A stretch of DNA of 64,000 nt, taken from the sequence record MK817115.1; one strand, 5' to 3'. Position numbers and translations under genes: made by a program. This document shows positions 1 through 64,000 of this stretch, in pieces. The notes below the pieces were generated by a model. That model worked only from the letters and a program-made list of their open reading frames with translations, was not told the origin of the DNA and searched no databases. Each line of letters begins with the position of its first letter. The first letter of the stretch is position 1.

Positions 1-2
1 TT

Positions 3-1145
3 ATGTTACCTTTTGCAAGAATGGTTAAGTACGGGAATATTGCACCTGCACAAATCGGTAGATATAAAATATACAGTTCATCTTCTTCACTATTTTTATT
101 GGATACCCAAAAACACAATTTGTACAGTACATCGAACATTAATTATACTAGTGGTACAGGTAATGTTGAGCCTAAATTTGTGTTAAGTGCAACTAATGTT
201 AAAAGATTATTACTATCTGATAATAGTTGTGCAATGCAAATATATGAAGATATGAATGGGCGTGCAGCGATGTGTGGCACAAGAACTGCATATAGTGGGG
301 TTGCAAATGATAATGTACTGGTATGGACGGATTGCACTACATGGTTCACAAATGTAGGGTTGAATGTATCAGATATTCAGTACATGTCTGGTTTTTATAA
401 TCTGAAACTAAACATAGTTATGAATAATGGTGATTTGTGGTGTAGTGGGAAAAACAACACTACTACTATGTCATCATTTGGTAATAGCACAAATATCGAT
501 TCATTCAATCAGTTTACCAAAATAACAACAATATCAAATGTTATTAAAGCCACCGGGAATATATACTTATGTGCAGATAATACTTTATGGGGATGTGGTT
601 TTAACTCTTACTATCAGTTAGGGACAGGTAATCAAACATCCAGTATTAATTTGATTATGATGGCTTCTAATGTTATCGACTGTAATGTTGGTCTTCAAAA
701 TACTTATTACTTGACTAATAATAAAGAACTTTATGGATGTGGTACACAATTTGGTACAACTTACGGGAATGAATTTGGAACAGGAAGGCAGGGAACATCA
801 ATACAATATAAGACTCCTACTATAATTTTCACAAATGCAGATGGTCTGGCTGTTTGTGTCGGTAATATGTCTACTCATGTTATTCAATATGATAAAGTTT
901 TTAGTTCTGGTAATAATGCCCTTGCACAGTTGGGTGTAGGCAACCGTGACAATGTGTACACATATACACAATCATTTGATAATTTCAAAATGGATTCTTC
1001 TATAGTACGTGCAAACGTTGGAACATTGATAATGACAGCGGACAATAAGTTATATTACAGTGGGAGAAATGATGTTGTTATGGGTGGAACAAGCACACAA
1101 TACACGACGGTTTTCAGTGAAGTTAATATGTCATTTATACAATGA
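3..1145 (+). CDS. RCC1/BLIP-II-like beta-propeller, MLPF array member 1
   Basis: 380 aa, MLPFARMVKYGN start, GxNxxxQLGxG repeats (GFNSYYQLGTGN, GNNALAQLGVGN). Confidence 0.75.
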   Translation: MLPFARMVKYGNIAPAQIGRYKIYSSSSSLFLLDTQKHNLYSTSNINYTSGTGNVEPKFVLSATNVKRLLLSDNSCAMQIYEDMNGRAAMCGTRTAYSGVANDNVLVWTDCTTWFTNVGLNVSDIQYMSGFYNLKLNIVMNNGDLWCSGKNNTTTMSSFGNSTNIDSFNQFTKITTISNVIKATGNIYLCADNTLWGCGFNSYYQLGTGNQTSSINLIMMASNVIDCNVGLQNTYYLTNNKELYGCGTQFGTTYGNEFGTGRQGTSIQYKTPTIIFTNADGLAVCVGNMSTHVIQYDKVFSSGNNALAQLGVGNRDNVYTYTQSFDNFKMDSSIVRANVGTLIMTADNKLYYSGRNDVVMGGTSTQYTTVFSEVNMSFIQ

Positions 1146-1150
1146 ATTAA

Positions 1151-1217
1151 TGCCAGTACTTGATACTGGCTTTTCTTTTTTGTATTAAATATAGTATAAT
1201 GAATAAAGGAGGGAATT
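1151..1217 (+). repeat. Array intergenic module: hairpin terminator, TTTGTATTAAATATAGTATAATGAATAA, GGAGG RBS
   Basis: GCCAGTA-CTTGA-TACTGGC plus T-run, then near-invariant core. Confidence 0.9.
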
Positions 1218-2360
1218 ATGTTACCTTTTGCAAGAATGGTTAAGTACGGAAATGAAGCACCAGAACCAAAACCTCTATTTAAAAATAGATTACAAGCAAA
1301 TTATAATACTCGTTTTTATTTGCATGTTAATGGTGACTTGTACTGGTATGGTTCATCTTCATTTGGACAAGGTGGTAATGGTTCATTACAATCATCCACC
1401 GTATGGACCCGTGTGAATAATAATATTGAACGTTACTGGGGTGGTGTTCTTGGTTCCATTGCCATTAAGAATGATGGAACTATTTGGTTCACAGGTGCTA
1501 GTATAGTAATGCCACAAATCGGAACAAATACAAATGGGGTTTGGATTGATGTAACCCAGTACTTCACTGATTTTGGTGTCAGTGCTGATGATATTGATGG
1601 TATTGCTGTTGGACAGAATTTGCGTGTATTTTTGAAAAATGGAAAATGGTTCTACTGTGGTGCTGGCGAGGGTGGTGTATTTGGTAACGCATCAACAGCT
1701 AATGTCACATCGTTCAGATACAGCACTATAGAAAATGTTAAAAGTTATGGCTGTTCTTTGCTCAGTACTGGGTTAGTTCTTGATGATGGTTCCTATTGGT
1801 ATGCAGGAAATACTGTTGCTCCTGGTAGTACAACAACATCAAATATATTAAGTTTTACAAAAGACAATACGATCACCAATGCTATACAAGCTGTAAATAC
1901 ATACCGTACTTCATATATATTTCTTAATGATGGTTCAGTGAAGGTTGCTTCACCAAATGCATATGGTCAAGCTGGTGTAGGTAGAGTATCAGCAGTACCA
2001 ATGAGTACATTAATTCCCAATTTATCATTCCAAGGTGAAATAGAGTTGGTGGGTGGTTTATCCAACAACGAAGGGAATGGATGTGTTGTTAAAAATAATA
2101 ATAAGTTATATACTTGTGGTCGAAATACCTATGGTGCATGTGGTGTTAATCAAACATCCGAAAATATACTAACTTTCACCGAAATGGTTCTTGATGCATT
2201 AGAAGGAAGACGAATTTCAGGCTTCGTAATTGATAATTTCTATTCAATGATAATTGATGAAAATAACAATTTGTATATGAGTGGTTTGGCTGAACTTGGA
2301 AATGTTCCAGCCGTGAGAGTTCCAACCAGAGTCCCCGATTCCCTTCTACCGTGGAAATAA
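1218..2360 (+). CDS. RCC1-like beta-propeller, array member 2
   Basis: 380 aa, shared N-terminus, GRNTYGACGVN and YGQAGVG repeats, GGAGG RBS. Confidence 0.75.
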   Translation: MLPFARMVKYGNEAPEPKPLFKNRLQANYNTRFYLHVNGDLYWYGSSSFGQGGNGSLQSSTVWTRVNNNIERYWGGVLGSIAIKNDGTIWFTGASIVMPQIGTNTNGVWIDVTQYFTDFGVSADDIDGIAVGQNLRVFLKNGKWFYCGAGEGGVFGNASTANVTSFRYSTIENVKSYGCSLLSTGLVLDDGSYWYAGNTVAPGSTTTSNILSFTKDNTITNAIQAVNTYRTSYIFLNDGSVKVASPNAYGQAGVGRVSAVPMSTLIPNLSFQGEIELVGGLSNNEGNGCVVKNNNKLYTCGRNTYGACGVNQTSENILTFTEMVLDALEGRRISGFVIDNFYSMIIDENNNLYMSGLAELGNVPAVRVPTRVPDSLLPWK

Positions 2361-2367
2361 TGTAATA

Positions 2368-2433
2368 TGCCAGTACTTGATGCTGGCTTTTCTTTTTTGT
2401 ATTAAATATAGTATAATGAATAAGGAGGGATTT
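2368..2433 (+). repeat. Array intergenic module
   Basis: Same hairpin, core and RBS. Confidence 0.9.
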
Positions 2434-3543
2434 ATGTTACCTTTTGGAAGAATGGTTAAGTACGGAAATATTGTACCTGGTCCTAAAAATATAATTAAAG
2501 TTGGTGCTTCTACACAAGGTCAATTCTTATTGACTGATTCACATGATTTATATTACATAGGTAGAAATCAAGGTGGTGAATCTGGAAATGGTAATACCAA
2601 CACGGTATCTTCATGGATATTAGTAAGTGCAGATGTTTCTAATTTTTTCGTGGGTGATCGTACACTTGTTATTATTAAAAATGATAATACTATATGGACA
2701 TCAGGTCAAACGTACTGGTTCTCATCTTCTACGACTACTTCTTACAGTACTGTATTAGTTGAAAGGACTAATTGGTTTACTAATGCTATACCAGTCAGTG
2801 AAATTGCTAATATTGTATGTACAAATGGTTTAATATTTGTACTTAGCACTAATTCAGTACTCTATGGTGCAGGAGATAATGGATATCGTGGTTCTTTGGG
2901 TATTGGTTCATCATCAATTTATACATTAACTCAATGTGCTACGAACGTTCGTAAAGTAATGACCAATGCGAATGATAGTATGTATCTTACATTAGATAAT
3001 AAGCTATATAGTTCTGGATGGAATAGTAGTGGGCAGCATGGTACGGGGAACCAAACACAAATTAACACTTGGGGATTGCGTAGTTCTGGTGTAATCGATG
3101 CAGCCATTGGTGGTAATGCATTAAATTACTATAATGGTACATCATATTTCGTATGTGGTCAAACTCCAAACTTTCTTAGTTCAGGTACGACTACATTCCG
3201 TGCAGTTCCTGTAAGTACTTTGCCTAATAGTTCTCCGTTGTTTATGACGAATTCACCTGCATTAAATACTGCTACACAAATGGTAATTACTAGTACATAT
3301 CAAAAGGGTGTTGGGGCGAACCGTGGTTTGGGATTAAACAATTCTCAAACTGGTGCTATATATAGTGCTACCAATTTACAATTACCCGTTGAAGTTAGTG
3401 AGATTAGGGATGTTCTTTTTAGTGATGGTTTGACATCGATATTAACCAAAAATGGAGATGTGTATAGTACTGGATCGTATTACGCCATTCCAGGTGCAAT
3501 CGAGGATGTTGCAGTCTTTACTAAAATTGATTTACCAAAATAA
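2434..3543 (+). CDS. RCC1-like beta-propeller, array member 3
   Basis: Start reassigned to MLPFGRMVKYGN after AAGGAGG; 369 aa; GWNSSGQHGTGN. Confidence 0.75.
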   Translation: MLPFGRMVKYGNIVPGPKNIIKVGASTQGQFLLTDSHDLYYIGRNQGGESGNGNTNTVSSWILVSADVSNFFVGDRTLVIIKNDNTIWTSGQTYWFSSSTTTSYSTVLVERTNWFTNAIPVSEIANIVCTNGLIFVLSTNSVLYGAGDNGYRGSLGIGSSSIYTLTQCATNVRKVMTNANDSMYLTLDNKLYSSGWNSSGQHGTGNQTQINTWGLRSSGVIDAAIGGNALNYYNGTSYFVCGQTPNFLSSGTTTFRAVPVSTLPNSSPLFMTNSPALNTATQMVITSTYQKGVGANRGLGLNNSQTGAIYSATNLQLPVEVSEIRDVLFSDGLTSILTKNGDVYSTGSYYAIPGAIEDVAVFTKIDLPK

Positions 3544-3548
3544 CATAA

Positions 3549-3613
3549 TGCCAGTGCTTGATACTAGCATTCTTATTTGTATTAAATATAGTATAATGAA
3601 TAAGGAGGGAAAT
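3549..3613 (+). repeat. Array intergenic module
   Basis: Same core; hairpin variant GCCAGTGCTTGATACTAGC. Confidence 0.88.
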
Positions 3614-4810
3614 ATGTTACCTTTTGGAAGAATGATTAAGTACGGGAATATTGCACCAGGGCCAAGTCCAGTGGCTTTCTCTGACGTTCTACAACAACAT
3701 TACACAAACTGTATGTATCTACATACACCAACTAATACTTTATATGGTTATGGTAATAATAATTTATGTCAATTAGGTGTTGGGAATCAATCTATAGTTT
3801 CGACATTTACAGTACTTGCAAGGGGTTGTGCAGCCTTTTGGCTCGGTGTTCATGGTTCATTGATGATTGATTTGGATAATAGAATATACTACACTGGTTC
3901 TGGTGCTGCCTTTCCTGATTATGGAGATGCAACACTTGTGAATGGTTTTATGACACAATGGACGGATGTTACTGTTGCATTTAATAAAATTGGTGTTATT
4001 GCTAATATGATCAAGAGTGTACATATAGGTGAGAGTACTAGAATATTATTAACCGATGGTAGAGTAATTGCGTGTGGAAAAAACACTTATGGTGAATGTG
4101 GTTCTGGGAACACAAATGCTATCCCTACACTAACAGTTATGACTGACATGGGTGAAGTTTCTCAACTCGCGTGTTCATTACAGGGTACACACTATCTCAA
4201 AACAAATAAAGACGCATGGTTTTGTGGTAAGGATAATGTTGGTGCAAGTGGTTGTGGTGCTGCTGGTGTTGTACATCTTAATAAACTCGTAACAAGTAAT
4301 GTCGAATATATTAGTGCTACATATGATATAACTTGGTGGTTTATTAGAGGTGGTTATGTATACTATAGTGGTTCTAACTCGTTTGCACAAGCGGGTAATG
4401 GTACATTTTCATCAACTAATCAGCTTAGGCCCACTAGAAACTTAGATCTTGCTTCAATTGTAGTTGATGATAATTTTGTATGTCCTAGTAATATGGGGAA
4501 TAGTTCAATTGGTACACCTATGGCAAAATATGATCCGAATATTAGAAGTGGTGGTGTTAACACATATGGTCAGGAAGGTACAGGAAATAATAATATAGTG
4601 ACGAAGTGGAATACCTTTAACATTAGTGCAATCACTGGAGGATTTGACAATATTCTTATGGCATCTAAAGACTGGTGTAGGACAATAATTATTACTAAAG
4701 ATTACAAAGTGTATGCGTGTGGAGGATTTAATGGTTCTGGTGGTATCTTACCAGATGGTACTTATGCTATTAAAACATTAACATTAATGCCAACACAACA
4801 ATGGCAATAA
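3614..4810 (+). CDS. RCC1-like beta-propeller, array member 4
   Basis: Start reassigned to MLPFGRMIKYGN; 398 aa; GNNNLCQLGVGN, GKNTYGECGSGN. Confidence 0.75.
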   Translation: MLPFGRMIKYGNIAPGPSPVAFSDVLQQHYTNCMYLHTPTNTLYGYGNNNLCQLGVGNQSIVSTFTVLARGCAAFWLGVHGSLMIDLDNRIYYTGSGAAFPDYGDATLVNGFMTQWTDVTVAFNKIGVIANMIKSVHIGESTRILLTDGRVIACGKNTYGECGSGNTNAIPTLTVMTDMGEVSQLACSLQGTHYLKTNKDAWFCGKDNVGASGCGAAGVVHLNKLVTSNVEYISATYDITWWFIRGGYVYYSGSNSFAQAGNGTFSSTNQLRPTRNLDLASIVVDDNFVCPSNMGNSSIGTPMAKYDPNIRSGGVNTYGQEGTGNNNIVTKWNTFNISAITGGFDNILMASKDWCRTIIITKDYKVYACGGFNGSGGILPDGTYAIKTLTLMPTQQWQ

Positions 4811-4822
4811 TAGGAGAAAATA

Positions 4823-5992
4823 ATGTTACCTTTTGGAAGAATGATTAAGTACGGAAATATTGCACCAACACCACCGAAATTTAAAAAAATACTCGCCAAT
4901 AACTACAACGTTGCAGTTTTAACAAGCAGTGGGGATTTATATGTACGTGGGAATAATCAAAACGGTCAATTGGGTTTAGGTCACAAAGAAACAGTTACTA
5001 CATGGACGATTAGCACTTCTGGTGTTCAAGATTTTTGGTTTGGTAGTTCATCACTAGTGGTTAAGAAAACCGATGATGAAATATGGTACAGTGGGCAGTC
5101 AACTACAATTGGTATGCCAGGGGCATCCGTGTCAGTGTGGACTTCTGCCATGCCGACATTCAATACATTAACATTACCAATATTAGATATGGCAGTTAGT
5201 AATCAGACTACAAGTGTATTACTATCTGACCGAACAATATGGAGTAGTGGGGTAGGAAGCAATGGTCAATTGGGTAATGGAACTGCGACGAACAACATTT
5301 CAGGTAAATTCGTCCAAAGTACTGTTTCAACAGAAGAAGATCAATTACCAGTTAAATTGTTTGCCAGTAATTTAATGCATGGATATGTTACGTCGAACGG
5401 CTGGTTATACTACACTGGGCAACCCAATGCAGTTAGCACTAATGGCAGTGCGATATATAGTGTTTATACTAGTGCTCCTATTAGTCTAAGGAATTCCATT
5501 AATATCAAGTACTATACAAATAATGGAACTTCGATGGCGATGGCTATTGGTACAGATCCAAATGGCAAGACCGTAATTGCTAATGGCGGCCCTAGGATAT
5601 TTGGTGCACAGGCTGATGGAGTAAATGGTCAACTAAGTAATGTTAGGTCATTTGCTGTTCAAACCGAATCACTAATGCCACCAGGTGATGTAGTAAGTAT
5701 TGCTCATAATACTTCATATTATAACCAAGTTATTGCTACAACAGATGGTATATATTGTTGCGGCTACAACCGATCTACACAAGCTGGTATGTTAGGCATT
5801 GGTACATCTACTAACGCATTAGTATATACCAAAGCAATCGTACCTGATGGTTTTGATTATAGTAAATCGCAAATGGTAGGTGGGTATAACCGTACTTATA
5901 TAACTGATGGTAATTTTGTATATAGTGCTGGGACAGATGTCACATATGGTGGCGTTAGTAGCTTAGAATTTGTATTAGATTCACCAGTTTAA
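4823..5992 (+). CDS. RCC1-like beta-propeller, array member 5
   Basis: 389 aa; GNNQNGQLGLGH, GVGSNGQLGNGT; only an AGGAG RBS upstream, no full module. Confidence 0.78.
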   Translation: MLPFGRMIKYGNIAPTPPKFKKILANNYNVAVLTSSGDLYVRGNNQNGQLGLGHKETVTTWTISTSGVQDFWFGSSSLVVKKTDDEIWYSGQSTTIGMPGASVSVWTSAMPTFNTLTLPILDMAVSNQTTSVLLSDRTIWSSGVGSNGQLGNGTATNNISGKFVQSTVSTEEDQLPVKLFASNLMHGYVTSNGWLYYTGQPNAVSTNGSAIYSVYTSAPISLRNSINIKYYTNNGTSMAMAIGTDPNGKTVIANGGPRIFGAQADGVNGQLSNVRSFAVQTESLMPPGDVVSIAHNTSYYNQVIATTDGIYCCGYNRSTQAGMLGIGTSTNALVYTKAIVPDGFDYSKSQMVGGYNRTYITDGNFVYSAGTDVTYGGVSSLEFVLDSPV

Positions 5993-5997
5993 ATATA

Positions 5998-6062
5998 TGC
6001 CAGTACTTGATACTGGCATTCTTATTTGTATTAAATATAGTATAATGAATAAGGAGGGAATT
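5998..6062 (+). repeat. Array intergenic module
   Basis: Same hairpin, core and RBS. Confidence 0.9.
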
Positions 6063-7253
6063 ATGTTACCTTTTGCAAGAATGATGAATTATGGGAATAT
6101 TGTGCCTGTACCACTACAAATTAAGAAAATAATACCAACTGATACTGATGTTGTTGTACTTTATACTGATGGTCAACTATACGCACGAGGCAGTAATAGT
6201 TTTGGGAAGTTTGGTAGAGGAAATAATAATGCAGTAAGGTCGTGGACATTAATTAGAGAAAATGTCAAAGATTGCTGGATGACACAAGGAACTTTGTTAG
6301 TTCAAGATAAGGACTTAAATTATTTTTATTGTGGATATGGTAGTCATATTGGTTTAGAAACTAGTACTACATCATTTTTAAGTTATAACCAATATATTGA
6401 AAATTTGTACACACAAAGTTCAAGTACTTCAATTAAACAGATGTATGCAGGTACTACGTGGTTTACTTTCTTAATGGATAATAATACAATATGGAGTACA
6501 GGGTGGAATAGTGCTAGACAATTCGCAGATGGTACAGGAACTACTTATCAAATATCAGATGGTTCATTTGTTAAAGCGGTAACACCAGATGTAGATATTG
6601 CACAAATACAGTCAACAAATTACTGTGTAATGTTTTTTGATACACAAAATAATTTATATATTGGTGGTAGTACATCTGGCATAAGTACTAGTACCACATG
6701 GACACCATTTAATGAATATACTTTGTATAAGCCAAGTACCACATATACAAAAACATTACAATATACTGGTTGTTCAATTGGTGCTGTCAGTGCTTTAGTA
6801 GAGAATCCAAGTACAGGAGCACGTCAGTTCCTAGTAGGTGGTAACGCTAATAATGGGGCATGGGGTAATAACACTACGAATAGTACAGCACTAGCAGTAT
6901 TAGGGAATAATAGTACTACATTACCATCAGGAACTTATTATTCAATCCATACTGGATATGCAGCACAATCTAGTATACTAGTTACGAGTACAGGTGTATA
7001 TGCAACTGGTTTAAATGCGAGTGGTTATGCTGGTACATTAGGTGTTGGTTCTAATGTTACTATTGGTAGATTTACTATATGTCCAATGCCAGCAGAAATA
7101 TCATATTCTATGTATGATAAAATAAAAATATATCGCGGTTCGTATCGTACTTTTCTAACTGCTGATATGAAAAATATATATTCAACCGGAACGTATGATG
7201 ATGGTGGACCTAGTACAAATAGATATGTTCTGGATACACCTAGACAATTGTAA
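6063..7253 (+). CDS. RCC1-like beta-propeller, array member 6
   Basis: Start reassigned to MLPFARMMNYGN; 396 aa; GSNSFGKFGRGN. Confidence 0.75.
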   Translation: MLPFARMMNYGNIVPVPLQIKKIIPTDTDVVVLYTDGQLYARGSNSFGKFGRGNNNAVRSWTLIRENVKDCWMTQGTLLVQDKDLNYFYCGYGSHIGLETSTTSFLSYNQYIENLYTQSSSTSIKQMYAGTTWFTFLMDNNTIWSTGWNSARQFADGTGTTYQISDGSFVKAVTPDVDIAQIQSTNYCVMFFDTQNNLYIGGSTSGISTSTTWTPFNEYTLYKPSTTYTKTLQYTGCSIGAVSALVENPSTGARQFLVGGNANNGAWGNNTTNSTALAVLGNNSTTLPSGTYYSIHTGYAAQSSILVTSTGVYATGLNASGYAGTLGVGSNVTIGRFTICPMPAEISYSMYDKIKIYRGSYRTFLTADMKNIYSTGTYDDGGPSTNRYVLDTPRQL

Positions 7254-7260
7254 TAATTTC

Positions 7261-7324
7261 GCCAGTACAAAGTACTGGCTTTCTTATTTGTATTAAATAT
7301 AGTATAATGAATAAAGGAGGAAGT
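7261..7324 (+). repeat. Array intergenic module
   Basis: GCCAGTAC-AAA-GTACTGGC plus core. Confidence 0.9.
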
Positions 7325-8059
7325 ATGTTACCTTTTGGAAGAATGGTAAAGTACGGGAATAAAATTGAATATAAGCCAGATGGTGAACAATTAATCACGA
7401 CAATAGGAACAACACAATTTACAGTTCCTGCTGGCGTTACCGAAATATCAGTATGTGTTATTTCGCCGGGTGGTCAACGTGGTGCTGGTGGCGGCTTATC
7501 GTGGCGTAATAATATTCCGGTTACTAGTGGTGAGTACTTAAGTGTTTCTCTTACACATCCCAACACTACTACAGCAGTTGAAAACGGTTTATATCGTGGA
7601 ACTGAAAAACTATGTGTTAGCTTCACTGGTGAATATAGGGTTGGTGGACTAGGTGGGAAAGCTGCTAACGCTATTAATGATGGTGGTGGTAATGGGGGCA
7701 ACGCTGGTGTAAGTGGTGGTGCAGTCATTGGTGGTGGTGCTGGTGGCTACACTGGTAAAGGTGGTAACGGAGATGCAATCACTGGTGAAAATGGTGCTGG
7801 CGGCGGCGGTGGTGGTGCATTCTATAATACCTCGTTCATTGGTACGGGTGGTGGTACTGGTATCATTGTTCAAGGTGCTAATGGTATTGGCGGTAGATAC
7901 GATGGTTCATATAATGGTGGTGCTGGTAGTGGTGGTGCTGGTAAGATGTATGGTGGTGGTGGTAGTATATGGGATAATTTTTCTTATACGGCTGCTGGTG
8001 GTGGTGCTGTGCGAATAATATGGGGACGTGGGAGATATTATCCTAACAATTCAGTCTAA
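7325..8059 (+). CDS. Glycine-rich protein carrying the MLPF N-terminal tag (array member 7), resembling tail-fibre-associated Gly-rich domains
   Basis: MLPFGRMVKYGN then FTVPAGVTEISV..GG..GAGGG and many GGxG motifs; no RCC1 repeats; 244 aa. Confidence 0.65.
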   Translation: MLPFGRMVKYGNKIEYKPDGEQLITTIGTTQFTVPAGVTEISVCVISPGGQRGAGGGLSWRNNIPVTSGEYLSVSLTHPNTTTAVENGLYRGTEKLCVSFTGEYRVGGLGGKAANAINDGGGNGGNAGVSGGAVIGGGAGGYTGKGGNGDAITGENGAGGGGGGAFYNTSFIGTGGGTGIIVQGANGIGGRYDGSYNGGAGSGGAGKMYGGGGSIWDNFSYTAAGGGAVRIIWGRGRYYPNNSV

Positions 8060-8066
8060 AATATAG

Positions 8067-8131
8067 GCCAGTACTTTGTACTGGCTTTCTTATTTGTATT
8101 AAATATAGTATAATGAATAAGGAGGGGAATT
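8067..8131 (+). repeat. Array intergenic module
   Basis: GCCAGTAC-TTT-GTACTGGC plus core. Confidence 0.9.
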
Positions 8132-9283
8132 ATGTTACCTTTTGGAAGAATGGTTAAGTACGGGAATATTGCACCAGTTCCAGTAGTTCCTACAATAAAA
8201 GATTTTAAGATTGGCTTTTCACATGAAGTGTTATTGGACAGTGAAGGTGATGTGTGGGGTATTGGATATAATACCGCTGGTCAGTTGGGATTTCTGGACG
8301 CTAACACAAATTCAATAGGAATGTGGTCTAAGATACATGAGAATGTTAGATTAATTGGCGTTACTACCAATTATACTGTAGTTGTTACAAATGATAATAG
8401 AATACTTTACGCCGGAAATAACTTAATTTCTAGTACTACAACGCTTGGGTGGAACGATATAACGTCTAGTATGGGAGCGGTTGTAGTGGATAGCATCGAT
8501 GCATTATATTGCACAGATGGCATGATGCATATTAAAACTGCTGATGGTTCTTTATACGCATATGGACGTAATATGAACGCAAACGCTGGAGTTACTGGTG
8601 TTTCTGGAGTTATTAGTGTTGCAACTAAAGTTAGTGGTTTACCATCGGCTGTGAAAGATATACGATATACGTTTAGTTATGGTACAGTACTATGTCAATT
8701 AGATACCACCTCGGTATATGGATGGGGAAGAAATGTCAATGGTGAATTAGGTCAGGGGAACGCAGCCGCAGTTCCTACCCCATCCCAAAGGGCGGGTGCT
8801 TCTATTGCTATAGGTACTTCGTATAATGCTACTGCAATTGTTTCCGGTACTGCATCGTTGGTTACATGTGGTGGACAAAATGATGGTCAGTTAGGTAATG
8901 GTATTACTACTGCTGGTAATGTATACACATATGGTGCTAGAGCATACCCAAGCGATCTTAATAATATAAGAAGTCCAGTGGATTGCAGTACAACTTATAC
9001 ATCTGCATTTATGAGTCCAGATGGCATATATTACACGGGTTCGAACCGAAGTGTGTTTGGTGGTCCGAGCGGGGCTGCCACTGTTGCATTATATACCAAA
9101 TGTAGTGATTTACCAATATTATATTCTAATATAACACAGTGGTGTAGTGGTACTATTGGTGGTGCGATATGTAGCAGTACTGAATTATATCAGTGTGGGA
9201 CCGGTAGATACATTGCCGGAGATGGGCAGAACGCAACTAGGTATGGGTTTAGAAAGACACCATTACCTTGGGATGTTTATTGA
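8132..9283 (+). CDS. RCC1-like beta-propeller, array member 8
   Basis: 383 aa; GYNTAGQLG, GRNVNGELGQGN, GQNDGQLGNG. Confidence 0.78.
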   Translation: MLPFGRMVKYGNIAPVPVVPTIKDFKIGFSHEVLLDSEGDVWGIGYNTAGQLGFLDANTNSIGMWSKIHENVRLIGVTTNYTVVVTNDNRILYAGNNLISSTTTLGWNDITSSMGAVVVDSIDALYCTDGMMHIKTADGSLYAYGRNMNANAGVTGVSGVISVATKVSGLPSAVKDIRYTFSYGTVLCQLDTTSVYGWGRNVNGELGQGNAAAVPTPSQRAGASIAIGTSYNATAIVSGTASLVTCGGQNDGQLGNGITTAGNVYTYGARAYPSDLNNIRSPVDCSTTYTSAFMSPDGIYYTGSNRSVFGGPSGAATVALYTKCSDLPILYSNITQWCSGTIGGAICSSTELYQCGTGRYIAGDGQNATRYGFRKTPLPWDVY

Positions 9284-9289
9284 CATAAA

Positions 9290-9355
9290 GCCAGTACTCA
9301 AGTACTGGCATTTCTTTTTGTATTAAATATAGTATAATGAATAAAGGAGGAATTT
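9290..9355 (+). repeat. Array intergenic module
   Basis: GCCAGTACT-CA-AGTACTGGC plus core. Confidence 0.9.
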
Positions 9356-10531
9356 ATGTTACCTTTTGCAAGAATGGTTAAGTACGGGAATGTTAAACCA
9401 GCACCTTCGGGTGTACTGAAGATTGCTACATCTACAACACATGTGGGTATGTTGTTCGATAGTGGCAATTTATATCTACGTGGTAATGGTGCACAATATA
9501 GGCTAGGAAATGATAGTACTGCGTATTTACAAAATGGATGGATACAGTGTCCATATAAAGTTGCTAATGTTTGGTGTTTATCCGCAGGGACCATTATACT
9601 TACGACTGAAGGAGAATTTTACTTAGCAGGACAAATGGGATACCTTGGTGTGGTCAAATCGCCTGTTCCAGGATGGACAAATATTACATCAATATTGTCT
9701 ACAATACCAAGCCTTACTACAGTTCAAGATATAGCTTCTACTGAGACTGTCGCTTCAAATGGTACTTTATTAATTATGTTAAGCAATGGTGATTTATACG
9801 GGATAGGTAGTAATACTGGAGGTGAACTGGGTGTTTCTGGTGCAAAAGCGACACCGATTAAGATTGATACTGGTGTTACTATGATTGCTGGTACACACTT
9901 TGGTGGTGCTTTACATTATGTTAAAAATGGTCAATATTACAGATGTGGTAATAACGCAAGTTATAACCTAGGTACAAGTGCATCTAAACTATCCACATTT
10001 ACAGTAAGTACTGATATATCTGGAACAGTTATTGGTATTTCATGTACTAATTTGACGACTTCAGTACTTACATCGAATAAGGGTAATATTAGAGTATATA
10101 CTGCTGGGATAAACACTGATTATTGTTTAGGAATTGGGTATGGAGACACGAAGGTTACAATGAGTCCATTTAGTGCTACTCCCGAAATTAGTGGTATTAT
10201 ACCAGATGCTGGGTCGATGAACAATCACAGTTTGAATTATTTTATAATGGCAATGACACAGAATGGTAAACTTTATACATGTGGTAGTGGTGTTCCTCTT
10301 GGTTGGCCTGTTACTACTGCATCAGAAAGATCTTATTACCACCAGGTACAATATGAGGATATGGATGTTGCACCAGATGTTAATGCATTTTCAGTACAAG
10401 GTGGTTCTGGTGTGTTATACGCGTTAGTGGGGACTAATGAGGTGTACTGGTGTGGTAACGGGTCTATGTTTCAGGAACAGAGTCCAGGTACACAACAAGT
10501 TACAATGAAGAAATTGGTACTACCTGAATAA
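9356..10531 (+). CDS. RCC1-like beta-propeller, array member 9
   Basis: 391 aa; GSNTGGELGV; closest in sequence to member 12. Confidence 0.75.
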   Translation: MLPFARMVKYGNVKPAPSGVLKIATSTTHVGMLFDSGNLYLRGNGAQYRLGNDSTAYLQNGWIQCPYKVANVWCLSAGTIILTTEGEFYLAGQMGYLGVVKSPVPGWTNITSILSTIPSLTTVQDIASTETVASNGTLLIMLSNGDLYGIGSNTGGELGVSGAKATPIKIDTGVTMIAGTHFGGALHYVKNGQYYRCGNNASYNLGTSASKLSTFTVSTDISGTVIGISCTNLTTSVLTSNKGNIRVYTAGINTDYCLGIGYGDTKVTMSPFSATPEISGIIPDAGSMNNHSLNYFIMAMTQNGKLYTCGSGVPLGWPVTTASERSYYHQVQYEDMDVAPDVNAFSVQGGSGVLYALVGTNEVYWCGNGSMFQEQSPGTQQVTMKKLVLPE

Positions 10532-10573
10532 AGGCACGAAATGTGTTTAGAAAGACACTATTAATTAACATAA

Positions 10574-10639
10574 TGCCAGTACTTGATACTGGCATTTCTT
10601 TTTGTATTAAATATAGTATAATGAATAAAGGAGGGATTT
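10574..10639 (+). repeat. Array intergenic module
   Basis: Same hairpin, core and RBS. Confidence 0.9.
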
Positions 10640-11819
10640 ATGTTACCTTTTGCAAGAATGGTTAAGTACGGGAATATAGCACCTATATATGAATCTAGTG
10701 TAATTAAAATGCAAGCACCATCGGCTTTTACCAACAACACATTGATGATTCTGTATAAGAACGGTGATTTGTGGGGTATTGGCGGTAACAATGCTGGTAT
10801 ATTCGGTCTTGGAAATACAACGACACAGACCAAATGGGTTCGCTTAATGCAAAATGTGAAAAATTTTTGGTGCACAAGGAATGCTTCATATAGCTTAGTT
10901 CAGACCAATGATAATAAATTTTATTATGCAGGTTGGAACCTTTGGACTGGTACATCTAGTGCAGTTCAAAGTACTACATTTGTTGATTGTACGTCTTATT
11001 TTTCAGGTTTTAATGTGGATAATATCAAGGAGATATATCCAAATGTTCGTAATATGTTTTTACTAACAAATGATAGTGTTCTTTACGCAATAGGTGATAA
11101 TTCGACCTATGAGTTGGGTAGTAGTTCATCTACACTTACATCATTTACACAGGTTAATATTAATGTTAAAAAGGTTAGTTCATTTTTCAATAGTCCGACT
11201 TGGATAATTAAAAATGATAATTCAGTATGGCGATGTGGTAAAACTAGTACTGGTACATTGTTAACTGGTTCTGCTACTGATACTTTGACGAGTTGGACAA
11301 AGTATAGTTTTCCTACAGGCCAGTACCCCGTTGATATAATTTCATATAACAATATGTTGGGTATAGTTCTTAATGTAGATAATACTTATCCGCTATATGG
11401 TGTAGGGTCACAAAATTCACGGACAATTAGGAAATGGTGTTCTATCTAATACTAATAAGATATCTTTAACGCCACAAAGTACTTATTTACAATTAACTAA
11501 TGTTTCCGATTTTGAATTTATACAAACATATTCACAAAATCCTAGGGGATTATTATATAGAAATGGAAGTCGTATTTTTGGAACAGGGTATAATAATTAT
11601 GGACAGCTTGGTAACAATTCATCTAATAATGCTTCAATTTTCGTCCAAGCACAATTTCCAAATTCTGTAGTTTATGATCCGTCAACATCGTTGGTTGCTG
11701 CGAATGACAATGCATTATTTGCATATGTGAATGGGAAATTATACTACACTGGTATGTCTCCAGTAGGGACAGTTGTTGGTACATGGACTTTAACTGAATA
11801 CCAATTGCCACAAATTTAA
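10640..11819 (+). pseudogene. Array member 10, split by a 1-nt frameshift near 11418
   Basis: ORF stops at 11449, but GQLGNG...GYNNYGQLGN...YQLPQI* continues in the adjacent frame to TAA at 11817-11819; could be a sequencing error. Confidence 0.7.
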
Positions 11820-11829
11820 GGAGGAATTT

Positions 11830-12939
11830 ATGTTACCTTTTGCTAGAATGGTTAAGTACGGAAATATTGCACCTGAAGCTCCAAAGATAAAGAAAGTACT
11901 GTGCGGTCTTGATAATTTGTACGTCCTCTATGGCGATGGCTCACTTTATGGTTGTGGGGTTAATACGTATTTGCAGTTAAACGTTGAAAATACAGCAACA
12001 AGAAATACTTGGATATTAATTTCAGAAGGTGTTACTGATGCATGGGCTGGTGCGTACAATATTCTTTATCTCAAGGGTGAAGAATTCATAATGCATGGAG
12101 TTACCACACAATTAGGCACAGGAAATACTATGATTCCGTTGGGTGGTTTGAATGTTACTTCTTCATTTCCACATATATCTAATATTAAAATGATATCAAT
12201 TGGTGCAGATACAATGCACTACGTTGATGCTAGTGGTTCGATTGTTTATGGTAGAGGCATGAATGGTAACTATTCACTCGGTGGTGGGTATTCCACGGCT
12301 CAGAGTACTTTTGTTTCAGTTATTAATACCGGAGCTAATACAGTTCTTGATATATTGGGTACACAGAATAACACATTAATATTAACATCAAATAATGAAC
12401 TTCTCGGTTGCGGGAGCAGTGGGTATGGTTCACTTGGCGTAAGTCCAGGACAGTATACTACACTAGTAAGCAGGTTAACAAGTGTTAAACTATTTGGTGG
12501 TAACAGTACTGGTACTCTTGCTTATTCAGCCAGCAATATATACAACGCAGGTTGGCAGTATATTGGTCAACTTGGTAACGGTATTACAACGAACACACAA
12601 GTATATCCATTTGCATTTAACTCCACTACTATTGATAGTAAGATACATAAAATATCAAAATCAAGTGCGACTTCATATGTTAATATGTACGCAACAACCG
12701 AAGGAAAGATATACAGTACTGGTGAATTTGGTAGAAATGGTTCGGGAGGTGGTTTGAGTAGATTCACCAATACACTAACTTTAGATAATTACAACCCAGA
12801 AAAATCAGCATTATACACATGTGCACATTTTAGTATAGTATTTGATGGTAATAATCAAATTTATGCTTGTGGTTCTTTTTTGTATGTGCCAGGTCCTATT
12901 ACCACGAACTCATGGTCTGCAATTACAATGCCGAAATAA
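11830..12939 (+). CDS. RCC1-like beta-propeller, array member 11
   Basis: 369 aa; GWQYIGQLGNG; only an RBS upstream. Confidence 0.75.
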   Translation: MLPFARMVKYGNIAPEAPKIKKVLCGLDNLYVLYGDGSLYGCGVNTYLQLNVENTATRNTWILISEGVTDAWAGAYNILYLKGEEFIMHGVTTQLGTGNTMIPLGGLNVTSSFPHISNIKMISIGADTMHYVDASGSIVYGRGMNGNYSLGGGYSTAQSTFVSVINTGANTVLDILGTQNNTLILTSNNELLGCGSSGYGSLGVSPGQYTTLVSRLTSVKLFGGNSTGTLAYSASNIYNAGWQYIGQLGNGITTNTQVYPFAFNSTTIDSKIHKISKSSATSYVNMYATTEGKIYSTGEFGRNGSGGGLSRFTNTLTLDNYNPEKSALYTCAHFSIVFDGNNQIYACGSFLYVPGPITTNSWSAITMPK

Positions 12940-12952
12940 TACTATAAAACTA

Positions 12953-13019
12953 TGCCAGTACTCGATACTGGCTTTCTTATTTTGGATTAAATATAGTATA
13001 ATGAATAAAGGAGGGAATT
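12953..13019 (+). repeat. Array intergenic module
   Basis: Same hairpin; core TTTGGATTAAATATAGTATAAT. Confidence 0.9.
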
Positions 13020-14189
13020 ATGTTACCTTTTGGAAGAATGTTAAAGTACGGAAATATTAAACCAACTCTTCCTGAAATAAAGAAATTGGATGGTAGTCAA
13101 TTACATGTCGGATTACTTTATAGTACAGGGAATATGTACATGCGTGGTTCTGGTTCGAACTATAAATTAGGTACAGGGGATGCTAGTGATGTATTAGGTG
13201 GTTGGGTACATGTACCCTATGAAGTTGATGATTTTTGGGCGTGTGTATCCGGTACATTAATAAAGACTGTTGATAATAAATTATATTGTGCAGGTCTATA
13301 CATGGGTGGATATTTTGGGGCTAGTGGTTCATATGTTAACTGGACTGAAGTAACTTCATTATTTGTAGGTATTGACGTGTCGCAAATAAAGAATATAGAA
13401 TTTACGTCAGCGGGGACTTCCGGTAGTACACTAATATTGATGTTAGATGGTCGTTTATATGGGTTCGGTATGAACAGTAGATCTGAGTTAGGTGTTAATA
13501 ACAAAGTTGTATCTCCCATTCTTATAGATACTGAGGTAAGTGCAATAGGAGCACATAAGTTAGGCGGTTCATCGTTCCATTATATAAAAGGCGGTAAGTA
13601 CTACAGATGTGGAACATCGGTTGGTAGTAATATTGGAAGTTCTTCTTTAACTACTTTTACGGTATTGAGTATTCCTGATAACGTTATATCTATGCAAATA
13701 TTATATGACAACGTACAGTTATTATGTTTAGGAAGTTCTGGATATAGTATCTATATGGCTGGTTCTAATGATTATGGTGGAAGAGGTGTTGGTGGTTCTA
13801 CTGTTTACACTACATTCAGGAAAATAGATCTTACAGGATTTGGTGTTGTTCCCAGTGAAATACTATTTGAAAATGCTGGAAATGGTTATGTTAATATATC
13901 AACTGATAGTACTGGGGTATATACATGTGGTGGTGGGGCTGGTGTTAATGGTTTAGGTAGACCAACTGATGTGATACCAAGTTCACAGTTGGGTTCGGTT
14001 CAGTTCAGTACTGGAGTAGAACCATCAAATATAAGTCGTGTGTATTCACAGAGTTCGAGTTCTGTTATATATTGTATAGTTAATAATGAATTGTACTGGG
14101 CTGGTAGTAATTCATATTTTACTGATCAAACCACAAATACTGGTACACAATTTTCATTTATTAAGATGAAGGATATGCCTTCTGCTTAG
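13020..14189 (+). CDS. RCC1-like beta-propeller, array member 12
   Basis: 389 aa; MLPFGRMLKYGN; GMNSRSELGV. Confidence 0.75.
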   Translation: MLPFGRMLKYGNIKPTLPEIKKLDGSQLHVGLLYSTGNMYMRGSGSNYKLGTGDASDVLGGWVHVPYEVDDFWACVSGTLIKTVDNKLYCAGLYMGGYFGASGSYVNWTEVTSLFVGIDVSQIKNIEFTSAGTSGSTLILMLDGRLYGFGMNSRSELGVNNKVVSPILIDTEVSAIGAHKLGGSSFHYIKGGKYYRCGTSVGSNIGSSSLTTFTVLSIPDNVISMQILYDNVQLLCLGSSGYSIYMAGSNDYGGRGVGGSTVYTTFRKIDLTGFGVVPSEILFENAGNGYVNISTDSTGVYTCGGGAGVNGLGRPTDVIPSSQLGSVQFSTGVEPSNISRVYSQSSSSVIYCIVNNELYWAGSNSYFTDQTTNTGTQFSFIKMKDMPSA

Positions 14190-14194
14190 ATTTT

Positions 14195-14261
14195 ATGCCA
14201 GTGCCTTGTACTGGCATTTTTTTGTCCTAAATATAATAACGATTTACATTTGGAGGATACA
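14195..14261 (+). repeat. Degenerate array module before member 13
   Basis: Hairpin ATGCCAGT..ACTGGCAT plus T-run; core reduced to CTAAATATAAT; GGAGG. Confidence 0.7.
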
Positions 14262-14685
14262 ATGCTACCCTTTCGAAGAATTATCACATCATCAAAACAG
14301 AACATACAACCTTCTGTAACAAAAATAGCTTCATCTGATACAACAGTTTTTGCCCTTATGTCAGATGGTACGTTGTACAGTAGAGAATCTCAAGAGTTTG
14401 GGTTATTCATATTTTTCTAATCATATTATAACTTCATTGGGTGTTTACGCAACTGGTAATAACACAGGCGATAACGCAGGTCAATTGGGTATAGGTACAC
14501 AAACAGATGTGTCGGCCTATACCAAATGTGTACTACCAATAGAGATGAATATGAATAACGTATATGTTACAGCAACTTTATACAGAACTTACTTAACCGA
14601 TGGTATACAAATTTACAGTACTGGACAATATATTACAGACGGTGGAGTTGCCAGTACTGTATTTGTTAAAGATTCACCATTTTAG
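14262..14685 (+). pseudogene. Array member 13, internally deleted and frameshifted
   Basis: MLPFRRIITSS...DGTLYSR (stop 14420) joined out of frame to a C-terminus (GQLGIGT...YRTYLTDG..YSTG...DSPF) that matches members 5 and 6. Confidence 0.7.
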
Positions 14686-15328
14686 GAATATTGTACAAAG
14701 TGTATGCAGTTATTTTAGAACTCTTTTTAAATTCATCATAGAGAAAATTCAAAATTCTGGAGCATTCAATATACTTTTCAATATCTTTATGGATTAATGA
14801 GTACTGAAACATTAAATCAGATGATATAGTGTAGGTACTACCTTTTAAACTGTTTAAAATATCACAGATTTCAGGGTTTACTGGTACTTCGTCAAAATTA
14901 TCATCTAAAACATTTATTTCAAAATCAAAGCTATCTTTGTTTTTGATTAATTTGATAATAGAATCACCATAAACATTATATTGTTTTAATGGATTTACTA
15001 CAATGTTAAAAAGATTGGATGTATTACAATCAATATCCATAAAGTATGTATTATCATTGTACTTAATATTGAAACATCCGTACTCAATAAAATCACCAGG
15101 AGTTATTGATGAGTTTCTTCTCGTTTCAACATAAGAAGCTTTAATTTTGTTTTTATGTAAAAGAGTAATAAATTTCTTAGACTGTTTAGCACCAGCTAAG
15201 TAAGTATTATAACTTGGTCTTTTAAAGATTATAGGACTAGACTTCTCGCCAGAGAAATATTTTTTTATAAATTTACGTTGTTTAACAAAATAGTTTTTAT
15301 AAAACAAACCTAATTTTGATTTCATCAT
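14666..15328 (-). CDS. Hypothetical protein, EExxFQxS-type C-terminal motif variant
   Basis: 220 aa, AGGAG RBS, ISSDLMFQYSLIHKD. Confidence 0.7.
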   Translation of the reverse strand: MMKSKLGLFYKNYFVKQRKFIKKYFSGEKSSPIIFKRPSYNTYLAGAKQSKKFITLLHKNKIKASYVETRRNSSITPGDFIEYGCFNIKYNDNTYFMDIDCNTSNLFNIVVNPLKQYNVYGDSIIKLIKNKDSFDFEINVLDDNFDEVPVNPEICDILNSLKGSTYTISSDLMFQYSLIHKDIEKYIECSRILNFLYDEFKKSSKITAYTLYNIPKMVNL

Positions 15329-15340
15329 AACTCCTTATAC

Positions 15341-15368
15341 ATCCAGTACTATTAAGTACTGGATTTTT
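15341..15368 (+). terminator. Hairpin built from two AGTACT sites, T-run on the + side
   Basis: ATCCAGTACT-ATTA-AGTACTGGAT-TTTT. Confidence 0.6.
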
Positions 15369-15369
15369 A

Positions 15370-15741
15370 TTATGACATACGCTTATTATGAATGGAATTA
15401 TGAATGGATTTTAAATAATTATATAATTTTATCAATCCACTACCAGTAGCTACAAACAGTAGTGCTGTTGGTATCATACATCCAAACATGGTTATTAATT
15501 CATGTATTTCCATACCATCACTATTTGGTCCCACATCAAATATAACAACCAAAACAACACCTAAAATGCTTAGACAATAATATCCCATAAAGACCATAAA
15601 AGTGATATATCCGGCACTTGATTTAATATTACATAACATATTATACACTGGATTAATACAGAAGAAGTATAATAACCATACCAGTGTTCCAGTACTGAAC
15701 ATAATAATTGAAATAATGGAAAATATCTCACGGTAACTCAT
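15370..15741 (-). CDS. Small 3-TM membrane protein, paralogue cluster A
   Basis: 123 aa, three hydrophobic segments, basic C-terminus. Confidence 0.75.
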   Translation of the reverse strand: MSYREIFSIISIIMFSTGTLVWLLYFFCINPVYNMLCNIKSSAGYITFMVFMGYYCLSILGVVLVVIFDVGPNSDGMEIHELITMFGCMIPTALLFVATGSGLIKLYNYLKSIHNSIHNKRMS

Positions 15742-15742
15742 A

Positions 15743-16105
15743 TTATTTCCTCATACCCAAACGTTGGTGGATTTCAGAGATCTTTATATACAATAGTACC
15801 ACAAGGTGCAGTACTAAACAACATATAATTACGGCTAATACCAATGAACATATCATAAGACCGAAGGTTATTGTATTCAAAGAGGATGTGAACAGTCCAA
15901 TTATTAATACAATAAAACCAAAATTGAATACTGTACCCAACACAGTATATGCTGGACTATATCTCTTTTGGATTACATCATATATATTTGATAATGGTCG
16001 CTTATGGAAGTACTTCCCAATGCACACGAATGCATTCAGTGAGAAGATAAATGTATACGCCATTACTAGTAATTGACCAACGAAAGATAATTCTATCCCG
16101 TTCAT
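15743..16105 (-). CDS. Small 3-TM membrane protein, cluster A
   Basis: Start moved to MNGIELSF (GAGG RBS), 120 aa. Confidence 0.7.
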   Translation of the reverse strand: MNGIELSFVGQLLVMAYTFIFSLNAFVCIGKYFHKRPLSNIYDVIQKRYSPAYTVLGTVFNFGFIVLIIGLFTSSLNTITFGLMICSLVLAVIICCLVLHLVVLLYIKISEIHQRLGMRK

Positions 16106-16106
16106 A

Positions 16107-16475
16107 CTAACCTCGTTTACGTTTTTTAATTGTACTGTGCATCTTTTCGAAATAGGGAACCAAAACATATTGAACAGTTTGCCAGATAACCATTAGATTA
16201 TGCACTGCACCACCAAGGATACCAAACACTAGAACAATAATTGCCATAATAGGATCACCGTCTACCATACCCCATTTAAAGATATGTAAAATCCAAGCAA
16301 TGACTAGACAAAATAAACTAAGCCAATACGTAATGAAAAATCCGGCTTGTAATTCATAATCATCAGCAATTTCATCGTATACCGTTTCTAAAAATGATAC
16401 ACAAAAGAATTTACCAATTATAACCACAGTACTAATAAACAGCATAGCAGTTAAGATAATAAGAGCAATTTCCAT
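16107..16475 (-). CDS. Small 3-TM membrane protein, cluster A
   Basis: 122 aa, hydrophobic, coupled stop/start. Confidence 0.75.
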   Translation of the reverse strand: MEIALIILTAMLFISTVVIIGKFFCVSFLETVYDEIADDYELQAGFFITYWLSLFCLVIAWILHIFKWGMVDGDPIMAIIVLVFGILGGAVHNLMVIWQTVQYVLVPYFEKMHSTIKKRKRG

Positions 16476-16789
16476 TACATCCCTCGTTTACGCTTTTGGT
16501 TGCGTCTAAATTCTGTTAGTCCACGGCTAATCGGCGGCATCAGACTACATAAAAAAGTAACAGTTGTTGGTAGTAACATCAAGTCAATCATTGCAGTGTT
16601 ATCTGGTGGTTCAAAAACCAAAAAATACACACAAGAAACACTAATAATGGTTGATCCGATAAAAGGAATACAAAATTCTTTTATCTGTTTTTCAACATAA
16701 TCAAACATCTTGAGTACAAATAAAAATCCAACCCAACACATAATGAAATAGAATGAATACAACGTGTAAATCAATGTTACGATATCCAT
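16475..16789 (-). CDS. Small 3-TM membrane protein, cluster A
   Basis: 104 aa, TAATG coupling. Confidence 0.75.
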   Translation of the reverse strand: MDIVTLIYTLYSFYFIMCWVGFLFVLKMFDYVEKQIKEFCIPFIGSTIISVSCVYFLVFEPPDNTAMIDLMLLPTTVTFLCSLMPPISRGLTEFRRNQKRKRGM

Positions 16790-17127
16790 TAGTACCTCGC
16801 ATCAGGGACTTTAGCACGTAATTTATGAACGACTGGGAACAACAACAAACTTACATATGCAATAGTTGAACCCCAATAGAATACTAATACAATTGGTTCA
16901 CCATTAGAACGGAAACCTCTACTAATCATTGAGTAGTGAATAATAGGCATAATCATCGCCATACCAAACCATGCGTGTAATTTTAATTGCAGCATGTTAT
17001 CAGCGATGAATACTGAAATTGGTCGTTTAAAGAACCACATCAGAAAGTAGAATCCAGCACTAATAATATAGTACAAAGTACTAACTTTCATATACCACGG
17101 CAGTAAATCAATAAAGTACTCCATCAT
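16789..17127 (-). CDS. Small 3-TM membrane protein, cluster A
   Basis: 112 aa, ends LRAKVPDARY. Confidence 0.75.
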   Translation of the reverse strand: MMEYFIDLLPWYMKVSTLYYIISAGFYFLMWFFKRPISVFIADNMLQLKLHAWFGMAMIMPIIHYSMISRGFRSNGEPIVLVFYWGSTIAYVSLLLFPVVHKLRAKVPDARY

Positions 17128-17471
17128 TCCTCCGGTATCTTATTTCGAAGTTCAATCATAACACAACAAATTTTAATGGTCAAGTAAAAAACTACACATA
17201 TCATACCCAATGTACCGTAAACTGCGGAGAATGCTGGCAGTACCTTTCCTGTGAGTGTTGCTACAATACATGCTATCAATGTTGATGCAAACAACGATTG
17301 ATTAATGAAAGAATTCATAAAATCTTCACCATTACGCTTATAGAATTGTCGTTTAAAATACCATCCTAGAAACATAACTACCCAAAATGTTACATAACCT
17401 GTTAGAATAATCCCTGCAATTGAATGTGCAACAGAACTACTCTTTAAAAACTCAAGATAAGCTTCAAACAT
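17124..17471 (-). CDS. Small 3-TM membrane protein, cluster A
   Basis: 115 aa, ends LRNKIPEE. Confidence 0.75.
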   Translation of the reverse strand: MFEAYLEFLKSSSVAHSIAGIILTGYVTFWVVMFLGWYFKRQFYKRNGEDFMNSFINQSLFASTLIACIVATLTGKVLPAFSAVYGTLGMICVVFYLTIKICCVMIELRNKIPEE

Positions 17472-17809
17472 TAGAAGTCTCCGCGAATTTTATCTCTACC
17501 ATGAATAATGAGATGGATTAAGTATACAACTAACCAAATGAACAACCCAAAGAATACAATATATTGTGAGATTGAGTTCAAGTGAGGATTGGCACAATAA
17601 ATTAAGTGTGCCATAAGACCAACAATTGCAAACAAACCTTGAACTAGTGTGTAAAGAACTAGTGATGAATTCCTTACTGGATACAGTTTAAAAACAATTT
17701 TCTTTTTAAAATACCACAGTACTACAACCAGTGCATGATAAAAGAAAAAACCAAACAGATAAATCAAAGTAATACTAATCATTGTATCTGAATTAAAAAA
17801 CTCAAGCAT
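17471..17809 (-). CDS. Small 3-TM membrane protein, cluster A
   Basis: 112 aa, GGAG RBS. Confidence 0.75.
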   Translation of the reverse strand: MLEFFNSDTMISITLIYLFGFFFYHALVVVLWYFKKKIVFKLYPVRNSSLVLYTLVQGLFAIVGLMAHLIYCANPHLNSISQYIVFFGLFIWLVVYLIHLIIHGRDKIRGDF

Positions 17810-17838
17810 ATCGTATCTCCGGTGGTGAATATTAAGTT

Positions 17839-17867
17839 ATAGTACTACACTATGGTAGTACTGTCAA
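17839..17867 (-). promoter_or_regulatory. sigma70-type promoter overlapped by an AGTACTAC..GTAGTACT inverted repeat
   Basis: TTGACA-17nt-TACTAT upstream of the membrane cluster. Confidence 0.65.
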
Positions 17868-17874
17868 TATGGAA

Positions 17875-18645
17875 TTAAATTTTCTCAAGGAACAAGTTTT
17901 CGCACTGCTCTTCCCAATCGTATGGGTTGTTGTTATATACTGCCGAAATCAACAGTGGCATACGCAGTGAAGGTGAACGAAGAGAATCTTCGTGCTTCAA
18001 CATCCAGTTCAGAATTGCTTTACTACCATTACGGTTAATACCCTTAGATTCTAAAATGTTAGTCTGATTCATCACGTTCTCAATGTGAATCATGATATCG
18101 CTTTTGGTCTGAATCTGTAAGTCAACGTATACAGAACGAGACATAAGAGCAGCATAGTGAGCAGACATTTTCGTTTTAGCTTTAGCATCTAATGCTAAAT
18201 CTTTGTTAGTGATGAATACGATACGACCGTTAAAATCAAAGCTGTTAGGGATACCGTTAGTGGTTAAGTACTTAGAGCTAGTCATGTAAGACACAGTACG
18301 TTTACCGCTGTCCAGTACTGCTTTGAGCAGGTTCATACCGTCTTCTGAATCAAAGATGCTGTCCATATCATCCAGTACTAATACGTTGGTGCTATGACGA
18401 TTCTTGTACAGAACTTCGTACAGAGCCAGAGTAGTCATTTTACCACTGATGGTAGCTACGTTCCATTCTGCTGCGTCATGAGCTTTCTGGAGGCGTTTAG
18501 ACAGGGTGTAAGTCTTACCAACACCAGGAGCACCACTGACAACCATACTTTTTACAGTACTGCTATCATCGAGCAAACACTCAAGAGCAACCATCATGGA
18601 GTTGAAGTTTTTCTGGATTTGAATGCTACGTGCTTCTCTGGTCAT
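17875..18645 (-). CDS. AAA+ family ATPase
   Basis: Walker A GAPGVGKT, Walker B LVLDDMD, sensor-1-like VFITN. Confidence 0.8.
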   Translation of the reverse strand: MTREARSIQIQKNFNSMMVALECLLDDSSTVKSMVVSGAPGVGKTYTLSKRLQKAHDAAEWNVATISGKMTTLALYEVLYKNRHSTNVLVLDDMDSIFDSEDGMNLLKAVLDSGKRTVSYMTSSKYLTTNGIPNSFDFNGRIVFITNKDLALDAKAKTKMSAHYAALMSRSVYVDLQIQTKSDIMIHIENVMNQTNILESKGINRNGSKAILNWMLKHEDSLRSPSLRMPLLISAVYNNNPYDWEEQCENLFLEKI

Positions 18646-18673
18646 TTCGTTATCCTCATCAGTTGATGAAATA

Positions 18674-18706
18674 ATTATAACAAAAAGGGCTGACCGAAGT
18701 CAACCC
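18674..18706 (-). promoter_or_regulatory. Terminator/promoter overlap cassette (PeSL-like) 1
   Basis: GGGTTGAC-TTCG-GTCAGCCC-TTTTT-G-T-TATAAT; TTGACT lies in the hairpin arm. Confidence 0.85.
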
Positions 18707-18712
18707 TTTTGT

Positions 18713-20599
18713 TTAGTTTTTTTTCACCCCACCCCATTTTTCATAGATTGCAATAATTTTATCTATGTTGTTTGGTGTAGTAGTTTCAGTATAACCATCT
18801 GGCATTTCTTGTTTAGTTAAAACGCCTTTACCAAATAGTTTTTTACATTCTTTTTCAGCTTCCTTACACTCAAACACAGATGTGAAAAAATACGTATGTA
18901 ACGATTCAATTTTAAATAATGATTTTTTATTTTGCTGCATAACCCTCTTACCTTTCTGCTTTTCAATACCATATTTCAATGCTACAGATAAATCACCATC
19001 CAAAATATTATGAATATATGCATATTGCTGAGAATGACCAGCCGCAAGTGGATGACCAGACCCACAAAGGTGACTTGCTGGAGTTTGCCAAAAGTCTCCA
19101 TACACTGGATGAGTTATTAATACTTTCGTTGAAGAATTTACATAATCAACTTTATCATAATTATATAAGTTATTATGAACTTCATTTGCTTTAATTTTAA
19201 ATTCATCACATGTATAAGGAACACCACCTTTGACTTTCGGGTGTCCTTTACCTGCCAAATGCCCATTTGGAGTTTGCCAAAAGTCTCCATACACTGGATG
19301 AGTTATTAATACTTTCGTTGAAGAATTTACATAATCAACTTTATCATAATTATATAAGTTATTATGAACTTCATTTGCTTTAATTTTAAATTGAGTTAGA
19401 TTTTTTATTTTAAAGTTAGCTGTATCATATTTCAAACTGTTTTTTAAATGTGTTAAGTGATTTTGTGGTGTACTTTTGAATTCTCCGTAAATTTTATGAA
19501 CTATAGTTACAGGTGTACTTTGATTTATATAGTTTACTCTATCATAGATATATTCTCCACTTGATTTGAACTCCAAGCACTTTTCTATAAATGTTTTAGT
19601 ATCTATATTTTTACAGTTTCCACAAGTTTTTAAATTTCTGTTCATTATAACGTCCACAGATATATCGTATTCACACCCACATGATTTATAACATACTTTA
19701 ATTTTCTTTTTTGTACCAACATCATCAGGTATTAGGATTGGTGTAATAAGTTGATTGTTAGGTGAACATTTGTAAAAATAATATAAAAAATTATTTTTTG
19801 TATAATGTGGTCTATGTACTATATTATTATTGATCAAATATGATGCTCTGGAAATACGATATAATACTCCTTCGTGTTCCGTTATTACAGGAGTTTTTTC
19901 ATTTTTCCATTCACTAAGAGATGATATTGCATATCCAATAATATTTTTACCAACCGACAATGCTTTTTCTTTCATTTTTTCGGCAAGACCGTAACCATGT
20001 TTTTTCATTTCCAATGGTGAAATCCACGAGAATGCAACATCATCCCCAAATATAAAATGGGAAATTGTAACACAATCATCATCAGTAGTCATGGATGTAT
20101 ATTCATTGTTATCTTCGATTTCTGATATTAATTCAGATTTACATTTAGAACAATTACAACCGATTTCATCACCCAGTGTAGAAATAGTAAGCGTTTTTTT
20201 AGTTCCATTTTTACAAATATATGGTATTTTTGTTGAATTATTTTTATAAACTTCAACTTCACCACTAACTGTATCAATTATGCCACCATAAGTACTAATC
20301 CAAGAATTAATTCTTTCCCTAACAATTAAAATATCTAAACTTTTAGCATGACCATTATACCAGTCTTCACATTCAGGACAACCAAATTTTTTAGATGGGT
20401 GTGTGAGGTTTGCGTGATCCATAAGATATACTTGTGATATGCCTGATTTGTGTTTTAATACATCATTGCAAACTACTTGGATGTTTTTTAATTTGGCATT
20501 TTCATACTTACTATAATCAGCTTCAATTGGAACGTTATGTTCTAATACTTTATTGTTGAATTTTTCTTTTGCTTGTTTAGGGGTTAATTTAGCTGGCAT
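18713..20599 (-). CDS. Putative homing endonuclease with repeated DNA-binding modules and a C-terminal GIY-YIG-like (T5orf172/MUG113-type) domain
   Basis: 628 aa; repeats FKIKANEVHNNLYNYDKVDYVNSSTKVLITHPVYGDFWQTP; CxxC motifs; YAY..LKYGI..R..E..GYTET. Confidence 0.6.
   Translation of the reverse strand: MPAKLTPKQAKEKFNNKVLEHNVPIEADYSKYENAKLKNIQVVCNDVLKHKSGISQVYLMDHANLTHPSKKFGCPECEDWYNGHAKSLDILIVRERINSWISTYGGIIDTVSGEVEVYKNNSTKIPYICKNGTKKTLTISTLGDEIGCNCSKCKSELISEIEDNNEYTSMTTDDDCVTISHFIFGDDVAFSWISPLEMKKHGYGLAEKMKEKALSVGKNIIGYAISSLSEWKNEKTPVITEHEGVLYRISRASYLINNNIVHRPHYTKNNFLYYFYKCSPNNQLITPILIPDDVGTKKKIKVCYKSCGCEYDISVDVIMNRNLKTCGNCKNIDTKTFIEKCLEFKSSGEYIYDRVNYINQSTPVTIVHKIYGEFKSTPQNHLTHLKNSLKYDTANFKIKNLTQFKIKANEVHNNLYNYDKVDYVNSSTKVLITHPVYGDFWQTPNGHLAGKGHPKVKGGVPYTCDEFKIKANEVHNNLYNYDKVDYVNSSTKVLITHPVYGDFWQTPASHLCGSGHPLAAGHSQQYAYIHNILDGDLSVALKYGIEKQKGKRVMQQNKKSLFKIESLHTYFFTSVFECKEAEKECKKLFGKGVLTKQEMPDGYTETTTPNNIDKIIAIYEKWGGVKKN
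19079..19392. repeat. 125-bp identical direct repeat (19079-19203 and 19268-19392) inside the endonuclease gene
   Basis: Read base by base; 189-nt (63 aa) period. Confidence 0.85.
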
Positions 20600-20828
20600 T
20601 ACTTAAAACTCCTTTCCAGTACTGAACCCGTCCAGCACCATTAATCTTAGCCTGAATCTTATCTTTTTCGACAAGACCTTCTTTGTAATCGATGGAAGTA
20701 TTATCACACTTAATTACATCCAAGTCAAGTACTTCTTGTGTACTTAATGAAGTATTGTCTGCAATTTGTTGTAATGTAATTATATCAGTACCGAAGAATT
20801 CTGCTAAACGTATAAAAGATAGTTTCAT
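20589..20828 (-). CDS. Hypothetical protein
   Basis: 79 aa, GAGG RBS, downstream of cassette 2. Confidence 0.7.
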   Translation of the reverse strand: MKLSFIRLAEFFGTDIITLQQIADNTSLSTQEVLDLDVIKCDNTSIDYKEGLVEKDKIQAKINGAGRVQYWKGVLSNAS

Positions 20829-20854
20829 GTATTACCTCTCGTTTCGATAAAATA

Positions 20855-20887
20855 ATTATAGCAAAAAGGGCTGACCGAAGTCAACCC
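20855..20887 (-). promoter_or_regulatory. Terminator/promoter overlap cassette 2
   Basis: GGGTTGACTTCGGTCAGCCCTTTTTGCTATAAT. Confidence 0.85.
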
Positions 20888-20893
20888 TTTATG

Positions 20894-21253
20894 TTATTCT
20901 AACTCACTCATTGTGGCGATAGTTAATCCCATTTCTTCTGCAATGTTGCATAGCAAACCAACTGCATTACGAAGAATATCAGTGTTGTCCACCGAGAATG
21001 ATGAGTTTTCATTTACAGTTGAAGACTCAATGTAGTACTCAAAATAACGAGAAGTTGAACGCACAACTTTAACACCTTCATACTTCTGTAGTTCAGAGTT
21101 GATACGCTCGATGAGCGAATCTTCCAGTACTCGATAGTCACCATTCATTCCACGTTTCCATCCATCAGCAGGACGGAAATAAAAAGTTTTTGTACGTTGA
21201 ATTGTTGAGATTGTTAGTGGGTTGTATTCTGCGATTTCACTTAAAGATGCCAT
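20894..21253 (-). CDS. Hypothetical protein
   Basis: 119 aa, GAGG RBS. Confidence 0.7.
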   Translation of the reverse strand: MASLSEIAEYNPLTISTIQRTKTFYFRPADGWKRGMNGDYRVLEDSLIERINSELQKYEGVKVVRSTSRYFEYYIESSTVNENSSFSVDNTDILRNAVGLLCNIAEEMGLTIATMSELE

Positions 21254-21316
21254 GTTGTATTCCTCATTTTCTTTGTTACATGATACTGAAAGATAAAACT
21301 GGTGTTAATGTTTTTT

Positions 21317-21751
21317 TTAGATCATAGAACGATAATACTCAGGTAACTCAACATCAGTAAATTTATACCACGTAGGCTTCATCTGGAGCTTCTCAATCAA
21401 ACGTTCACGAGACATTTTAATCTCTGACTCCGTTGGTATGTAGTCATTACAAAACTCAGCAGGGAAGCCGCTAATGTCGTTTACTTCAGTGTTTTGAATC
21501 TTCATACCACGACGCAGACATTCGTTGACAATATCAATATGACGCTTCTGTAAGTACAGTAACTTGTCGTAGAAAAATGTTACATGACCTGAACCTAACA
21601 GATAAGTACTGTTAATTTTGAAATCACGTACACGCTTACGTGCTTGAACGTGTTTTTGTACAGCACCAAATACACGTGGGAGTTCACGATATTCAGCCAT
21701 CAGATGTTGGTCAGCAAGTTCTTTAACGTGTACTAAGTTAATGCGTGTCAT
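21317..21751 (-). CDS. denV: Endonuclease V (pyrimidine dimer DNA glycosylase/AP lyase)
   Basis: MTRINL...[18 protein letters not shown]...[13 protein letters not shown] matches T4 endonuclease V. Confidence 0.95.
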
Positions 21752-21779
21752 GTATTCATCCTCTCGTTTCGATGAAATG

Positions 21780-21812
21780 ATTATAGCAAAAAGGGCCGAC
21801 TGAAGTCAACCC
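21780..21812 (-). promoter_or_regulatory. Terminator/promoter overlap cassette 3
   Basis: GGGTTGAC-TTCA-GTCGGCCC-TTTTTGCTATAAT. Confidence 0.85.
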
Positions 21813-21895
21813 TTTTTTTTTCTTTCAATCAAACATAGTCTACCAGAATGTACCATGCGATGGTGATTAGAACAAAGAATCATACACTTCTTCAT
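21806..21895 (-). pseudogene. Possible HNH nuclease C-terminal remnant
   Basis: 29-aa MKKCMILCSNHHRMVHSG resembles the LCxNxHxxxH tail of HNH domains. Confidence 0.4.
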
Positions 21896-21907
21896 TGTTT
21901 AATCCAT

Positions 21908-22177
21908 TTATTCAACAATCCCCAACTTCACAATCTCATACCCGTCCAGATAGCCGTAGGAACACTCAGGTGTTTCATAAGATGAACCATCATGGATGCC
22001 TTGGCATTGACTTTTGGAATTCTCAAGCAATCGTTGCAGTACTGATACGTCATCAAGAACGTAATACAAGTTAGCATATAGGTCAGTTACAATACAGTAC
22101 TCCAACATATCAAATGTATCAATCGAAATTTCAACCTTAGCAAATCGTTTCTTTTCTTTATTATACAGTGCGTACAT
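21908..22177 (-). CDS. Hypothetical protein
   Basis: Start MYALYNK (GGAG RBS); N-terminus resembles 24040..24294. Confidence 0.7.
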   Translation of the reverse strand: MYALYNKEKKRFAKVEISIDTFDMLEYCIVTDLYANLYYVLDDVSVLQRLLENSKSQCQGIHDGSSYETPECSYGYLDGYEIVKLGIVE

Positions 22178-22178
22178 A

Positions 22179-22550
22179 TTAATCTCCATAATCAAGTTTA
22201 ACCAACTTACCACACAGATACCCAAAGTTTTCTGGCTTCGCATCTGAATAGAAGAAGTCAGTACTTAACTCTGAATTCAATGCTAAAGCACACAACTCCA
22301 CCCAAAATAAACCCCTATGTTGTACTGGCTTACAACGTTTCTGTACAGTTACTAGTCCAGTACATGATGACCACAAAGTAGGACAGATACCAGTATCACT
22401 ACGCTTGGAGTACTGCATCCACGAACGTTCATTGAGGTTAGCTATCATCCCTGTTAAGAATAGCTTCCAACTTTTAAAGGTTGGAATCTTGATAGCGTAT
22501 TCCCCAATGAGGATAACAGTTCGGGTTGCACCTTTCAAATCTATATTCAT
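22179..22550 (-). CDS. Minimal protein-kinase-like protein
   Basis: GATRTV...YAIKIP, DAKPENFG, KLDYG motifs in 123 aa. Confidence 0.65.
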   Translation of the reverse strand: MNIDLKGATRTVILIGEYAIKIPTFKSWKLFLTGMIANLNERSWMQYSKRSDTGICPTLWSSCTGLVTVQKRCKPVQHRGLFWVELCALALNSELSTDFFYSDAKPENFGYLCGKLVKLDYGD

Positions 22551-22560
22551 ATTATTTTAA

Positions 22561-22812
22561 TTAGAAGAACACAAACCAAGTCCAGAATAAATTCCACACT
22601 ACAAATAAAGACATAGTGGTTTTATGTACAATATCAGCAGTACTGGTCCATCCTCCACCGTGTCCTATTCCATTTATGAATAGAACTAAGAACAAGATAC
22701 CATTTACTACAATAGTACATAGTAAGTACACAAACACATTCCATGCAAGTTCAGGGGATACTAACGTAAATGGTAAAACAATTAGTAGTATTAGAACTAA
22801 TAAAATTTTCAT
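22561..22812 (-). CDS. Small membrane protein
   Basis: 83 aa, hydrophobic. Confidence 0.65.
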   Translation of the reverse strand: MKILLVLILLIVLPFTLVSPELAWNVFVYLLCTIVVNGILFLVLFINGIGHGGGWTSTADIVHKTTMSLFVVWNLFWTWFVFF

Positions 22813-22840
22813 TTATCGCCTCACTTAATTAACGTGACAA

Positions 22841-23017
22841 TTAGTACGAATCAGATTCCCAGTACTCGATTGCTTCTTTCAGCAATTCTTTAGCACGTTG
22901 TTTTGCAATGCGAGCGGGTAACAGATATGTGTACATTAACTGACGCTTCACTTCATTCAGTGAAAGCTGTTCATGGTACAGTGCATCCATCAGTCGATTA
23001 CGAGTACGTAGTTTCAT
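22841..23017 (-). CDS. Hypothetical 58-aa protein (not in ORF track)
   Basis: MKLRTRNRLMDALYHEQ...YWESDSY*, AAGGA RBS, fills the gap. Confidence 0.6.
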   Translation of the reverse strand: MKLRTRNRLMDALYHEQLSLNEVKRQLMYTYLLPARIAKQRAKELLKEAIEYWESDSY

Positions 23018-23028
23018 ATAAGTTATCC

Positions 23029-23583
23029 TTATTTCAAAGAATCATAGTAAGCAGTGTCAAAGATTGGAGTCATAATAACATAGTCAATACGGTCAATGTA
23101 AGTTGAACTCCACATTTCTGGTTTGTCATAAAATTGACGTTCGCGTTCATTCATACGAGTCAGTACTTCTTCCAATTTACTACGTGAAGCCATCAATGTA
23201 TTACGCGATCCATAAGTGAAGTACTCAGTCCATTGATATTCATATTCAGTACTGATAGATTGAATAGTACCATCTTTGAAATGAGCTAATGCATAACCTT
23301 TCTCTACAAAGTTATCAGGTGGAAGAACACCATCTGGATTAGTTTTCAATGCTTTTTCTAACTTTTCTTTAATTTCAGTTAACGTGCATACTGAACGAAT
23401 GTTCTTCAGGTTTGATACTTGAAAATCACTGTACTTTCCAAAGAAAAATACACGCCAATCTTTAGGTTCATTATCAGATACGGTAACATCAGGATGATGG
23501 GCGAGTAAACGAAGAAGGCCAGCTTTGTGACCGTTAATGTAGATTTCATGGATGTGGTTAGCAGTTTTCTTAAAAGTAATCAT
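23029..23583 (-). CDS. Hypothetical protein
   Basis: 184 aa, GAGG RBS. Confidence 0.7.
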   Translation of the reverse strand: MITFKKTANHIHEIYINGHKAGLLRLLAHHPDVTVSDNEPKDWRVFFFGKYSDFQVSNLKNIRSVCTLTEIKEKLEKALKTNPDGVLPPDNFVEKGYALAHFKDGTIQSISTEYEYQWTEYFTYGSRNTLMASRSKLEEVLTRMNERERQFYDKPEMWSSTYIDRIDYVIMTPIFDTAYYDSLK

Positions 23584-23630
23584 GGTAGTTCCTCGATTGT
23601 AGGGATGAGAAGTTCATCCCCTTGATAAGC

Positions 23631-23658
23631 ATTATACAGTACTGAATGTGTTTGTCAA
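23631..23658 (-). promoter_or_regulatory. sigma70 promoter with CAGTACTG in the spacer
   Basis: TTGACA-AACACATTCAGTACTG-TATAAT. Confidence 0.75.
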
Positions 23659-23659
23659 C

Positions 23660-24040
23660 TCAAAATAAATTCATTTCATGTGCGTATTGTGGTTCAAGAT
23701 AAGATAAGTTTTTGAAACTGTCTTTCAATTCCGCATCATCTACGTACACAGTACCAGGTACATTCCCCATAGTGAAGCCAACCCAAACAGTCATGTTTCC
23801 AGTTCCTAAGCGGGGCATTGATAGCGTCCCGTCAGGTGAAACATCAAACGCTACACTAAAGTCATCCGTTACAACTTCCGAACCATTTTCCAGAATAATA
23901 CAACCACGTTCTTTAAGCTTCTGAATGTGGATAGCAGCCTCTACTGCACGTTTAAAGTTATAATAAGACTCTTTATCCTCGAACATTGATTGTTTAACCA
24001 GACGCTTGTTTAGCTCGGTTACTTTGTGCATTTGACGCAT
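23660..24040 (-). CDS. Hypothetical protein
   Basis: Probable start MRQMHK, coupled to the upstream stop. Confidence 0.65.
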   Translation of the reverse strand: MRQMHKVTELNKRLVKQSMFEDKESYYNFKRAVEAAIHIQKLKERGCIILENGSEVVTDDFSVAFDVSPDGTLSMPRLGTGNMTVWVGFTMGNVPGTVYVDDAELKDSFKNLSYLEPQYAHEMNLF

Positions 24041-24294
24041 TACTTCAACTCCCACAGTTGTAGAATTTCATAAGAGCCTGGTGGTGCTGGATTGATAATC
24101 TCAGGGTATTCAGTACTGTTAGGATTACCACCAGCATTGAACTCAGCAAGTAATAATTCGAGTTCATTCCTATCATGTACAACAAACACGCAATATCCAG
24201 TTCCTTCTTCAAGAACTGTAGTTGATCCCGCACAATCCCATACGGCATCAATACATAATAATTCTTTAGTGTTTTTATTACGCAACGCAAACAT
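24040..24294 (-). CDS. Hypothetical protein
   Basis: 84 aa, AGGAG RBS. Confidence 0.7.
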   Translation of the reverse strand: MFALRNKNTKELLCIDAVWDCAGSTTVLEEGTGYCVFVVHDRNELELLLAEFNAGGNPNSTEYPEIINPAPPGSYEILQLWELK

Positions 24295-24303
24295 ATATGT
24301 CTC

Positions 24304-24648
24304 CTATCGATTCGGCATATTCTTTCGTAGTCGCAAGAGAAATTCAACCACTGACCATGTTGTAATGAAGGCTATATAAGTTGCAAGGAATCCAGTAAGA
24401 ATAAATGCAACCAGCGTACTACCATTTGGGGAATCAGTTTTAATGCCGATGACACCATCGGCTACAGTGAAACATGTAGCCATTAATGTGTAACCTACGT
24501 ACAACACAAAGAAAAACTCATTCTCCATTGAAGGATAGAAACGGTTAAACACTTTATAAAATTTAAAGTACAGTAGGATTATACCAACAAAGGCATAGAA
24601 TGTAAACAGTGTTGTTATAATATATGAGATTAGGTTCAAATTATACAT
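24304..24648 (-). CDS. Small 3-TM membrane protein, paralogue cluster B
   Basis: Hydrophobic; ends LRKNMPNR. Confidence 0.72.
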   Translation of the reverse strand: MYNLNLISYIITTLFTFYAFVGIILLYFKFYKVFNRFYPSMENEFFFVLYVGYTLMATCFTVADGVIGIKTDSPNGSTLVAFILTGFLATYIAFITTWSVVEFLLRLRKNMPNR

Positions 24649-24649
24649 A

Positions 24650-24997
24650 TCAACGCTCCGGTAGATTATCACGTAATGTTTTAATTCGATGATACATTTT
24701 CATACCAATATTACCAAAGATACCATATCCAAGTACTAAAATGTATGCAATAAGCATAGTAATAATTACTATAGTGCCAAAACTATAATGTACACTACTG
24801 ATACCCATTGTAGTTTCAACGATTATTTGAGAAACTGAAAGAATCAAAAGTACAACTACAATTGGATGATTTGGGTACATTCGGTTGAACAACGTTTTGT
24901 ACTTAAAGAAGCACAGTACTCCACCGAATAAGAAGTAAACAATGTAAATGCAAGCAACAGCATAGGCAAACATGTTAGTGTAATAAATCATTACCAA
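24650..24997 (-). CDS. Small 3-TM membrane protein, cluster B
   Basis: Ends LRDNLPER. Confidence 0.72.
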   Translation of the reverse strand: MVMIYYTNMFAYAVACIYIVYFLFGGVLCFFKYKTLFNRMYPNHPIVVVLLILSVSQIIVETTMGISSVHYSFGTIVIITMLIAYILVLGYGIFGNIGMKMYHRIKTLRDNLPER

Positions 24998-25000
24998 TCC

Positions 25001-25339
25001 TTACTTTTCAGGGATATTAGAACGCCATATATCAATGCGATGAACTAGTCCAAAGAACAACCATACTGGAACGGCAGCTATCATAACAACAAATGAAAAC
25101 CCAGTCAAGACCGATACCAGATTTAATTCATCAGTACTATACCCACATATCAGTACTTCTAATATTCCCCACGTACATGCACAAAACATCAAGAATGAAA
25201 TTGGGGCATCATAGTAGATACGTTCATATAAAGTAGTGTATCGGAAGAATGCAATAATGTAGCAAAACATATAATACACCCAAACCAAAGATACTACATA
25301 AAATGATACTTTGTTTATTAATTCAAAATATTGTTCCAT
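25001..25339 (-). CDS. Small 3-TM membrane protein, cluster B
   Basis: Ends WRSNIPEK. Confidence 0.72.
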   Translation of the reverse strand: MEQYFELINKVSFYVVSLVWVYYMFCYIIAFFRYTTLYERIYYDAPISFLMFCACTWGILEVLICGYSTDELNLVSVLTGFSFVVMIAAVPVWLFFGLVHRIDIWRSNIPEK

Positions 25340-25341
25340 TT

Positions 25342-25623
25342 TTACCCCAATATATATTCAGAGAGTAATGTATTAGCTTCATCTTTGTTCTTAAGGTAAT
25401 ACATGTAATATAGATTCGGTTCACCATCTTTAGAACTCAAATCGAAGTTCTTTAAACTATGTACTTTCATAGTAAAAACAAATAATGACTTAAAACCAAT
25501 CTCACCGTACTTAATAAACAGTTCATCCAAATGAATGTAACTTTTTGATTTGGATAATTCTTTAACGTCTGCATCAATTTCAGATAAAAGATGCTTACCT
25601 ATTAAGTTTTCAAATGAACGCAT
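25342..25623 (-). CDS. Hypothetical protein
   Basis: 93 aa in the operon. Confidence 0.65.
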   Translation of the reverse strand: MRSFENLIGKHLLSEIDADVKELSKSKSYIHLDELFIKYGEIGFKSLFVFTMKVHSLKNFDLSSKDGEPNLYYMYYLKNKDEANTLLSEYILG

Positions 25624-25684
25624 GATTTTATCCTTTACCGCAATTTTTATGGTTTATTAAGAATACACCAGAACATCAGTTCTG

Positions 25685-26326
25685 TCAATAAAAAACTGGA
25701 TCTTCTTCAGTAACTGGTATTTCTCTACGTACATCACACGAAAGAGGATCAGTAATGAATACATTGCCATCTTTATCCATCATGACATTACTGGAATGAA
25801 TGTCTGGTACAAAACGCCCGTGAAACTCTTTCATGATGTTAGCAGCGACCGTCGCAATAGCAATCTCTTCAGAATTACCACGCATATCATTCACTGAAGT
25901 AGCGTACTGACCAGCATGTGCATAAGAATATAAATCTCCAATTTTAGTACTAACAAAGTCATCATAATTATTTTTTTGTTTAATTATAGGATAGTACTTG
26001 TCCATCTCATACCATCCAAAGTTTCCTTGTTCGTTTGCACTGTAGATCACTGGAAGAAACTTGGTTCCTGCGTTTTCAATGCAGTACTTTGCATAAGCAC
26101 GAAAACCATCCCAGCGTGAAGTGGTTACTTTAAATGCACGTCCAGGATAGTTTTTATGTTCAACTACTACAGAGTACATCCCCATTCCAAGCAAAGTAAG
26201 TCCAGCAGCTTTAACTTGTGGAAAGATTACGCGTTCAGCATAAGGAATATCAAACTCCATCGCACAACGAGTTTTTGATGGACGCAAAATGTCAATTAAA
26301 GTTTTGAATATTTCTTGCTTAGTCAT
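25685..26326 (-). CDS. Ser/Thr protein kinase, T7 gp0.7-like
   Basis: LGMGMYSVV, RAFKV, DGFRAYAKYC, DIHSSNVM, FITDP; start MTKQEIF after GAGG. Confidence 0.8.
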   Translation of the reverse strand: MTKQEIFKTLIDILRPSKTRCAMEFDIPYAERVIFPQVKAAGLTLLGMGMYSVVVEHKNYPGRAFKVTTSRWDGFRAYAKYCIENAGTKFLPVIYSANEQGNFGWYEMDKYYPIIKQKNNYDDFVSTKIGDLYSYAHAGQYATSVNDMRGNSEEIAIATVAANIMKEFHGRFVPDIHSSNVMMDKDGNVFITDPLSCDVRREIPVTEEDPVFY

Positions 26327-26354
26327 TACTTTATCCTCTGTAGTTAATATCAAC

Positions 26355-26387
26355 ATCATAACAAAAAAGGCTGACCGAAGTCAACCC
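26355..26387 (-). promoter_or_regulatory. Terminator/promoter overlap cassette 4
   Basis: GGTTGACTTCGGTCAGCCTTTTTTGTTATGAT. Confidence 0.8.
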
Positions 26388-26395
26388 TTTTATTA

Positions 26396-26815
26396 TCATT
26401 TACAGTTTTCTATAACTATTGCACGTTTTAGTATTTTACTTTCATAAACATACTTAAGATGACCTTCTTCACGAATACGATTGAACACATATCCTAGTTT
26501 ATCTTTTAGTACTGAAGCGGTATCAATGTCAAGATTAACTTCAACCCCTCCTGTTAATTTAACTTTATATGTAAAGCTAAAAGCATCACCAGATTCAACC
26601 AATGGGACTACTTGTTCATACGTATTCAACATAACTCGTTCATCATTAACTAAATTATATATTACTATATCACAAGTTTTTACCCCAATTTCCTCTAATG
26701 TAGGAGCATTATCTACTATAACATCTTTTACTGTATTTGCAACCTGTTTAGCATCTGCTGCATATACATTAAAACTAAAAAGTACTAAAATAATACTTAA
26801 AAAAATCTTTTTCAT
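26396..26815 (-). CDS. Exported protein with signal peptide
   Basis: MKKIFLSIILVLFSFNVYA-AD. Confidence 0.7.
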   Translation of the reverse strand: MKKIFLSIILVLFSFNVYAADAKQVANTVKDVIVDNAPTLEEIGVKTCDIVIYNLVNDERVMLNTYEQVVPLVESGDAFSFTYKVKLTGGVEVNLDIDTASVLKDKLGYVFNRIREEGHLKYVYESKILKRAIVIENCK

Positions 26816-26824
26816 TATATATCC

Positions 26825-27148
26825 TTATTTTATTTTACATGTCATATCGGGTTGTGCTGGTTTATTATTTTTAAACGGATTAGGTTTTTTATCTTTCTTT
26901 TTATCTTTTAAAGGTTTTTTGTCTTCTTTTTTATCTTTATCTTTGTCTTTTTTATTTTTATCAGGTTCAGAGGGAGTATTACATTGTGCTGGGGGTTGAT
27001 TAGTTGGAGTACAGCTATTGTCTGATGGGAGTATTACTTCTTTACAATTGTAAAATAGTAAACTTTTATTTGTGGTTAAATTATGAAAACGATAGTTACG
27101 TTCATTATTATAATAAATTGTTTTAGTACTTTCAATGTCATTGCACAT
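26825..27148 (-). CDS. Lys/Asp-rich low-complexity ORF, possibly the frameshifted C-terminal half of 27159..27410
   Basis: No RBS; frame open upstream to about 27175. Confidence 0.5.
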   Translation of the reverse strand: MCNDIESTKTIYYNNERNYRFHNLTTNKSLLFYNCKEVILPSDNSCTPTNQPPAQCNTPSEPDKNKKDKDKDKKEDKKPLKDKKKDKKPNPFKNNKPAQPDMTCKIK

Positions 27149-27158
27149 TACTACTGAA

Positions 27159-27410
27159 TCACCGGAACTCTTTTTCTATTCCCATTACATCAGTCTTATG
27201 CTCAGATAGTATACCTGAAGTATATGAATCTTTGTTGTCAAACACATTAAATCCAATAGTTCTGTCGGTGTCGTGTATTATTCCTTTTGTGTATGAGGTA
27301 GTATAGAACTCCCCATTTCTGAAATCCTGCCTTGCTACGGAGCAATGATAATCTGCACCATAAGCAGTACTGGAAAATAATACAATTCCAAATATAATAT
27401 ATTTTTTCAT
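27159..27410 (-). CDS. Exported protein with signal peptide
   Basis: MKKYIIFGIVLFSSTAYG-AD. Confidence 0.65.
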   Translation of the reverse strand: MKKYIIFGIVLFSSTAYGADYHCSVARQDFRNGEFYTTSYTKGIIHDTDRTIGFNVFDNKDSYTSGILSEHKTDVMGIEKEFR

Positions 27411-27439
27411 TGTAATCCCTCTTCTTAATTCCTCTTTTG

Positions 27440-27471
27440 TATTTACAAAAAAAGGCTGACCGAAGTCAACC
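27440..27471 (-). promoter_or_regulatory. Terminator/promoter overlap cassette 5
   Basis: GGTTGACTTCGGTCAGCC-T7-GTAAATA (TAAATA at the -10 position). Confidence 0.7.
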
Positions 27472-27481
27472 TTTTGTTTTA

Positions 27482-28735
27482 TCATTTACCGTATTTGCTC
27501 ATGATGTCCTTTTCCCAAGGAGTTACATTTCCATTTTCGTAATCACGGAAAGAGTCATCAAGTGTAGTCAATGCATAATCATATGCCTCACCGGATTCAA
27601 CATCAATATCAACAGCACCATTCACTACATCAGTCCACGCTTTTTGTAGTTTACGAGCGTTGTTACCAACTTTATCTTTAATCCAACTAAGATTTCGGTT
27701 TATACTCTTCTTATCAGCACCAGCTTTTTCACCAACATCTGCAACCCATTGCATTAATTTCTGTAGTTCGTTATGGGATTTTTCAGTCATTTGGCGGTCT
27801 TGTGACAGTTCAGCTTCCATGTCATCAATTTCTTCGTCTGAATGAACATCGTTCTGTTCTACTGCACCTTCTTCATCATCACGCATCAGATAACCATCTC
27901 GTGTAACCTTCTCACCATGATCAGCTTCATACTTTTTCATAGTATTGAATGCAGCATCCATTGCAGTTACAAAACGACTCTTTTCACCTTGTACATAAGA
28001 TTTAAGTGCATCGTTAACTGCATCAGATACTAATTTAATCTTATCGTCTTTACCTTCCAGACGGTTTTCTAACTTAGCTAGTACATTCTTAACTTGTTGA
28101 GCATTAGCACGGTCTTCTTTACCAATACTATCAAATGTTTTAAGTACGCTTTCAAGACTTACTTCCTCTTGTGCAGGCACATCACCTTGTTGCGTACCTT
28201 CAAGTGCACGCATTATAGTACTGAATACTTCAGTTGGTTCAGTACTGGTATTTCCACTCATTGCATCAAGCACAGCTTGTGCTTTGACTTTTAATTCTTC
28301 TTTAGGTACAGATTGCAATTCTTTCACAATACCTTGGATAAGTTGTGGTTTATTAGCAAAAATCTTACCTAACTTATCAGACAGTTCTTTGACAGGGTTA
28401 ACCGCCTTTGGTGCTTCTTGTTTTGGTTCTTCTTTCGCAGGAGCAGACTTTTCTTTTTCTTCACGTTCCATATCAGCTAGACGTTGTTTTTGTGTAGCAT
28501 TAAGAAGTCCCAATGAATTAACATAACGTAGCTTTTCTAGCTCAGTCATGTTCTCAGTACTCTTAACTTCACCTGCTTCTGCGTTTGCTTTACCAGCTAG
28601 ACCAGTTCCTTGGTTACGTGACCCACGTGAACCTTGACCTGCTTGATAACTATTTGGACGGCGGTTGCGTTCACTCCATTTATCAGAGTGACCAGCCATG
28701 TTACCACCATTTTTATCAGTAAAATTACTTGGCAT
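27482..28735 (-). CDS. Charged helical protein, probably late/virion-associated
   Basis: Start MPSNF after GGAG; TATAAATA at 28776-28783; paralogous to 29005..29388. Confidence 0.7.
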   Translation of the reverse strand: MPSNFTDKNGGNMAGHSDKWSERNRRPNSYQAGQGSRGSRNQGTGLAGKANAEAGEVKSTENMTELEKLRYVNSLGLLNATQKQRLADMEREEKEKSAPAKEEPKQEAPKAVNPVKELSDKLGKIFANKPQLIQGIVKELQSVPKEELKVKAQAVLDAMSGNTSTEPTEVFSTIMRALEGTQQGDVPAQEEVSLESVLKTFDSIGKEDRANAQQVKNVLAKLENRLEGKDDKIKLVSDAVNDALKSYVQGEKSRFVTAMDAAFNTMKKYEADHGEKVTRDGYLMRDDEEGAVEQNDVHSDEEIDDMEAELSQDRQMTEKSHNELQKLMQWVADVGEKAGADKKSINRNLSWIKDKVGNNARKLQKAWTDVVNGAVDIDVESGEAYDYALTTLDDSFRDYENGNVTPWEKDIMSKYGK

Positions 28736-28775
28736 TTGATTTCTCTCCATAGATTTCATTTTTTCTCTATGTCTA

Positions 28776-28813
28776 TATTTATAGTATAAAGAAAAGGCTG
28801 ACCGAAGTCAACC
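28776..28813 (-). promoter_or_regulatory. Cassette 6 plus T4-late-like TATAAATA
   Basis: TTGACT-17nt-TATACT overlapping TATAAATA. Confidence 0.75.
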
Positions 28814-28821
28814 TTATTTTG

Positions 28822-28935
28822 TTACTTAGATTGTTCTTGTGCAGGTGGATTTACTTTTTGATCCACTACATAGAATACACCACCAACCAGTACTGCGGCG
28901 ATGAGTGCAGCAACTACAAATTTCAAACCTTGCAT
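28822..28935 (-). CDS. 37-aa single-TM microprotein (not in ORF track)
   Basis: MQGLKFVVAALIAAVLVGGVFYVVDQKVNPPAQEQSK*, GAGG RBS, own cassette. Confidence 0.7.
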   Translation of the reverse strand: MQGLKFVVAALIAAVLVGGVFYVVDQKVNPPAQEQSK

Positions 28936-28964
28936 ATATGATACCTCAGTTATATTGAGAAGTT

Positions 28965-28998
28965 ATGATACAACAAAGGGCTGACCTTAGTCAACCCC
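28965..28998 (-). promoter_or_regulatory. Terminator/promoter overlap cassette 7
   Basis: GGGTTGAC-TAAG-GTCAGCCC-TTTGTTG-TATCAT. Confidence 0.75.
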
Positions 28999-29004
28999 TT
29001 TTTA

Positions 29005-29388
29005 TTACTTCTTGAACTTATGTTTTTCACTTTCGATTGCATTCACGATTTCATCATGAATTTTACGAAGATTGTGAGTTTTCTTTAGAGATTCATGTAA
29101 TGCACGGAATGCAGAGTGTACAGTTGCTTTAAAGTGCTCTTTAGGAGTTACTTTAAGTTTCTCGATAATATCACGTACATAGATTGGGTGATCCTCAAAC
29201 ACACGATTAAGCTCATGACCTAGTGATTCTAGGCTAAATGCTTTTTCACGGGATGGACGATCATGTGCAAGACTTTGGTCTGGTTTTAGAAGACCTAGTG
29301 AATCTAGATACTTGTGCTTATGTGCATTGTCTAGACCAGAAATATCAACATCATGTGATGGATCTTTCTTATTCCATTTATCAACCAT
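29005..29388 (-). CDS. His/Lys-rich protein, paralogue of 27482..28735
   Basis: DKW..YLDSLGLL..SLES; TATAAATA upstream near 29425-29432. Confidence 0.7.
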   Translation of the reverse strand: MVDKWNKKDPSHDVDISGLDNAHKHKYLDSLGLLKPDQSLAHDRPSREKAFSLESLGHELNRVFEDHPIYVRDIIEKLKVTPKEHFKATVHSAFRALHESLKKTHNLRKIHDEIVNAIESEKHKFKK

Positions 29389-29503
29389 TTTTATAACTCC
29401 TATAAGAGATAAATTTTACTATAATATTTATAGTTCCGTTGTCATTTATATCGAATGACATAAAACATTATATCATAATAAGAATGGTTGTCCCAAAGTT
29501 AAA

Positions 29504-29947
29504 TTAGTACTGATCAAGTTCAGATGTAAAAATGAATGCATCCATGTCTTCCAACGTAAGTTTTAAGTCTGGTACATACTTAAGAATAACGCACTCTGGC
29601 TTCTTAATAGCAGCTTGATAAGCAGCAATGGCAAGGGATTCCAACTGCTGTGCTGTATAATTTTTACGTTCTGCATTAAAAACTTTGTTTTTGATATCAC
29701 CACCTGGGAGTTTTTCAAACTCACGCATAACTGCGGTAAGAACATCGTCAGCAGTGTTACTATATACCCATTGGGGTAATTGCATTACATTATAAATCAC
29801 ACCACTATCATCCATCAAAGAGATCCATTTGTACCCATCACTAGCACTGAACAAACGCCCTTTTAGTACTGTGTTATTAGTTAAATTTACAAATGCAAAA
29901 ATATCTTGTTCGTTAAGTTCAATACTATTAACATTTACCCAACTCAT
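29504..29947 (-). CDS. Hypothetical protein
   Basis: Probable start MSWVN. Confidence 0.65.
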   Translation of the reverse strand: MSWVNVNSIELNEQDIFAFVNLTNNTVLKGRLFSASDGYKWISLMDDSGVIYNVMQLPQWVYSNTADDVLTAVMREFEKLPGGDIKNKVFNAERKNYTAQQLESLAIAAYQAAIKKPECVILKYVPDLKLTLEDMDAFIFTSELDQY

Positions 29948-29960
29948 TACGATTCCCCAT

Positions 29961-30533
29961 TCATAAATCACGAACAATATTCATTAAACACAATTTAGGT
30001 TTTATAGCATTCAACACCCATATGCATTCTTTGTAAGTAGCTATTATATCATCTAAATGCTCAGTTACAATGCTTTCTTGAAAATATTCTTCATCATTGA
30101 GCTTTGCTAATTTAGTAACATCACACGTAGGCACTATAGGTCTGGATTGTACACCCATTCCATTATTGATATTAGTGAAATGTACAAAATGGTACTTCAC
30201 AACACCTTTATCTAGATTTATTATACATGACAAATTTTCCAACTCAGTTAGTTTTTTATTACAAGTAACATTAATGAAACCAGCATTATAGGCTCTATAA
30301 TCATCTACTGATATCTCAAAATCATTACGTTCAAATATAAGTGAAATGAGTTGGTCCAGTGGTTTGACATTCATATATTTTAATGAATTTACGTATGATA
30401 CTTCAATCTTAGATGAAATTATCTTTTTACTAAGTGCAGTTAATTCTTTGTTAGATTTAACTGTTAAAACAATATGTTTAAACCTAGAACTTTTGTTCTT
30501 TTTTGATACTTTAAAACGACCTTTACGATTCAT
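29961..30533 (-). CDS. EExxFQxS-motif family protein
   Basis: LNDEEYFQESIVTE; start MNRK after GAGG. Confidence 0.7.
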   Translation of the reverse strand: MNRKGRFKVSKKNKSSRFKHIVLTVKSNKELTALSKKIISSKIEVSYVNSLKYMNVKPLDQLISLIFERNDFEISVDDYRAYNAGFINVTCNKKLTELENLSCIINLDKGVVKYHFVHFTNINNGMGVQSRPIVPTCDVTKLAKLNDEEYFQESIVTEHLDDIIATYKECIWVLNAIKPKLCLMNIVRDL

Positions 30534-30540
30534 AATTTCC

Positions 30541-30762
30541 TCAATTAATAATTTCACATTTAACGTGTGGTTTATATAGCATAATTAACCCATTTTTAAG
30601 TACAATGATTGTTGCTCTGTTAGTAATCGAAACGTTTTTAATTATACTTTTTTTATATGTTTCAACATATTTCTCTTCATAATTTATACATTTAATATAT
30701 TCTTTTTGTTTAGCACTTACAACAGTACTGAATAATATCAGTACAAGTACTATATATTTCAT
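30541..30762 (-). CDS. Small exported protein
   Basis: MKYIVLVLILFSTVVSA-K. Confidence 0.65.
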   Translation of the reverse strand: MKYIVLVLILFSTVVSAKQKEYIKCINYEEKYVETYKKSIIKNVSITNRATIIVLKNGLIMLYKPHVKCEIIN

Positions 30763-30814
30763 TACTATACCTTATAAACAAAAAGGAATTCATTTAAGAA
30801 TTCCTATTTTACAA

Positions 30815-31108
30815 TCATTTATCTAACATACCATTGTGCAAACGTTCATATACTTCAGTTCGACGCAAATTAACAATATCTTCTGCGTATTTTAATGTAA
30901 ATGCCCATGCTTTTGGATGTACGTTAAGCTTCATACGAATTCGATTTTTCATCAACTCTCCACTTAAACGAATAAATTCGTGTACACCACGACTACCGTA
31001 TTCAGTAATTAAATCATTAATGTACATATCACGAAGAGTTTCATCTGCACATTCTTTAACCATTTCTACGTCAGCGACGATGCTTTCATTAACTGAAGTA
31101 CTGATCAT
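30815..31108 (-). CDS. Hypothetical protein
   Basis: 97 aa, AAGG RBS. Confidence 0.65.
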   Translation of the reverse strand: MISTSVNESIVADVEMVKECADETLRDMYINDLITEYGSRGVHEFIRLSGELMKNRIRMKLNVHPKAWAFTLKYAEDIVNLRRTEVYERLHNGMLDK

Positions 31109-31120
31109 TTTTAATTTACC

Positions 31121-31387
31121 TTATTTAAATTCGACTGTAATTTTATCACCTTCAACTACGAACTTACAGTTGTAGCGACGTGCCATATCCATGTACATAT
31201 GCTCAGAGTACCAAGGAACATCAATAATCGGATGCTCTGCATATTGTAAAACTTCACGGTCGCCCACTGTAGTAATGATGAAAGGAATGTTCATCTCTCG
31301 TAAAAACAGTTCAGCACCAGGAGAACGATTAATAAATTCAGTATCATTACGTAAAGTAAATCCATTATATTGTAATTTAAGCTTCAT
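31121..31387 (-). CDS. Hypothetical protein
   Basis: 88 aa, GAGG RBS. Confidence 0.7.
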   Translation of the reverse strand: MKLKLQYNGFTLRNDTEFINRSPGAELFLREMNIPFIITTVGDREVLQYAEHPIIDVPWYSEHMYMDMARRYNCKFVVEGDKITVEFK

Positions 31388-31401
31388 ATGTTATCCTCTA
31401 T

Positions 31402-31746
31402 TCAATACCATTCTTTAAAACCATTAAGTTCGGCTACGTGAGTGATTATAACACATATAACATTCAGGTCAAGTATAATTTGATCATAATTTAATTTTAT
31501 ACGATCATCATTATATGCTCTAAAAACTACATCGTAATCAAAGAAATTTGCGTTTTCATCATTCATTGAAACGATTCGGTATCTACGTCTTCCATCTGTA
31601 TTGAATATAGTTAAACACTGTTGAAACTTTCTCATTAACTGTTTAGATAGGATATTATAATATTCAATATCTTTTTGTGAATTACGTGGGTCATCAGGAA
31701 GATAGAATGAAACAAATTTCTTTAATTCTATTTGAGTTTTATCCAT
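31402..31746 (-). CDS. Hypothetical protein
   Basis: 114 aa, GAGG RBS. Confidence 0.65.
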   Translation of the reverse strand: MDKTQIELKKFVSFYLPDDPRNSQKDIEYYNILSKQLMRKFQQCLTIFNTDGRRRYRIVSMNDENANFFDYDVVFRAYNDDRIKLNYDQIILDLNVICVIITHVAELNGFKEWY

Positions 31747-32179
31747 ATATTACCTCATTTGTTTCTCTTTTACTTTGTCGGAACTCATCCTTTGCTTCCT
31801 TAACTGACATGATACGAACTAATTTAGCACTACCGCAATAGTACTGAACCTGATTACGACCAATGTCTACATGGTGGTCTGGAACTTCATATACAGATAT
31901 AGCAAACCCAGCACGATGCAATTTACCTAAGTCCATAGTGAAGAATCTGAACAAATCTTTCAAACTTTGACAGCCAAATACCCATCCACTTTTGATTGAA
32001 TAAATCCCATCCTCAGTTGGTTCAGGTTGGAATTGAGAAGGTGTAGTCATGAGCAAACGGTCAAATCCATTTTTAGTACTGTATCTGGTTGAATACCGTG
32101 CAAACGGACCTACAGTTCGTGCAGGATCTAAGTTAGGTTCAATGTAACTAAATTTAAGTTCAAAACGATATACATACAT
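31739..32179 (-). CDS. Conserved phage protein, possibly ADP-ribosyltransferase-like fold
   Basis: VYRFE..GPF..P.P..D..FGCQS..L..FF..GF..SVYEV..G..QV pattern. Confidence 0.45.
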   Translation of the reverse strand: MYVYRFELKFSYIEPNLDPARTVGPFARYSTRYSTKNGFDRLLMTTPSQFQPEPTEDGIYSIKSGWVFGCQSLKDLFRFFTMDLGKLHRAGFAISVYEVPDHHVDIGRNQVQYYCGSAKLVRIMSVKEAKDEFRQSKRETNEVIYG

Positions 32180-32207
32180 AATTAAAATCCTCTAATTTAT
32201 TAAGAGA

Positions 32208-32239
32208 ATTATAACAAAAAAGGCTGACCGAAGTCAACC
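32208..32239 (-). promoter_or_regulatory. Terminator/promoter overlap cassette 8
   Basis: GGTTGACTTCGGTCAGCCTTTTTTGTTATAAT. Confidence 0.85.
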
Positions 32240-32425
32240 TTTGTTTTGAAGTTCTTGAACTAATTGTCGTACTTCGTTAATATTTTTACACTGCTTTACA
32301 GTGAAGTAATCATACTTACGACCATAGGTTCTTGGGTCATCACCTTCCATATACTGCTGCACATCAAAGATTTGTAAGTAGGGATGCTGCATAACACGAA
32401 TATTATCACTTTGATAAATCAACAT
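32234..32425 (-). CDS. Hypothetical protein
   Basis: Probable start MLIYQSD after AGGA. Confidence 0.6.
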   Translation of the reverse strand: MLIYQSDNIRVMQHPYLQIFDVQQYMEGDDPRTYGRKYDYFTVKQCKNINEVRQLVQELQNKG

Positions 32426-32429
32426 AATA

Positions 32430-32780
32430 TCAATCCTTATATTTACACAAGCCACCAAAACTAGTTTCTTTAGCACCACGACGCATCATAACTAATTTAG
32501 CATATTGTGTGCCATTACTATCTTCATATACATCTACTTCAATAAACGCTAAGAAGTTAGGGTCTGTGTCGTTAGAAAACTCAGTGAAGCTAATGTCGCC
32601 TACTGTATGCTCTTTAACAAACGTATATGATTGTCCATCAATATATACAATATCTCGATCGTCACTATCACCTTGATAGATATGTTTAATATTACCATCT
32701 GTACAAACTAAACCTTCCAATGGTTCAGCATATGACAATCCACACATTAACATACATACAAAAAATAAAATAATTTTCAT
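32430..32780 (-). CDS. Exported protein
   Basis: MKIILFFVCMLMCGLSYA-EP signal peptide. Confidence 0.7.
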   Translation of the reverse strand: MKIILFFVCMLMCGLSYAEPLEGLVCTDGNIKHIYQGDSDDRDIVYIDGQSYTFVKEHTVGDISFTEFSNDTDPNFLAFIEVDVYEDSNGTQYAKLVMMRRGAKETSFGGLCKYKD

Positions 32781-32782
32781 GA

Positions 32783-33160
32783 TTATTTTCCTCCAACGTT
32801 AAGTGATTTCTTGTACTGATATTCTTTATAAGTACTATACCATATATCACCAACGTAAATCAAGTACCACGTAGCAGGATAAAGAGCCAATCCAGTACTG
32901 ATGTATACGAACTTTTGGTCAAGGACATCAAATACATACAGAAGGAAAGTTACTCCCATAATGCAAGAACAAATTAACCACAAGTTATAAGCAATCGAAT
33001 CGCAAGCAAAAATAGAATCAAGCTTAGAAATTAGGACATATTTGTTTGTTAAAATGAAATGAATTACTGCAACTAAACAATATCCTGCCATAAAAATAGA
33101 AATTAAAAAAGACAGAATAATTGGAATATTCAACAACAAAAGTAAAATAGTGTTTACCAT
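32783..33160 (-). CDS. 3-TM membrane protein
   Basis: 125 aa, hydrophobic, similar layout to clusters A and B. Confidence 0.7.
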   Translation of the reverse strand: MVNTILLLLLNIPIILSFLISIFMAGYCLVAVIHFILTNKYVLISKLDSIFACDSIAYNLWLICSCIMGVTFLLYVFDVLDQKFVYISTGLALYPATWYLIYVGDIWYSTYKEYQYKKSLNVGGK

Positions 33161-33170
33161 TTTTTAAGTC

Positions 33171-33530
33171 CTATATTTCACAGTGTAAGTTCAATTTATC
33201 TATATCTAGGTCACGGCGTACCGATGAGTCCAAGTAAATTACTATATAGATATCACCATTACCAGTTCTTGGGTCTACAATTAATATTACGTTTGCTAAT
33301 GTACCAGAATCATCTCTATAAGTCGAGATTTTTTTATTACCGATAATACTTTCTACTTTAAAACGATAAATCACACCATCAACAACTATATTTTTACCAT
33401 TTCTAGGGTCGTTAGTCAATACATGCCACGTTCCCTTAGTACTACGACAATATGTTTCTGCTGCTGCACCATAACTAAAACATGAAAATAATGCACACAC
33501 AAGTGCTATTAATTTTATATAACTCTTCAT
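33171..33530 (-). CDS. Exported protein
   Basis: Signal peptide MKSYIKLIALVCALFSCFSYG. Confidence 0.7.
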   Translation of the reverse strand: MKSYIKLIALVCALFSCFSYGAAAETYCRSTKGTWHVLTNDPRNGKNIVVDGVIYRFKVESIIGNKKISTYRDDSGTLANVILIVDPRTGNGDIYIVIYLDSSVRRDLDIDKLNLHCEI

Positions 33531-33549
33531 AACAAACCTCTAACGAGAA

Positions 33550-33582
33550 ATACTTCTGTACTATATATATGTACAGAAGTAT
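33550..33582. terminator. 12-bp inverted repeat hairpin
   Basis: ATACTTCTGTAC-N9-GTACAGAAGTAT. Confidence 0.55.
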
Positions 33583-33608
33583 TTAATACTATAGAGATAT
33601 TTTCACTG

Positions 33609-33935
33609 TTACATCTTATTCGTGAACTTGAATTTGATAATATCAATCCAAATTTTAACATTTCCTGCAAATAGTGCTTTGATTAGCCACATAATTGCAA
33701 CAAAGTTCTCAACTAAATCCAAAGTTTTAACTACTGCACCGAGTGGGAAGATAAAACTCAAAACCCATACAATTACTGAAACCACAACGACTGCATAGAA
33801 AATACGCACAATCGGTGAATCAAGCATAAACAACTCAGAGAACTCTTTTTTATCATTATCATCAGTAATGAAGCATTCGTAAACCAGAAGCCAAATCAGA
33901 ATTAAAGACGGAATTGAAATTAGTACTGATAGCAT
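33609..33935 (-). CDS. Membrane protein
   Basis: 108 aa, three hydrophobic segments. Confidence 0.7.
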   Translation of the reverse strand: MLSVLISIPSLILIWLLVYECFITDDNDKKEFSELFMLDSPIVRIFYAVVVVSVIVWVLSFIFPLGAVVKTLDLVENFVAIMWLIKALFAGNVKIWIDIIKFKFTNKM

Positions 33936-33981
33936 ATTTTTTACCTCAAGTTTAAGTGTTAAGTTTCAGACTACAGGAACC

Positions 33982-34009
33982 ATTATACAGTACTACGAAC
34001 GTTTGTCAA
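33982..34009 (-). promoter_or_regulatory. sigma70 promoter with AGTACT in the spacer
   Basis: TTGACA-AACGTTCGTAGTACTG-TATAAT. Confidence 0.75.
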
Positions 34010-34235
34010 CATTTGTTTCTTCAATAAGCATAAGATAACTTAACACGAAGAGTAATACCGAAATAATATCAATAACTGTAAAGCTCACTGGAATGATAAT
34101 AGACACCAGTACTAATGCCACGTTTAGCAAGAATACAGTAGTGAGATCTACCATCGTTCGTCTAGTGGCTAATGCCACTAGTGTAGGATAGAACATAAAC
34201 AATAGTGCAACAACAAAACTTAGTACTAGATACAT
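33993..34235 (-). CDS. Small membrane protein
   Basis: 80 aa, hydrophobic. Confidence 0.6.
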   Translation of the reverse strand: MYLVLSFVVALLFMFYPTLVALATRRTMVDLTTVFLLNVALVLVSIIIPVSFTVIDIISVLLFVLSYLMLIEETNVDKRS

Positions 34236-34906
34236 TTCTTTTTCACCTTAATAAAATTATAACACAAAACCACATCAACATCTGGCTCATCATACAAGTA
34301 CTCAAAACGTTCTTTACTTCGTTTAGTACCGATATACTCACCATTCTTATGCCAACGCCATCCACCATCCTTTGGTTGTTCAGACTTCAGTACTGGGTGA
34401 TAGCACAGGACAATTTCTTCTGGACCTTCAATTAGGTTCTTGTACTTATTCATAATCTGTTCAAGCGTATCTGCTACACCATAAGATGGATGCATAAGAT
34501 AAGACTCAGGACGTGGACGTCCACTTGGTAGAATATCATCAGTACTATTAAAGATAGCACGGAAGTCTTCAGATGTGTATAGACTTCCATCTTCATGGAT
34601 CATTGGGTATTCATCCACGACATCGTAATCAGTGAAGTGTTCAATTGCATGTGCAGGTCGATAACCTGCAAGGATACCTGCATGTTTAGTCTGGACAATA
34701 GTCATAACAGATGTATTGTTGTTTACATTTGGAACATGAATTTCAGCCCAGAACGGATGATTTGGGTCAAAAGTTGCATTTACCAATGTACACTCACCAA
34801 TGTAATCAAACATAGTTTCCTTGAAGTTTAAAGAAACCCCACGTAATGCCCAGTCAGGTGAAGTGATGAAATTAAGATTAACTAACATAAGTATCCTCAT
34901 ATGCAT
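34226..34906 (-). CDS. Conserved phage hypothetical protein
   Basis: C-terminal QPKDGGWRWHKNGEYIG motif, which I recall from large-phage hypotheticals. Confidence 0.7.
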   Translation of the reverse strand: MHMRILMLVNLNFITSPDWALRGVSLNFKETMFDYIGECTLVNATFDPNHPFWAEIHVPNVNNNTSVMTIVQTKHAGILAGYRPAHAIEHFTDYDVVDEYPMIHEDGSLYTSEDFRAIFNSTDDILPSGRPRPESYLMHPSYGVADTLEQIMNKYKNLIEGPEEIVLCYHPVLKSEQPKDGGWRWHKNGEYIGTKRSKERFEYLYDEPDVDVVLCYNFIKVKKKCI

Positions 34907-34919
34907 TTTTTTGATGTGG

Positions 34920-35135
34920 TTATTGTATCAAAGATGTATCGATTTGTACAACATTTATTGTAACTATTTCGTACATATAGTCAGGTGCATTGAACTCAGC
35001 ATACCACTCAATGATCTCACAAGCAGCATCAACTTGGTTGTTCGCATTAACACGTCTTGCATAGGTACTAGACATTTTATATCTACCATTTACATACACG
35101 TTATATACACCATGACACCACCACATCTTAGTCAT
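34920..35135 (-). CDS. Hypothetical protein
   Basis: 71 aa, coupled. Confidence 0.6.
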   Translation of the reverse strand: MTKMWWCHGVYNVYVNGRYKMSSTYARRVNANNQVDAACEIIEWYAEFNAPDYMYEIVTINVVQIDTSLIQ

Positions 35136-35346
35136 TTATACTAGGCCATACTTTATATTGTAAGTTCTGGTATTGAAATTTACCAATTTCATTTTTCTTA
35201 CGGAATGATTCATCTACTTGAATTTCCGCATCGTACTGACCATCAGCCTGTACAACGTACTTAAATTCTTCTACGTGTGAAAAACGTTGACCTTCACCTT
35301 CTGGTTTATAGACTTGTACTAAACCTTCAACTAGATATAAATTCAT
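35128..35346 (-). CDS. Hypothetical protein
   Basis: 72 aa. Confidence 0.65.
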   Translation of the reverse strand: MNLYLVEGLVQVYKPEGEGQRFSHVEEFKYVVQADGQYDAEIQVDESFRKKNEIGKFQYQNLQYKVWPSIND

Positions 35347-35349
35347 TTA

Positions 35350-35571
35350 TCATTCCTCATCACTTTCAGTTAGTATAATGCTATGTACAGCTTCCACATA
35401 GCGGTGTGTTTTGGGTGTGTTATACTTTGTAATTTCATCAAACAATTTAAACAGTGCATCTACTTCACTAAGAGCACGAATGAATACATCCATCTTGGTG
35501 ACTACTCTGGAAAACCCGCGTATGTTATTAAATTCAGAGACGTGTTCATACACAACATAGTATCTATTCAT
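35350..35571 (-). CDS. Hypothetical protein
   Basis: 73 aa, layout similar to 35128 and 39617 (Y.V...V.A..E.DA). Confidence 0.65.
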   Translation of the reverse strand: MNRYYVVYEHVSEFNNIRGFSRVVTKMDVFIRALSEVDALFKLFDEITKYNTPKTHRYVEAVHSIILTESDEE

Positions 35572-36086
35572 ATATTAAAAAGTTCCATGAATTCATTGAA
35601 TAAAGAAGTTCTAATGCACATAACAAATTCAAAATCAACATCGATGGTGTCAAGTAGTTTGAACAACTTTGGTACTAATGGATCATTCACCTCAAAGTTA
35701 TGAATCAAACTTTGTTGAAACACATTTTCTTCAGTACTATAATCAATAACAAAATATTCAGCAATACCAGGTGGTGTGTAAACATCATATAAAATATGGC
35801 GGTGATGATTTGTTTTAGAACTAGGGGAATATATAAGTTCTATTTCATAAGATTTATCAGCACTGCGTGCGTAACAAACAATATCAGTACTCGTTATTTC
35901 TGAACCATCACTTCTCTCTGAAAAACAAACATCAGCATAGCGTTTTCCAGAGAGATTCAAAAGGTCATGAGTTGTTTTACCATAACAGAAATCAGTTTCA
36001 ATGCGTATCACATCTTGATATTCAATTGGTCTTGTATCGCGGCGTTCACGATTAAACACTAATTTCAACAACTCATTAATATCCAT
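35568..36086 (-). CDS. EExxFQxS-motif family protein
   Basis: YSTEENVFQQSLIHN. Confidence 0.7.
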   Translation of the reverse strand: MDINELLKLVFNRERRDTRPIEYQDVIRIETDFCYGKTTHDLLNLSGKRYADVCFSERSDGSEITSTDIVCYARSADKSYEIELIYSPSSKTNHHRHILYDVYTPPGIAEYFVIDYSTEENVFQQSLIHNFEVNDPLVPKLFKLLDTIDVDFEFVMCIRTSLFNEFMELFNI

Positions 36087-36286
36087 TATTTCGCCTCGAT
36101 AACCTTAAGGTTAACAAAATCACCTTTTACTTTCATGCATTTGAATTCAGTGCGAGTTTCATCCCCACTATCGCGAGGCCAATGAGTGGCAGAGTAGCAC
36201 TGGTCTGGTGTTTTATATACACCTTCACCAATAGTACGAGTGATTTCACCATTGGTGAGAACTACTGCGAGATATAAAGTAAACAT
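36086..36286 (-). CDS. Hypothetical protein
   Basis: Probable start MFTLYL. Confidence 0.6.
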   Translation of the reverse strand: MFTLYLAVVLTNGEITRTIGEGVYKTPDQCYSATHWPRDSGDETRTEFKCMKVKGDFVNLKVIEAK

Positions 36287-36296
36287 GATATTCGCC

Positions 36297-36443
36297 TTAG
36301 AATAATTTATTAATAATAATAGCACCCAACGCAAGAACTGCAATAATTACAGATACCCACATTACTGCATTCACTGTACCAGTAAGTTCTTTATCAAACT
36401 CCCTGCACTTCTTGCGGTAATCTTCCCACTCTTTGTTATTCAC
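36297..36443 (-). CDS. 48-aa C-terminal TM microprotein (not in ORF track)
   Basis: GTG start, MNNKEWEDY...VIIAVLALGAIIINKLF*. Confidence 0.55.
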   Translation of the reverse strand: MNNKEWEDYRKKCREFDKELTGTVNAVMWVSVIIAVLALGAIIINKLF

Positions 36444-36655
36444 ACTGCCACTCCTAATAGGTCGGTAGCTTTCTTGAGTACTACGTCAATGGTTTCCAGT
36501 ACTGCACCTTTGTGTTCAATTGATACAATATTATTATAAGTATCAAGGTCCAAGTACTCCATATATTCAGTTTTGAATACACGAACATCAGTACTAGTGA
36601 TTTTAATATCACAACCTTTATCCCAAATAACCTGCATCATTTCATTGGTAGTCAT
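36440..36655 (-). CDS. Hypothetical protein
   Basis: 71 aa, coupled. Confidence 0.65.
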   Translation of the reverse strand: MTTNEMMQVIWDKGCDIKITSTDVRVFKTEYMEYLDLDTYNNIVSIEHKGAVLETIDVVLKKATDLLGVAV

Positions 36656-36930
36656 TATTCAACCTTATCATAAACAAGTTTGTGTGTGCTTAATACTTTG
36701 TTGTGATGTCCAGGGCATTCATATACATACAATCGCTCCTGACGTTTTTCCCAACCACCACAGATACGACCTGATTGTGTACATATTTCATACTCGTTAA
36801 TAAAAGACTTACCTGTGAATGTACAATCCTGACGAACTAAGTCTTTTGCACTAAACCTGCCGTCATCATTACATGCTGTAAGAAACATTGTACTGCACAC
36901 AATGATTCCAGACAAGAGTTTTTTAATCAT
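36655..36930 (-). CDS. Lipoprotein
   Basis: Lipobox FLTA-C. Confidence 0.7.
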   Translation of the reverse strand: MIKKLLSGIIVCSTMFLTACNDDGRFSAKDLVRQDCTFTGKSFINEYEICTQSGRICGGWEKRQERLYVYECPGHHNKVLSTHKLVYDKVE

Positions 36931-37295
36931 TTAACATCACCCCAACGGAATCCATTCATATAATTCAAATTCACCTCAACGAGTTCATTTGTTTTTGTAC
37001 ACCAAATTGATAGAGTTTTTGTAACATCACCAGGTGAACTTTCATACTTCACACAATACCCTTCAATGCGAAGAGTTTTGTTAGTCCAATGTTGCCACTC
37101 AATCCAAATTTCATTAGGATAATAAACCATATCTTCCTTGAACCTATGGTATTGATCCATCGGTAAGTGACCTTCAACTTCAATTACTTCAGCACTTCGA
37201 ACAAGTTTGTCAAGCTTGTACTTTATCTCAGCAAGATATTCTTCATCATTCAGACGAGTTAATAAATCTGCTGCACGTGTTGTATCAAGGCTCAT
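36927..37295 (-). CDS. Hypothetical protein
   Basis: 122 aa, GGAG RBS. Confidence 0.7.
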   Translation of the reverse strand: MSLDTTRAADLLTRLNDEEYLAEIKYKLDKLVRSAEVIEVEGHLPMDQYHRFKEDMVYYPNEIWIEWQHWTNKTLRIEGYCVKYESSPGDVTKTLSIWCTKTNELVEVNLNYMNGFRWGDVK

Positions 37296-37297
37296 TG

Positions 37298-37543
37298 TTA
37301 TTCTCCATGAATTACGGAAGTGTTGATTCGTGTTTTACCGCTAGTGTATCCAGTACTTGTATTTGCATTAGGACAGTACACAGTGTATAAAGTCGCACCA
37401 GCACCATCTTGTTGCATACGATAAATCTTACACCCTGCTTCTTTTAATTCAGCAGGTAGAACAAAATCACTTGTACGTTCTTTGGTAGAAGCATCACATG
37501 CAGTGAGTAGAAATGCGACGAGTACTGCTACAATGTATTTCAT
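37298..37543 (-). CDS. Lipoprotein
   Basis: MKYIVAVLVAFLLTA-C lipobox. Confidence 0.75.
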   Translation of the reverse strand: MKYIVAVLVAFLLTACDASTKERTSDFVLPAELKEAGCKIYRMQQDGAGATLYTVYCPNANTSTGYTSGKTRINTSVIHGE

Positions 37544-37851
37544 TAACGAACCTCCACTTCTTGAGAAAGAGCATGAGTCAGTGCATTTGAATTCGAACCA
37601 TTCATTTCACGCTGACATACAAACATAATGGCATCTTGTACTGAACCTGCGATTTCATACTCACGACCTTCTGGATCAGTTACCAGATGTTCAACGATAC
37701 AACCACCTCTCAGTACAGAAGCACCAGTACTTACACTAATTTTGTAACCTAAGAAATCAAACTGCATACATGCGTCAGTAGGTTTCATCCAATGACCGCT
37801 GTTTTGATTCAAATCGATGATTACAAAACCTTGAGTGTTAGTTTGAAACAT
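37543..37851 (-). CDS. Hypothetical protein
   Basis: 102 aa, GAGG RBS. Confidence 0.7.
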   Translation of the reverse strand: MFQTNTQGFVIIDLNQNSGHWMKPTDACMQFDFLGYKISVSTGASVLRGGCIVEHLVTDPEGREYEIAGSVQDAIMFVCQREMNGSNSNALTHALSQEVEVR

Positions 37852-37944
37852 AGTTAATTCCTCATTTAATTTAAAAGGGCGGGAACGCAGTGACGAGTAC
37901 GATTATGCTGTCTTTCCTTTCACTGCATTCCCTTTGATATAAAC

Positions 37945-37973
37945 ATTATACTGCTATTATTCAGTACTGTCAA
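37945..37973 (-). promoter_or_regulatory. sigma70 promoter with CAGTACTG overlapping the -35
   Basis: TTGACA-GTACTGAATAATAGCAG-TATAAT. Confidence 0.75.
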
Positions 37974-38263
37974 TCGATATAAGTACCTTTTTTAACATCA
38001 CAGACTTCTTCCATCCAATGTGGATTTTCGTTTTTATCAGTGAAGATTTGTTCTGCTTCTTCTTTTGTTTCAGCTAGGACAATACGATCCCCTTCATCCA
38101 AATCACGGATACGATACACTTTCAGTTCTTGTTTCTTCTCAAGGATATTACACAGTTCACGTGCTTTTTCTTCATCGCACTTCCCTTCATTAGCATAAAA
38201 CCAAATTGCTTTTTTAATAAGGTCACGTTCTTCTTTAGAAAAAGACATAATATTTCCTATCAT
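37970..38263 (-). CDS. Hypothetical protein
   Basis: 97 aa. Confidence 0.65.
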   Translation of the reverse strand: MIGNIMSFSKEERDLIKKAIWFYANEGKCDEEKARELCNILEKKQELKVYRIRDLDEGDRIVLAETKEEAEQIFTDKNENPHWMEEVCDVKKGTYID

Positions 38264-38293
38264 TTGTTAAAGTGGATTTCGTTTGATATAAAC

Positions 38294-38321
38294 ATTATAC
38301 AGTACTGATATCTTCTGTCAA
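38294..38321 (-). promoter_or_regulatory. sigma70 promoter with CAGTACTG in the spacer
   Basis: TTGACA-GAAGATATCAGTACTG-TATAAT. Confidence 0.75.
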
Positions 38322-38418
38322 GTATTAATCATCAAAAATCATCATATACCCAAAGCAAGCAACACAGATGACTAAAACTAACAATACCAACGATAGCCTC
38401 TAACATCATTTTATATCC

Positions 38419-38619
38419 TTAATCGATAATTTTATATTCACGATGACCATAGAAGCCAGCCTCAAGGATGCGATTACCATCAGCATCTTCCAAGTCCCAA
38501 CCACGGGATGTTTCGGCAATAATAGTCATGATGTGACCTCTTGGGAAAATCCCACTCAGAGTGGATACATCCTCAAGTAATTGAACTTTCTTTCCAACAT
38601 TGGAATTCGGTTTAAACAT
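38419..38619 (-). CDS. Hypothetical protein
   Basis: Start MFKPNS. Confidence 0.65.
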   Translation of the reverse strand: MFKPNSNVGKKVQLLEDVSTLSGIFPRGHIMTIIAETSRGWDLEDADGNRILEAGFYGHREYKIID

Positions 38620-38629
38620 TTTATGGCCC

Positions 38630-38812
38630 TTATTCATTGATCACATCAAGTACTTTATCCAGCTTTTTACCAATGCTTTCCTTTGGTTTCTCACCATTCT
38701 GGAATACATTAGAACTGCAATACTCAGGACGCGTATTAGGAAACTTCTCGTTCATCCAGGAGTGACCGTAAACACCCAGCATGATGCCAACAATAAGAAT
38801 GATAATTTGCAT
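38630..38812 (-). CDS. Small protein with N-terminal TM
   Basis: 60 aa, GAGG RBS. Confidence 0.6.
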   Translation of the reverse strand: MQIIILIVGIMLGVYGHSWMNEKFPNTRPEYCSSNVFQNGEKPKESIGKKLDKVLDVINE

Positions 38813-38827
38813 GATAATTTCCTCTGA

Positions 38828-39616
38828 TTAAATGTTAGTAGTATAGTACTTGATTTCGTGTTGAATTGCAAGTTCTATTTGTTTATTGAAAAGAATTCCA
38901 AACTCTTTGATTGATTCACAATCGAATTCAATAGAAAAAGTATACTCTGGTACACGTACATTGTCAATACCCAAATACTCTTTTATGTAAATTTTAATGA
39001 GTTCACATAGTGCAGTACTAAGACATTGAATTTCAAAATGTTTTGCACCTTTGTCAAAATACTTGAATGCATCAATATCACCTACAATAAAACTATTCTT
39101 TAATGTAGTGAATAGGTTCTCAGGAAACACGGTAATAGGTGACATTGATTTAAGAATGTATGTATCTTTGGCATTCTTAATGTACTCAATGAAGCAGTAG
39201 TTGACGTCAGGCTCGATTGAACGATCCGCGTTATGATACCAGTGTTTAAACTCACTGTATTCAGCAAACTTATGCTGGCGTAATGCGTTACAATCTTCAC
39301 ACAGTGCAGTCATGTTCTCTTTATCATTACCGCCCTGAAGACAGTCCAGTACATTATGGTCTAACGTCATGCGTACAAGGCGTTTCCCTTTAAGTACATA
39401 AGGTCTGAATTTATAACGTTCTTTAGTACTGTGCTTGTGTAAAGTGAATACTACATTTGATTCACCACAACAATCACATTTAAAGCCATCACGTGACATT
39501 ACATGAATGAGTTTGCGTGTGTTCGGTCCAAACTCAGATTTAGTAATGTTATCCACAATTTCTGATGGTTGGTAATATTTTGAATTCCGTTGAATCAGTT
39601 CATCGATAGTGCTCAT
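38828..39616 (-). CDS. HNH endonuclease domain protein
   Basis: RDGFKCDCCG...TLDH...GG....NM..LCEDCN. Confidence 0.75.
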   Translation of the reverse strand: MSTIDELIQRNSKYYQPSEIVDNITKSEFGPNTRKLIHVMSRDGFKCDCCGESNVVFTLHKHSTKERYKFRPYVLKGKRLVRMTLDHNVLDCLQGGNDKENMTALCEDCNALRQHKFAEYSEFKHWYHNADRSIEPDVNYCFIEYIKNAKDTYILKSMSPITVFPENLFTTLKNSFIVGDIDAFKYFDKGAKHFEIQCLSTALCELIKIYIKEYLGIDNVRVPEYTFSIEFDCESIKEFGILFNKQIELAIQHEIKYYTTNI

Positions 39617-39847
39617 TTACATTATTCCTTCTATGCAACAACCAAGAATTACTTTTTTAACTTCAACAACTCGTACCAAATAGAATCCATTTGAAAAGTT
39701 AAAACTATACATTTGTACTAAGGCATCTGCTTCAGATTTCGCACGGATACATGATAGATAAATTTCACGTATATCACCATCTAACGATACTTGTTTCTCT
39801 GCATCGATGACAATAGAACGAATCTCAAAACGAACACCATAACTCAT
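39617..39847 (-). CDS. Hypothetical protein
   Basis: 76 aa, coupled. Confidence 0.65.
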   Translation of the reverse strand: MSYGVRFEIRSIVIDAEKQVSLDGDIREIYLSCIRAKSEADALVQMYSFNFSNGFYLVRVVEVKKVILGCCIEGIM

Positions 39848-40053
39848 TGAGTTTGTCCTACAATAAGCTTTGTGTTAGTATTACTATTGTAACACCACAT
39901 TTGTTCTTTATTAACTGTAATCCAAATATCTTTGTTTACTTGTTCGTATGTACTATCACGTACTGCTATGCATTGATTCATGGAATTCATTGGGGTTATT
40001 TGTATACCGGAATTAACAGAGAAAGCGACTACTAAAAAGATTACTGAATTCAT
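39844..40053 (-). CDS. Hypothetical protein
   Basis: 69 aa, AAGGA RBS. Confidence 0.65.
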   Translation of the reverse strand: MNSVIFLVVAFSVNSGIQITPMNSMNQCIAVRDSTYEQVNKDIWITVNKEQMWCYNSNTNTKLIVGQTQ

Positions 40054-40117
40054 TGGATATTCCTTAATGGTTAATCATCCATCTCTTCGAGATGTCTGTT
40101 CGCTTCTAATACTACGT

Positions 40118-40146
40118 ATTCTACGCGAATGATTAATAACTGTCAA
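40118..40146 (-). promoter_or_regulatory. sigma70 promoter
   Basis: TTGACA-17nt-TAGAAT. Confidence 0.7.
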
Positions 40147-40149
40147 GGA

Positions 40150-40635
40150 CTTTTAATATTGACGGGATTTGAGGAAGGGATTTTTCTTCCCCCCACAAGG
40201 AGGGAAATTTGACGCTGATGGTATCAGAGCTATTGCATTGAAGATTACTCATAACGAGTGCGAAAGCGGGTCATCCTGTTTCTCTCTACTTCAGTTTCAT
40301 ATGACGGTCTACACTTTTAAACATAGTGTATCTTCATTAAGTATCTATGCAATCAAATACTTAATGTGAGTACTCAAATTTTGGACGCAACTTTCCTGTA
40401 CAAAATTCGATAACTCTCCCTTAGATAATTCGTAAGGTGTTATCCTTATATGTCTATCAAGGAACCACCAGCTATCCTAACGTGGTTCTTTATACAGCCG
40501 CATTGCCGTGAGGGGTTCAAACTATGCCCACATCTAACGGGTTTCTTTTGCTGTTCGCACTGTCGGACTGCTCAACTGCCCTCTACGTTTTCGAGTGGAT
40601 CAGGTACATGAATATCATGCCAACAGAATTGTACA
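40150..40635 (-). ncRNA. Candidate large structured non-coding RNA (~480 nt)
   Basis: No credible ORF, higher G+C than neighbours, several hairpins, extended -10 (TGA-TATAAT) just upstream. Confidence 0.45.
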
Positions 40636-40670
40636 AGATAATTATATCACAAACTTTTACTTCATCCCAT

Positions 40671-40695
40671 AAAAAAAGGTTGGCATAAGCCAACC
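40671..40695 (-). terminator. Intrinsic terminator after the sigma gene
   Basis: GGTTGGC-TTAT-GCCAACC-T7. Confidence 0.8.
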
Positions 40696-40703
40696 CTTGT
40701 TCT

Positions 40704-41669
40704 TTAGAAATCTTCGTATTCGTACCCTTTTGCAAGTACTAACTTCTTAAGCTTTTGCATAGCTTCACTGTACTTTCGGTGTATTGATGAACGGGATTTA
40801 ACATATTTTCCATTATCATCAACAAAACCATTATCAGCAATCTCACGAAGCGTTTCAGGTTCATATTCACCTAGACCATGAACACGCTGGATAATCTCAC
40901 GTTCTTTAGTACTCAATTCGTTAGTTAGTTCATTGATAGCATAACGTAAAGGTGCACGGATACTATCAACATTGAGGTTAAAATCAGAAGCAGGTGAATG
41001 AATAATGTCACCTAATGTACCATCTGTAACACCGTCTAATGGTGCATCCAGTGAAGTGTATTCGCTTTGAAATAATAAACAATTATTAACATGCTGAATC
41101 TCAATCCCAGTACCCTCTGAGATTATTTCAGGTGTTGGGCGAACACCATGTTTACGCATATATTCCTGGCAGAATCTTTTTACTTTGATCTTATGAACAC
41201 TCATATAACGTGGGAAGTGTACCATATAGTTAGCGTCAGAACTTTCGTTATAAACTGTCATGTAAATACTAGAAGAAGCATAGGTAATGAACTTCACATT
41301 CTTATTAAGATCAAAGGTTTTTAGTGCTCTCATGAACCCCTCAACACCATATGAAATCTTATCTTCAAATGGGATATAACAAGTACATTTACTTGCTACA
41401 TCAATAATAAGTCCATAATTGTAACGAACTAACAGTTCAGTGTTTTTCTTTACATTGATACCAGCTTGAATATCACGAATTAGATCTTCATTGGAAACAT
41501 TTGGTGGTCGCTTAAGTGTAATATTATATTTGAAACTGCTTTGTACTTTACCTTCATTTTCATCTTTATCTTCAACGAAATCTAAGGCTTCTAGTGTGTT
41601 GACTTCTTCATTAGCAAAACATTCATCCAGAACTTCTTCGGCAATTGTATTTAAATCAAGCTTTTTCAC
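40704..41669 (-). CDS. sigma70-family RNA polymerase sigma factor (RpoD/RpoS-like regions 2-4, divergent)
   Basis: LVRYNYGLII..A; GFMRALKTFD...KFITYA; RPTPEII; SLDAPL; LSTKEREII..HGL..ETLREIA; GTG start with AGGAG. Confidence 0.88.
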   Translation of the reverse strand: MKKLDLNTIAEEVLDECFANEEVNTLEALDFVEDKDENEGKVQSSFKYNITLKRPPNVSNEDLIRDIQAGINVKKNTELLVRYNYGLIIDVASKCTCYIPFEDKISYGVEGFMRALKTFDLNKNVKFITYASSSIYMTVYNESSDANYMVHFPRYMSVHKIKVKRFCQEYMRKHGVRPTPEIISEGTGIEIQHVNNCLLFQSEYTSLDAPLDGVTDGTLGDIIHSPASDFNLNVDSIRAPLRYAINELTNELSTKEREIIQRVHGLGEYEPETLREIADNGFVDDNGKYVKSRSSIHRKYSEAMQKLKKLVLAKGYEYEDF

Positions 41670-41690
41670 TTACATCTCCTAATGACGAAA

Positions 41691-42188
41691 TCAAAATCGA
41701 TATACATTAATATTATCATCTGTGAAGCAATCATGGTTATGCACATCCATGAAAGTACTAAACACTTTATCATATAAAGTTGTATGTTCTTCATGAATAG
41801 CAGCATCTAGCATGTATTCTCCACCACTTCCCATAAAGAAAGTGTAGTCTTCATGTAGATATTCAAGTTTTTTAATAAACTTTCCTTTAGTTAAAATCAT
41901 ATGAATAACATAATCTTTAGAAAGAAGCACACAATGGCAACTTAACTTTCTGTCAGGTATAACTGGTACTTTATTAATTAACCAATCCAGTACTTTATCA
42001 ATTTCACTTACTGACCCACTAGCACTGAATAAACGGTCATGTACATATAAAGTTTTTTGATTAACAACTCCATATTGATATTTTGGTCTTAGTGGGAAAA
42101 AACCAAATAAGTTTCGTGGTATAGTTGACGTAACTCTAGAATCGGTAATCAATAAATTTAATCGTTTATCAATATAAACAGTTGTCAT
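41691..42188 (-). CDS. Ntn-hydrolase (HslV/proteasome-beta-like) protein
   Basis: N-terminal MTTV, ITDSRVT, SASGS, MGSGGEY. Confidence 0.55.
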   Translation of the reverse strand: MTTVYIDKRLNLLITDSRVTSTIPRNLFGFFPLRPKYQYGVVNQKTLYVHDRLFSASGSVSEIDKVLDWLINKVPVIPDRKLSCHCVLLSKDYVIHMILTKGKFIKKLEYLHEDYTFFMGSGGEYMLDAAIHEEHTTLYDKVFSTFMDVHNHDCFTDDNINVYRF

Positions 42189-42189
42189 A

Positions 42190-42609
42190 TTAAACCTTAT
42201 CTAAGAATTTATCGTATATATAAAATTCTTTATCGGTGAATACATTAATTCTAGTATCGAATCTTTGCATCGTGTTCATATACAATGAACTTTTTAAATA
42301 AAAATACAAAGCAACAAATTCTGATATATGCATATTCTTTTTATTGTTACATAAATTCTTTAGCATTTTGATGCTATCAAATTCTTCTTTATCAAATCTG
42401 TACTGGTAAAAATTGTATCTATTGGATCGGCACTCATAGATACGAAGTGCCATTATATCAATACATTCTTTAGATTTACAGTACTTATTCAATACGTCAT
42501 AATCACCCGTACATAATGCTACAAAGATTTTATGTGCAAGCGTAGCTTTGCCCTCAATCGTATAATAGCCAAAAAATTTAATGATTAAGTACTGAATGAA
42601 TGTAATCAT
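42190..42609 (-). CDS. Hypothetical protein
   Basis: 139 aa. Confidence 0.65.
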   Translation of the reverse strand: MITFIQYLIIKFFGYYTIEGKATLAHKIFVALCTGDYDVLNKYCKSKECIDIMALRIYECRSNRYNFYQYRFDKEEFDSIKMLKNLCNNKKNMHISEFVALYFYLKSSLYMNTMQRFDTRINVFTDKEFYIYDKFLDKV

Positions 42610-42614
42610 TTGAT

Positions 42615-42875
42615 TTAGAATTTCTCCGAAATTACTAGAGTGTCATCATAATCTTCTGCAATCTCATGAAGAACTTTTAAGTTACTTTCACCAGAAACGC
42701 TTTGTACTTCGTTCAAAAGATAGTTTAGATCAACTTTAGTTACTTTTTCTGAATCAAATACACAGAAAGTCAATTCAGCGTTTGGACAGATCTTCTTCAG
42801 ATTATCAGCAACAACTTGTTTGAAGTTGAAAGATGGGGAAGCAACCAGGTTAACTGCAACGAGAATAGATTTCAT
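42615..42875 (-). CDS. Hypothetical protein
   Basis: 86 aa, AAGGA RBS. Confidence 0.65.
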   Translation of the reverse strand: MKSILVAVNLVASPSFNFKQVVADNLKKICPNAELTFCVFDSEKVTKVDLNYLLNEVQSVSGESNLKVLHEIAEDYDDTLVISEKF

Positions 42876-42949
42876 AATGTTTTCCTTTTTAGCTGATAAT
42901 TAAATTAGGAGCACATTGTACTCCATATTATTTGTTATGTAAAATACTT

Positions 42950-43201
42950 TTAGATACCAAGTGCAGTAGATAACTCTTTACGTTTGTTATATGAATCAGA
43001 TTCAATCTTACTTTTCTTGTTGAAAAGGGATTCAATATCCTTATAGATTGCTTCGATAGATTTAGTTACTACCCATTCTGATTCTTGAAGCATACCTTGG
43101 AGTCGTGCGTACTCAACTTTGATAGTACTGCGAAGTTCTTCACAAACTTCTTCATTCTTAATTAGTGCAGCACTAAGTTCTTTGACCTTATCGATGTTCA
43201 T
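42950..43201 (-). CDS. Coiled-coil hypothetical protein
   Basis: 83 aa; TTGACA-17nt-TATAAT promoter at about 43237-43265. Confidence 0.7.
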   Translation of the reverse strand: MNIDKVKELSAALIKNEEVCEELRSTIKVEYARLQGMLQESEWVVTKSIEAIYKDIESLFNKKSKIESDSYNKRKELSTALGI

Positions 43202-43260
43202 AAGTTCCTTACTCTAATTTGTTTTTAACAAAATAATTATATATAACATACTAAATTATG

Positions 43261-43686
43261 TCAAGTATTTTTAGTACCTTCTTCTGCCATTTTTGTGATA
43301 TACCAATTAAGTACTGATTTGTGTACCATAAAAAATGTGAATGCAAATATAGCAATAGCTGCTGATGTAACACTATTAGATAATGACCCAAGTTGGATGT
43401 TAGTACCTAAAATAACAATAAATGGATACAACACAATCAATCTACTGTAAGGTTCGTCTCCAGTATCACGGAGAAATCCAAGCCTTTCATGATCAGTATC
43501 CATAGTGACAATTGGACAGAACATAAGTGCAGACATAAGAGCAATACCAATTTGTGCTACATTGGAAATTGTAAACCACAAAGGATTTAAACCATATGAA
43601 ATATTATTTTCTGTACAGTAGTAACCAAACGAATTGAATGCACAAACTAAAAATACAAAAATACAAATCTTATTATAGCCTCTCAT
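43261..43686 (-). CDS. 4-TM membrane protein
   Basis: 141 aa, hydrophobic. Confidence 0.7.
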   Translation of the reverse strand: MRGYNKICIFVFLVCAFNSFGYYCTENNISYGLNPLWFTISNVAQIGIALMSALMFCPIVTMDTDHERLGFLRDTGDEPYSRLIVLYPFIVILGTNIQLGSLSNSVTSAAIAIFAFTFFMVHKSVLNWYITKMAEEGTKNT

Positions 43687-44105
43687 TTGTTTAGCTCCGT
43701 TAATTTTCGTTTAACTTCTAGATCATGAAACTCATCGGCATATGAGTTTTGAACAGTTCTGATGTATTCCAACATAACAAACATAGTTCCACATACCCAT
43801 AGATATGTATAGTAATCAAATACAAATGCATATAACATACACGGTACTAAAATGAAAGTGTAAACAAAACTATATCGTGTAGTTCCAAATACTTTCAGAT
43901 ATAACAAACGTCGATAATCACGGGCAAATGTATTGATGCACACTGAAAATGTAATTAATGTATACCATGAAATACCCTGAATTAAACCTGAAACATTTAC
44001 AAGTTTATGTTCATCGGAAAACCCCAGTGCATTTAGCACTGGAGCCATAACCCAACCAATAATACTAATAAGAAAAAGATATTTTGCATTACTTAGTGTG
44101 AACAT
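43683..44105 (-). CDS. 4-TM membrane protein
   Basis: 140 aa, hydrophobic, similar layout to 43261. Confidence 0.7.
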   Translation of the reverse strand: MFTLSNAKYLFLISIIGWVMAPVLNALGFSDEHKLVNVSGLIQGISWYTLITFSVCINTFARDYRRLLYLKVFGTTRYSFVYTFILVPCMLYAFVFDYYTYLWVCGTMFVMLEYIRTVQNSYADEFHDLEVKRKLTELNK

Positions 44106-44106
44106 A

Positions 44107-44565
44107 TTACTTTAGTCCCCATGCTTTTTTGATTGCATCAACAGAGTTTTGGTCCACTACTTCCTTTTTTTCTGATGTAGTTTGAAGTTTATTAATTACA
44201 TATTCCTTTGCATCTTTTTCTATCATAAATTTACCATCAACCAACACACCAAAAACTTTAGAATTTCGGGCTGGATATGGATTAATTTCATCAAGAGTAC
44301 GGACTTTCTTATCAACTATAATGGCTTTGATGTAACCAGTTTCAAGTACTGTTGTAATCACAGTCATTTCAATTGCAACTGGTGAATCCTCCCAATATGC
44401 AATCCATTTAGTAAAGCTACGATCAGGTGAATCCTTTGTGCATTTTAATTTAATTGCACTATTAAAAATGTATTGTTTAAAATTGTCATCGACAACTTCA
44501 CTAATACTAAAATAACCTTCACGCTCTTCAACATTACGTTTGAAATTTGTAGCTAATACATCCAT
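44107..44565 (-). CDS. Hypothetical protein
   Basis: 152 aa. Confidence 0.7.
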   Translation of the reverse strand: MDVLATNFKRNVEEREGYFSISEVVDDNFKQYIFNSAIKLKCTKDSPDRSFTKWIAYWEDSPVAIEMTVITTVLETGYIKAIIVDKKVRTLDEINPYPARNSKVFGVLVDGKFMIEKDAKEYVINKLQTTSEKKEVVDQNSVDAIKKAWGLK

Positions 44566-44606
44566 TTTCCATCCCCCTTGGGTTACTTGGTGTGTTAATT
44601 ATAATA

Positions 44607-45083
44607 CTAAGAATCTTTGTTGTCAAACTTTTCCCTCAAATATTTTTCTATTAATCTAATTTGTGTTGGTGGTAAGATAAAGTAATCGTACATAGATTTA
44701 CTACCATGTATCGAACAACCTACACTAATACTATAATCATATGGATATAAGTATATTGGGTCTTGTATATCAGGTATGAAAACTATTCTTGGTATATTAC
44801 CATTTCCTATTCTTACTTGGACGTTATCATTATTATTAAGATAATTTCTTATACAGTACTCAATTATACCATTTACTTTAGAATCATAACCATAATTTTT
44901 ATATTCAGGAAAAATGAAATAGCGTTCATGGTATAGATATGAGCATAGTAACGCTGGGAAAAAATTCCAAAATCCTTCATGTTTTGCAATTGTTTGTGCA
45001 TATTTAAAATGATTAGCATTACTAAAAATATTATACAGCACAAAATACACAAATGGACTTACCAACAACACTATTGTTAACAT
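44607..45083 (-). CDS. Membrane-anchored hypothetical protein
   Basis: N-terminal TM; layout like 59893..60399. Confidence 0.65.
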   Translation of the reverse strand: MLTIVLLVSPFVYFVLYNIFSNANHFKYAQTIAKHEGFWNFFPALLCSYLYHERYFIFPEYKNYGYDSKVNGIIEYCIRNYLNNNDNVQVRIGNGNIPRIVFIPDIQDPIYLYPYDYSISVGCSIHGSKSMYDYFILPPTQIRLIEKYLREKFDNKDS

Positions 45084-45544
45084 CAGAAGCCTCTGTATTT
45101 TTCATACACTTCAACGCATTCCATGATTTTGTCATCGTCCATCATATCATAGCCTTGTAGAAATTCTTCTTTATCAACCTTCCCTGCCATCATATCTGTG
45201 TCAGAAATTCTGGAGTCATAGAAGTAATACATATCTTTATAGTACTGTTTTTTGTGCTGCTCAATCTTTACTTTAGCATATCCAGCACAAAATGAAGGAG
45301 ATTTAACAACTTCCCATTTATGCTTCTTGATGGGTTTATCATTAGCATGTTTTTCCCTGTATGTCTGACGATAACGTTCACGCATTTCAGGCATGTATTC
45401 TTCAGCAGTACGTTTAGGGGGAGTTTTACCAGTCCCAATAGTTTTAATAGTTTGACGTTGTTCTTCTGCGTGTACTGGGGAAATGAAACATGATGTACCA
45501 AACAGTACTGCTACGATAACCATAAAATTCTTAAACATAATCAA
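45083..45544 (-). CDS. Exported protein
   Basis: Signal peptide ending PVHA-EE. Confidence 0.65.
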   Translation of the reverse strand: MIMFKNFMVIVAVLFGTSCFISPVHAEEQRQTIKTIGTGKTPPKRTAEEYMPEMRERYRQTYREKHANDKPIKKHKWEVVKSPSFCAGYAKVKIEQHKKQYYKDMYYFYDSRISDTDMMAGKVDKEEFLQGYDMMDDDKIMECVEVYEKYRGF

Positions 45545-45768
45545 ACCTCTTTTACAATAATATCGATTGATACTGGAATTGCAATTTCACTATTACATGA
45601 ATATACATCAGCACAGTACTCAATATCTAGTACTTTATAATATTTCTCAAAACCACAAATGGTAAGATTCAACGTTGACCCAACTGCTGGGAGTACAGGA
45701 AATGATAAGAACGCAATTTTAGAATGAAATTCTTCATTGATATCTTGATATACAGTTGCAGTAATCAC
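45541..45768 (-). CDS. Hypothetical protein
   Basis: 75 aa, coupled. Confidence 0.65.
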   Translation of the reverse strand: MITATVYQDINEEFHSKIAFLSFPVLPAVGSTLNLTICGFEKYYKVLDIEYCADVYSCNSEIAIPVSIDIIVKEV

Positions 45769-46349
45769 AATGGTAACTCCTGTAGTGGTTTCATAATACC
45801 GAGTACTGGGTGATTTTCAATCATTGGTCGCCCTGGTACACCAGTGAGGATAACTGGGATAGAACTAATATCTTTTACATAGTTGAATCCCTCAAACGTG
45901 AACTCTTGTTTTTTCTCATTATACAATACCCATAGTATTACGTCAGCTTTTTTCTGGATATTTTTTAACTGTCGAGTACTAACACATGGTCCAAAGTCAG
46001 TCCATGATTTATACTTGATACCTTTTACTTCAATACGAAGGTTGTTTACCTTAATATCACATTCACCGTCACGTGCTTCATTTTGGAATGCTGGATCGAT
46101 ATTAAGTTTAATACCAGTATTGTTTTCAATTTCATTAAAAAGTACTAAAGATGCGTGCTCACATACCATACCAACAAAATGACTATGTGCATGATTAAAA
46201 CCATATGGCGATTTACTGGCTGGAGCCAAAAGTTTATATCGTTCTGATTTTTCAATCGCTTTTGCCATAAAAGAATCAGCTTCATCTTTATATAACTTAA
46301 CAGTCATTTTTCCATTTTTCAGTACTAATCTATTATCAATAACATTCAT
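45765..46349 (-). CDS. PD-(D/E)xK nuclease-like protein
   Basis: GMVCEHA...DGECDI...IEVKG; promoter TTGACT-17nt-TATCAT near 46376-46404. Confidence 0.5.
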   Translation of the reverse strand: MNVIDNRLVLKNGKMTVKLYKDEADSFMAKAIEKSERYKLLAPASKSPYGFNHAHSHFVGMVCEHASLVLFNEIENNTGIKLNIDPAFQNEARDGECDIKVNNLRIEVKGIKYKSWTDFGPCVSTRQLKNIQKKADVILWVLYNEKKQEFTFEGFNYVKDISSIPVILTGVPGRPMIENHPVLGIMKPLQELPL

Positions 46350-46465
46350 AAAAACACCTCATTATTCATTCACTACATGATAACACCAAATCATACACCA
46401 GTCAAGCTCATTTTTTGGATATGCATAATAAATACGTTATAATAATTATACCAATGGAGGGATAA

Positions 46466-47620
46466 ATGTCAAGGTCAATTGCTGCGGCTGGACACTATAA
46501 GTTTGGTGAATGTGGTTATGTTGTTGATGGTGCAATCCTCAACGATGGAACTAGACTAAAAAATATTAGAATCTATCGCCAAAGAAGCCATAGATTATAT
46601 GATTTAATTGATCCAAGAACTAATATAATATATCGTAAAGTACAAATAACAACTAAAGATAATAAAGGTTATCTATTAAATTACAATAAAACTAATGACC
46701 AACTATTAAGTGAAATTAATAAAAATTGTTTCTTTGTTCGTGGATATTCTGAAGAGCCACAAGAAACTGATACTGGATTTGTATATAAATTTATGCTACA
46801 TAAAACAATTTTAGGTAGTTCACAAACCTTGTATCATATGTATACACCTGAATGTGGTATTATAGATCGTGATATAGATAATATTCTCATTTCACCAGTA
46901 TTTGTTGGTAATGACTCAATTAGTGGTAAATTATTCAACACTGGTTCAGAAATTGATACTAACGGTATGGTAATAACAATCGTATTACCAGACGGGACAG
47001 AATACTTTACTACCCAATTTGTTAATGATGCATTTACAATTCCAGTTGATGTTATCACACAATCAGGGAAAGGTACTGCTACGCTCACTTCTCCATATTA
47101 TAACACTAAAGTGGTGGAATTTGATGTTCTTGAAAGTGGTGAGGATATTGATTTTGTTACATCAGTTCTTCTATCCCAATTTGAACCTGTTTCGGAAGGT
47201 GTATTTTCTGCGGTTGTTCCATTTGATGTTCATGATCGTGGACAGTACTTAGCACTTCAAGCATACAGTGGTGACTTATATCAAGTTGGTGTAGATCTTT
47301 CTGTAGACGCAGAAGGTAATATTACTGTGTATCAAACTGATAATTTACCTGTTTCTTTGAGTATAATCGGAAAAACACTGCATACTACTCCTTTCCATAA
47401 AGAATATACTTTAAGTGAGTGGGTTCTCGGTGAAGACTCTATGTACTCTATCTCAGTTCCAGTAACTGAACATGGTAAAGCACTACCACAAGTTCAATTA
47501 TATTCTTCAGACAATCATGTAGTTCATAGTGAAATACAAGTGGATGAAGATGATAATGTAATTCTTAAAGTAGTAGAACCGCTTGACTGCTCAGTCGTAA
47601 TAGTTGGTTACAACGCATAA
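46466..47620 (+). CDS. Probable structural protein with an Ig-like segment and two C-terminal repeats
   Basis: Lone + strand gene; GGAGG; ATAAATA upstream; repeats V....H....LQ.YS.....V..D.+GN..V. Confidence 0.55.
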   Translation: MSRSIAAAGHYKFGECGYVVDGAILNDGTRLKNIRIYRQRSHRLYDLIDPRTNIIYRKVQITTKDNKGYLLNYNKTNDQLLSEINKNCFFVRGYSEEPQETDTGFVYKFMLHKTILGSSQTLYHMYTPECGIIDRDIDNILISPVFVGNDSISGKLFNTGSEIDTNGMVITIVLPDGTEYFTTQFVNDAFTIPVDVITQSGKGTATLTSPYYNTKVVEFDVLESGEDIDFVTSVLLSQFEPVSEGVFSAVVPFDVHDRGQYLALQAYSGDLYQVGVDLSVDAEGNITVYQTDNLPVSLSIIGKTLHTTPFHKEYTLSEWVLGEDSMYSISVPVTEHGKALPQVQLYSSDNHVVHSEIQVDEDDNVILKVVEPLDCSVVIVGYNA

Positions 47621-47621
47621 T

Positions 47622-47650
47622 AAAAAAAGCCACTACATTGTAGTGGCTTT
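47622..47650. terminator. Bidirectional terminator between convergent genes
   Basis: A7-GCCACTAC-ATT-GTAGTGGC-TTT. Confidence 0.8.
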
Positions 47651-47662
47651 AATTTTATCTAA

Positions 47663-48451
47663 TTATTTGAAATTGTCACGTAGAACTTCTTCAAGTGTTT
47701 TATCTGGATTGCTAATGGCTACATTATAAATCAATTCTTTAAATGCAGTTAGTGCCTGCTCAGTTGCTTCTGGACCAAAGTTCTCACTAATGCTTTTAAA
47801 CATACTTTGTGCACGTTCTGATTTGATACAACTAGTTACAAACTTGTCAATTTCATTACGAAGCTGCTTAGTTGTCATGTCACCAATGAGCATCTCACTA
47901 ATTTCTTTTGGTTCATCTGCACTTGTTCGGACATTCGTAAAACCAAACACATCATCACCTGAGCCAAAGCTACGTTTTTCTTTTTTAGTTTCTTTTACTG
48001 GTTCTTCTTCAACTTCTTGTTCGTATTCTTTAGTAAAGAGATGAGATAGTACATCATCAAGATTTTTAACCATACCATCAATACGAGATTCAGCATTCTT
48101 GGATACATGTTTGAATGCTTGCTCTAGTGCTTTTTCTTGAATCTGGTCACGAACATTATTAACTACATTACGAAGTTTTTCATTACAGTTGTCTAAAATT
48201 TCTAATACTTCACCAGTTTTGATTTTTTCCAAAAGTACATCTAAATCAGATTTTACATTTTGTTTTTGACTTACTTCACCATTAAGAATTGAATTCAATT
48301 CTTTAGCACCTTCAACTGCTTCTTCATGTGTTTTAAATTCAACTGGTACATCAACACCATCCAGTACAATATTAAGCACTTTACCATCAACGTAGGCGTA
48401 GGAGTAAGATGCTTTTTTGAAAGAAATAGTTTTGAAGAAAATGTTGCTCAT
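47663..48451 (-). CDS. Hypothetical acidic/helical protein
   Basis: Start MSNIFF after AAGGAG. Confidence 0.7.
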   Translation of the reverse strand: MSNIFFKTISFKKASYSYAYVDGKVLNIVLDGVDVPVEFKTHEEAVEGAKELNSILNGEVSQKQNVKSDLDVLLEKIKTGEVLEILDNCNEKLRNVVNNVRDQIQEKALEQAFKHVSKNAESRIDGMVKNLDDVLSHLFTKEYEQEVEEEPVKETKKEKRSFGSGDDVFGFTNVRTSADEPKEISEMLIGDMTTKQLRNEIDKFVTSCIKSERAQSMFKSISENFGPEATEQALTAFKELIYNVAISNPDKTLEEVLRDNFK

Positions 48452-48464
48452 ATTGATATACTCC

Positions 48465-48806
48465 TTAGTGCCCACTAGCTGGGAAGGTTTTAAACATATA
48501 GTGACATTGTACTAAATCATTGAACTTCAATCCGAAATCTTTAGTACCCATCAGTGTGTGATAAAAATAATGCGAAATTGTATTAGTTTCAGCGTCTTTA
48601 ATATAGATACCAAATTCGGTACAGCAAAACTGAACAACTTCATTATAACTTTCTAACTTGGAAATTACAAGTACTTGATCATAAGAATTTTTATCAAATC
48701 CAATGATGTACATTTCCTCTGTTTCTGGGTGTACAATCATCCCACCGCGAGAAATAATTTTCTCGAAGTTACTGCTCAAGTACTGAATTGTTGAACTTAA
48801 GTTCAT
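48465..48806 (-). CDS. Hypothetical protein
   Basis: 113 aa, AGGAG RBS. Confidence 0.7.
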   Translation of the reverse strand: MNLSSTIQYLSSNFEKIISRGGMIVHPETEEMYIIGFDKNSYDQVLVISKLESYNEVVQFCCTEFGIYIKDAETNTISHYFYHTLMGTKDFGLKFNDLVQCHYMFKTFPASGH

Positions 48807-49019
48807 TTACAACTCCTTACGTATTACTCGTCCGGTAAGATGTTCATCTGTACAGAACTTCATTATAAATGCTTTTAGATGGAAGTCTTCTAAAATTCTA
48901 TATGCTTGCGTTTTCATAACGACTTCCTTCTTCTCCACATCAACAATTATATCATGTTTCTCGTGAAGTTCCTGGATCATTTGATATGAATTCAAACTTA
49001 GTACGCTCATAACCACCAA
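48807..49019 (-). CDS. Hypothetical protein
   Basis: About 60-70 aa; start uncertain. Confidence 0.5.
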   Translation of the reverse strand: MVVMSVLSLNSYQMIQELHEKHDIIVDVEKKEVVMKTQAYRILEDFHLKAFIMKFCTDEHLTGRVIRKEL

Positions 49020-49326
49020 TGTCCTCCATCTCCCACAAAATTTGAACTGCCACTTCTAATTCGTGGTGAATTTGAAAATAACCATTACTTGCAGTGTAGA
49101 TGTAGCCATTTTTAGTAATTGCATAACCCCACTTTTTACTTTGAGAATGCATCTCACGTTTCAACCCATAAGGGGAAGGTGGCTTCTTGACTGGTTCTGG
49201 TTCTCGGTTTTCGTTGTAAATCTCTTGTTCGATTCGCAACGCTTTATGATATGAGTATACATGAATCAGGCGACAAAGTACAATAGTAATGCAACAAATA
49301 ATTGTAAATGTGATCAAGCTCATCAA
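48952..49326 (-). CDS. Membrane-anchored hypothetical protein
   Basis: N-terminal TM. Confidence 0.65.
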   Translation of the reverse strand: MMSLITFTIICCITIVLCRLIHVYSYHKALRIEQEIYNENREPEPVKKPPSPYGLKREMHSQSKKWGYAITKNGYIYTASNGYFQIHHELEVAVQILWEMEDIGGYERTKFEFISNDPGTSRET

Positions 49327-49742
49327 TTTGCCCTCTGCCTAGATACATATTCATTAATTGCATCTTCCAAATCATACCCTGACATTTTTACATTATCAAT
49401 AGAAACATGATATTTTTTCAGCACTTTTTGTCCAGCAGTGTTCTCCCATATCGACCCATCAGGTTCAATATGAACTTTATGGTTCAGGATGAAATCAAAC
49501 ATTTCTTCTTTTGATAAGTTTGCTTTACGGGTTTCAATGTGATTAGTATTAAGTAATTCACGAGTATGTTTAATTCCATATTCAGTGTGCTCACCAACAC
49601 TACGATGCAAAACTTTTAACTGCTCGGCAGCAGTTTCTTCATCATAAACATGAATAGTTTCAGTACTATATAAAATATCCTGAATATTACCAGTACTTAC
49701 TTCTGTCCAAGTGTCTTTGAAATGAATTTTGATTGTTTTCAT
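49323..49742 (-). CDS. Hypothetical protein
   Basis: 139 aa. Confidence 0.7.
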   Translation of the reverse strand: MKTIKIHFKDTWTEVSTGNIQDILYSTETIHVYDEETAAEQLKVLHRSVGEHTEYGIKHTRELLNTNHIETRKANLSKEEMFDFILNHKVHIEPDGSIWENTAGQKVLKKYHVSIDNVKMSGYDLEDAINEYVSRQRAN

Positions 49743-49753
49743 AGAAGCTCGTA

Positions 49754-50200
49754 TTAGTTATATGCTGTGAATAGGTCAATGTTTTTATCATCTACACTGA
49801 TTAATTTGCCAGTTGAACTAACAAACACAATATTTCCACCGGGCGTTAGTTGAACACGCTGGTTAACTGAATATTGCCCATTAAGGTTGTAATCAGCCCA
49901 TTCGACTACATAACGTTGAATAACACCGTTAGTATCATAAAGATAAACGTGTGTCACGTCACGCATTTTCAAACGTTCCAACAATGTAGAGTTATCCATG
50001 AAATCAGATGGTGTATTGCTGCGTAAAGCAATACCAAACTCACCGATAACAGTACTAATTGTCAGTCCGTTTGAAAAACGGCTACAAAGAGTCTTCTCAT
50101 CAGCAATATGCATCCATAAAACATTCTTTACATCAATATCAACAAATTCACAGTTTTCAAAAACCAAACCTACTTTGGAAACTTTACCATTAAATTGCAT
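49754..50200 (-). CDS. Hypothetical protein
   Basis: 148 aa, AGGAG RBS. Confidence 0.7.
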   Translation of the reverse strand: MQFNGKVSKVGLVFENCEFVDIDVKNVLWMHIADEKTLCSRFSNGLTISTVIGEFGIALRSNTPSDFMDNSTLLERLKMRDVTHVYLYDTNGVIQRYVVEWADYNLNGQYSVNQRVQLTPGGNIVFVSSTGKLISVDDKNIDLFTAYN

Positions 50201-50600
50201 TAGTAACTCCTATTTTTTTATATTTTAAAATTAAATCACTCACGGCTTTCATTAGATTATATGGAATAGCTAACTCTTTAACAGTACTATCCATAAAATG
50301 TTCTTCTTCGGTATCATAAAATGTTGAACTATAGTGTTCACAATCATTTATACTATCATAAAAAGAAGACGTAAGTTTATCGACAATGACAGTGATTTGT
50401 TTACCAGTTTTGGTATATCCTACCTGAACGGTTAATCCAATATCATCAGCCTCTACACGAATTATAAACGAATTATTAGTATAGTTCAGCCAACAATCTT
50501 CACCAAAGTATACAACACTGTGTTTCTTCTGAAATGAAGTTGCGGTGTTAAGAACGCCAATAGCAACATCAACTGTTTTTTCATTTAAAATATTAGACAT
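50190..50600 (-). CDS. EExxFQxS-motif family protein
   Basis: YDTEEEHFMDSTVKE; start MSNILNE. Confidence 0.7.
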   Translation of the reverse strand: MSNILNEKTVDVAIGVLNTATSFQKKHSVVYFGEDCWLNYTNNSFIIRVEADDIGLTVQVGYTKTGKQITVIVDKLTSSFYDSINDCEHYSSTFYDTEEEHFMDSTVKELAIPYNLMKAVSDLILKYKKIGVTNAI

Positions 50601-51009
50601 TTGTGTTCCTGCTTCGTATGTTTCGTGAAATCTCAAAAATACCATTCAACTGTTCAACAGTTAAACCCTGTAAATCATAAACAGTTGATAGTTGAAAGAA
50701 AAGTTCTGAATCTATACTATCATGTTCAATTGGAAGATTCAAGAGGTCTTTGTTAATAAAATAATCATATGTTCGAATTGTCAAAGAATCACCAAAGATA
50801 TCAATGTAAAATTTCGGAACATTATGTAACGAAACATCTATTAATATGTTTTCAGCATATCTACAAGAAATTTTAGAATTATTTTTATAAGATTGGTATG
50901 AAAAATTATAAGGTTCATCGACCAATGTGTATGATGAGGTATCACCTTCGGAAAATATTACACCACATTCAATAAGATGTGTTAACGACTTAGGTGGAAT
51001 TTTTAACAT
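50593..51009 (-). CDS. EExxFQxS-motif family protein
   Basis: IDSELFFQLSTVYDLQGLT. Confidence 0.72.
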   Translation of the reverse strand: MLKIPPKSLTHLIECGVIFSEGDTSSYTLVDEPYNFSYQSYKNNSKISCRYAENILIDVSLHNVPKFYIDIFGDSLTIRTYDYFINKDLLNLPIEHDSIDSELFFQLSTVYDLQGLTVEQLNGIFEISRNIRSRNTNV

Positions 51010-51010
51010 T

Positions 51011-51439
51011 TCACTTCCTATCCTTACTCATATTACTACGGATCACCCCACTAAGAAAACATATTTTCCTTAATGTATCATAACTGATATTTGTAAGATC
51101 ATGTACAAAATTCAACTGCAAGTACATTTCTTCAGTTAATTGATTAAATGTATCATCAACACAAATGTTAGTATGTTCCGTTATATCTATTTCTATATTA
51201 TTTTCCCAAATATCAATGCTAACAGCATAGTCTGATGTATGTCTGGATTGAACTGAAATAAAAATATTATTACTGTTGTATAATGTCTCGGTGTATCCAT
51301 TCAAAAATGATCCAACGACAACATCAAAAATGCCATCTCTAATTGGATTTTTTGTTTCAAACGTATCACTACAAACTTGACGGTATACAATGTCAACATA
51401 CTTATCAATTAAAGTAAACAAATAACTCATTGCATTCAC
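51011..51439 (-). CDS. EExxFQxS-motif family protein
   Basis: LTEEMYLQLNFVHDLTNIS. Confidence 0.72.
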   Translation of the reverse strand: MNAMSYLFTLIDKYVDIVYRQVCSDTFETKNPIRDGIFDVVVGSFLNGYTETLYNSNNIFISVQSRHTSDYAVSIDIWENNIEIDITEHTNICVDDTFNQLTEEMYLQLNFVHDLTNISYDTLRKICFLSGVIRSNMSKDRK

Positions 51440-51448
51440 CTATATAAG

Positions 51449-51477
51449 AAAAAAGGCCGATTCATCGAATCAGCCTT
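51449..51477 (-). terminator. Intrinsic terminator
   Basis: GGCTGATTC-GAT-GAATCGGCC-T6. Confidence 0.7.
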
Positions 51478-51664
51478 AAGTATAACACAGTAGAAGTTAA
51501 AAAGTCAACTTCTAAATTACAGCATCCAAGAGGAATAAAAAGATACTGTTAGAGGGTAACGAATATAATGAATTTGAGGGTAATATCATTATACGTAAAA
51601 AAGTGATAGCTTCTATACATAAGGAGGAATCAGTACTGACTAGAAGCTATCGGGTTAAACGATT

Positions 51665-51949
51665 TCAGTACTGAGTGTTTAGTTTAGGATGAGTATTTCC
51701 ATCTTCGATTTGTTTTAGAATCGAGTCACGAATTTCTACTGCCCCTTGATAACTATATTTATCTTTTGGGATCACCCATGTATATTCGCCATCAGTGGTT
51801 TTAAAATCAATACATGGATTATCCCTGTATTCAGATGCAATGATTGCAATAACATGTAATGAATTCAATGAATGATTTGTATAAGGATAATTGTTATTAT
51901 CTCTGAACGTGAATGTTTTAAGTTCATCAGGTGCAACAATGAATTCCAT
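51665..51949 (-). CDS. Hypothetical protein
   Basis: 94 aa, GAGG RBS. Confidence 0.7.
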   Translation of the reverse strand: MEFIVAPDELKTFTFRDNNNYPYTNHSLNSLHVIAIIASEYRDNPCIDFKTTDGEYTWVIPKDKYSYQGAVEIRDSILKQIEDGNTHPKLNTQY

Positions 51950-52140
51950 TATTCATCCTCGTACTTCTTGAATGGTGGAACATCTACCTTGAAGTCTTTG
52001 CACATCTTAGTTGTACGAACTTCAGTACCGTTGTGATAATTTTTCTTAAATTCATAAGAAACATAATTACGAATACCAGGTGTATGAATAATAGCAAGAA
52101 CCAATGTACGACCAAACAAGCATAATAAATTCCAGAACAT
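51949..52140 (-). CDS. Hypothetical protein
   Basis: 63 aa, GGAG RBS. Confidence 0.65.
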   Translation of the reverse strand: MFWNLLCLFGRTLVLAIIHTPGIRNYVSYEFKKNYHNGTEVRTTKMCKDFKVDVPPFKKYEDE

Positions 52141-52149
52141 ATGAATCTC

Positions 52150-52515
52150 CTAATTGTGGGTTTTAACCAAACGTGAGACAGCTAGTATAGCATTAACCTC
52201 ATCCAATGTCAACCCACCAATGTCATTAATCATTGAGTACTGAAATAGTGATTCTTCAGTGTAATGGTAATCATGAGAAGCAATAAAGATTGCTGGTTTA
52301 GAGGCATCCAAAATTATCTTTGTCATTGTACTATATATATCAAATTGATATAATAGATTTTCACCTGTATATGCTACGTAGATATTATTTGAATAGGCTG
52401 GATGTACCATTGTAAAACCATCATAACATAATATTTTTATGTTCGGATCGTCAAAATTGCCTGTATAAAGGTTATTACAAACATCTTGCATTATACGTAC
52501 TATTAGACTAGTCAT
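52150..52515 (-). CDS. EExxFQxS-motif family protein
   Basis: YTEESLFQYSMINDIGGLT. Confidence 0.72.
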   Translation of the reverse strand: MTSLIVRIMQDVCNNLYTGNFDDPNIKILCYDGFTMVHPAYSNNIYVAYTGENLLYQFDIYSTMTKIILDASKPAIFIASHDYHYTEESLFQYSMINDIGGLTLDEVNAILAVSRLVKTHN

Positions 52516-52933
52516 TTAATGGATTTAGTACCTCTTCTGGAATCAACTTTTGAACTTTAAGTATAGCTTTAATGTCCTCAAATGTTAATCCTAATATGTC
52601 GTTAAGGAGGCAGTACTGGAAGAATTTTTCTTCAGTATCAATATCGTTAACATTCAATTCAATTGATTCATCATCATAATCATAATCTTCATTATCACAT
52701 TCATAACTTCTGAATATAACTTTTTCAAAATACACATCAAATGAATAAAAATGATTATTGAATTCATAACCAAGAAAAATATTAAAACATTTACTCAAAT
52801 CTGTGGTTTGATTCAAATCTGGATCATAGCAAAATACTCTAACTTCACCAATATCTTCTAATTGTACATCATGCAGTGACCATGCGTTGTTTTTTAATAC
52901 ATAGTTCACCATTTTAACAATGTTGTATGTCAT
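52508..52933 (-). CDS. EExxFQxS-motif family protein
   Basis: IDTEEKFFQYCLLNDILGLT. Confidence 0.72.
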   Translation of the reverse strand: MTYNIVKMVNYVLKNNAWSLHDVQLEDIGEVRVFCYDPDLNQTTDLSKCFNIFLGYEFNNHFYSFDVYFEKVIFRSYECDNEDYDYDDESIELNVNDIDTEEKFFQYCLLNDILGLTFEDIKAILKVQKLIPEEVLNPLND

Positions 52934-52939
52934 AGTGTA

Positions 52940-53029
<90 letters not shown>

Positions 53030-53032
53030 AGA

Positions 53033-53142
<110 letters not shown>

Positions 53143-53194
53143 GCCAAGAGTCGGCATAGGTGCAGCACTACAAAGTTCTTCAAGCTGCTTGGTA

Positions 53195-53226
<32 letters not shown>

Positions 53227-53227
53227 T

Positions 53228-53284
<57 letters not shown>

Positions 53285-53286
53285 TA

Positions 53287-53837
<551 letters not shown>

Positions 53838-53846
53838 TAATACCCG

Positions 53847-54248
53847 CTAGTAGTTTAAGTCTGCGGCGTTGAATACACCAAGTGAAGTCTTACCACGTAG
53901 TTTAGGTGAAAGGACATACTTTGTCAATTTCTTTTTACCGTACCAGCGATTGAATTCGTCTTCAGTGACATATGGGTTCTGGAAATCGTATTCGCGTTTC
54001 TTATGCAGTTCTTTAGCACGTTCTGCAATCTTGGTTCGTTGGTCTTCTGGAATGTCGAATGTATTGTTACGTTCACACCATTCGTGCTCTAATGCACCCT
54101 GAAGAAACTGTTCGGTTTCTTTGACTAGAGTGATTTTAGTCAAGCCTTTTTCGATGTTCATATAATCATCGACGTATCCATTCCAAATAACAATCTCTGG
54201 ATTGCCGTCAATTTCTTGAAGCATTTTGATCAAGTCATTCTTTTTCAT
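53847..54248 (-). CDS. Hypothetical protein
   Basis: MKKNDLIKMLQEIDGNPEI. Confidence 0.72.
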   Translation of the reverse strand: MKKNDLIKMLQEIDGNPEIVIWNGYVDDYMNIEKGLTKITLVKETEQFLQGALEHEWCERNNTFDIPEDQRTKIAERAKELHKKREYDFQNPYVTEDEFNRWYGKKKLTKYVLSPKLRGKTSLGVFNAADLNY

Positions 54249-54256
54249 TTAAATTC

Positions 54257-54514
<258 letters not shown>

Positions 54515-54535
54515 TTATACCTCTCATTGTTTATG

Positions 54536-54607
<72 letters not shown>

Positions 54608-54611
54608 TAAT

Positions 54612-55219
<608 letters not shown>

Positions 55220-55270
55220 ATAAACCTCACTATACGTAACTTACACCATATACGTCTGATTGTGGAATTC

Positions 55271-55295
55271 ATTATATCAGTACTGAACTATTTAG

Positions 55296-55299
<4 letters not shown>
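55271..55299 (-). promoter_or_regulatory. Repeated promoter, copy 2
   Basis: TTGACT-AAATAGTTCAGTACTGA-TATAAT. Confidence 0.85.
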
Positions 55300-55709
<410 letters not shown>

Positions 55710-55718
55710 CTTTTTTTT

Positions 55719-55880
<162 letters not shown>

Positions 55881-55884
<4 letters not shown>

Positions 55885-56045
55885 AATCGTACCAGTAGTT
55901 CAATTAAGTACATTTCATATGCTGGATCGTTGATAAGTTTATCATACAGATGTGGCTCTGAAATGAATTCCCAATGATACTTTAGCCATCTACCGATACC
56001 CGAATATCTAAAATTAATGTCATTCATCCATTCTTCATGTGTCAT
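55881..56045 (-). CDS. MTHEEW microprotein (54 aa, not in ORF track)
   Basis: MTHEEWMNDINFRYSGIGRWLKYHW...ELLVRL*. Confidence 0.7.
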
Positions 56046-56206
56046 AATCGTACCATTATTTCAATAAAGAACCACGGATACACTTCATGATTCATAAGTT
56101 TATCGTATTCTGCTGGGTCTGATATGATTTCCCAATGATACTTTAGCCAACTACCGATACCCGAATATCTAAAATTAATGTCATTCATCCATTCTTCATG
56201 CGTCAT
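56042..56206 (-). CDS. MTHEEW microprotein (54 aa, not in ORF track)
   Basis: MTHEEWMNDINFRYSGIGSWLKYHW...EIMVRL*, AAGG RBS. Confidence 0.7.
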   Translation of the reverse strand: MTHEEWMNDINFRYSGIGSWLKYHWEIISDPAEYDKLMNHEVYPWFFIEIMVRL

Positions 56207-56229
56207 GGTTTTTAACCTTTAATTAAAAT

Positions 56230-56306
56230 TGGCCGAGGTAGAGGGACTTGAACCCCCAACCTAGAGATTAGAATTCTCTTGCACTATCCAATTGTGCTAT
56301 ACCCCG
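56230..56306 (-). tRNA. tRNA-Arg(UCU)
   Basis: CGGGGTA/TACCTCG-GCCA, A20, loop AT-TCT-AA. Confidence 0.9.
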
Positions 56307-56310
56307 TATT

Positions 56311-56426
<116 letters not shown>

Positions 56427-56459
56427 ATGTTATGTCCCATTATATAATGAATTAATGAT

Positions 56460-56678
56460 TTATGCAAGTGCTTTAGATACACCGACACCAATAATTCCAG
56501 TGATATCGATATGGATATTGGCAAGTTGATTACTATCATATGGGTTTGTTTCTGTAATAACCAATGTTGTATCATTGACTAAAACCACAGTACCTTTTAC
56601 ACGATAACCATGTAGTAGTACTTGAACCTCATCTTCAGGTTTTAATGATTGAATAACTTCAAATAAAGTTGTTTCCAT
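56460..56678 (-). CDS. Small beta-rich protein, possibly Sm/SH3-like
   Basis: Start METTLF; EVQVLL..V.GTVV.V.DTTLVI..HIDI..I.GV. Confidence 0.55.
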   Translation of the reverse strand: METTLFEVIQSLKPEDEVQVLLHGYRVKGTVVLVNDTTLVITETNPYDSNQLANIHIDITGIIGVGVSKALA

Positions 56679-56694
56679 TTTTTGTATTCCTTGT

Positions 56695-56877
56695 TTAGTT
56701 TTGATTATTTGACTTTCTAAATGCCAGTTCGCATATAAACCAGGGTTTTCTGGTATCCAAAACATATGACCTGAAAAGATTTTCATCTCTTAATATATCA
56801 TAATGTACCTGACGAATGCCATTCCCAAAGCAGTCATGTTCTTTATGCTGTTTGGACATCCATTCTTCGTGTGTCAT
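56695..56877 (-). CDS. MTHEEW microprotein
   Basis: MTHEEWMSKQHKEHDCFGNG...WFICELAFR. Confidence 0.7.
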   Translation of the reverse strand: MTHEEWMSKQHKEHDCFGNGIRQVHYDILRDENLFRSYVLDTRKPWFICELAFRKSNNQN

Positions 56878-56878
56878 T

Positions 56879-57214
<336 letters not shown>

Positions 57215-57219
57215 TCTTA

Positions 57220-57396
57220 CTATTTTTTATCTCTAATAGCAAGCTCGTAGATGAACCAGTGGTTGGAATCTTCGTCCAAAACCAATGATTCGAACGTTTT
57301 TTTATCGTTCAAAACATCATAATGGCCTTGGCGTATACCAAATCCAAAATGATCATGTTTATATTTTAGTGACTCTATCCATTCTTCATGTGTCAT
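57220..57396 (-). CDS. MTHEEW microprotein
   Basis: MTHEEWIESLKYKHDHFGFG...WFIYELAIRDKK. Confidence 0.7.
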   Translation of the reverse strand: MTHEEWIESLKYKHDHFGFGIRQGHYDVLNDKKTFESLVLDEDSNHWFIYELAIRDKK

Positions 57397-57474
57397 TTTA
57401 TGTATCCAGTTCAATTAAGTGTTTCATTTATTCTTCTGTAAAGAAAGCATTGCAATGGACAATGGAAAAGGTTA

Positions 57475-57654
57475 TTATATTTTTTTGTCTCTAACCGCAA
57501 GCTCATAGATGAACCAACGATTTCCATTCTCATCTAGTACATATGATTCGAACTTATATTTGTCTCGTAAAATATCGAAATGACCATCAATAAATCCATT
57601 TCCAAACTGGTCATAACGTTTTTTCATCATTGCCATCCATTCTTCATGTGTCAT
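57475..57654 (-). CDS. MTHEEW microprotein (59 aa, not in ORF track)
   Basis: MTHEEWMAMMKKRYDQFGNG...WFIYELAVRDKKI*. Confidence 0.7.
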   Translation of the reverse strand: MTHEEWMAMMKKRYDQFGNGFIDGHFDILRDKYKFESYVLDENGNRWFIYELAVRDKKI

Positions 57655-57836
57655 CTCTTAATATCCATAACGGCTATACTAAAATATGTACCAAAATCAT
57701 CACAATTGATAATGTTGTTATAGTACTCAATTGGGTTACGCAATGATATATACAATTCAAGCTTAAAATAGTATATATCTGCTGCATTTATATTATAGTG
57801 TAGATTAAACCACTCATCAAATGTCTTAGGCTGCAT
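57651..57836 (-). CDS. Hypothetical microprotein
   Basis: MQPKTFDEWF, a distant THEEW-like start. Confidence 0.6.
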   Translation of the reverse strand: MQPKTFDEWFNLHYNINAADIYYFKLELYISLRNPIEYYNNIINCDDFGTYFSIAVMDIKR

Positions 57837-58230
57837 TATATTTATCTTTATAAAAATCCATGATTTTAGTCAACAGTACTGCAATCGTATAATCTAAATC
57901 AGGATAAAGTAAATTGTACTGAAATTCTTCCTCAACACTATAGTTAGTGGTACAGTACTGGTAATCTTTATAACCTATTGAAAAATAATTCGGATACAAT
58001 GTACAACGAAAGCGATAAGCTTCATCTGTCATATAATCATTGTATTCAACACAGAAGTATAGTGATTTTGAATTTAATTCGATAAGCTCCACGAAACCAT
58101 CTGGTAATGAATGATTATAAATGGTATTATCATTATTAAACCATTCATAATATTTTTCTAAAAAATCACTAATAGATACATCAAGACTTTGTATAGGTGG
58201 AGTTATGATAATTTGAACTTCGTTATTCAT
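57826..58230 (-). CDS. EExxFQxS-motif family protein
   Basis: YSVEEEFQYNLLYPD. Confidence 0.7.
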   Translation of the reverse strand: MNNEVQIIITPPIQSLDVSISDFLEKYYEWFNNDNTIYNHSLPDGFVELIELNSKSLYFCVEYNDYMTDEAYRFRCTLYPNYFSIGYKDYQYCTTNYSVEEEFQYNLLYPDLDYTIAVLLTKIMDFYKDKYNAA

Positions 58231-58715
58231 TTTCTCCCCTTATTATATTTTACATATGGGTTATCATAAAGATCATAACTTTTCTGAGCACGTTCTTTTT
58301 TGCGTTCATACATAATTCTATCATACTCCTTCGCTTTCCCATTTGCTTCATTATACAGTTTTAAAATTAGCAAAAATGTATCAAGGTCAGGGTAGTTTGC
58401 TGGATTGATAGTACTTAACATAAATCGTTCTTCTTCAGTTCTAGCAACATCAAACTCATACTTAATAGTTTTATACCCACTCCATTTATATGTGTGTATT
58501 ACTTTGTTAGTAAGTACATTATATTCAACGAAATCAGTACTACCATCAAGTACACGAGTAATCTTAATAGATGTACCAATGACAATCTGTACAGAACTCA
58601 TTTCTGAAGTTTTAAAGTAATAAATGTTATTACGGCGAAGATTAACTTCTCGATCTCCAATGCGAACATGCTTAATAACTTCCATTAATGGTTCTGGTAC
58701 ACCACGAATTGGCAT
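58227..58715 (-). CDS. EExxFQxS-motif family protein
   Basis: RTEEERFMLSTINP; start MPIRG after AAGGAG. Confidence 0.7.
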   Translation of the reverse strand: MPIRGVPEPLMEVIKHVRIGDREVNLRRNNIYYFKTSEMSSVQIVIGTSIKITRVLDGSTDFVEYNVLTNKVIHTYKWSGYKTIKYEFDVARTEEERFMLSTINPANYPDLDTFLLILKLYNEANGKAKEYDRIMYERKKERAQKSYDLYDNPYVKYNKGRK

Positions 58716-58716
58716 G

Positions 58717-58935
58717 TTAATGCTCCTTTTTAATTCTATACATTTTAACAGCACTGGTTTCCCAAAAGTCACCATCTAAGTTGCTGAATTTATATATAGT
58801 TTCGAGATTTTCACCATCAAACGAAAACAACACAACATCTTCTTGTACAGTGCCGTTATGTAACATGATATCATAAACTTCATTTCTTACAAATAATTCT
58901 TTGGCCTTAGAAATATCAAAATCAATAAATTTCAT
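58717..58935 (-). CDS. Hypothetical protein
   Basis: Start MKFIDF after GGAGG. Confidence 0.7.
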   Translation of the reverse strand: MKFIDFDISKAKELFVRNEVYDIMLHNGTVQEDVVLFSFDGENLETIYKFSNLDGDFWETSAVKMYRIKKEH

Positions 58936-58983
58936 ATATCCTCCTATTATCATTATTTGTATTATATCAGAGTTTCATTGCAT

Positions 58984-59376
58984 CTACCAGCATGTTTTCA
59001 TAACTTCTGTGATGTGATTCATTTTATCTTTAAGTACGTAAGGGATGCAAATTTCACCTGGGCTTAACGTTGTGTTCTTTTGAAACTCATCTTCTTCGGA
59101 ATCAGCCAGGTAAAATGGGTGTGTCACAAAGGTATCATCAACTGGACGATTATGTGGTTTCATTAATGCATCATGATTGACAAAATAATAAGCATCAATA
59201 TCAGGACGGAAATACAAACAATCAACCTTAATGCACGGGTGTAACCATAAGGACAAAGAATATGTTATTTGGTTACCAATTTGTCTTGGGCCTGATGCAA
59301 TTGTATTGATGTTATTTTTATCTTGTACCATTTCATAAATGAAATCTATCATTTCGTGTAGTTCTGATTCAGTCAT
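58984..59376 (-). CDS. EExxFQxS-motif family protein
   Basis: ADSEEDEFQKNTTLS. Confidence 0.7.
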   Translation of the reverse strand: MTESELHEMIDFIYEMVQDKNNINTIASGPRQIGNQITYSLSLWLHPCIKVDCLYFRPDIDAYYFVNHDALMKPHNRPVDDTFVTHPFYLADSEEDEFQKNTTLSPGEICIPYVLKDKMNHITEVMKTCW

Positions 59377-59387
59377 TTTATTTCCTT

Positions 59388-59418
59388 AAAAAAATACCCA
59401 GTCAAGTACTGGGTATTT
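59388..59418 (-). terminator. Intrinsic terminator containing AGTACT
   Basis: ATACCCAGT-ACTTG-ACTGGGTAT-T run. Confidence 0.75.
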
Positions 59419-59430
59419 ACAAAGTAACGT

Positions 59431-59580
59431 TTAATCAGATTTCTTTTCGTAATCTGTAAAAACAGTCAGGATTGTTGCACATAGTGAATCAACTACTGAT
59501 GCACGTGTGTTATCAAGGTCTTTAGCTAGTGCTTGAATCTCTTGAAGTTTTACTACTAAGTCGATTTTTTGATTACTCAT
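59431..59580 (-). CDS. 49-aa hypothetical protein (not in ORF track)
   Basis: MSNQKIDLVVKLQEIQALAKDL..., AGGAG RBS. Confidence 0.6.
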   Translation of the reverse strand: MSNQKIDLVVKLQEIQALAKDLDNTRASVVDSLCATILTVFTDYEKKSD

Positions 59581-59602
59581 TACTTCTCCTATTGGATGTT
59601 TT

Positions 59603-59893
59603 TTAGATATTAATTTTTATACCACTAAGGTCTAGAACTTTTTTATTAGATACTGTTTCTGATTCTAATTTAGTTTCTTTTACCTCAGTGTTAATATTTA
59701 CGTCATCTTTGAGAATATCAGGGATAATACCATGTTGAATATCATCGTACATAGAAACAACGGTTTCGGCACAAGATAACATTTCACGAACTTTGTACTG
59801 ATAACCCTGTGGTAACTCATTGATGATTTCCATAATATCTAGTAATTTAGTTTGGACATCAATAAGAATTTTTCTTGATTTTTCTGGTTCCAT
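59603..59893 (-). CDS. Hypothetical protein
   Basis: 96 aa. Confidence 0.7.
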   Translation of the reverse strand: MEPEKSRKILIDVQTKLLDIMEIINELPQGYQYKVREMLSCAETVVSMYDDIQHGIIPDILKDDVNINTEVKETKLESETVSNKKVLDLSGIKINI

Positions 59894-60399
59894 TACTCCA
59901 ACTCCACAACATTACTTTTTTTGGATTTAATCACTGATGGTGGCTCATTAACGCTTGTTTGACCACGAAGTGATTTTTCCAACGCAATGATGCGTTTTAA
60001 AGTTTTTATTGATGGTCGCTTCTTCGTCAACTCAGCTTTTGCTTCTGAATAATATTTTCTTACATATCCATAGGCATAATATTTTGAACCAATGAAAATT
60101 TCAGCAACTACTGGATTTGAGTATTGTGTATCAATTCCATCTAGATCCGTGTCTACCGAGTAGAATGAAATATTTGTATCACATGCTGAAATTTTAGCCA
60201 CCAAAAGATTTGCATCGAACTTATCTAAAATTAGAGAAATTGTTTTTTCGGCATCAGCACTATATGGCATAGCAGACATTAAAAGTTGGAATGTCTTAAA
60301 GTACTTACTTCCACTAATCATGGTATTGAAAATCAATCCAATGGTGATTAATGCAAGTGTACCAATACACACAAACAAAAACCAATATTCAACACTCAT
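59893..60399 (-). CDS. Membrane-anchored hypothetical protein
   Basis: N-terminal TM, GAGG RBS. Confidence 0.7.
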   Translation of the reverse strand: MSVEYWFLFVCIGTLALITIGLIFNTMISGSKYFKTFQLLMSAMPYSADAEKTISLILDKFDANLLVAKISACDTNISFYSVDTDLDGIDTQYSNPVVAEIFIGSKYYAYGYVRKYYSEAKAELTKKRPSIKTLKRIIALEKSLRGQTSVNEPPSVIKSKKSNVVELE

Positions 60400-60464
60400 T
60401 TATAAATCCTCTTACTTTATATGATTAAAATGCCCCATCAAAAATGATGAGGCGGTAAGATAAA

Positions 60465-60674
60465 TTACTTACGATTTGCTTTACGCAGTTCAGATAGTTC
60501 TTCTTGAAGACTTTTCTTCCATGCAATCAAGTGAGCAAAACGGATTGGCCTTGCACCAGTACCGTGGAATACTGCTAGAGCTTCTTCTGCTTGATGAATC
60601 TGGAATTGAATGTAGTTCACAGTGCGGTCGAAGTCGGTGATATCTAGTACTTGTGCGTTAGTTTCTTTAGCCAT
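60465..60674 (-). CDS. Hypothetical protein
   Basis: 69 aa. Confidence 0.65.
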   Translation of the reverse strand: MAKETNAQVLDITDFDRTVNYIQFQIHQAEEALAVFHGTGARPIRFAHLIAWKKSLQEELSELRKANRK

Positions 60675-60789
60675 TTTAATACCCTTTTATTTCTTTTTTA
60701 TGAAAAACCCTCATCATTGAGGAATGGTTTGCATTTTAATATCTGCCGATAACAAACATTATATCACAATATCTGTTCTTGTCCAATGT

Positions 60790-61086
60790 TTAATTATTAG
60801 AAAGAACAATTTTTGAAACTGGTAAATCTGTATTATTTACACGTTCTTCATTATATCCATTCTGTACAAGAATGTCAATAACTTTAGACTTATCAATTGT
60901 AAATGATTCTAACATATCATATCGGTAATAACCAATAGTCTGACTGAACTCATATTTTCCTGGCTGTTGACGACAACACGTATTTGTTTCAGCCATAATC
61001 TTATTGATTAGGTAATATGTTTCAGTACTATCAATATTTGGAATATAGATCTTATCATCAAAATGAATTACTTCATGTTTATTCAT
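60790..61086 (-). CDS. Hypothetical protein
   Basis: Probable start MNKHEVI after GGAG. Confidence 0.6.
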   Translation of the reverse strand: MNKHEVIHFDDKIYIPNIDSTETYYLINKIMAETNTCCRQQPGKYEFSQTIGYYRYDMLESFTIDKSKVIDILVQNGYNEERVNNTDLPVSKIVLSNN

Positions 61087-61348
61087 AGAGTGATTCAATC
61101 TCCGCTTTAAGAATGGAAATGATCTCTTTCTGAAGGCCAGTAATTTCACTGTTCAAAGATGATAGTCGCTTCGATAATGCCATGAATTGCTTTGCATCTT
61201 CTTTAGAACGGTCATTTCGTACTTTATCAGAACTCCAGTTAGCATATGATTGCTCATCTTTCCTGTTAAGGATATCCCAGTCTAAACGTACTAGTTTACG
61301 TTCTTTCTTCAGTTCGCTTAAGTGAGATTTCATTTCGTCTTTAGTCAT
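61079..61348 (-). CDS. Coiled-coil hypothetical protein
   Basis: 89 aa. Confidence 0.65.
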   Translation of the reverse strand: MTKDEMKSHLSELKKERKLVRLDWDILNRKDEQSYANWSSDKVRNDRSKEDAKQFMALSKRLSSLNSEITGLQKEIISILKAEIESLYE

Positions 61349-61638
61349 TAGATTGTTCCTTTCATGAAGTCTGGAATAACGATTACGATAGGAGGATTAT
61401 ACTCTACATAACCATTTTTTGTCAATAGACTTTTAATATCTGAAATCACATTATCATGCTGTTCAATATCTTTATCACAAAAGATTTCCAATTCTTTCTG
61501 AAACGGTTTTTTAACCGAGATGTTTTGAGTCAGTGTTTGGATTCTCTGTAACATATCAATTGGATCTGGACTGAACTCATTACCAACATAAAGAGTACCA
61601 GATGCATCTTTTTCTAGCAAGACTTCTAAAATTTTCAT
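61348..61638 (-). CDS. Hypothetical protein
   Basis: 96 aa. Confidence 0.65.
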   Translation of the reverse strand: MKILEVLLEKDASGTLYVGNEFSPDPIDMLQRIQTLTQNISVKKPFQKELEIFCDKDIEQHDNVISDIKSLLTKNGYVEYNPPIVIVIPDFMKGTI

Positions 61639-62471
61639 TTCGTATCCTTCAATTTACTAAAGTTTTCTCGTGTAAATCCAGGAACTGGAAAATATACATC
61701 ACAGTCAACATCAGGATTCATAATTACCATGTCATTACATATTATATCACGAATTTTACTGCCGTCCACGATTTTTTGCATTAAATCATTCCATTTTTTA
61801 CGAGAAATAACGAATGTACTAATTATACATAAATCATGTCCACGTTTTGAAATATATCCTAGTACTTCATTATCGTAAACAACACGTATGGTAACTTTTC
61901 CAATTGTAACCCCTCTTACTGGATTAATACTAGTATCTTCAAAAATTAGTTCTAATTTAAGTTTACCATTCGAAATAAGTGATGAAGTATATTTAGAAAC
62001 CATTTTATCAATTTCTTGAGTCAAATCATCTCTACCTAGATATTCAAATACAGAATAAGTTAATTCGTCTGCACCTAACTGTTGGATAGTTGGAAGCTGT
62101 GCAACCATATCTAAAGATACAGGTTCGATATATATTCTTTCAATATCAGAAGATTGTACAAATAGACAACCATCAGGTGTCGTATCTCTAACAATTTCGG
62201 CATAATATGTATAAAGATAAAAAACATTAGACTCGGATGAGTCAGTTTCTACCCAAATCTCAGATTGTTTCATTTCATCTTTATGAAGAATTCGTTGAGT
62301 AAATCCTATGTAAAAACCAAGATATAAATCATCATCAGTTTCAAACGGATTAAACATCAAATACGGATATTTGTCAAGGTACTCATTGAACTTACGCTGT
62401 ACATCTCTATCACAATCCATGATATACTTTCGGAATTCAGAAATGATTATTTTTTCTAATGACATAATCAA
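61635..62471 (-). CDS. Hypothetical protein
   Basis: 278 aa, GAGG RBS. Confidence 0.7.
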   Translation of the reverse strand: MIMSLEKIIISEFRKYIMDCDRDVQRKFNEYLDKYPYLMFNPFETDDDLYLGFYIGFTQRILHKDEMKQSEIWVETDSSESNVFYLYTYYAEIVRDTTPDGCLFVQSSDIERIYIEPVSLDMVAQLPTIQQLGADELTYSVFEYLGRDDLTQEIDKMVSKYTSSLISNGKLKLELIFEDTSINPVRGVTIGKVTIRVVYDNEVLGYISKRGHDLCIISTFVISRKKWNDLMQKIVDGSKIRDIICNDMVIMNPDVDCDVYFPVPGFTRENFSKLKDTK

Positions 62472-62665
62472 TCCTCAAGATGCATGTAGTACATAAACAT
62501 CGCCAACCATATAAAAAACCCGAAACAACGAAGTAAAATATCAATTGTTGGATCTGTCCCACCATTAACTTGGTAAACGATTACTGGGATTAAAGCAATA
62601 GTAATAGACACAGCACATAAGATGAATGCAACAAACACCTCAAACATAAACTTAATCGTTTCCAT
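62468..62665 (-). CDS. 2-TM membrane protein
   Basis: 65 aa, hydrophobic hairpin. Confidence 0.65.
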   Translation of the reverse strand: METIKFMFEVFVAFILCAVSITIALIPVIVYQVNGGTDPTIDILLRCFGFFIWLAMFMYYMHLED

Positions 62666-63224
62666 TATTATCCTTCAATGTGTAGTGTAGTACATCTAAA
62701 AAGTTATACATTGATTCATTACGCACAACCTTGATTGTTAAATTACGACAACCCAACATACGTTTGAGGCGACGCTTCACCGCAGTTAAATCATGTGTAC
62801 TATTCGTATACAGACCATTAACCTGACCTGGAACAGTTGGCACATGAAGAATGTAATCATAATTCATTAGTAAGCGTTGATTATATTTCTTTAATGCTTG
62901 CTTGTATTCTGAAATATTTTCAAAGAATGTACAATAACGGTCGTAACGATTCATTTTATTCAAAATTGAAATACGAAAAGCGTTACCACTATTCCAATCA
63001 TCTTCAGTTGGGTTTGGGTTGATATGTGCCATGTTAGCTGTACTGTACCCACCACTTGTGAAAACTTCAGAATATCCATTCTCAAAAACATACAATGTTG
63101 CTTTGTGGCCTCTGAATTCTTTACGGTACTTTGACAGTACTTGGATGTGATTACGCTTGGACTTGTACATTTCGTAACCTTCATAATCTGAACTGAATTC
63201 ACAAATTTTATCAACACCAGCCAT
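62652..63224 (-). CDS. Hypothetical protein
   Basis: 190 aa, GAGG RBS; TTGACA-17nt-TATAAT at about 63257-63285. Confidence 0.72.
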   Translation of the reverse strand: MAGVDKICEFSSDYEGYEMYKSKRNHIQVLSKYRKEFRGHKATLYVFENGYSEVFTSGGYSTANMAHINPNPTEDDWNSGNAFRISILNKMNRYDRYCTFFENISEYKQALKKYNQRLLMNYDYILHVPTVPGQVNGLYTNSTHDLTAVKRRLKRMLGCRNLTIKVVRNESMYNFLDVLHYTLKDNNGND

Positions 63225-63281
63225 TTCGTATATCCTCGTTTAATTAATATAGGAGTATTATACATACTCCATTTTCATGTG

Positions 63282-63425
63282 TCAAGCTTTATAATACGGA
63301 AGACTTTTTACTAAAGATTCAGACGTATTATTTTTTACCCATGTACTACCGTTGTCATTAGATACGTATCCAGTACCATTAATAAATTTACGCATAATAC
63401 CAGTAAAAATATTAGTATACACCAT
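63282..63425 (-). CDS. 47-aa hypothetical protein (not in ORF track)
   Basis: MVYTNIFTGIMRKFINGTGYVSNDNGSTW..., TAATG coupling. Confidence 0.5.
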   Translation of the reverse strand: MVYTNIFTGIMRKFINGTGYVSNDNGSTWVKNNTSESLVKSLPYYKA

Positions 63426-63595
63426 TACTCAGTATCCTTTGGTTTAGAATGTAAACCATACTTTTCATCATAACGATCATAGGTAGTACCATTAGTACTA
63501 GCTTTGATGCTTTCAGTACGATTGATTGGTTCAATCTTAACACCACGATAACCAATCTCTTCTTTAAATTGTTCCCATGATTCACGTAAACTCAT
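63425..63595 (-). CDS. Hypothetical protein
   Basis: Start MSLRESW. Confidence 0.6.
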   Translation of the reverse strand: MSLRESWEQFKEEIGYRGVKIEPINRTESIKASTNGTTYDRYDEKYGLHSKPKDTE

Positions 63596-63609
63596 TTTAG
63601 CCCCTTTTG

Positions 63610-63753
63610 TTATTTCATACACTCACGTAGGTCAATCTTTTCAACTGAACCACCGAGTACTAGATAGTGAAAATTAGAATCTTTGTTTGCCATATTCAAA
63701 AGATCTGCTTTCTGTTGAAGCGTAAAGCGTGAAGTACTGTTACGTACTGGCAT
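63610..63753 (-). CDS. 47-aa hypothetical protein (not in ORF track)
   Basis: MPVRNSTSRFTLQQKADLL..., AAGGAG RBS. Confidence 0.6.
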   Translation of the reverse strand: MPVRNSTSRFTLQQKADLLNMANKDSNFHYLVLGGSVEKIDLRECMK

Positions 63754-63755
63754 AG

Positions 63756-63998
63756 TTACTCCTTAAAGTAGATATCACGAATTTGTTTAATCATCTCTAA
63801 CTCTTGAAGTCCTATCATACCAAAGTCTTCTTGTATTGTCAACTGCTGAAAGTACATTTCTTCTAAATTATTGTACGGAATCTCAACAAGATTCAAAGGC
63901 TCACTTTCCACACGATAAATTGTATCTTGTACATCATGCTTTTCGATATGAATACTAAATGTATCTTTTTGAATTCTAAATTTATAAAATGTTTGATT
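63756..63998 (-). CDS. EExxFQxS-motif family protein, 3' part (runs off the window)
   Basis: ...YNNLEEMYFQQLTIQEDFGMIGLQEL...YFKE*. Confidence 0.7.
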   Translation of the reverse strand, partial: NQTFYKFRIQKDTFSIHIEKHDVQDTIYRVESEPLNLVEIPYNNLEEMYFQQLTIQEDFGMIGLQELEMIKQIRDIYFKE

Positions 63999-64000
63999 TG

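What the first reader, a model, noticed from the sequence alone, without database searches (positions are those of the whole stretch)
14666..63998. Dispersed 14-member family: variable N-terminal domain plus a constant C-terminal EExxFQxS helix motif
Seen: otherwise dissimilar 115-220 aa ORFs share a motif 20-50 aa from the C-terminus, followed by an amphipathic helix. Members: ISSDLMFQYS (14666), NDEEYFQES (29961), STEENVFQQS (35568), DTEEEHFMDS (50190), DSELFFQLS (50593), TEEMYLQLN (51011), TEESLFQYS (52150), DTEEKFFQYC (52508), DEEDEFQKR (54836), KTEEEYFQMS (55296), SVEEEFQYN (57826), RTEEERFMLS (58227), DSEEDEFQKN (58984), LEEMYFQQL (63756). Inference: an adaptor architecture analogous to C-terminal F-box-like motifs in poxvirus proteins, where variable domains bind different targets and the constant motif docks on one partner such as a protease, RNA polymerase or packaging machinery. 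I do not recognise it as a named family.
Basis: partly seen in the sequence, partly recalled or inferred. Interest (0 to 1): 0.72.

Follow-up and report, generated by a model that had tools for sequence, protein, structure and literature searches.

The report
Giant small-protein family in jumbo coliphage
The 14 motif-sharing genes are real and belong to an undescribed family of at least 67 very diverged copies of one small, mostly acidic protein that fills about 9% of the jumbo coliphage phAPEC6 genome. The shared motif is most likely a built-in helix of one fold with no known structural relative, not a tag added to unrelated domains, and the function is unknown.

Summary
The window is bases 1-64000 of Escherichia phage vB_EcoM_phAPEC6 (Asteriusvirus, 352.6 kb).

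**Observation.** All 14 ORFs exist on the minus strand. Each carries [TS]-E-E-x-x-F-Q-x-S 35-70 residues from the C-terminus. The motif is far beyond chance: exact EE..FQ.S occurs in 26 genome ORFs against 0.05 expected from shuffles. Ten of the 14 members are firm. Four (14666, 54836, 57826, 58984) rest mainly on the motif.

**Extent.** The family is much larger than reported, with at least 67 members in this genome, all on one strand, including a tandem array of about 38 at 289-318 kb. The profile gives 56-58 matches in 121Q and fEgEco12, 35 in RaK2 and 6 each in GAP32 and CBB. It matches 141 clusters (50% identity) among 1.84 billion proteins, all of them small.

**Fold.** AlphaFold models of two subfamilies give one compact alpha/beta domain with the motif as a short internal helix. 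The better model (pLDDT 89.5, pTM 0.86) has no structural neighbour in PDB, AFDB or the ESM Atlas outside the family.

**Other evidence.**
- Synonymous codons vary freely at the motif.
- Orthologues are under purifying selection.
- No window member or main-array gene number is in the published virion proteome.
- The surrounding regions are rich in near-consensus sigma-70 promoters.

**Reading.** The best reading is an early, non-structural repertoire of host-interaction proteins. The function is inferred, not shown. The adaptor reading is not supported but not excluded. This scan has already found the same family in related phages.

The parts
14666..15328 (-). Family member, weakly supported. 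220 aa, basic (pI 9.2), with an N-terminal extension. Motif SSDLMFQYS.
   Evidence: ORF and motif. Leave-one-out 8.4 bits. Not recovered in the strict test. hhalign probability 69%, E 4e-5, motif in register. Orthologues 84-98% identical in related phages.
29961..30557 (-). Family member. Annotated gp039c with its start at 30533. About 190 aa, basic. Motif NDEEYFQES.
   Evidence: Strict test E 3.8e-5, rank 1. BLAST-detectable paralogue at 317662. Orthologues down to 44-47% identity keep the motif.
35568..36086 (-). Family member gp054c, 172 aa. Motif STEENVFQQS.
   Evidence: Strict test E 1.2e-6, rank 1.
50190..50645 (-). Family member gp083c (annotated start 50600). Motif DTEEEHFMDS.
   Evidence: Strict test E 2.5e-5, rank 1. 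dN/dS 0.41 against fEgEco12.
50593..51009 (-). Family member, 138 aa. Not annotated in MK817115. Motif DSELFFQLS. No orthologue in the syntenic stretch of fEgEco12.
   Evidence: gap between gp083c and gp084c. Strict test E 8.8e-6. Matches phrog_17453. Absent from the orthologue list.
51011..51439 (-). Family member gp084c. Motif TEEMYLQLN. A near-consensus sigma-70-like promoter lies at 51508-51479.
   Evidence: Strict test E 8.9e-5. The fEgEco12 orthologue is only 44% identical; dN/dS 0.32.
52150..52515 (-). Family member gp087c, 121 aa. Motif TEESLFQYS, which forms helix 87-96 of the model. This was the protein modelled first.
   Evidence: AlphaFold pLDDT 72, pTM 0.65. Strict test E 2.8e-7. 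Found in 37 phage records at 70-100% identity.
52508..52933 (-). Family member gp088c, 141 aa, very acidic (net charge -19). Overlaps gp087c by 8 nt. Motif DTEEKFFQYC.
   Evidence: Strict test E 1.9e-6.
54836..55219 (-). Family member gp092c, moderately supported. Motif DEEDEFQKR. A sigma-70-like promoter lies at 55299-55271.
   Evidence: Leave-one-out 18.2 bits. Strict test E 0.027. hhalign E 0.0034. Orthologues 63-91% identical keep the motif. Promoter.
55296..55649 (-). Family member gp093c, 117 aa. Motif KTEEEYFQMS. A sigma-70-like promoter (11 of 12 positions) lies at 55708-55681, 32 nt upstream of the start codon.
   Evidence: Strict test E 9.4e-7.
57826..58230 (-). Family member gp102c, weakly supported. 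Motif SVEEEFQYN.
   Evidence: Leave-one-out 12.6 bits, rank 1. Not recovered in the strict full-length test. hhalign E 0.0045, motif in register. dN/dS 0.08.
58227..58775 (-). Family member gp103c (annotated start 58715). Basic, with a C-terminal tail. Motif RTEEERFMLS.
   Evidence: Strict test E 3.6e-6. It is the only window member whose N-terminal part alone matches the family (13.7 bits).
58984..59376 (-). Family member gp105c, weakly supported. Motif DSEEDEFQKN.
   Evidence: Leave-one-out 10.1 bits. Strict test E 0.17. hhalign E 0.016. dN/dS 0.20.
63756..63998 (-). C-terminal 80 residues of a family member. The ORF continues to 64199 beyond the window (147 aa in all). Not annotated in MK817115. 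Motif LEEMYFQQL.
   Evidence: Strict test E 7e-4. hhalign probability 95%.

Best explanation
The 14 ORFs are the dispersed members of one old, hyper-diverged paralogous family with at least 67 genes in phAPEC6. The proteins are small (103-223 aa), mostly acidic, cytoplasmic and single-domain.

All members share one alpha/beta fold: an N-terminal helix, a beta meander, a short motif helix and a long helix, with an extra strand and helix in the longer members. The motif [TS]-E-E-x-x-F-Q-x-S-[TL]-[VI]-x-D is the short internal helix plus the turn into the next helix. It is the best-kept piece of the fold. The Phe is most likely the hydrophobic anchor. The Thr/Ser, Glu, Ser and Asp residues sit where helix caps sit. 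These residue roles are inferred from the secondary structure, not measured.

The genes lie in one-strand blocks that carry many near-consensus sigma-70 promoters. No window member, and no gene numbered between gp347 and gp549, is in the published virion proteome. So the proteins are most likely made early by the host RNA polymerase.

The most likely function, which is inferred, is a repertoire of binders. Each copy would use its own variable surface against a different host protein, for host takeover, counter-defence or host range. This would resemble the multigene families near the genome ends of large eukaryotic DNA viruses.
For: **Family is real and large.**

**Every database hit maps back to the family.** All 138 new database proteins have a family member as their best BLAST hit in the phAPEC6 ORF set.

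**One fold.**
- The two AlphaFold models have the same order of elements. The second has pLDDT 89.5 and pTM 0.86.
- BFVD models of 16-29% identical proteins from related phages superpose at TM 0.58-0.74 over the full length.

**Selection acts on the protein.**
- Synonymous codons vary at the motif: Phe TTT 38 / TTC 25, Gln CAG 31 / CAA 30, Ser AGY 33 / TCN 18.
- dN/dS is 0.08-0.48 for nine orthologue pairs against fEgEco12.
- Individual copies are conserved in 37 phage records and across three genera.

**Non-structural.** No window member, and no gene numbered between gp347 and gp549 (which should include the main array), is among the 62 virion proteins of phAPEC6 (PMC7247149 Table 1).

**Early promoters.**
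- There are 100 promoter matches of at least 11 of 12 positions on the minus strand and 14 on the plus strand. Shuffled genomes give about 25 in total.
- The matches concentrate at 20-80 and 310-340 kb.
- Such promoters sit directly upstream of gp093c, gp092c and gp084c.

**Acidity.** Median pI is 4.78 and median net charge -9. Other small minus-strand ORFs have 5.45 and -4.

**Position near a genome end.** In fEgEco12 the big array starts at about 27 kb, just inside the experimentally confirmed 20,993-bp terminal repeat (PMC13070987).
Against: - No experiment or annotation gives a function.
- Early expression is inferred from promoter consensus only. The phage also encodes its own RpoD-like sigma factor (gp066c), which might use such promoters. 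The public RNA runs were uninformative.
- The shared fold was modelled for two members only. Both models used family-wide alignments, which favour one fold.
- Four window members are tied to the family mainly by the motif.
- The near-invariance of polar residues (E, E, Q, S) in proteins with about 10% mean column identity could equally mark a functional site.
- The homodimer prediction gave no answer.
Confidence: 0.6

Rival explanations
1. Adaptor or hub-docking model, a modified form of the first reader's idea. The invariant E-E / F-Q / S patch is an exposed functional site through which all members bind one common partner. That partner could be a protease, RNA polymerase, the phage sigma factor or another machine. 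The variable rest of the domain would select different targets.
For: - Polar residues are kept in 48-61 of 65 copies although the rest of the protein is about 10% identical.
- The motif is kept in orthologues down to below 30% identity in other genera.
- The arrangement is formally similar to F-box or PRANC proteins.
Against: - There is no separate module. The motif is an internal helix of one compact domain.
- The residues fit helix-capping positions.
- There is no F-box, PRANC or other adaptor signature in Pfam.
- No partner is known.
- A small family size would be enough for such a system.
Confidence: 0.17
2. Ligand-binding or catalytic family. The conserved Glu-Glu, Gln and Ser form a small-molecule or metal site. 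The proteins could act as sponges for host immune signalling nucleotides, or as small enzymes, with paralogues tuned to different ligands.
For: - A conserved polar cluster sits in an otherwise free-drifting sequence.
- The proteins are small, acidic and likely early, like known phage sponge proteins (general knowledge, not tested here).
Against: - No structural or sequence similarity to any enzyme or known sponge.
- 67 copies is far more than the known signal molecules would require.
- The conserved residues lie on one short helix, not in a pocket formed by several segments, as far as the alignment shows.
- No ligand test was run.
Confidence: 0.08
3. Functionless expansion. The copies are the debris of tandem duplication that filled spare capsid capacity, as suggested for jumbo phage genomes in general. 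The motif would be merely the slowest-decaying remnant.
For: - Hua et al. 2017 (PMC5646251) interpreted the 121Q array as tandem duplication that expanded the genome.
- There is some copy turnover: 50593 lacks an orthologue in fEgEco12.
- dN/dS in the family is about twice that of its neighbours.
Against: - All copies keep open frames of the right length.
- dN/dS is below 0.5 in all nine pairs.
- Individual copies are conserved in 37 records and across genera.
- The Ser codon family has switched while the residue is kept.
Confidence: 0.05
4. Processing or targeting signal. The motif is a protease cleavage site (it resembles the potyviral E-x-x-Y-x-Q/S site) or a capsid-targeting tag.
For: - Superficial likeness of EEEYFQxS to ENLYFQS.
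- The phage encodes a prohead protease.
Against: - Ser is at +2 after Gln, not +1, and the residue after Gln is variable.
- The motif lies in a confidently predicted helix inside a folded domain.
- No window member or main-array gene number is in the virion proteome.
- The T4-type prohead protease cuts after Glu in a different context (general knowledge).
Confidence: 0.02

Closest known systems
[quoted passage not shown] 2017, mBio, PMC5646251)
   Same: It is the same family. IMG/VR contig 2706795820 has the length of 121Q (348,532 bp). A 20-kb stretch of it holds 31 members, and the whole contig gives 56 matches.
   Different: - The paper gives one sentence, calls the genes very similar and draws only a genome-expansion conclusion.
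- Here the copies prove hyper-diverged: only 68 of 2211 pairs are BLAST-detectable and the highest identity is 67%.
- About 29 more dispersed members are added, the 14 in this window among them.
- The motif, the fold and the distribution are defined.
PHROGs families of unknown function (for example phrog_17453, 34359, 33518, 28118, 24027, 35192, 38341, 34619)
   Same: They contain these very proteins. Weak cross-hits between them fall on the C-terminal motif region.
   Different: PHROGs splits the family into many unrelated-looking groups. None is annotated and none recognises the superfamily.
Multigene families near the genome ends of large eukaryotic DNA viruses (ASFV MGF110/360/505, poxvirus Bcl-2-like and ankyrin/PRANC families)
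   Same: - Dozens of diverged paralogues in tandem arrays close to the terminal repeats.
- They are non-structural and each copy is conserved on its own.
- Sequence similarity is reduced to a fold or a short motif.
   Different: - No sequence or fold relationship.
- The host is a bacterium.
- A role in host range or immune evasion is only an analogy here.
- There is no separate docking module such as PRANC or F-box.
Lineage-specific expansion of about 35 zinc-ribbon proteins in Bacillus phage G (Iyer et al. 2021, PMC7824862)
   Same: A jumbo phage that devotes tens of genes to one small-protein family of unknown role.
   Different: - A different fold: that one is a zinc ribbon, while this family has no Cys/His pattern.
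- A different phage group.
- This family is larger and spans several genera.
p32 / gC1qR / Mam33 family of acidic proteins
   Same: The first, lower-confidence model shares its order of elements (N-terminal helix, antiparallel sheet, C-terminal helices) and its acidity. Six p32-family entries appear among the top 50 matches, at Z 3.2-4.4.
   Different: - The Z scores are below the noise level of the method.
- The high-confidence model shows no p32 match at all; its best Z overall is 2.7.
- No Pfam MAM33 hit.

The resemblance is rejected.

Membership tests
EExxFQxS family of RaK2-like jumbo phages (undescribed; defined here) | The motif [TS]-E-E-x-x-F-Q-x-S-[TL]-[VI] lies 27-79 residues from the C-terminus of a 100-225-aa protein. 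| tested here: met
   Met by all 14 window ORFs. The motif is degenerate in 14666 (SSDLMFQYS) and 51011 (LQ in place of FQ).
EExxFQxS family of RaK2-like jumbo phages (undescribed; defined here) | A significant profile match when the member and everything BLAST-similar to it are left out of the profile. | tested here: inconclusive
   Met by 10 of 14 (E 7e-4 or better). Marginal for 54836 and 58984. Not met by 14666 and 57826. hhalign still places all four in register and above the negative controls.
EExxFQxS family of RaK2-like jumbo phages (undescribed; defined here) | One shared fold: N-terminal helix, beta meander, motif helix, long helix. | tested here: inconclusive
   Shown for gp087c (pLDDT 72) and for a long-type array member (pLDDT 89.5). 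Supported by BFVD models of proteins from related phages.
   No Pfam hit of any kind in 52 members. The models show a single compact domain.
   No candidate partner is known. The one complex job, a homodimer, gave no answer.
p32 / Mam33 (PF02330) | Fold match to solved p32-family structures well above background, and a profile match. | tested here: not met
   Z 3.2-4.4 for the weaker model only. No match for the confident model. No Pfam hit.
Polymorphic-toxin immunity proteins (TriTu PF24689, SUKH) | A fold or profile match to an immunity family. | tested here: not met
   TriTu appears at TM 0.44/0.54 and Z 3.2 for the weaker model only. Nothing appears for the confident model. No Pfam hit.
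Virion, internal-head or protease-processed proteins | Presence in purified virions, with the cleavage site in an accessible segment. | tested here: not met
   No window member, and no gene numbered between gp347 and gp549, is among the 62 virion proteins. The members at 220-237 kb were not mapped to gp numbers. The motif lies in a confident helix.
Lineage-specific multigene family of a large virus (a kind, not a homologous family) | Many diverged paralogues in tandem arrays, each conserved on its own among related viruses. | tested here: met
   67 copies, with about 38 in the 289-318 kb array. Orthologues are under purifying selection. The family is present in Asteriusvirus, Alcyoneusvirus and Mimasvirus.

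The most novel reading that the evidence does not exclude
The family is a phage-encoded repertoire of specific binders built on a previously unseen fold. The invariant Glu-Glu / Phe-Gln / Ser helix would be a working site shared by all copies, for docking to one host or phage machine or for assembling paralogues into mixed oligomers. The hypervariable sheet surface would pick different host targets. This would be a bacterial-virus counterpart of F-box or MGF-type host-range and immune-evasion families, and a large untapped source of inhibitors of E. coli, Klebsiella and Salmonella defence or housekeeping proteins.
Probability: 0.2. Interest if true: 0.85.

Novelty: new variant of a known kind. 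Interest (0 to 1): 0.58.

Why it matters
About one gene in eight of a well-studied group of therapeutic-candidate coliphages belongs to a single family that no database names. The group includes phAPEC6, 121Q, PBECO4 and RaK2 relatives.

The family's confident predicted fold has no neighbour among solved or predicted structures. Each copy is kept by selection across genera, so the phage needs them.

If they are host-interaction proteins, they are a ready-made library of dozens of distinct inhibitors or modulators of enterobacterial proteins. They might also help explain how these jumbo phages cope with diverse hosts.

Defining the family also corrects annotation. Two members in this window are missing from the GenBank record. 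It also gives a profile that unifies dozens of PHROGs.

Tried and rejected
**Database and fold searches that found nothing**
- Pfam, PHROGs and PDB-sequence searches: nothing informative.
- Foldseek against PDB and AFDB, VIA-align wide search and ESM Atlas, for both models: no match outside the family. For the better model the best Z is 2.7. The only AFDB hit is an unnamed 147-aa protein, 28% identical, most likely itself a family member.
- ESM-Atlas feature search: scores 0.46-0.61, uninformative.

**Resemblances considered and dropped**
- p32/Mam33 and TriTu immunity proteins were seen with the weaker model. They vanished with the confident one.

**Tests with weak or no result**
- An HMM of the N-terminal regions alone, built from non-window members: only weak enrichment, and no individually significant hit except 58227.
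- Homodimer prediction of the array member: no answer, score 0.00.
- Public RNA runs: only unstranded contigs of relatives in metagenomes, which cannot show transcription.

**Readings rejected**
- DNA-level repeat: rejected on codon variation.
- Protease site or capsid tag: rejected.

I used 121Q loci from IMG/VR and database proteins instead.

**Literature**
- Nothing beyond one sentence in Hua et al. 2017.

Full report
**What the window is.** The 64-kb window is identical to bases 1-64000 of Escherichia phage vB_EcoM_phAPEC6 (MK817115.1). This is a 352,598-bp jumbo phage of the genus Asteriusvirus. From about 14.6 kb onward almost all genes are small, unannotated and on the minus strand.

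**Check of the observation.**
- Aligned on the motif, they give the consensus T-E-E-x-x-F-Q-x-S followed by a hydrophobic pair and Asp. The motif sits 35-55 residues from the C-terminus, and 70 residues in 58227.
- In a leave-one-out test with an HMM of the 50-residue C-terminal region, 12 of 14 scored 10-32 bits. Every non-member ORF of the window scored at most 7.7 bits, and 5040 shuffled ORFs at most 9.0 bits. ORFs 14666 and 29961 were borderline.
- The exact string EE..FQ.S occurs in 26 of 1259 ORFs of the whole phage, all on the minus strand. Shuffles give 0.05.

**Strict membership test.** I left out each member together with everything BLAST-similar to it and scored it with a profile of about 240 family sequences.
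- Nine members were recovered at rank 1 (E 1e-4 or better), and 63756 at rank 2 (E 7e-4).
- ORFs 54836 and 58984 were marginal.
- ORFs 14666 and 57826 were not recovered.
- hhalign of their orthologue alignments against the family still puts the motif of all four in register. E-values are 4e-5 to 0.016, against a best of 0.058 in 25 negative controls.
- I therefore call ten window members firm and four probable.

**The family is much larger than reported.**
- A profile of the 14 C-terminal regions, run over the whole phage record, found 58 places, all on the minus strand.
- Iterating on the ORF set converged on 67 members, with no hit at E below 1e-3 in a fivefold shuffled ORF set.
- Members lie at 14.7, 30.0 and 35.6 kb, at 50-59 kb (ten), at 63.8-71.3 kb (ten), at 220-238 kb (three), at 289-318 kb (about 38, nearly contiguous) and at 346.6 kb.
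- Two more array ORFs (310541-310882 and 311599-312222) are probable members.
- Together the 67 genes make 31.1 kb, or 8.8% of the genome. Lengths are 103-223 aa, with a median of 150.
- The copies are very diverged. Only 68 of 2211 pairs are BLAST-detectable at E below 1e-3, the highest identity is 67%, and mean column identity of the alignment is about 10%.
- Two window members, 50593-51009 and 63756-64199, have no CDS in the GenBank record.

**Distribution outside this phage.**
- A profile of 13 window members, 31 members from a 20-kb stretch of phage 121Q (taken from IMG/VR) and 8 orthologues was searched against 1.84 billion representative proteins. It matched 141 clusters at E 1e-3 or better, all 65-210 aa.
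Many are under 40% identical to any phAPEC6 copy yet carry a near-perfect motif.
- Named sources are 345-380-kb enterobacterial jumbo phages and bacterial assemblies that contain such phages. tblastn adds Salmonella phages Munch, 7t3 and PHA46, Klebsiella phages fENko-Kae01, RaK2 and K64-1, Pectobacterium CBB, Cronobacter GAP32 and Erwinia Hallingskeid.
- The same profile gives 56 matches in 121Q, 58 in fEgEco12, 35 in RaK2 and 6 each in GAP32 and CBB. These are lower bounds for the distant genera.
- gp087c alone has orthologues in 37 phage records at 70-100% identity.

**Fold.**
- AlphaFold2 on gp087c (121 aa, 52-row alignment) gave pLDDT 72 and pTM 0.65. The model has helix 2-13, five strands, helix 87-96 (the motif TEESLFQYSM) and helix 104-114.
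- A long-type array member (162 aa, 90% identical to 305666-306154, 87-row alignment) gave pLDDT 89.5 and pTM 0.86. The model has helix 3-21, six strands, a short helix 99-103, helix 109-115 (the motif), helix 121-135, a strand and a last helix. pLDDT is 97-98 around the motif.
- The order of elements is the same in both models. The motif is an internal short helix of one compact domain.
- BFVD models made by others for 16-29% identical proteins of related phages superpose on the gp087c model at TM 0.58-0.74 over essentially its full length.
- The pattern Thr/Ser, Glu-Glu-(Glu), then Phe-Gln, then Ser, then Asp four residues later fits an N-cap and capping box, a hydrophobic anchor, a C-cap and the N-cap of the next helix. 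This is inference from the secondary structure, because coordinates are not returned.
- At the sequence level the N-terminal parts are barely alignable. An HMM of N-terminal regions from non-window members recovers only 58227 on its own, although 7 of 14 window members fall in the top 31 of 1206.
The evidence points to one diverged fold, not to unrelated domains carrying a tag.

**No known relative.**
- Pfam, PDB sequences and PHROGs annotation give nothing.
- For the confident model, Foldseek against PDB has no hit below E 3.
- The VIA-align wide search has a best Z of 2.7, with only 11 of 48,161 chains at Z 2 or more.
- AFDB clusters give a single hit, an unnamed 147-aa protein at 28% identity that is most likely itself a family member.
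- The ESM Atlas stays at TM 0.30 or below.
- The weaker model had suggested p32/Mam33 (Z up to 4.4) and the TriTu immunity protein. Both disappear with the better model, so I reject them.

**Selection.**
- At the conserved residues synonymous codons vary freely: Phe TTT 38 / TTC 25, Gln CAG 31 / CAA 30. Ser uses both codon families, AGY 33 and TCN 18.
- The motif is therefore kept at the protein level and is not a DNA repeat or a trace of recent duplication.
- Against fEgEco12, nine window members have dN/dS of 0.08-0.48 (median 0.30). Neighbouring non-family genes have about 0.13. ORF 50593 has no orthologue in the syntenic stretch.
- This means purifying selection on each copy, somewhat faster evolution than the neighbours, and some turnover.

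**Expression and location.**
- No window member, and no gene numbered between gp347 and gp549 (which should include the main array), is among the 62 virion proteins found by mass spectrometry (PMC7247149 Table 1). The three members at 220-238 kb were not mapped to gp numbers.
- Genome-wide there are 100 sigma-70 matches of at least 11 of 12 positions on the minus strand and 14 on the plus strand. Shuffled genomes give about 25 in total. The matches concentrate at 20-80 and 310-340 kb.
- In the window such promoters sit directly upstream of gp093c, gp092c and gp084c.
- In fEgEco12 the termini were mapped experimentally and the direct terminal repeat is 20,993 bp (PMC13070987). There the big array runs from about 27 to 55 kb, just inside the left repeat.
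- The proteins are mostly acidic, with median pI 4.78 and net charge down to -26.
- Public RNA runs hold only unstranded contigs of relatives and do not show transcription.
- Early expression is thus inferred, not shown. The phage's own RpoD-like sigma factor (gp066c, 40704-41669) is a caveat.

**Interpretation.**
- Shown: one large, old, selected family; a single predicted domain; no window or main-array member in the virion proteome; restriction to the RaK2-like jumbo phages.
- Inferred: early expression, and a role as a repertoire of host-directed binders (takeover, counter-defence or host range). The inference is by analogy with terminal multigene families of large DNA viruses and with the general nature of small acidic early phage proteins.
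A shared functional patch on the motif helix cannot be excluded, and I give it about 0.17.
- Enzyme or sponge, junk duplication, and cleavage or targeting signal are less likely, for the reasons given under the rival explanations.

**Relation to what is known.**
- Hua et al. [quoted passage not shown] That array is this family.
- The phAPEC6 paper alludes to an array of related genes.
- No paper, Pfam entry or PHROG defines the family, its motif, its dispersed members or its fold.
- This scan's earlier notes report the same family in EJP2, K64-1 and other Klebsiella, Salmonella and E. coli jumbo phages, and reach the same reading. My results were obtained independently on this window and agree with them.

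**Verdict.** The kind of thing, a lineage-specific multigene family of a large virus, is known. This family and its fold are undescribed.

Noticed in passing
window 52950-57192, minus strand: Seven tRNA genes (Thr, Asn, Met, Ser-ACT, Arg, Ser-TGA, Gly) are interleaved with family members. The MK817115 feature table shows only CDS there, while related phage records annotate tRNAs. ARAGORN calls one tRNA-Ser with the unusual anticodon ACT. AGT is the commonest Ser codon at the motif (26 of 51).
   Followed up: partly
window 50593-51009 and 63756-63998 (ORF continues to 64199): Two family members have no CDS in the GenBank record of phAPEC6.
   Followed up: yes
whole phage; in the window mainly 20-64 kb, minus strand: Near-consensus sigma-70 promoters show strong strand asymmetry: 100 on the minus strand, 14 on the plus strand, and about 25 expected in total. 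Four perfect TTGACA-N16-18-TATAAT sites lie at 53343, 60878, 61425 and 63285.
   Followed up: partly
window 40704-41669, minus strand: gp066c is annotated as an RpoD-like sigma-70 factor. A phage sigma factor inside the presumed early region could itself read the sigma-70-like promoters.
   Followed up: no
window 55720-56206, minus strand: Three consecutive, overlapping 165-nt genes (gp094c-gp096c, 54 aa each) look like a small tandem triplication. They are 94-96% conserved in fEgEco12.
   Followed up: no
window 1-14000, plus strand: Several genes of about 40 kDa (gp003-gp010) are annotated as DNA condensation proteins. They appear with gp549 and gp551 in the virion proteome. They seem to be another paralogous set, on the opposite strand.
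   Followed up: no
phAPEC6 310541-310882 and 311599-312222 (outside the window): Two more array ORFs score just under my cut-off but outrank all other background in the leave-out tests. One carries DVDAFMFQLSLVHD. They are probably members 68 and 69.
   Followed up: partly
L050 (IMG/VR contig of 354,378 bp, the size of Yersinia phage fHe-Yen9-04): One ORF (1185-1616) matches the family HMM at E 7e-5, and BFVD lists fHe-Yen9-03/04 proteins as weak structural matches. The family may reach Eneladusvirus.
   Followed up: no

Follow-up and report, generated by a model that had tools for sequence, protein, structure and literature searches.

A multi-pseudoknotted RNA of RaK2-like jumbo phages, predicted from covariation and found as diverged positional copies and in bacterial integrative islands

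We found that the gap downstream of the sigma gene in the jumbo coliphage phAPEC6 is, with a probability that we put at about nine in ten, itself a gene: it is predicted to specify a multi-pseudoknotted non-coding RNA of about 475 nt, read from the minus strand, at an extended -10 promoter, by the sigma-70 RNA polymerase of the host, and to be one of four ancient paralogs in this phage, with RaK2-like phages having three to five. The window that was analyzed, a 64-kb stretch of DNA, is nt 1-64000 of Escherichia phage vB_EcoM_phAPEC6 (MK817115.1; 100% identity, agreeing coordinates), an Asteriusvirus with a genome of 352.6 kb. Between the small gene gp065c (39844-40053, minus strand) on the left and the RpoD-like sigma gene gp066c (40704-41669, minus strand) on the right lie 650 nt without an annotated CDS (40054-40703), within which G+C amounts to 0.41-0.45 as against 0.30-0.37 in the flanks. 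The ORF-free, G+C-richer gap that a preliminary description of this DNA had singled out is therefore real, and its proposal of a novel structured non-coding RNA with its own transcription unit is supported by covariation, by G-U pairs on the minus strand, by a conserved TGnTATAAT box and by the lack of a match in Rfam.

A pattern scan of IMG/VR, together with ten whole phage records, yielded 59 distinct full-length copies of the element, 53 of which, with mutual identities below 95%, form the non-redundant set. Our own scan of these 53 copies recovered 16 helices with 71 pairs, of which 53 are compensatory, as against none in five column shuffles, and most helices show three or four pair types. 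Covariation among homologs, the absence of which would have told against the RNA according to the preliminary description, is thus abundant, with the reservation that column shuffles leave the relatedness of the sequences uncontrolled and that R-scape was not applied. RNAalifold on the RNA-sense alignment (A2) gave 67 pairs, 45 of them compensatory, and conserved G-U pairs are numerous. Taken alone, the RNA has an unexceptional minimum free energy (z = -1.56; 8 of 100 shuffles fold equally well), and the evidence for the RNA is accordingly comparative, not thermodynamic. The helices were at first called with Watson-Crick pairs only, to favor neither strand; when those covarying helices that have at least four pairs are read on the plus strand, their non-Watson-Crick cells comprise 109 A-C and 26 G-U combinations, and, as an A-C cell of the plus strand corresponds to G-U on the minus strand, this wobble asymmetry places the RNA on the minus strand. 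The opposite reading, to which co-oriented BLAST matches and a -10-like box at the left end had pointed, was rejected on the wobble pairs and the TGnTATAAT box; folding energies did not separate the two strands.

The structured body (about 475 nt; 40159-40634, minus strand, as are the helices and hairpins that follow) is delimited by a full-length profile match in all copies, by covariation and by the G-U strand signal, and several of its helices cross as pseudoknots. At the 5′ side, the long-range helix H1 (40561-40625; 40619-40625 with 40561-40566) has seven pairs, five of them compensatory. Inside H1 are a hairpin at the 5′ side (40607-40619), which is variable, and another covarying helix around 40580-40597 (A2 columns 112-117/127-132), while a small helix (40569-40571/40557-40559) wraps the 3′ arm of H1 in a pseudoknot-like fashion. 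Helix H3 (40494-40554; 40550-40554 with 40494-40498), which displays three compensatory pairs and no non-canonical cells, holds an inner, invariant CCGU/ACGG helix and is crossed by a short and hence tentative pseudoknot helix (40450-40503; 40501-40503 with 40450-40452; three pairs, two compensatory, no mismatches). It is followed by hairpin H5 (40462-40488; 40484-40488 with 40462-40466), whose 5-6 pairs are all compensatory, and by hairpin H6 (40433-40448; 40445-40448 with 40433-40436), which was recovered by RNAalifold and by our own scan and has a AUAGACAUAUAAGG-like and a CUAAGGGAG block beside it, both invariant and single-stranded. The most telling single element for the strand is hairpin H8 (40335-40366; 10-13 pairs), in which 10 of 10 pairs covary and for which the plus-strand reading gives 50 A-C against 5 G-U cells, fixing the strand as minus. 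Its loop (40347-40353) forms a long-range pseudoknot with 40232-40238 (spanning 40232-40353), with seven pairs, six of them compensatory, and a single non-canonical cell across the 53 copies. The adjoining pseudoknotted core (40239-40305) is made up of three interlocked helices of five pairs each (40301-40305/40270-40274, 40289-40293/40239-40243 and 40282-40286/40262-40266), with two to four compensatory pairs per helix, and includes a small hairpin (40257-40259/40247-40249).

Four helices had been proposed from the single sequence. Two of these (40335-40344/40357-40366 and 40462-40468/40482-40488) are strongly borne out by covariation; a third (40310-40315/40325-40330) exists in a shifted register, as 40309-40313/40328-40331, within hairpin H10 (40309-40331; RNAalifold and own scan); the fourth (40173-40177/40186-40190) lacks support, as other copies mostly have non-canonical combinations at its end pairs and no covariation was detected in the 53 copies.

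In RNA sense, the elements are ordered as the folded core, a CAUCGUCAG box, a hairpin with a U-run, the G-run hairpin, a purine-rich tract and an AAAUCnCGUCA box. The hairpin plus U-run ahead of the G-run is terminator-like and present in 26 of 53 copies; it is absent from the copy in the window (copy A). The G-run hairpin (40189-40204, minus strand) combines a C-rich arm with an invariant run of five to six G, recognized by its invariant G columns; its pairs vary on one side only (C-G to U-G), which fits an RNA on the minus strand. The purine-rich tract comes directly after it, and the near-invariant terminal CGUCA box lies at 40159-40166 (minus strand), with related CGUC(A/C) boxes at 40208-40215 and 40383-40388. 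A module of about 30 nt (UACAA..AG.UCCGUCCAAAAUUUGAG-like) occupies either of two alternative insertion points, or both as in phAPEC6 copy D (A2 columns about 370-410 and 540-580; 40370-40400 in the window), and behaves like a movable RNA sub-domain.

The transcription signals predicted around the RNA were all located by terminator, promoter and motif scans, which bears out the borders given for the gap in the preliminary description, namely the sigma terminator plus an extended -10 on one side and a TTGACA promoter on the other. The bidirectional terminator hairpin of the sigma gene (40675-40698), with a stem of 10 pairs and, on the minus strand, a T-run behind it, screens the promoter of the RNA against minus-strand transcription arriving from upstream. 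That promoter, P1, contains TGATATAAT at 40641-40649 (minus strand), which, with the preceding TG added, becomes the extended -10 element TGTGATATAAT at 40641-40651 (minus strand; hexamer 40646-40641); from spacing alone, the RNA is predicted to start at about 40634. Of the 53 copies, 51 have a TGnTATAAT box at the same (5′) end, and its distance from the first helix is short but varies. Across the 64-kb window this motif occurs 27 times as against 9.9 expected, 24 of the 27 being on the gene strand (minus), and, because it is enriched, oriented with the genes and in one case placed directly upstream of the tRNA cluster, we take it to be a real promoter class of phAPEC6. It looks like the early promoter class of this phage and could serve to map early transcription units. 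The cluster in question comprises seven tRNAs (Thr, Asn, Met, Ser-ACU, Arg, Ser and Gly; 52950-57192, minus strand), with a TGATATAAT box at 56411-56419 directly upstream of a tRNA-Ser (56311-56400); ARAGORN labels one tRNA with the anticodon ACT as Ser, and the Met and Ser genes are unusually long (90-92 nt).

Behind the RNA, a second promoter, P2, of the sigma-70 type (TTGACA-17-TAGAAT; 40118-40146, minus strand; promoter scan) serves gp065c, and a promoter-like module is found in the same place in most paralog groups. The leader of gp065c further features a hairpin with a GAAG loop (40080-40094, minus strand), recognized from the sequence and from comparison of 3′ flanks; the gp065c promoter and this hairpin occupy the region of copy A that corresponds to the one with the downstream motifs in other copies. 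In a survey of 21 flanks by eye, these motifs include inverted repeats with stems that differ wholly between paralog groups and loops that retain CGAAG-type motifs, and the hairpin at 40080-40094 may be, by inference only, the local counterpart of these covarying 3′-flank hairpins. A TTGACA-plus-hairpin module lies in the 3′ flank of two paralog groups, and three of the four occurrences of GAATTGAGTT in phage CBB are just downstream of copies; both were tried as general phage promoter motifs and rejected in that role, being element-specific. The terminator scan detected no intrinsic terminator between the RNA and gp065c in copy A, and the 3′ end of the RNA is undefined, there being no such terminator ahead of the gp065c promoter. 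In 14 of 53 copies, a terminator-like hairpin with a U-run directly follows the promoter, and the paralogs may therefore differ in regulation. In three paralog groups this is a strong hairpin with a U5-6 run only about 5-10 nt past the -10 box, so that transcripts from the element's own promoter would start in or just before a terminator; this layout recalls antitermination-controlled units.

The RNA does not belong to a family that we could recognize. At Rfam 15 gathering thresholds, the whole 64-kb window returned only tRNAs; with E-values up to 10, the best score in the gap was 19.7 bits against a threshold of 50 bits; and eight other members, representing all paralog groups and an island copy, had no match. 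The unmatched families include RNase P, tmRNA, group I/II introns, 6S, phi29 pRNA, GOLLD, ROOL, OLE, HEARO and raiA, and ARAGORN reported no tmRNA. The novelty raised at the outset has thus held up against Rfam for copy A and eight further members. We likewise found no earlier description of this RNA family: neither the element nor any replication origin is mentioned in the papers on phAPEC6, Sharanji and RaK2 or in a jumbo-phage review from 2026, the PA5oct paper does not mention the family, and the full-text literature on structured RNAs of jumbo phages yielded nothing.

Contigs from metatranscriptomes cover the element. In a wastewater metatranscriptome, a 299-nt contig (40278-40576; depth 9.7, no mismatches) is the only one in 5.5 kb to match cleanly; a metatranscriptome from fish gut includes a contig at 40282-40474; and in a second wastewater run two of three clean contigs are in the gap (40069-40219 and 40341-40491). 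In two RNA libraries from separate studies, contigs lie on the RNA, with only short, mismatched pieces from the surrounding 5.5 kb. This pattern fits an abundant, stable RNA, within the limits that these are assembled contigs without strand or end information and that carry-over of DNA is not excluded. Contig ends were considered as RNA ends and found unusable, as they coincide with paralog-shared blocks at which assemblies break.

The element is a multi-copy feature of the phages that have it. In phAPEC6, four copies are found in the same orientation at about 40, 150.9, 229.7 and 285.2 kb, the three beyond the window being placed in gaps of 600-1150 nt. Each of the distant jumbo phages that infect Serratia, Erwinia, Pectobacterium, Cronobacter, Yersinia, Salmonella, Klebsiella and Xanthomonas also has several matches of about 70% DNA identity, mostly where no annotation exists. 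The copy number is five in six genomes and four in phAPEC6 and EJP2, and profile searches recovered at least three in RaK2 and none in PA5oct. A functional link to the adjacent sigma gene, which the preliminary description had entertained, is not upheld: the other three phAPEC6 copies adjoin unrelated genes (Dam methylase, EndoVII and HNH endonuclease), and the sigma neighborhood is therefore mere local gene order. Copy C of phAPEC6, for its part, adjoins EndoVII and recombination-endonuclease genes. In a maximum-likelihood tree, copies cluster by genomic position across genera (SH-aLRT 93-100 for the positional groups), from which we infer that the paralogs, which are about 70% identical to one another, are older than the genera and have not been homogenized. 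In the five-copy genomes, the gaps between copies measure 44-86 kb in one tally and 52-86 kb in another, and the probability of a minimum gap this large under random placement is 0.002-0.02; as these genomes share gene order, the statistic amounts to one or two independent observations.

Beyond phages, copies are encountered rarely in bacterial chromosomes. A pattern scan of one genome per prokaryote species disclosed a full-length copy in Citrobacter amalonaticus P55, and BLAST revealed three carriers among 401 Enterobacteriaceae species genomes and two among 5,426 complete E. coli genomes; no copy was found in the plasmids searched. Each chromosomal cassette is full-length, including the 3′ boxes, and occurs once per island of about 10 kb. 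The Citrobacter amalonaticus P55 island (within 503500-523400), inserted between pilin genes and nadC, carries a serine integrase, the RNA, a cI-like repressor, a cro-like gene, an invertase and a GmrSD nuclease. The island in a second species combines the RNA with cI, cro, an invertase, a STAND NTPase and a tyrosine integrase, and that in a third has a serine recombinase, two ParB-like genes and the RNA. In E. coli LR-29-1 (NZ_AP027515.1, 3473-3484 kb), a tyrosine integrase beside ffs is accompanied by the RNA, hypothetical and DUF genes and an invertase, without an annotated cI. No replication or structural genes were seen in the islands. They form a family of mosaics, most of which share an integrase, an invertase-type recombinase and the RNA cassette, with a cI/cro pair in two of four; their variable cargo resembles anti-phage defense (e.g., GmrSD; nSTAND3 NTPase; dual-OB, DUF488 and DUF4326 genes; a ParB-like pair).

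The function of the RNA can only be inferred, and we lean, tentatively and at less than even odds, to a role in place, as the handle of an RNA-primed replication origin. A replication origin, which the preliminary description had named as the alternative to an RNA, remains live, and is compatible with an RNA gene and not its rival. We posit that the host-type extended -10 promoter would drive the folded transcript, that the fold, the G-run with the purine-rich tract and the A+T-rich, motif-bearing 3′ flank may keep the RNA on its template or return it there, and that a T4-type replisome could load at that place without a dedicated initiator protein, as at ColE1 RNA II or T4 ori(uvsY)/ori(34). 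We favor this reading because of the even spacing of about 55-85 kb, the retention of each positional copy and the capture of single complete cassettes by islands in which no replication genes were seen; the invariance of the G-run and CGUCA boxes and the element-specific motifs of the 3′ flank also speak for a position-dependent role.

ColE1 RNA II, which measures about 500-550 nt and is transcribed from a sigma-70 promoter of its own, offers a parallel: according to Masukata and Tomizawa, its folding reportedly matters, and its G-run is said to aid the persistent template hybrid that primes DNA synthesis. The phage cassette is of the same size class and likewise has a promoter and an invariant G-run near its 3′ part. 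However, it has no sequence or Rfam relation to RNA II, no counterpart of the antisense RNA I has been shown, its fold is far more elaborate and pseudoknotted, it is present in multiple copies per phage genome, and priming is inferred. A second parallel comes from T4, which has several origins, at each of which a promoter transcript gives rise to an R-loop without an initiator protein. RaK2-like phages are, we presume, usually described as having T4-like replication genes, and an initiator-free R-loop origin akin to ori(uvsY)/ori(34) would enable an island that lacks replication genes to be carried along. T4 origins differ from the phage cassettes: a promoter with a short unwinding element suffices for them, any one of them can be dispensed with, their conservation is poor and, to our knowledge, they have no large conserved RNA fold.

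Other observations weigh against an origin. The conservation of the RNA is of a grade known from ribozymes and RNPs and seems far beyond what a primer would apparently need, and the terminator-like hairpins after the promoter or before the G-run would limit transcription into the proposed priming zone. Nor was skew evidence of the kind that would liken the cassettes to T4 origins found: GC-skew has no step at copy A, and neither GC- nor AT-skew has one at the RaK2 copies at 191 and 280 kb, both of which are within a block of uniform transcription. In phages that replicate mainly by recombination, skew tests for origins only weakly, and there are no read-depth or experimental replication data.

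Nearly as likely as the origin handle is a stable RNA that acts in trans: it would leave its locus to bind a phage or host protein, as an RNP scaffold or sponge, or would form an RNA-only assembly like ROOL or GOLLD, with diverged gene copies supplying dosage and timing and the islands expressing the RNA as a decoy or for their own use. The very intricate fold, with its many invariant single-stranded blocks, is typical of RNAs that have tertiary structure or bind proteins; metatranscriptomes show the RNA but not its flanking genes; a host-type early promoter would allow the island copies to be expressed without a phage; and the leader terminators of some paralog groups suggest that copies differ in regulation. 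GOLLD, ROOL, OLE, raiA and HEARO, the functions of which are unknown or only recently found (10.1101/2024.12.08.627333), provide close likenesses. They share with the phAPEC6 RNA a length of more than 400 nt, many covarying helices, pseudoknots, phage association and abundance in RNA libraries, and differ from it in that none of them matches it in Rfam 15. We also know of none among them that forms evenly spaced multi-copy sets per genome or is cargo of integrase islands. ORF-free RNAs are on record in PA5oct, a phage of the same wider clade, in which ncRNA001-004 were defined by RNA-seq as unannotated, highly transcribed RNAs of 240-620 nt (PMC7318152). They have no similarity to the phAPEC6 RNA by eye, BLAST or profile, and hence give no expression evidence for its family; ncRNA002, the published 451-nt 'lncRNA', is an unrelated orphan RNA, preceded by a promoter-like TTTACA..TATAAA and ending in a hairpin with a T-run.

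A trans-acting RNA is the better explanation of fold and abundance, but not of the genomic pattern or of island capture. It leaves unexplained both the even spacing and the long retention, without homogenization, of five paralogs that are about 70% identical. A search for a protein shared by islands and phages, as a candidate partner of the RNA, also came up empty: no island protein matched phage DNA, for which RaK2 and PA5oct were available complete and the other phages as flanks only. Capture of cis sites by satellite-like islands is usual; we know of no precedent for their capturing a trans-acting RNA of the helper.

We consider it unlikely that the element acts in cis on transcription, its nascent RNA modifying its own polymerase (processive antitermination, as with HK022 put or EAR) or serving as a long regulatory leader. 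As in HK022 put, the folded RNA stands directly behind an early promoter and is then followed by terminators, with a terminator-like hairpin and U-run after the folded part in about half of the copies; a same-direction gene follows the RNA in four of five paralog groups, and in copy A no terminator intervenes before gp065c. Against this, behind the RNA of the 174-kb group and of phAPEC6 copy C comes a bidirectional terminator or a convergent gene, one paralog group lacks a same-direction downstream gene altogether, and two of the four islands that were examined have the RNA directed toward convergent genes. Most copies, moreover, have a separate promoter (P2) behind the RNA. There is no homology to the known processive-antitermination RNAs, and, as these measure 70-120 nt, the phage RNA is 4-7 times larger.

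Still less probable is an element that works as DNA, with the paired structure forming in single-stranded or cruciform DNA at a packaging, nicking or recombination site. In favor of such an element are helices that consist overwhelmingly of Watson-Crick pairs, in silico folding that is about as good for one strand as for the other, the even spacing and the repeated CGTCA boxes; the co-orientation of all copies within one genome adds only weak evidence, as 82% of the coding sequence of RaK2 shares that strand. The wobble pairs, however, are clearly strand-asymmetric, a conserved promoter reads into the element and contigs from RNA libraries cover it. The copies are also away from terminal-repeat boundaries (PMC5259590 for the CBB repeat), the expected place of packaging sites.

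A decayed coding gene, a match to which had been named among the findings that would refute the RNA, an unrecognized coding gene and chance hairpins can all be dismissed: short hypothetical ORFs are annotated over members in several records and give fragmentary tblastn hits, but all six frames hold 5-12 stops each, only 18% of indels are divisible by three, substitutions lack three-base periodicity with variability flat across codon positions, the tblastn hits jump between frames, and the covariation is massive. Since most copies have stops in all frames and the tblastn matches switch frames, the annotated short ORFs (e.g., gp307 at MK817115.1 229513-229770, Kaldavass CDS0100-0102 and several 'hypothetical protein' calls) are probably spurious.

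Few large RNAs with an intricate fold are known, and up to now every new class of them has been a pointer to new biology. The phage RNA is present in the cultured coliphages phAPEC6, 121Q, PBECO4 and Sharanji, which are able to grow on laboratory E. coli, and its predicted promoter and start, together with four to five diverged natural variants, offer a ready covariation set for structural work. Its spacing, ancient positional copies and capture by islands lead to testable hypotheses on where the replication of a 350-kb phage starts and on satellites of jumbo phages. In the most far-reaching of these, which we regard as rather doubtful in its entirety, the cassettes would be the initiator-free, RNA-primed origins of RaK2-like phages, fired by a folded transcript, and the islands would be the first satellites of jumbo phages. 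If this is true, the islands would amplify themselves and their defense cargo by borrowing the replisome of the infecting phage through a captured origin RNA.
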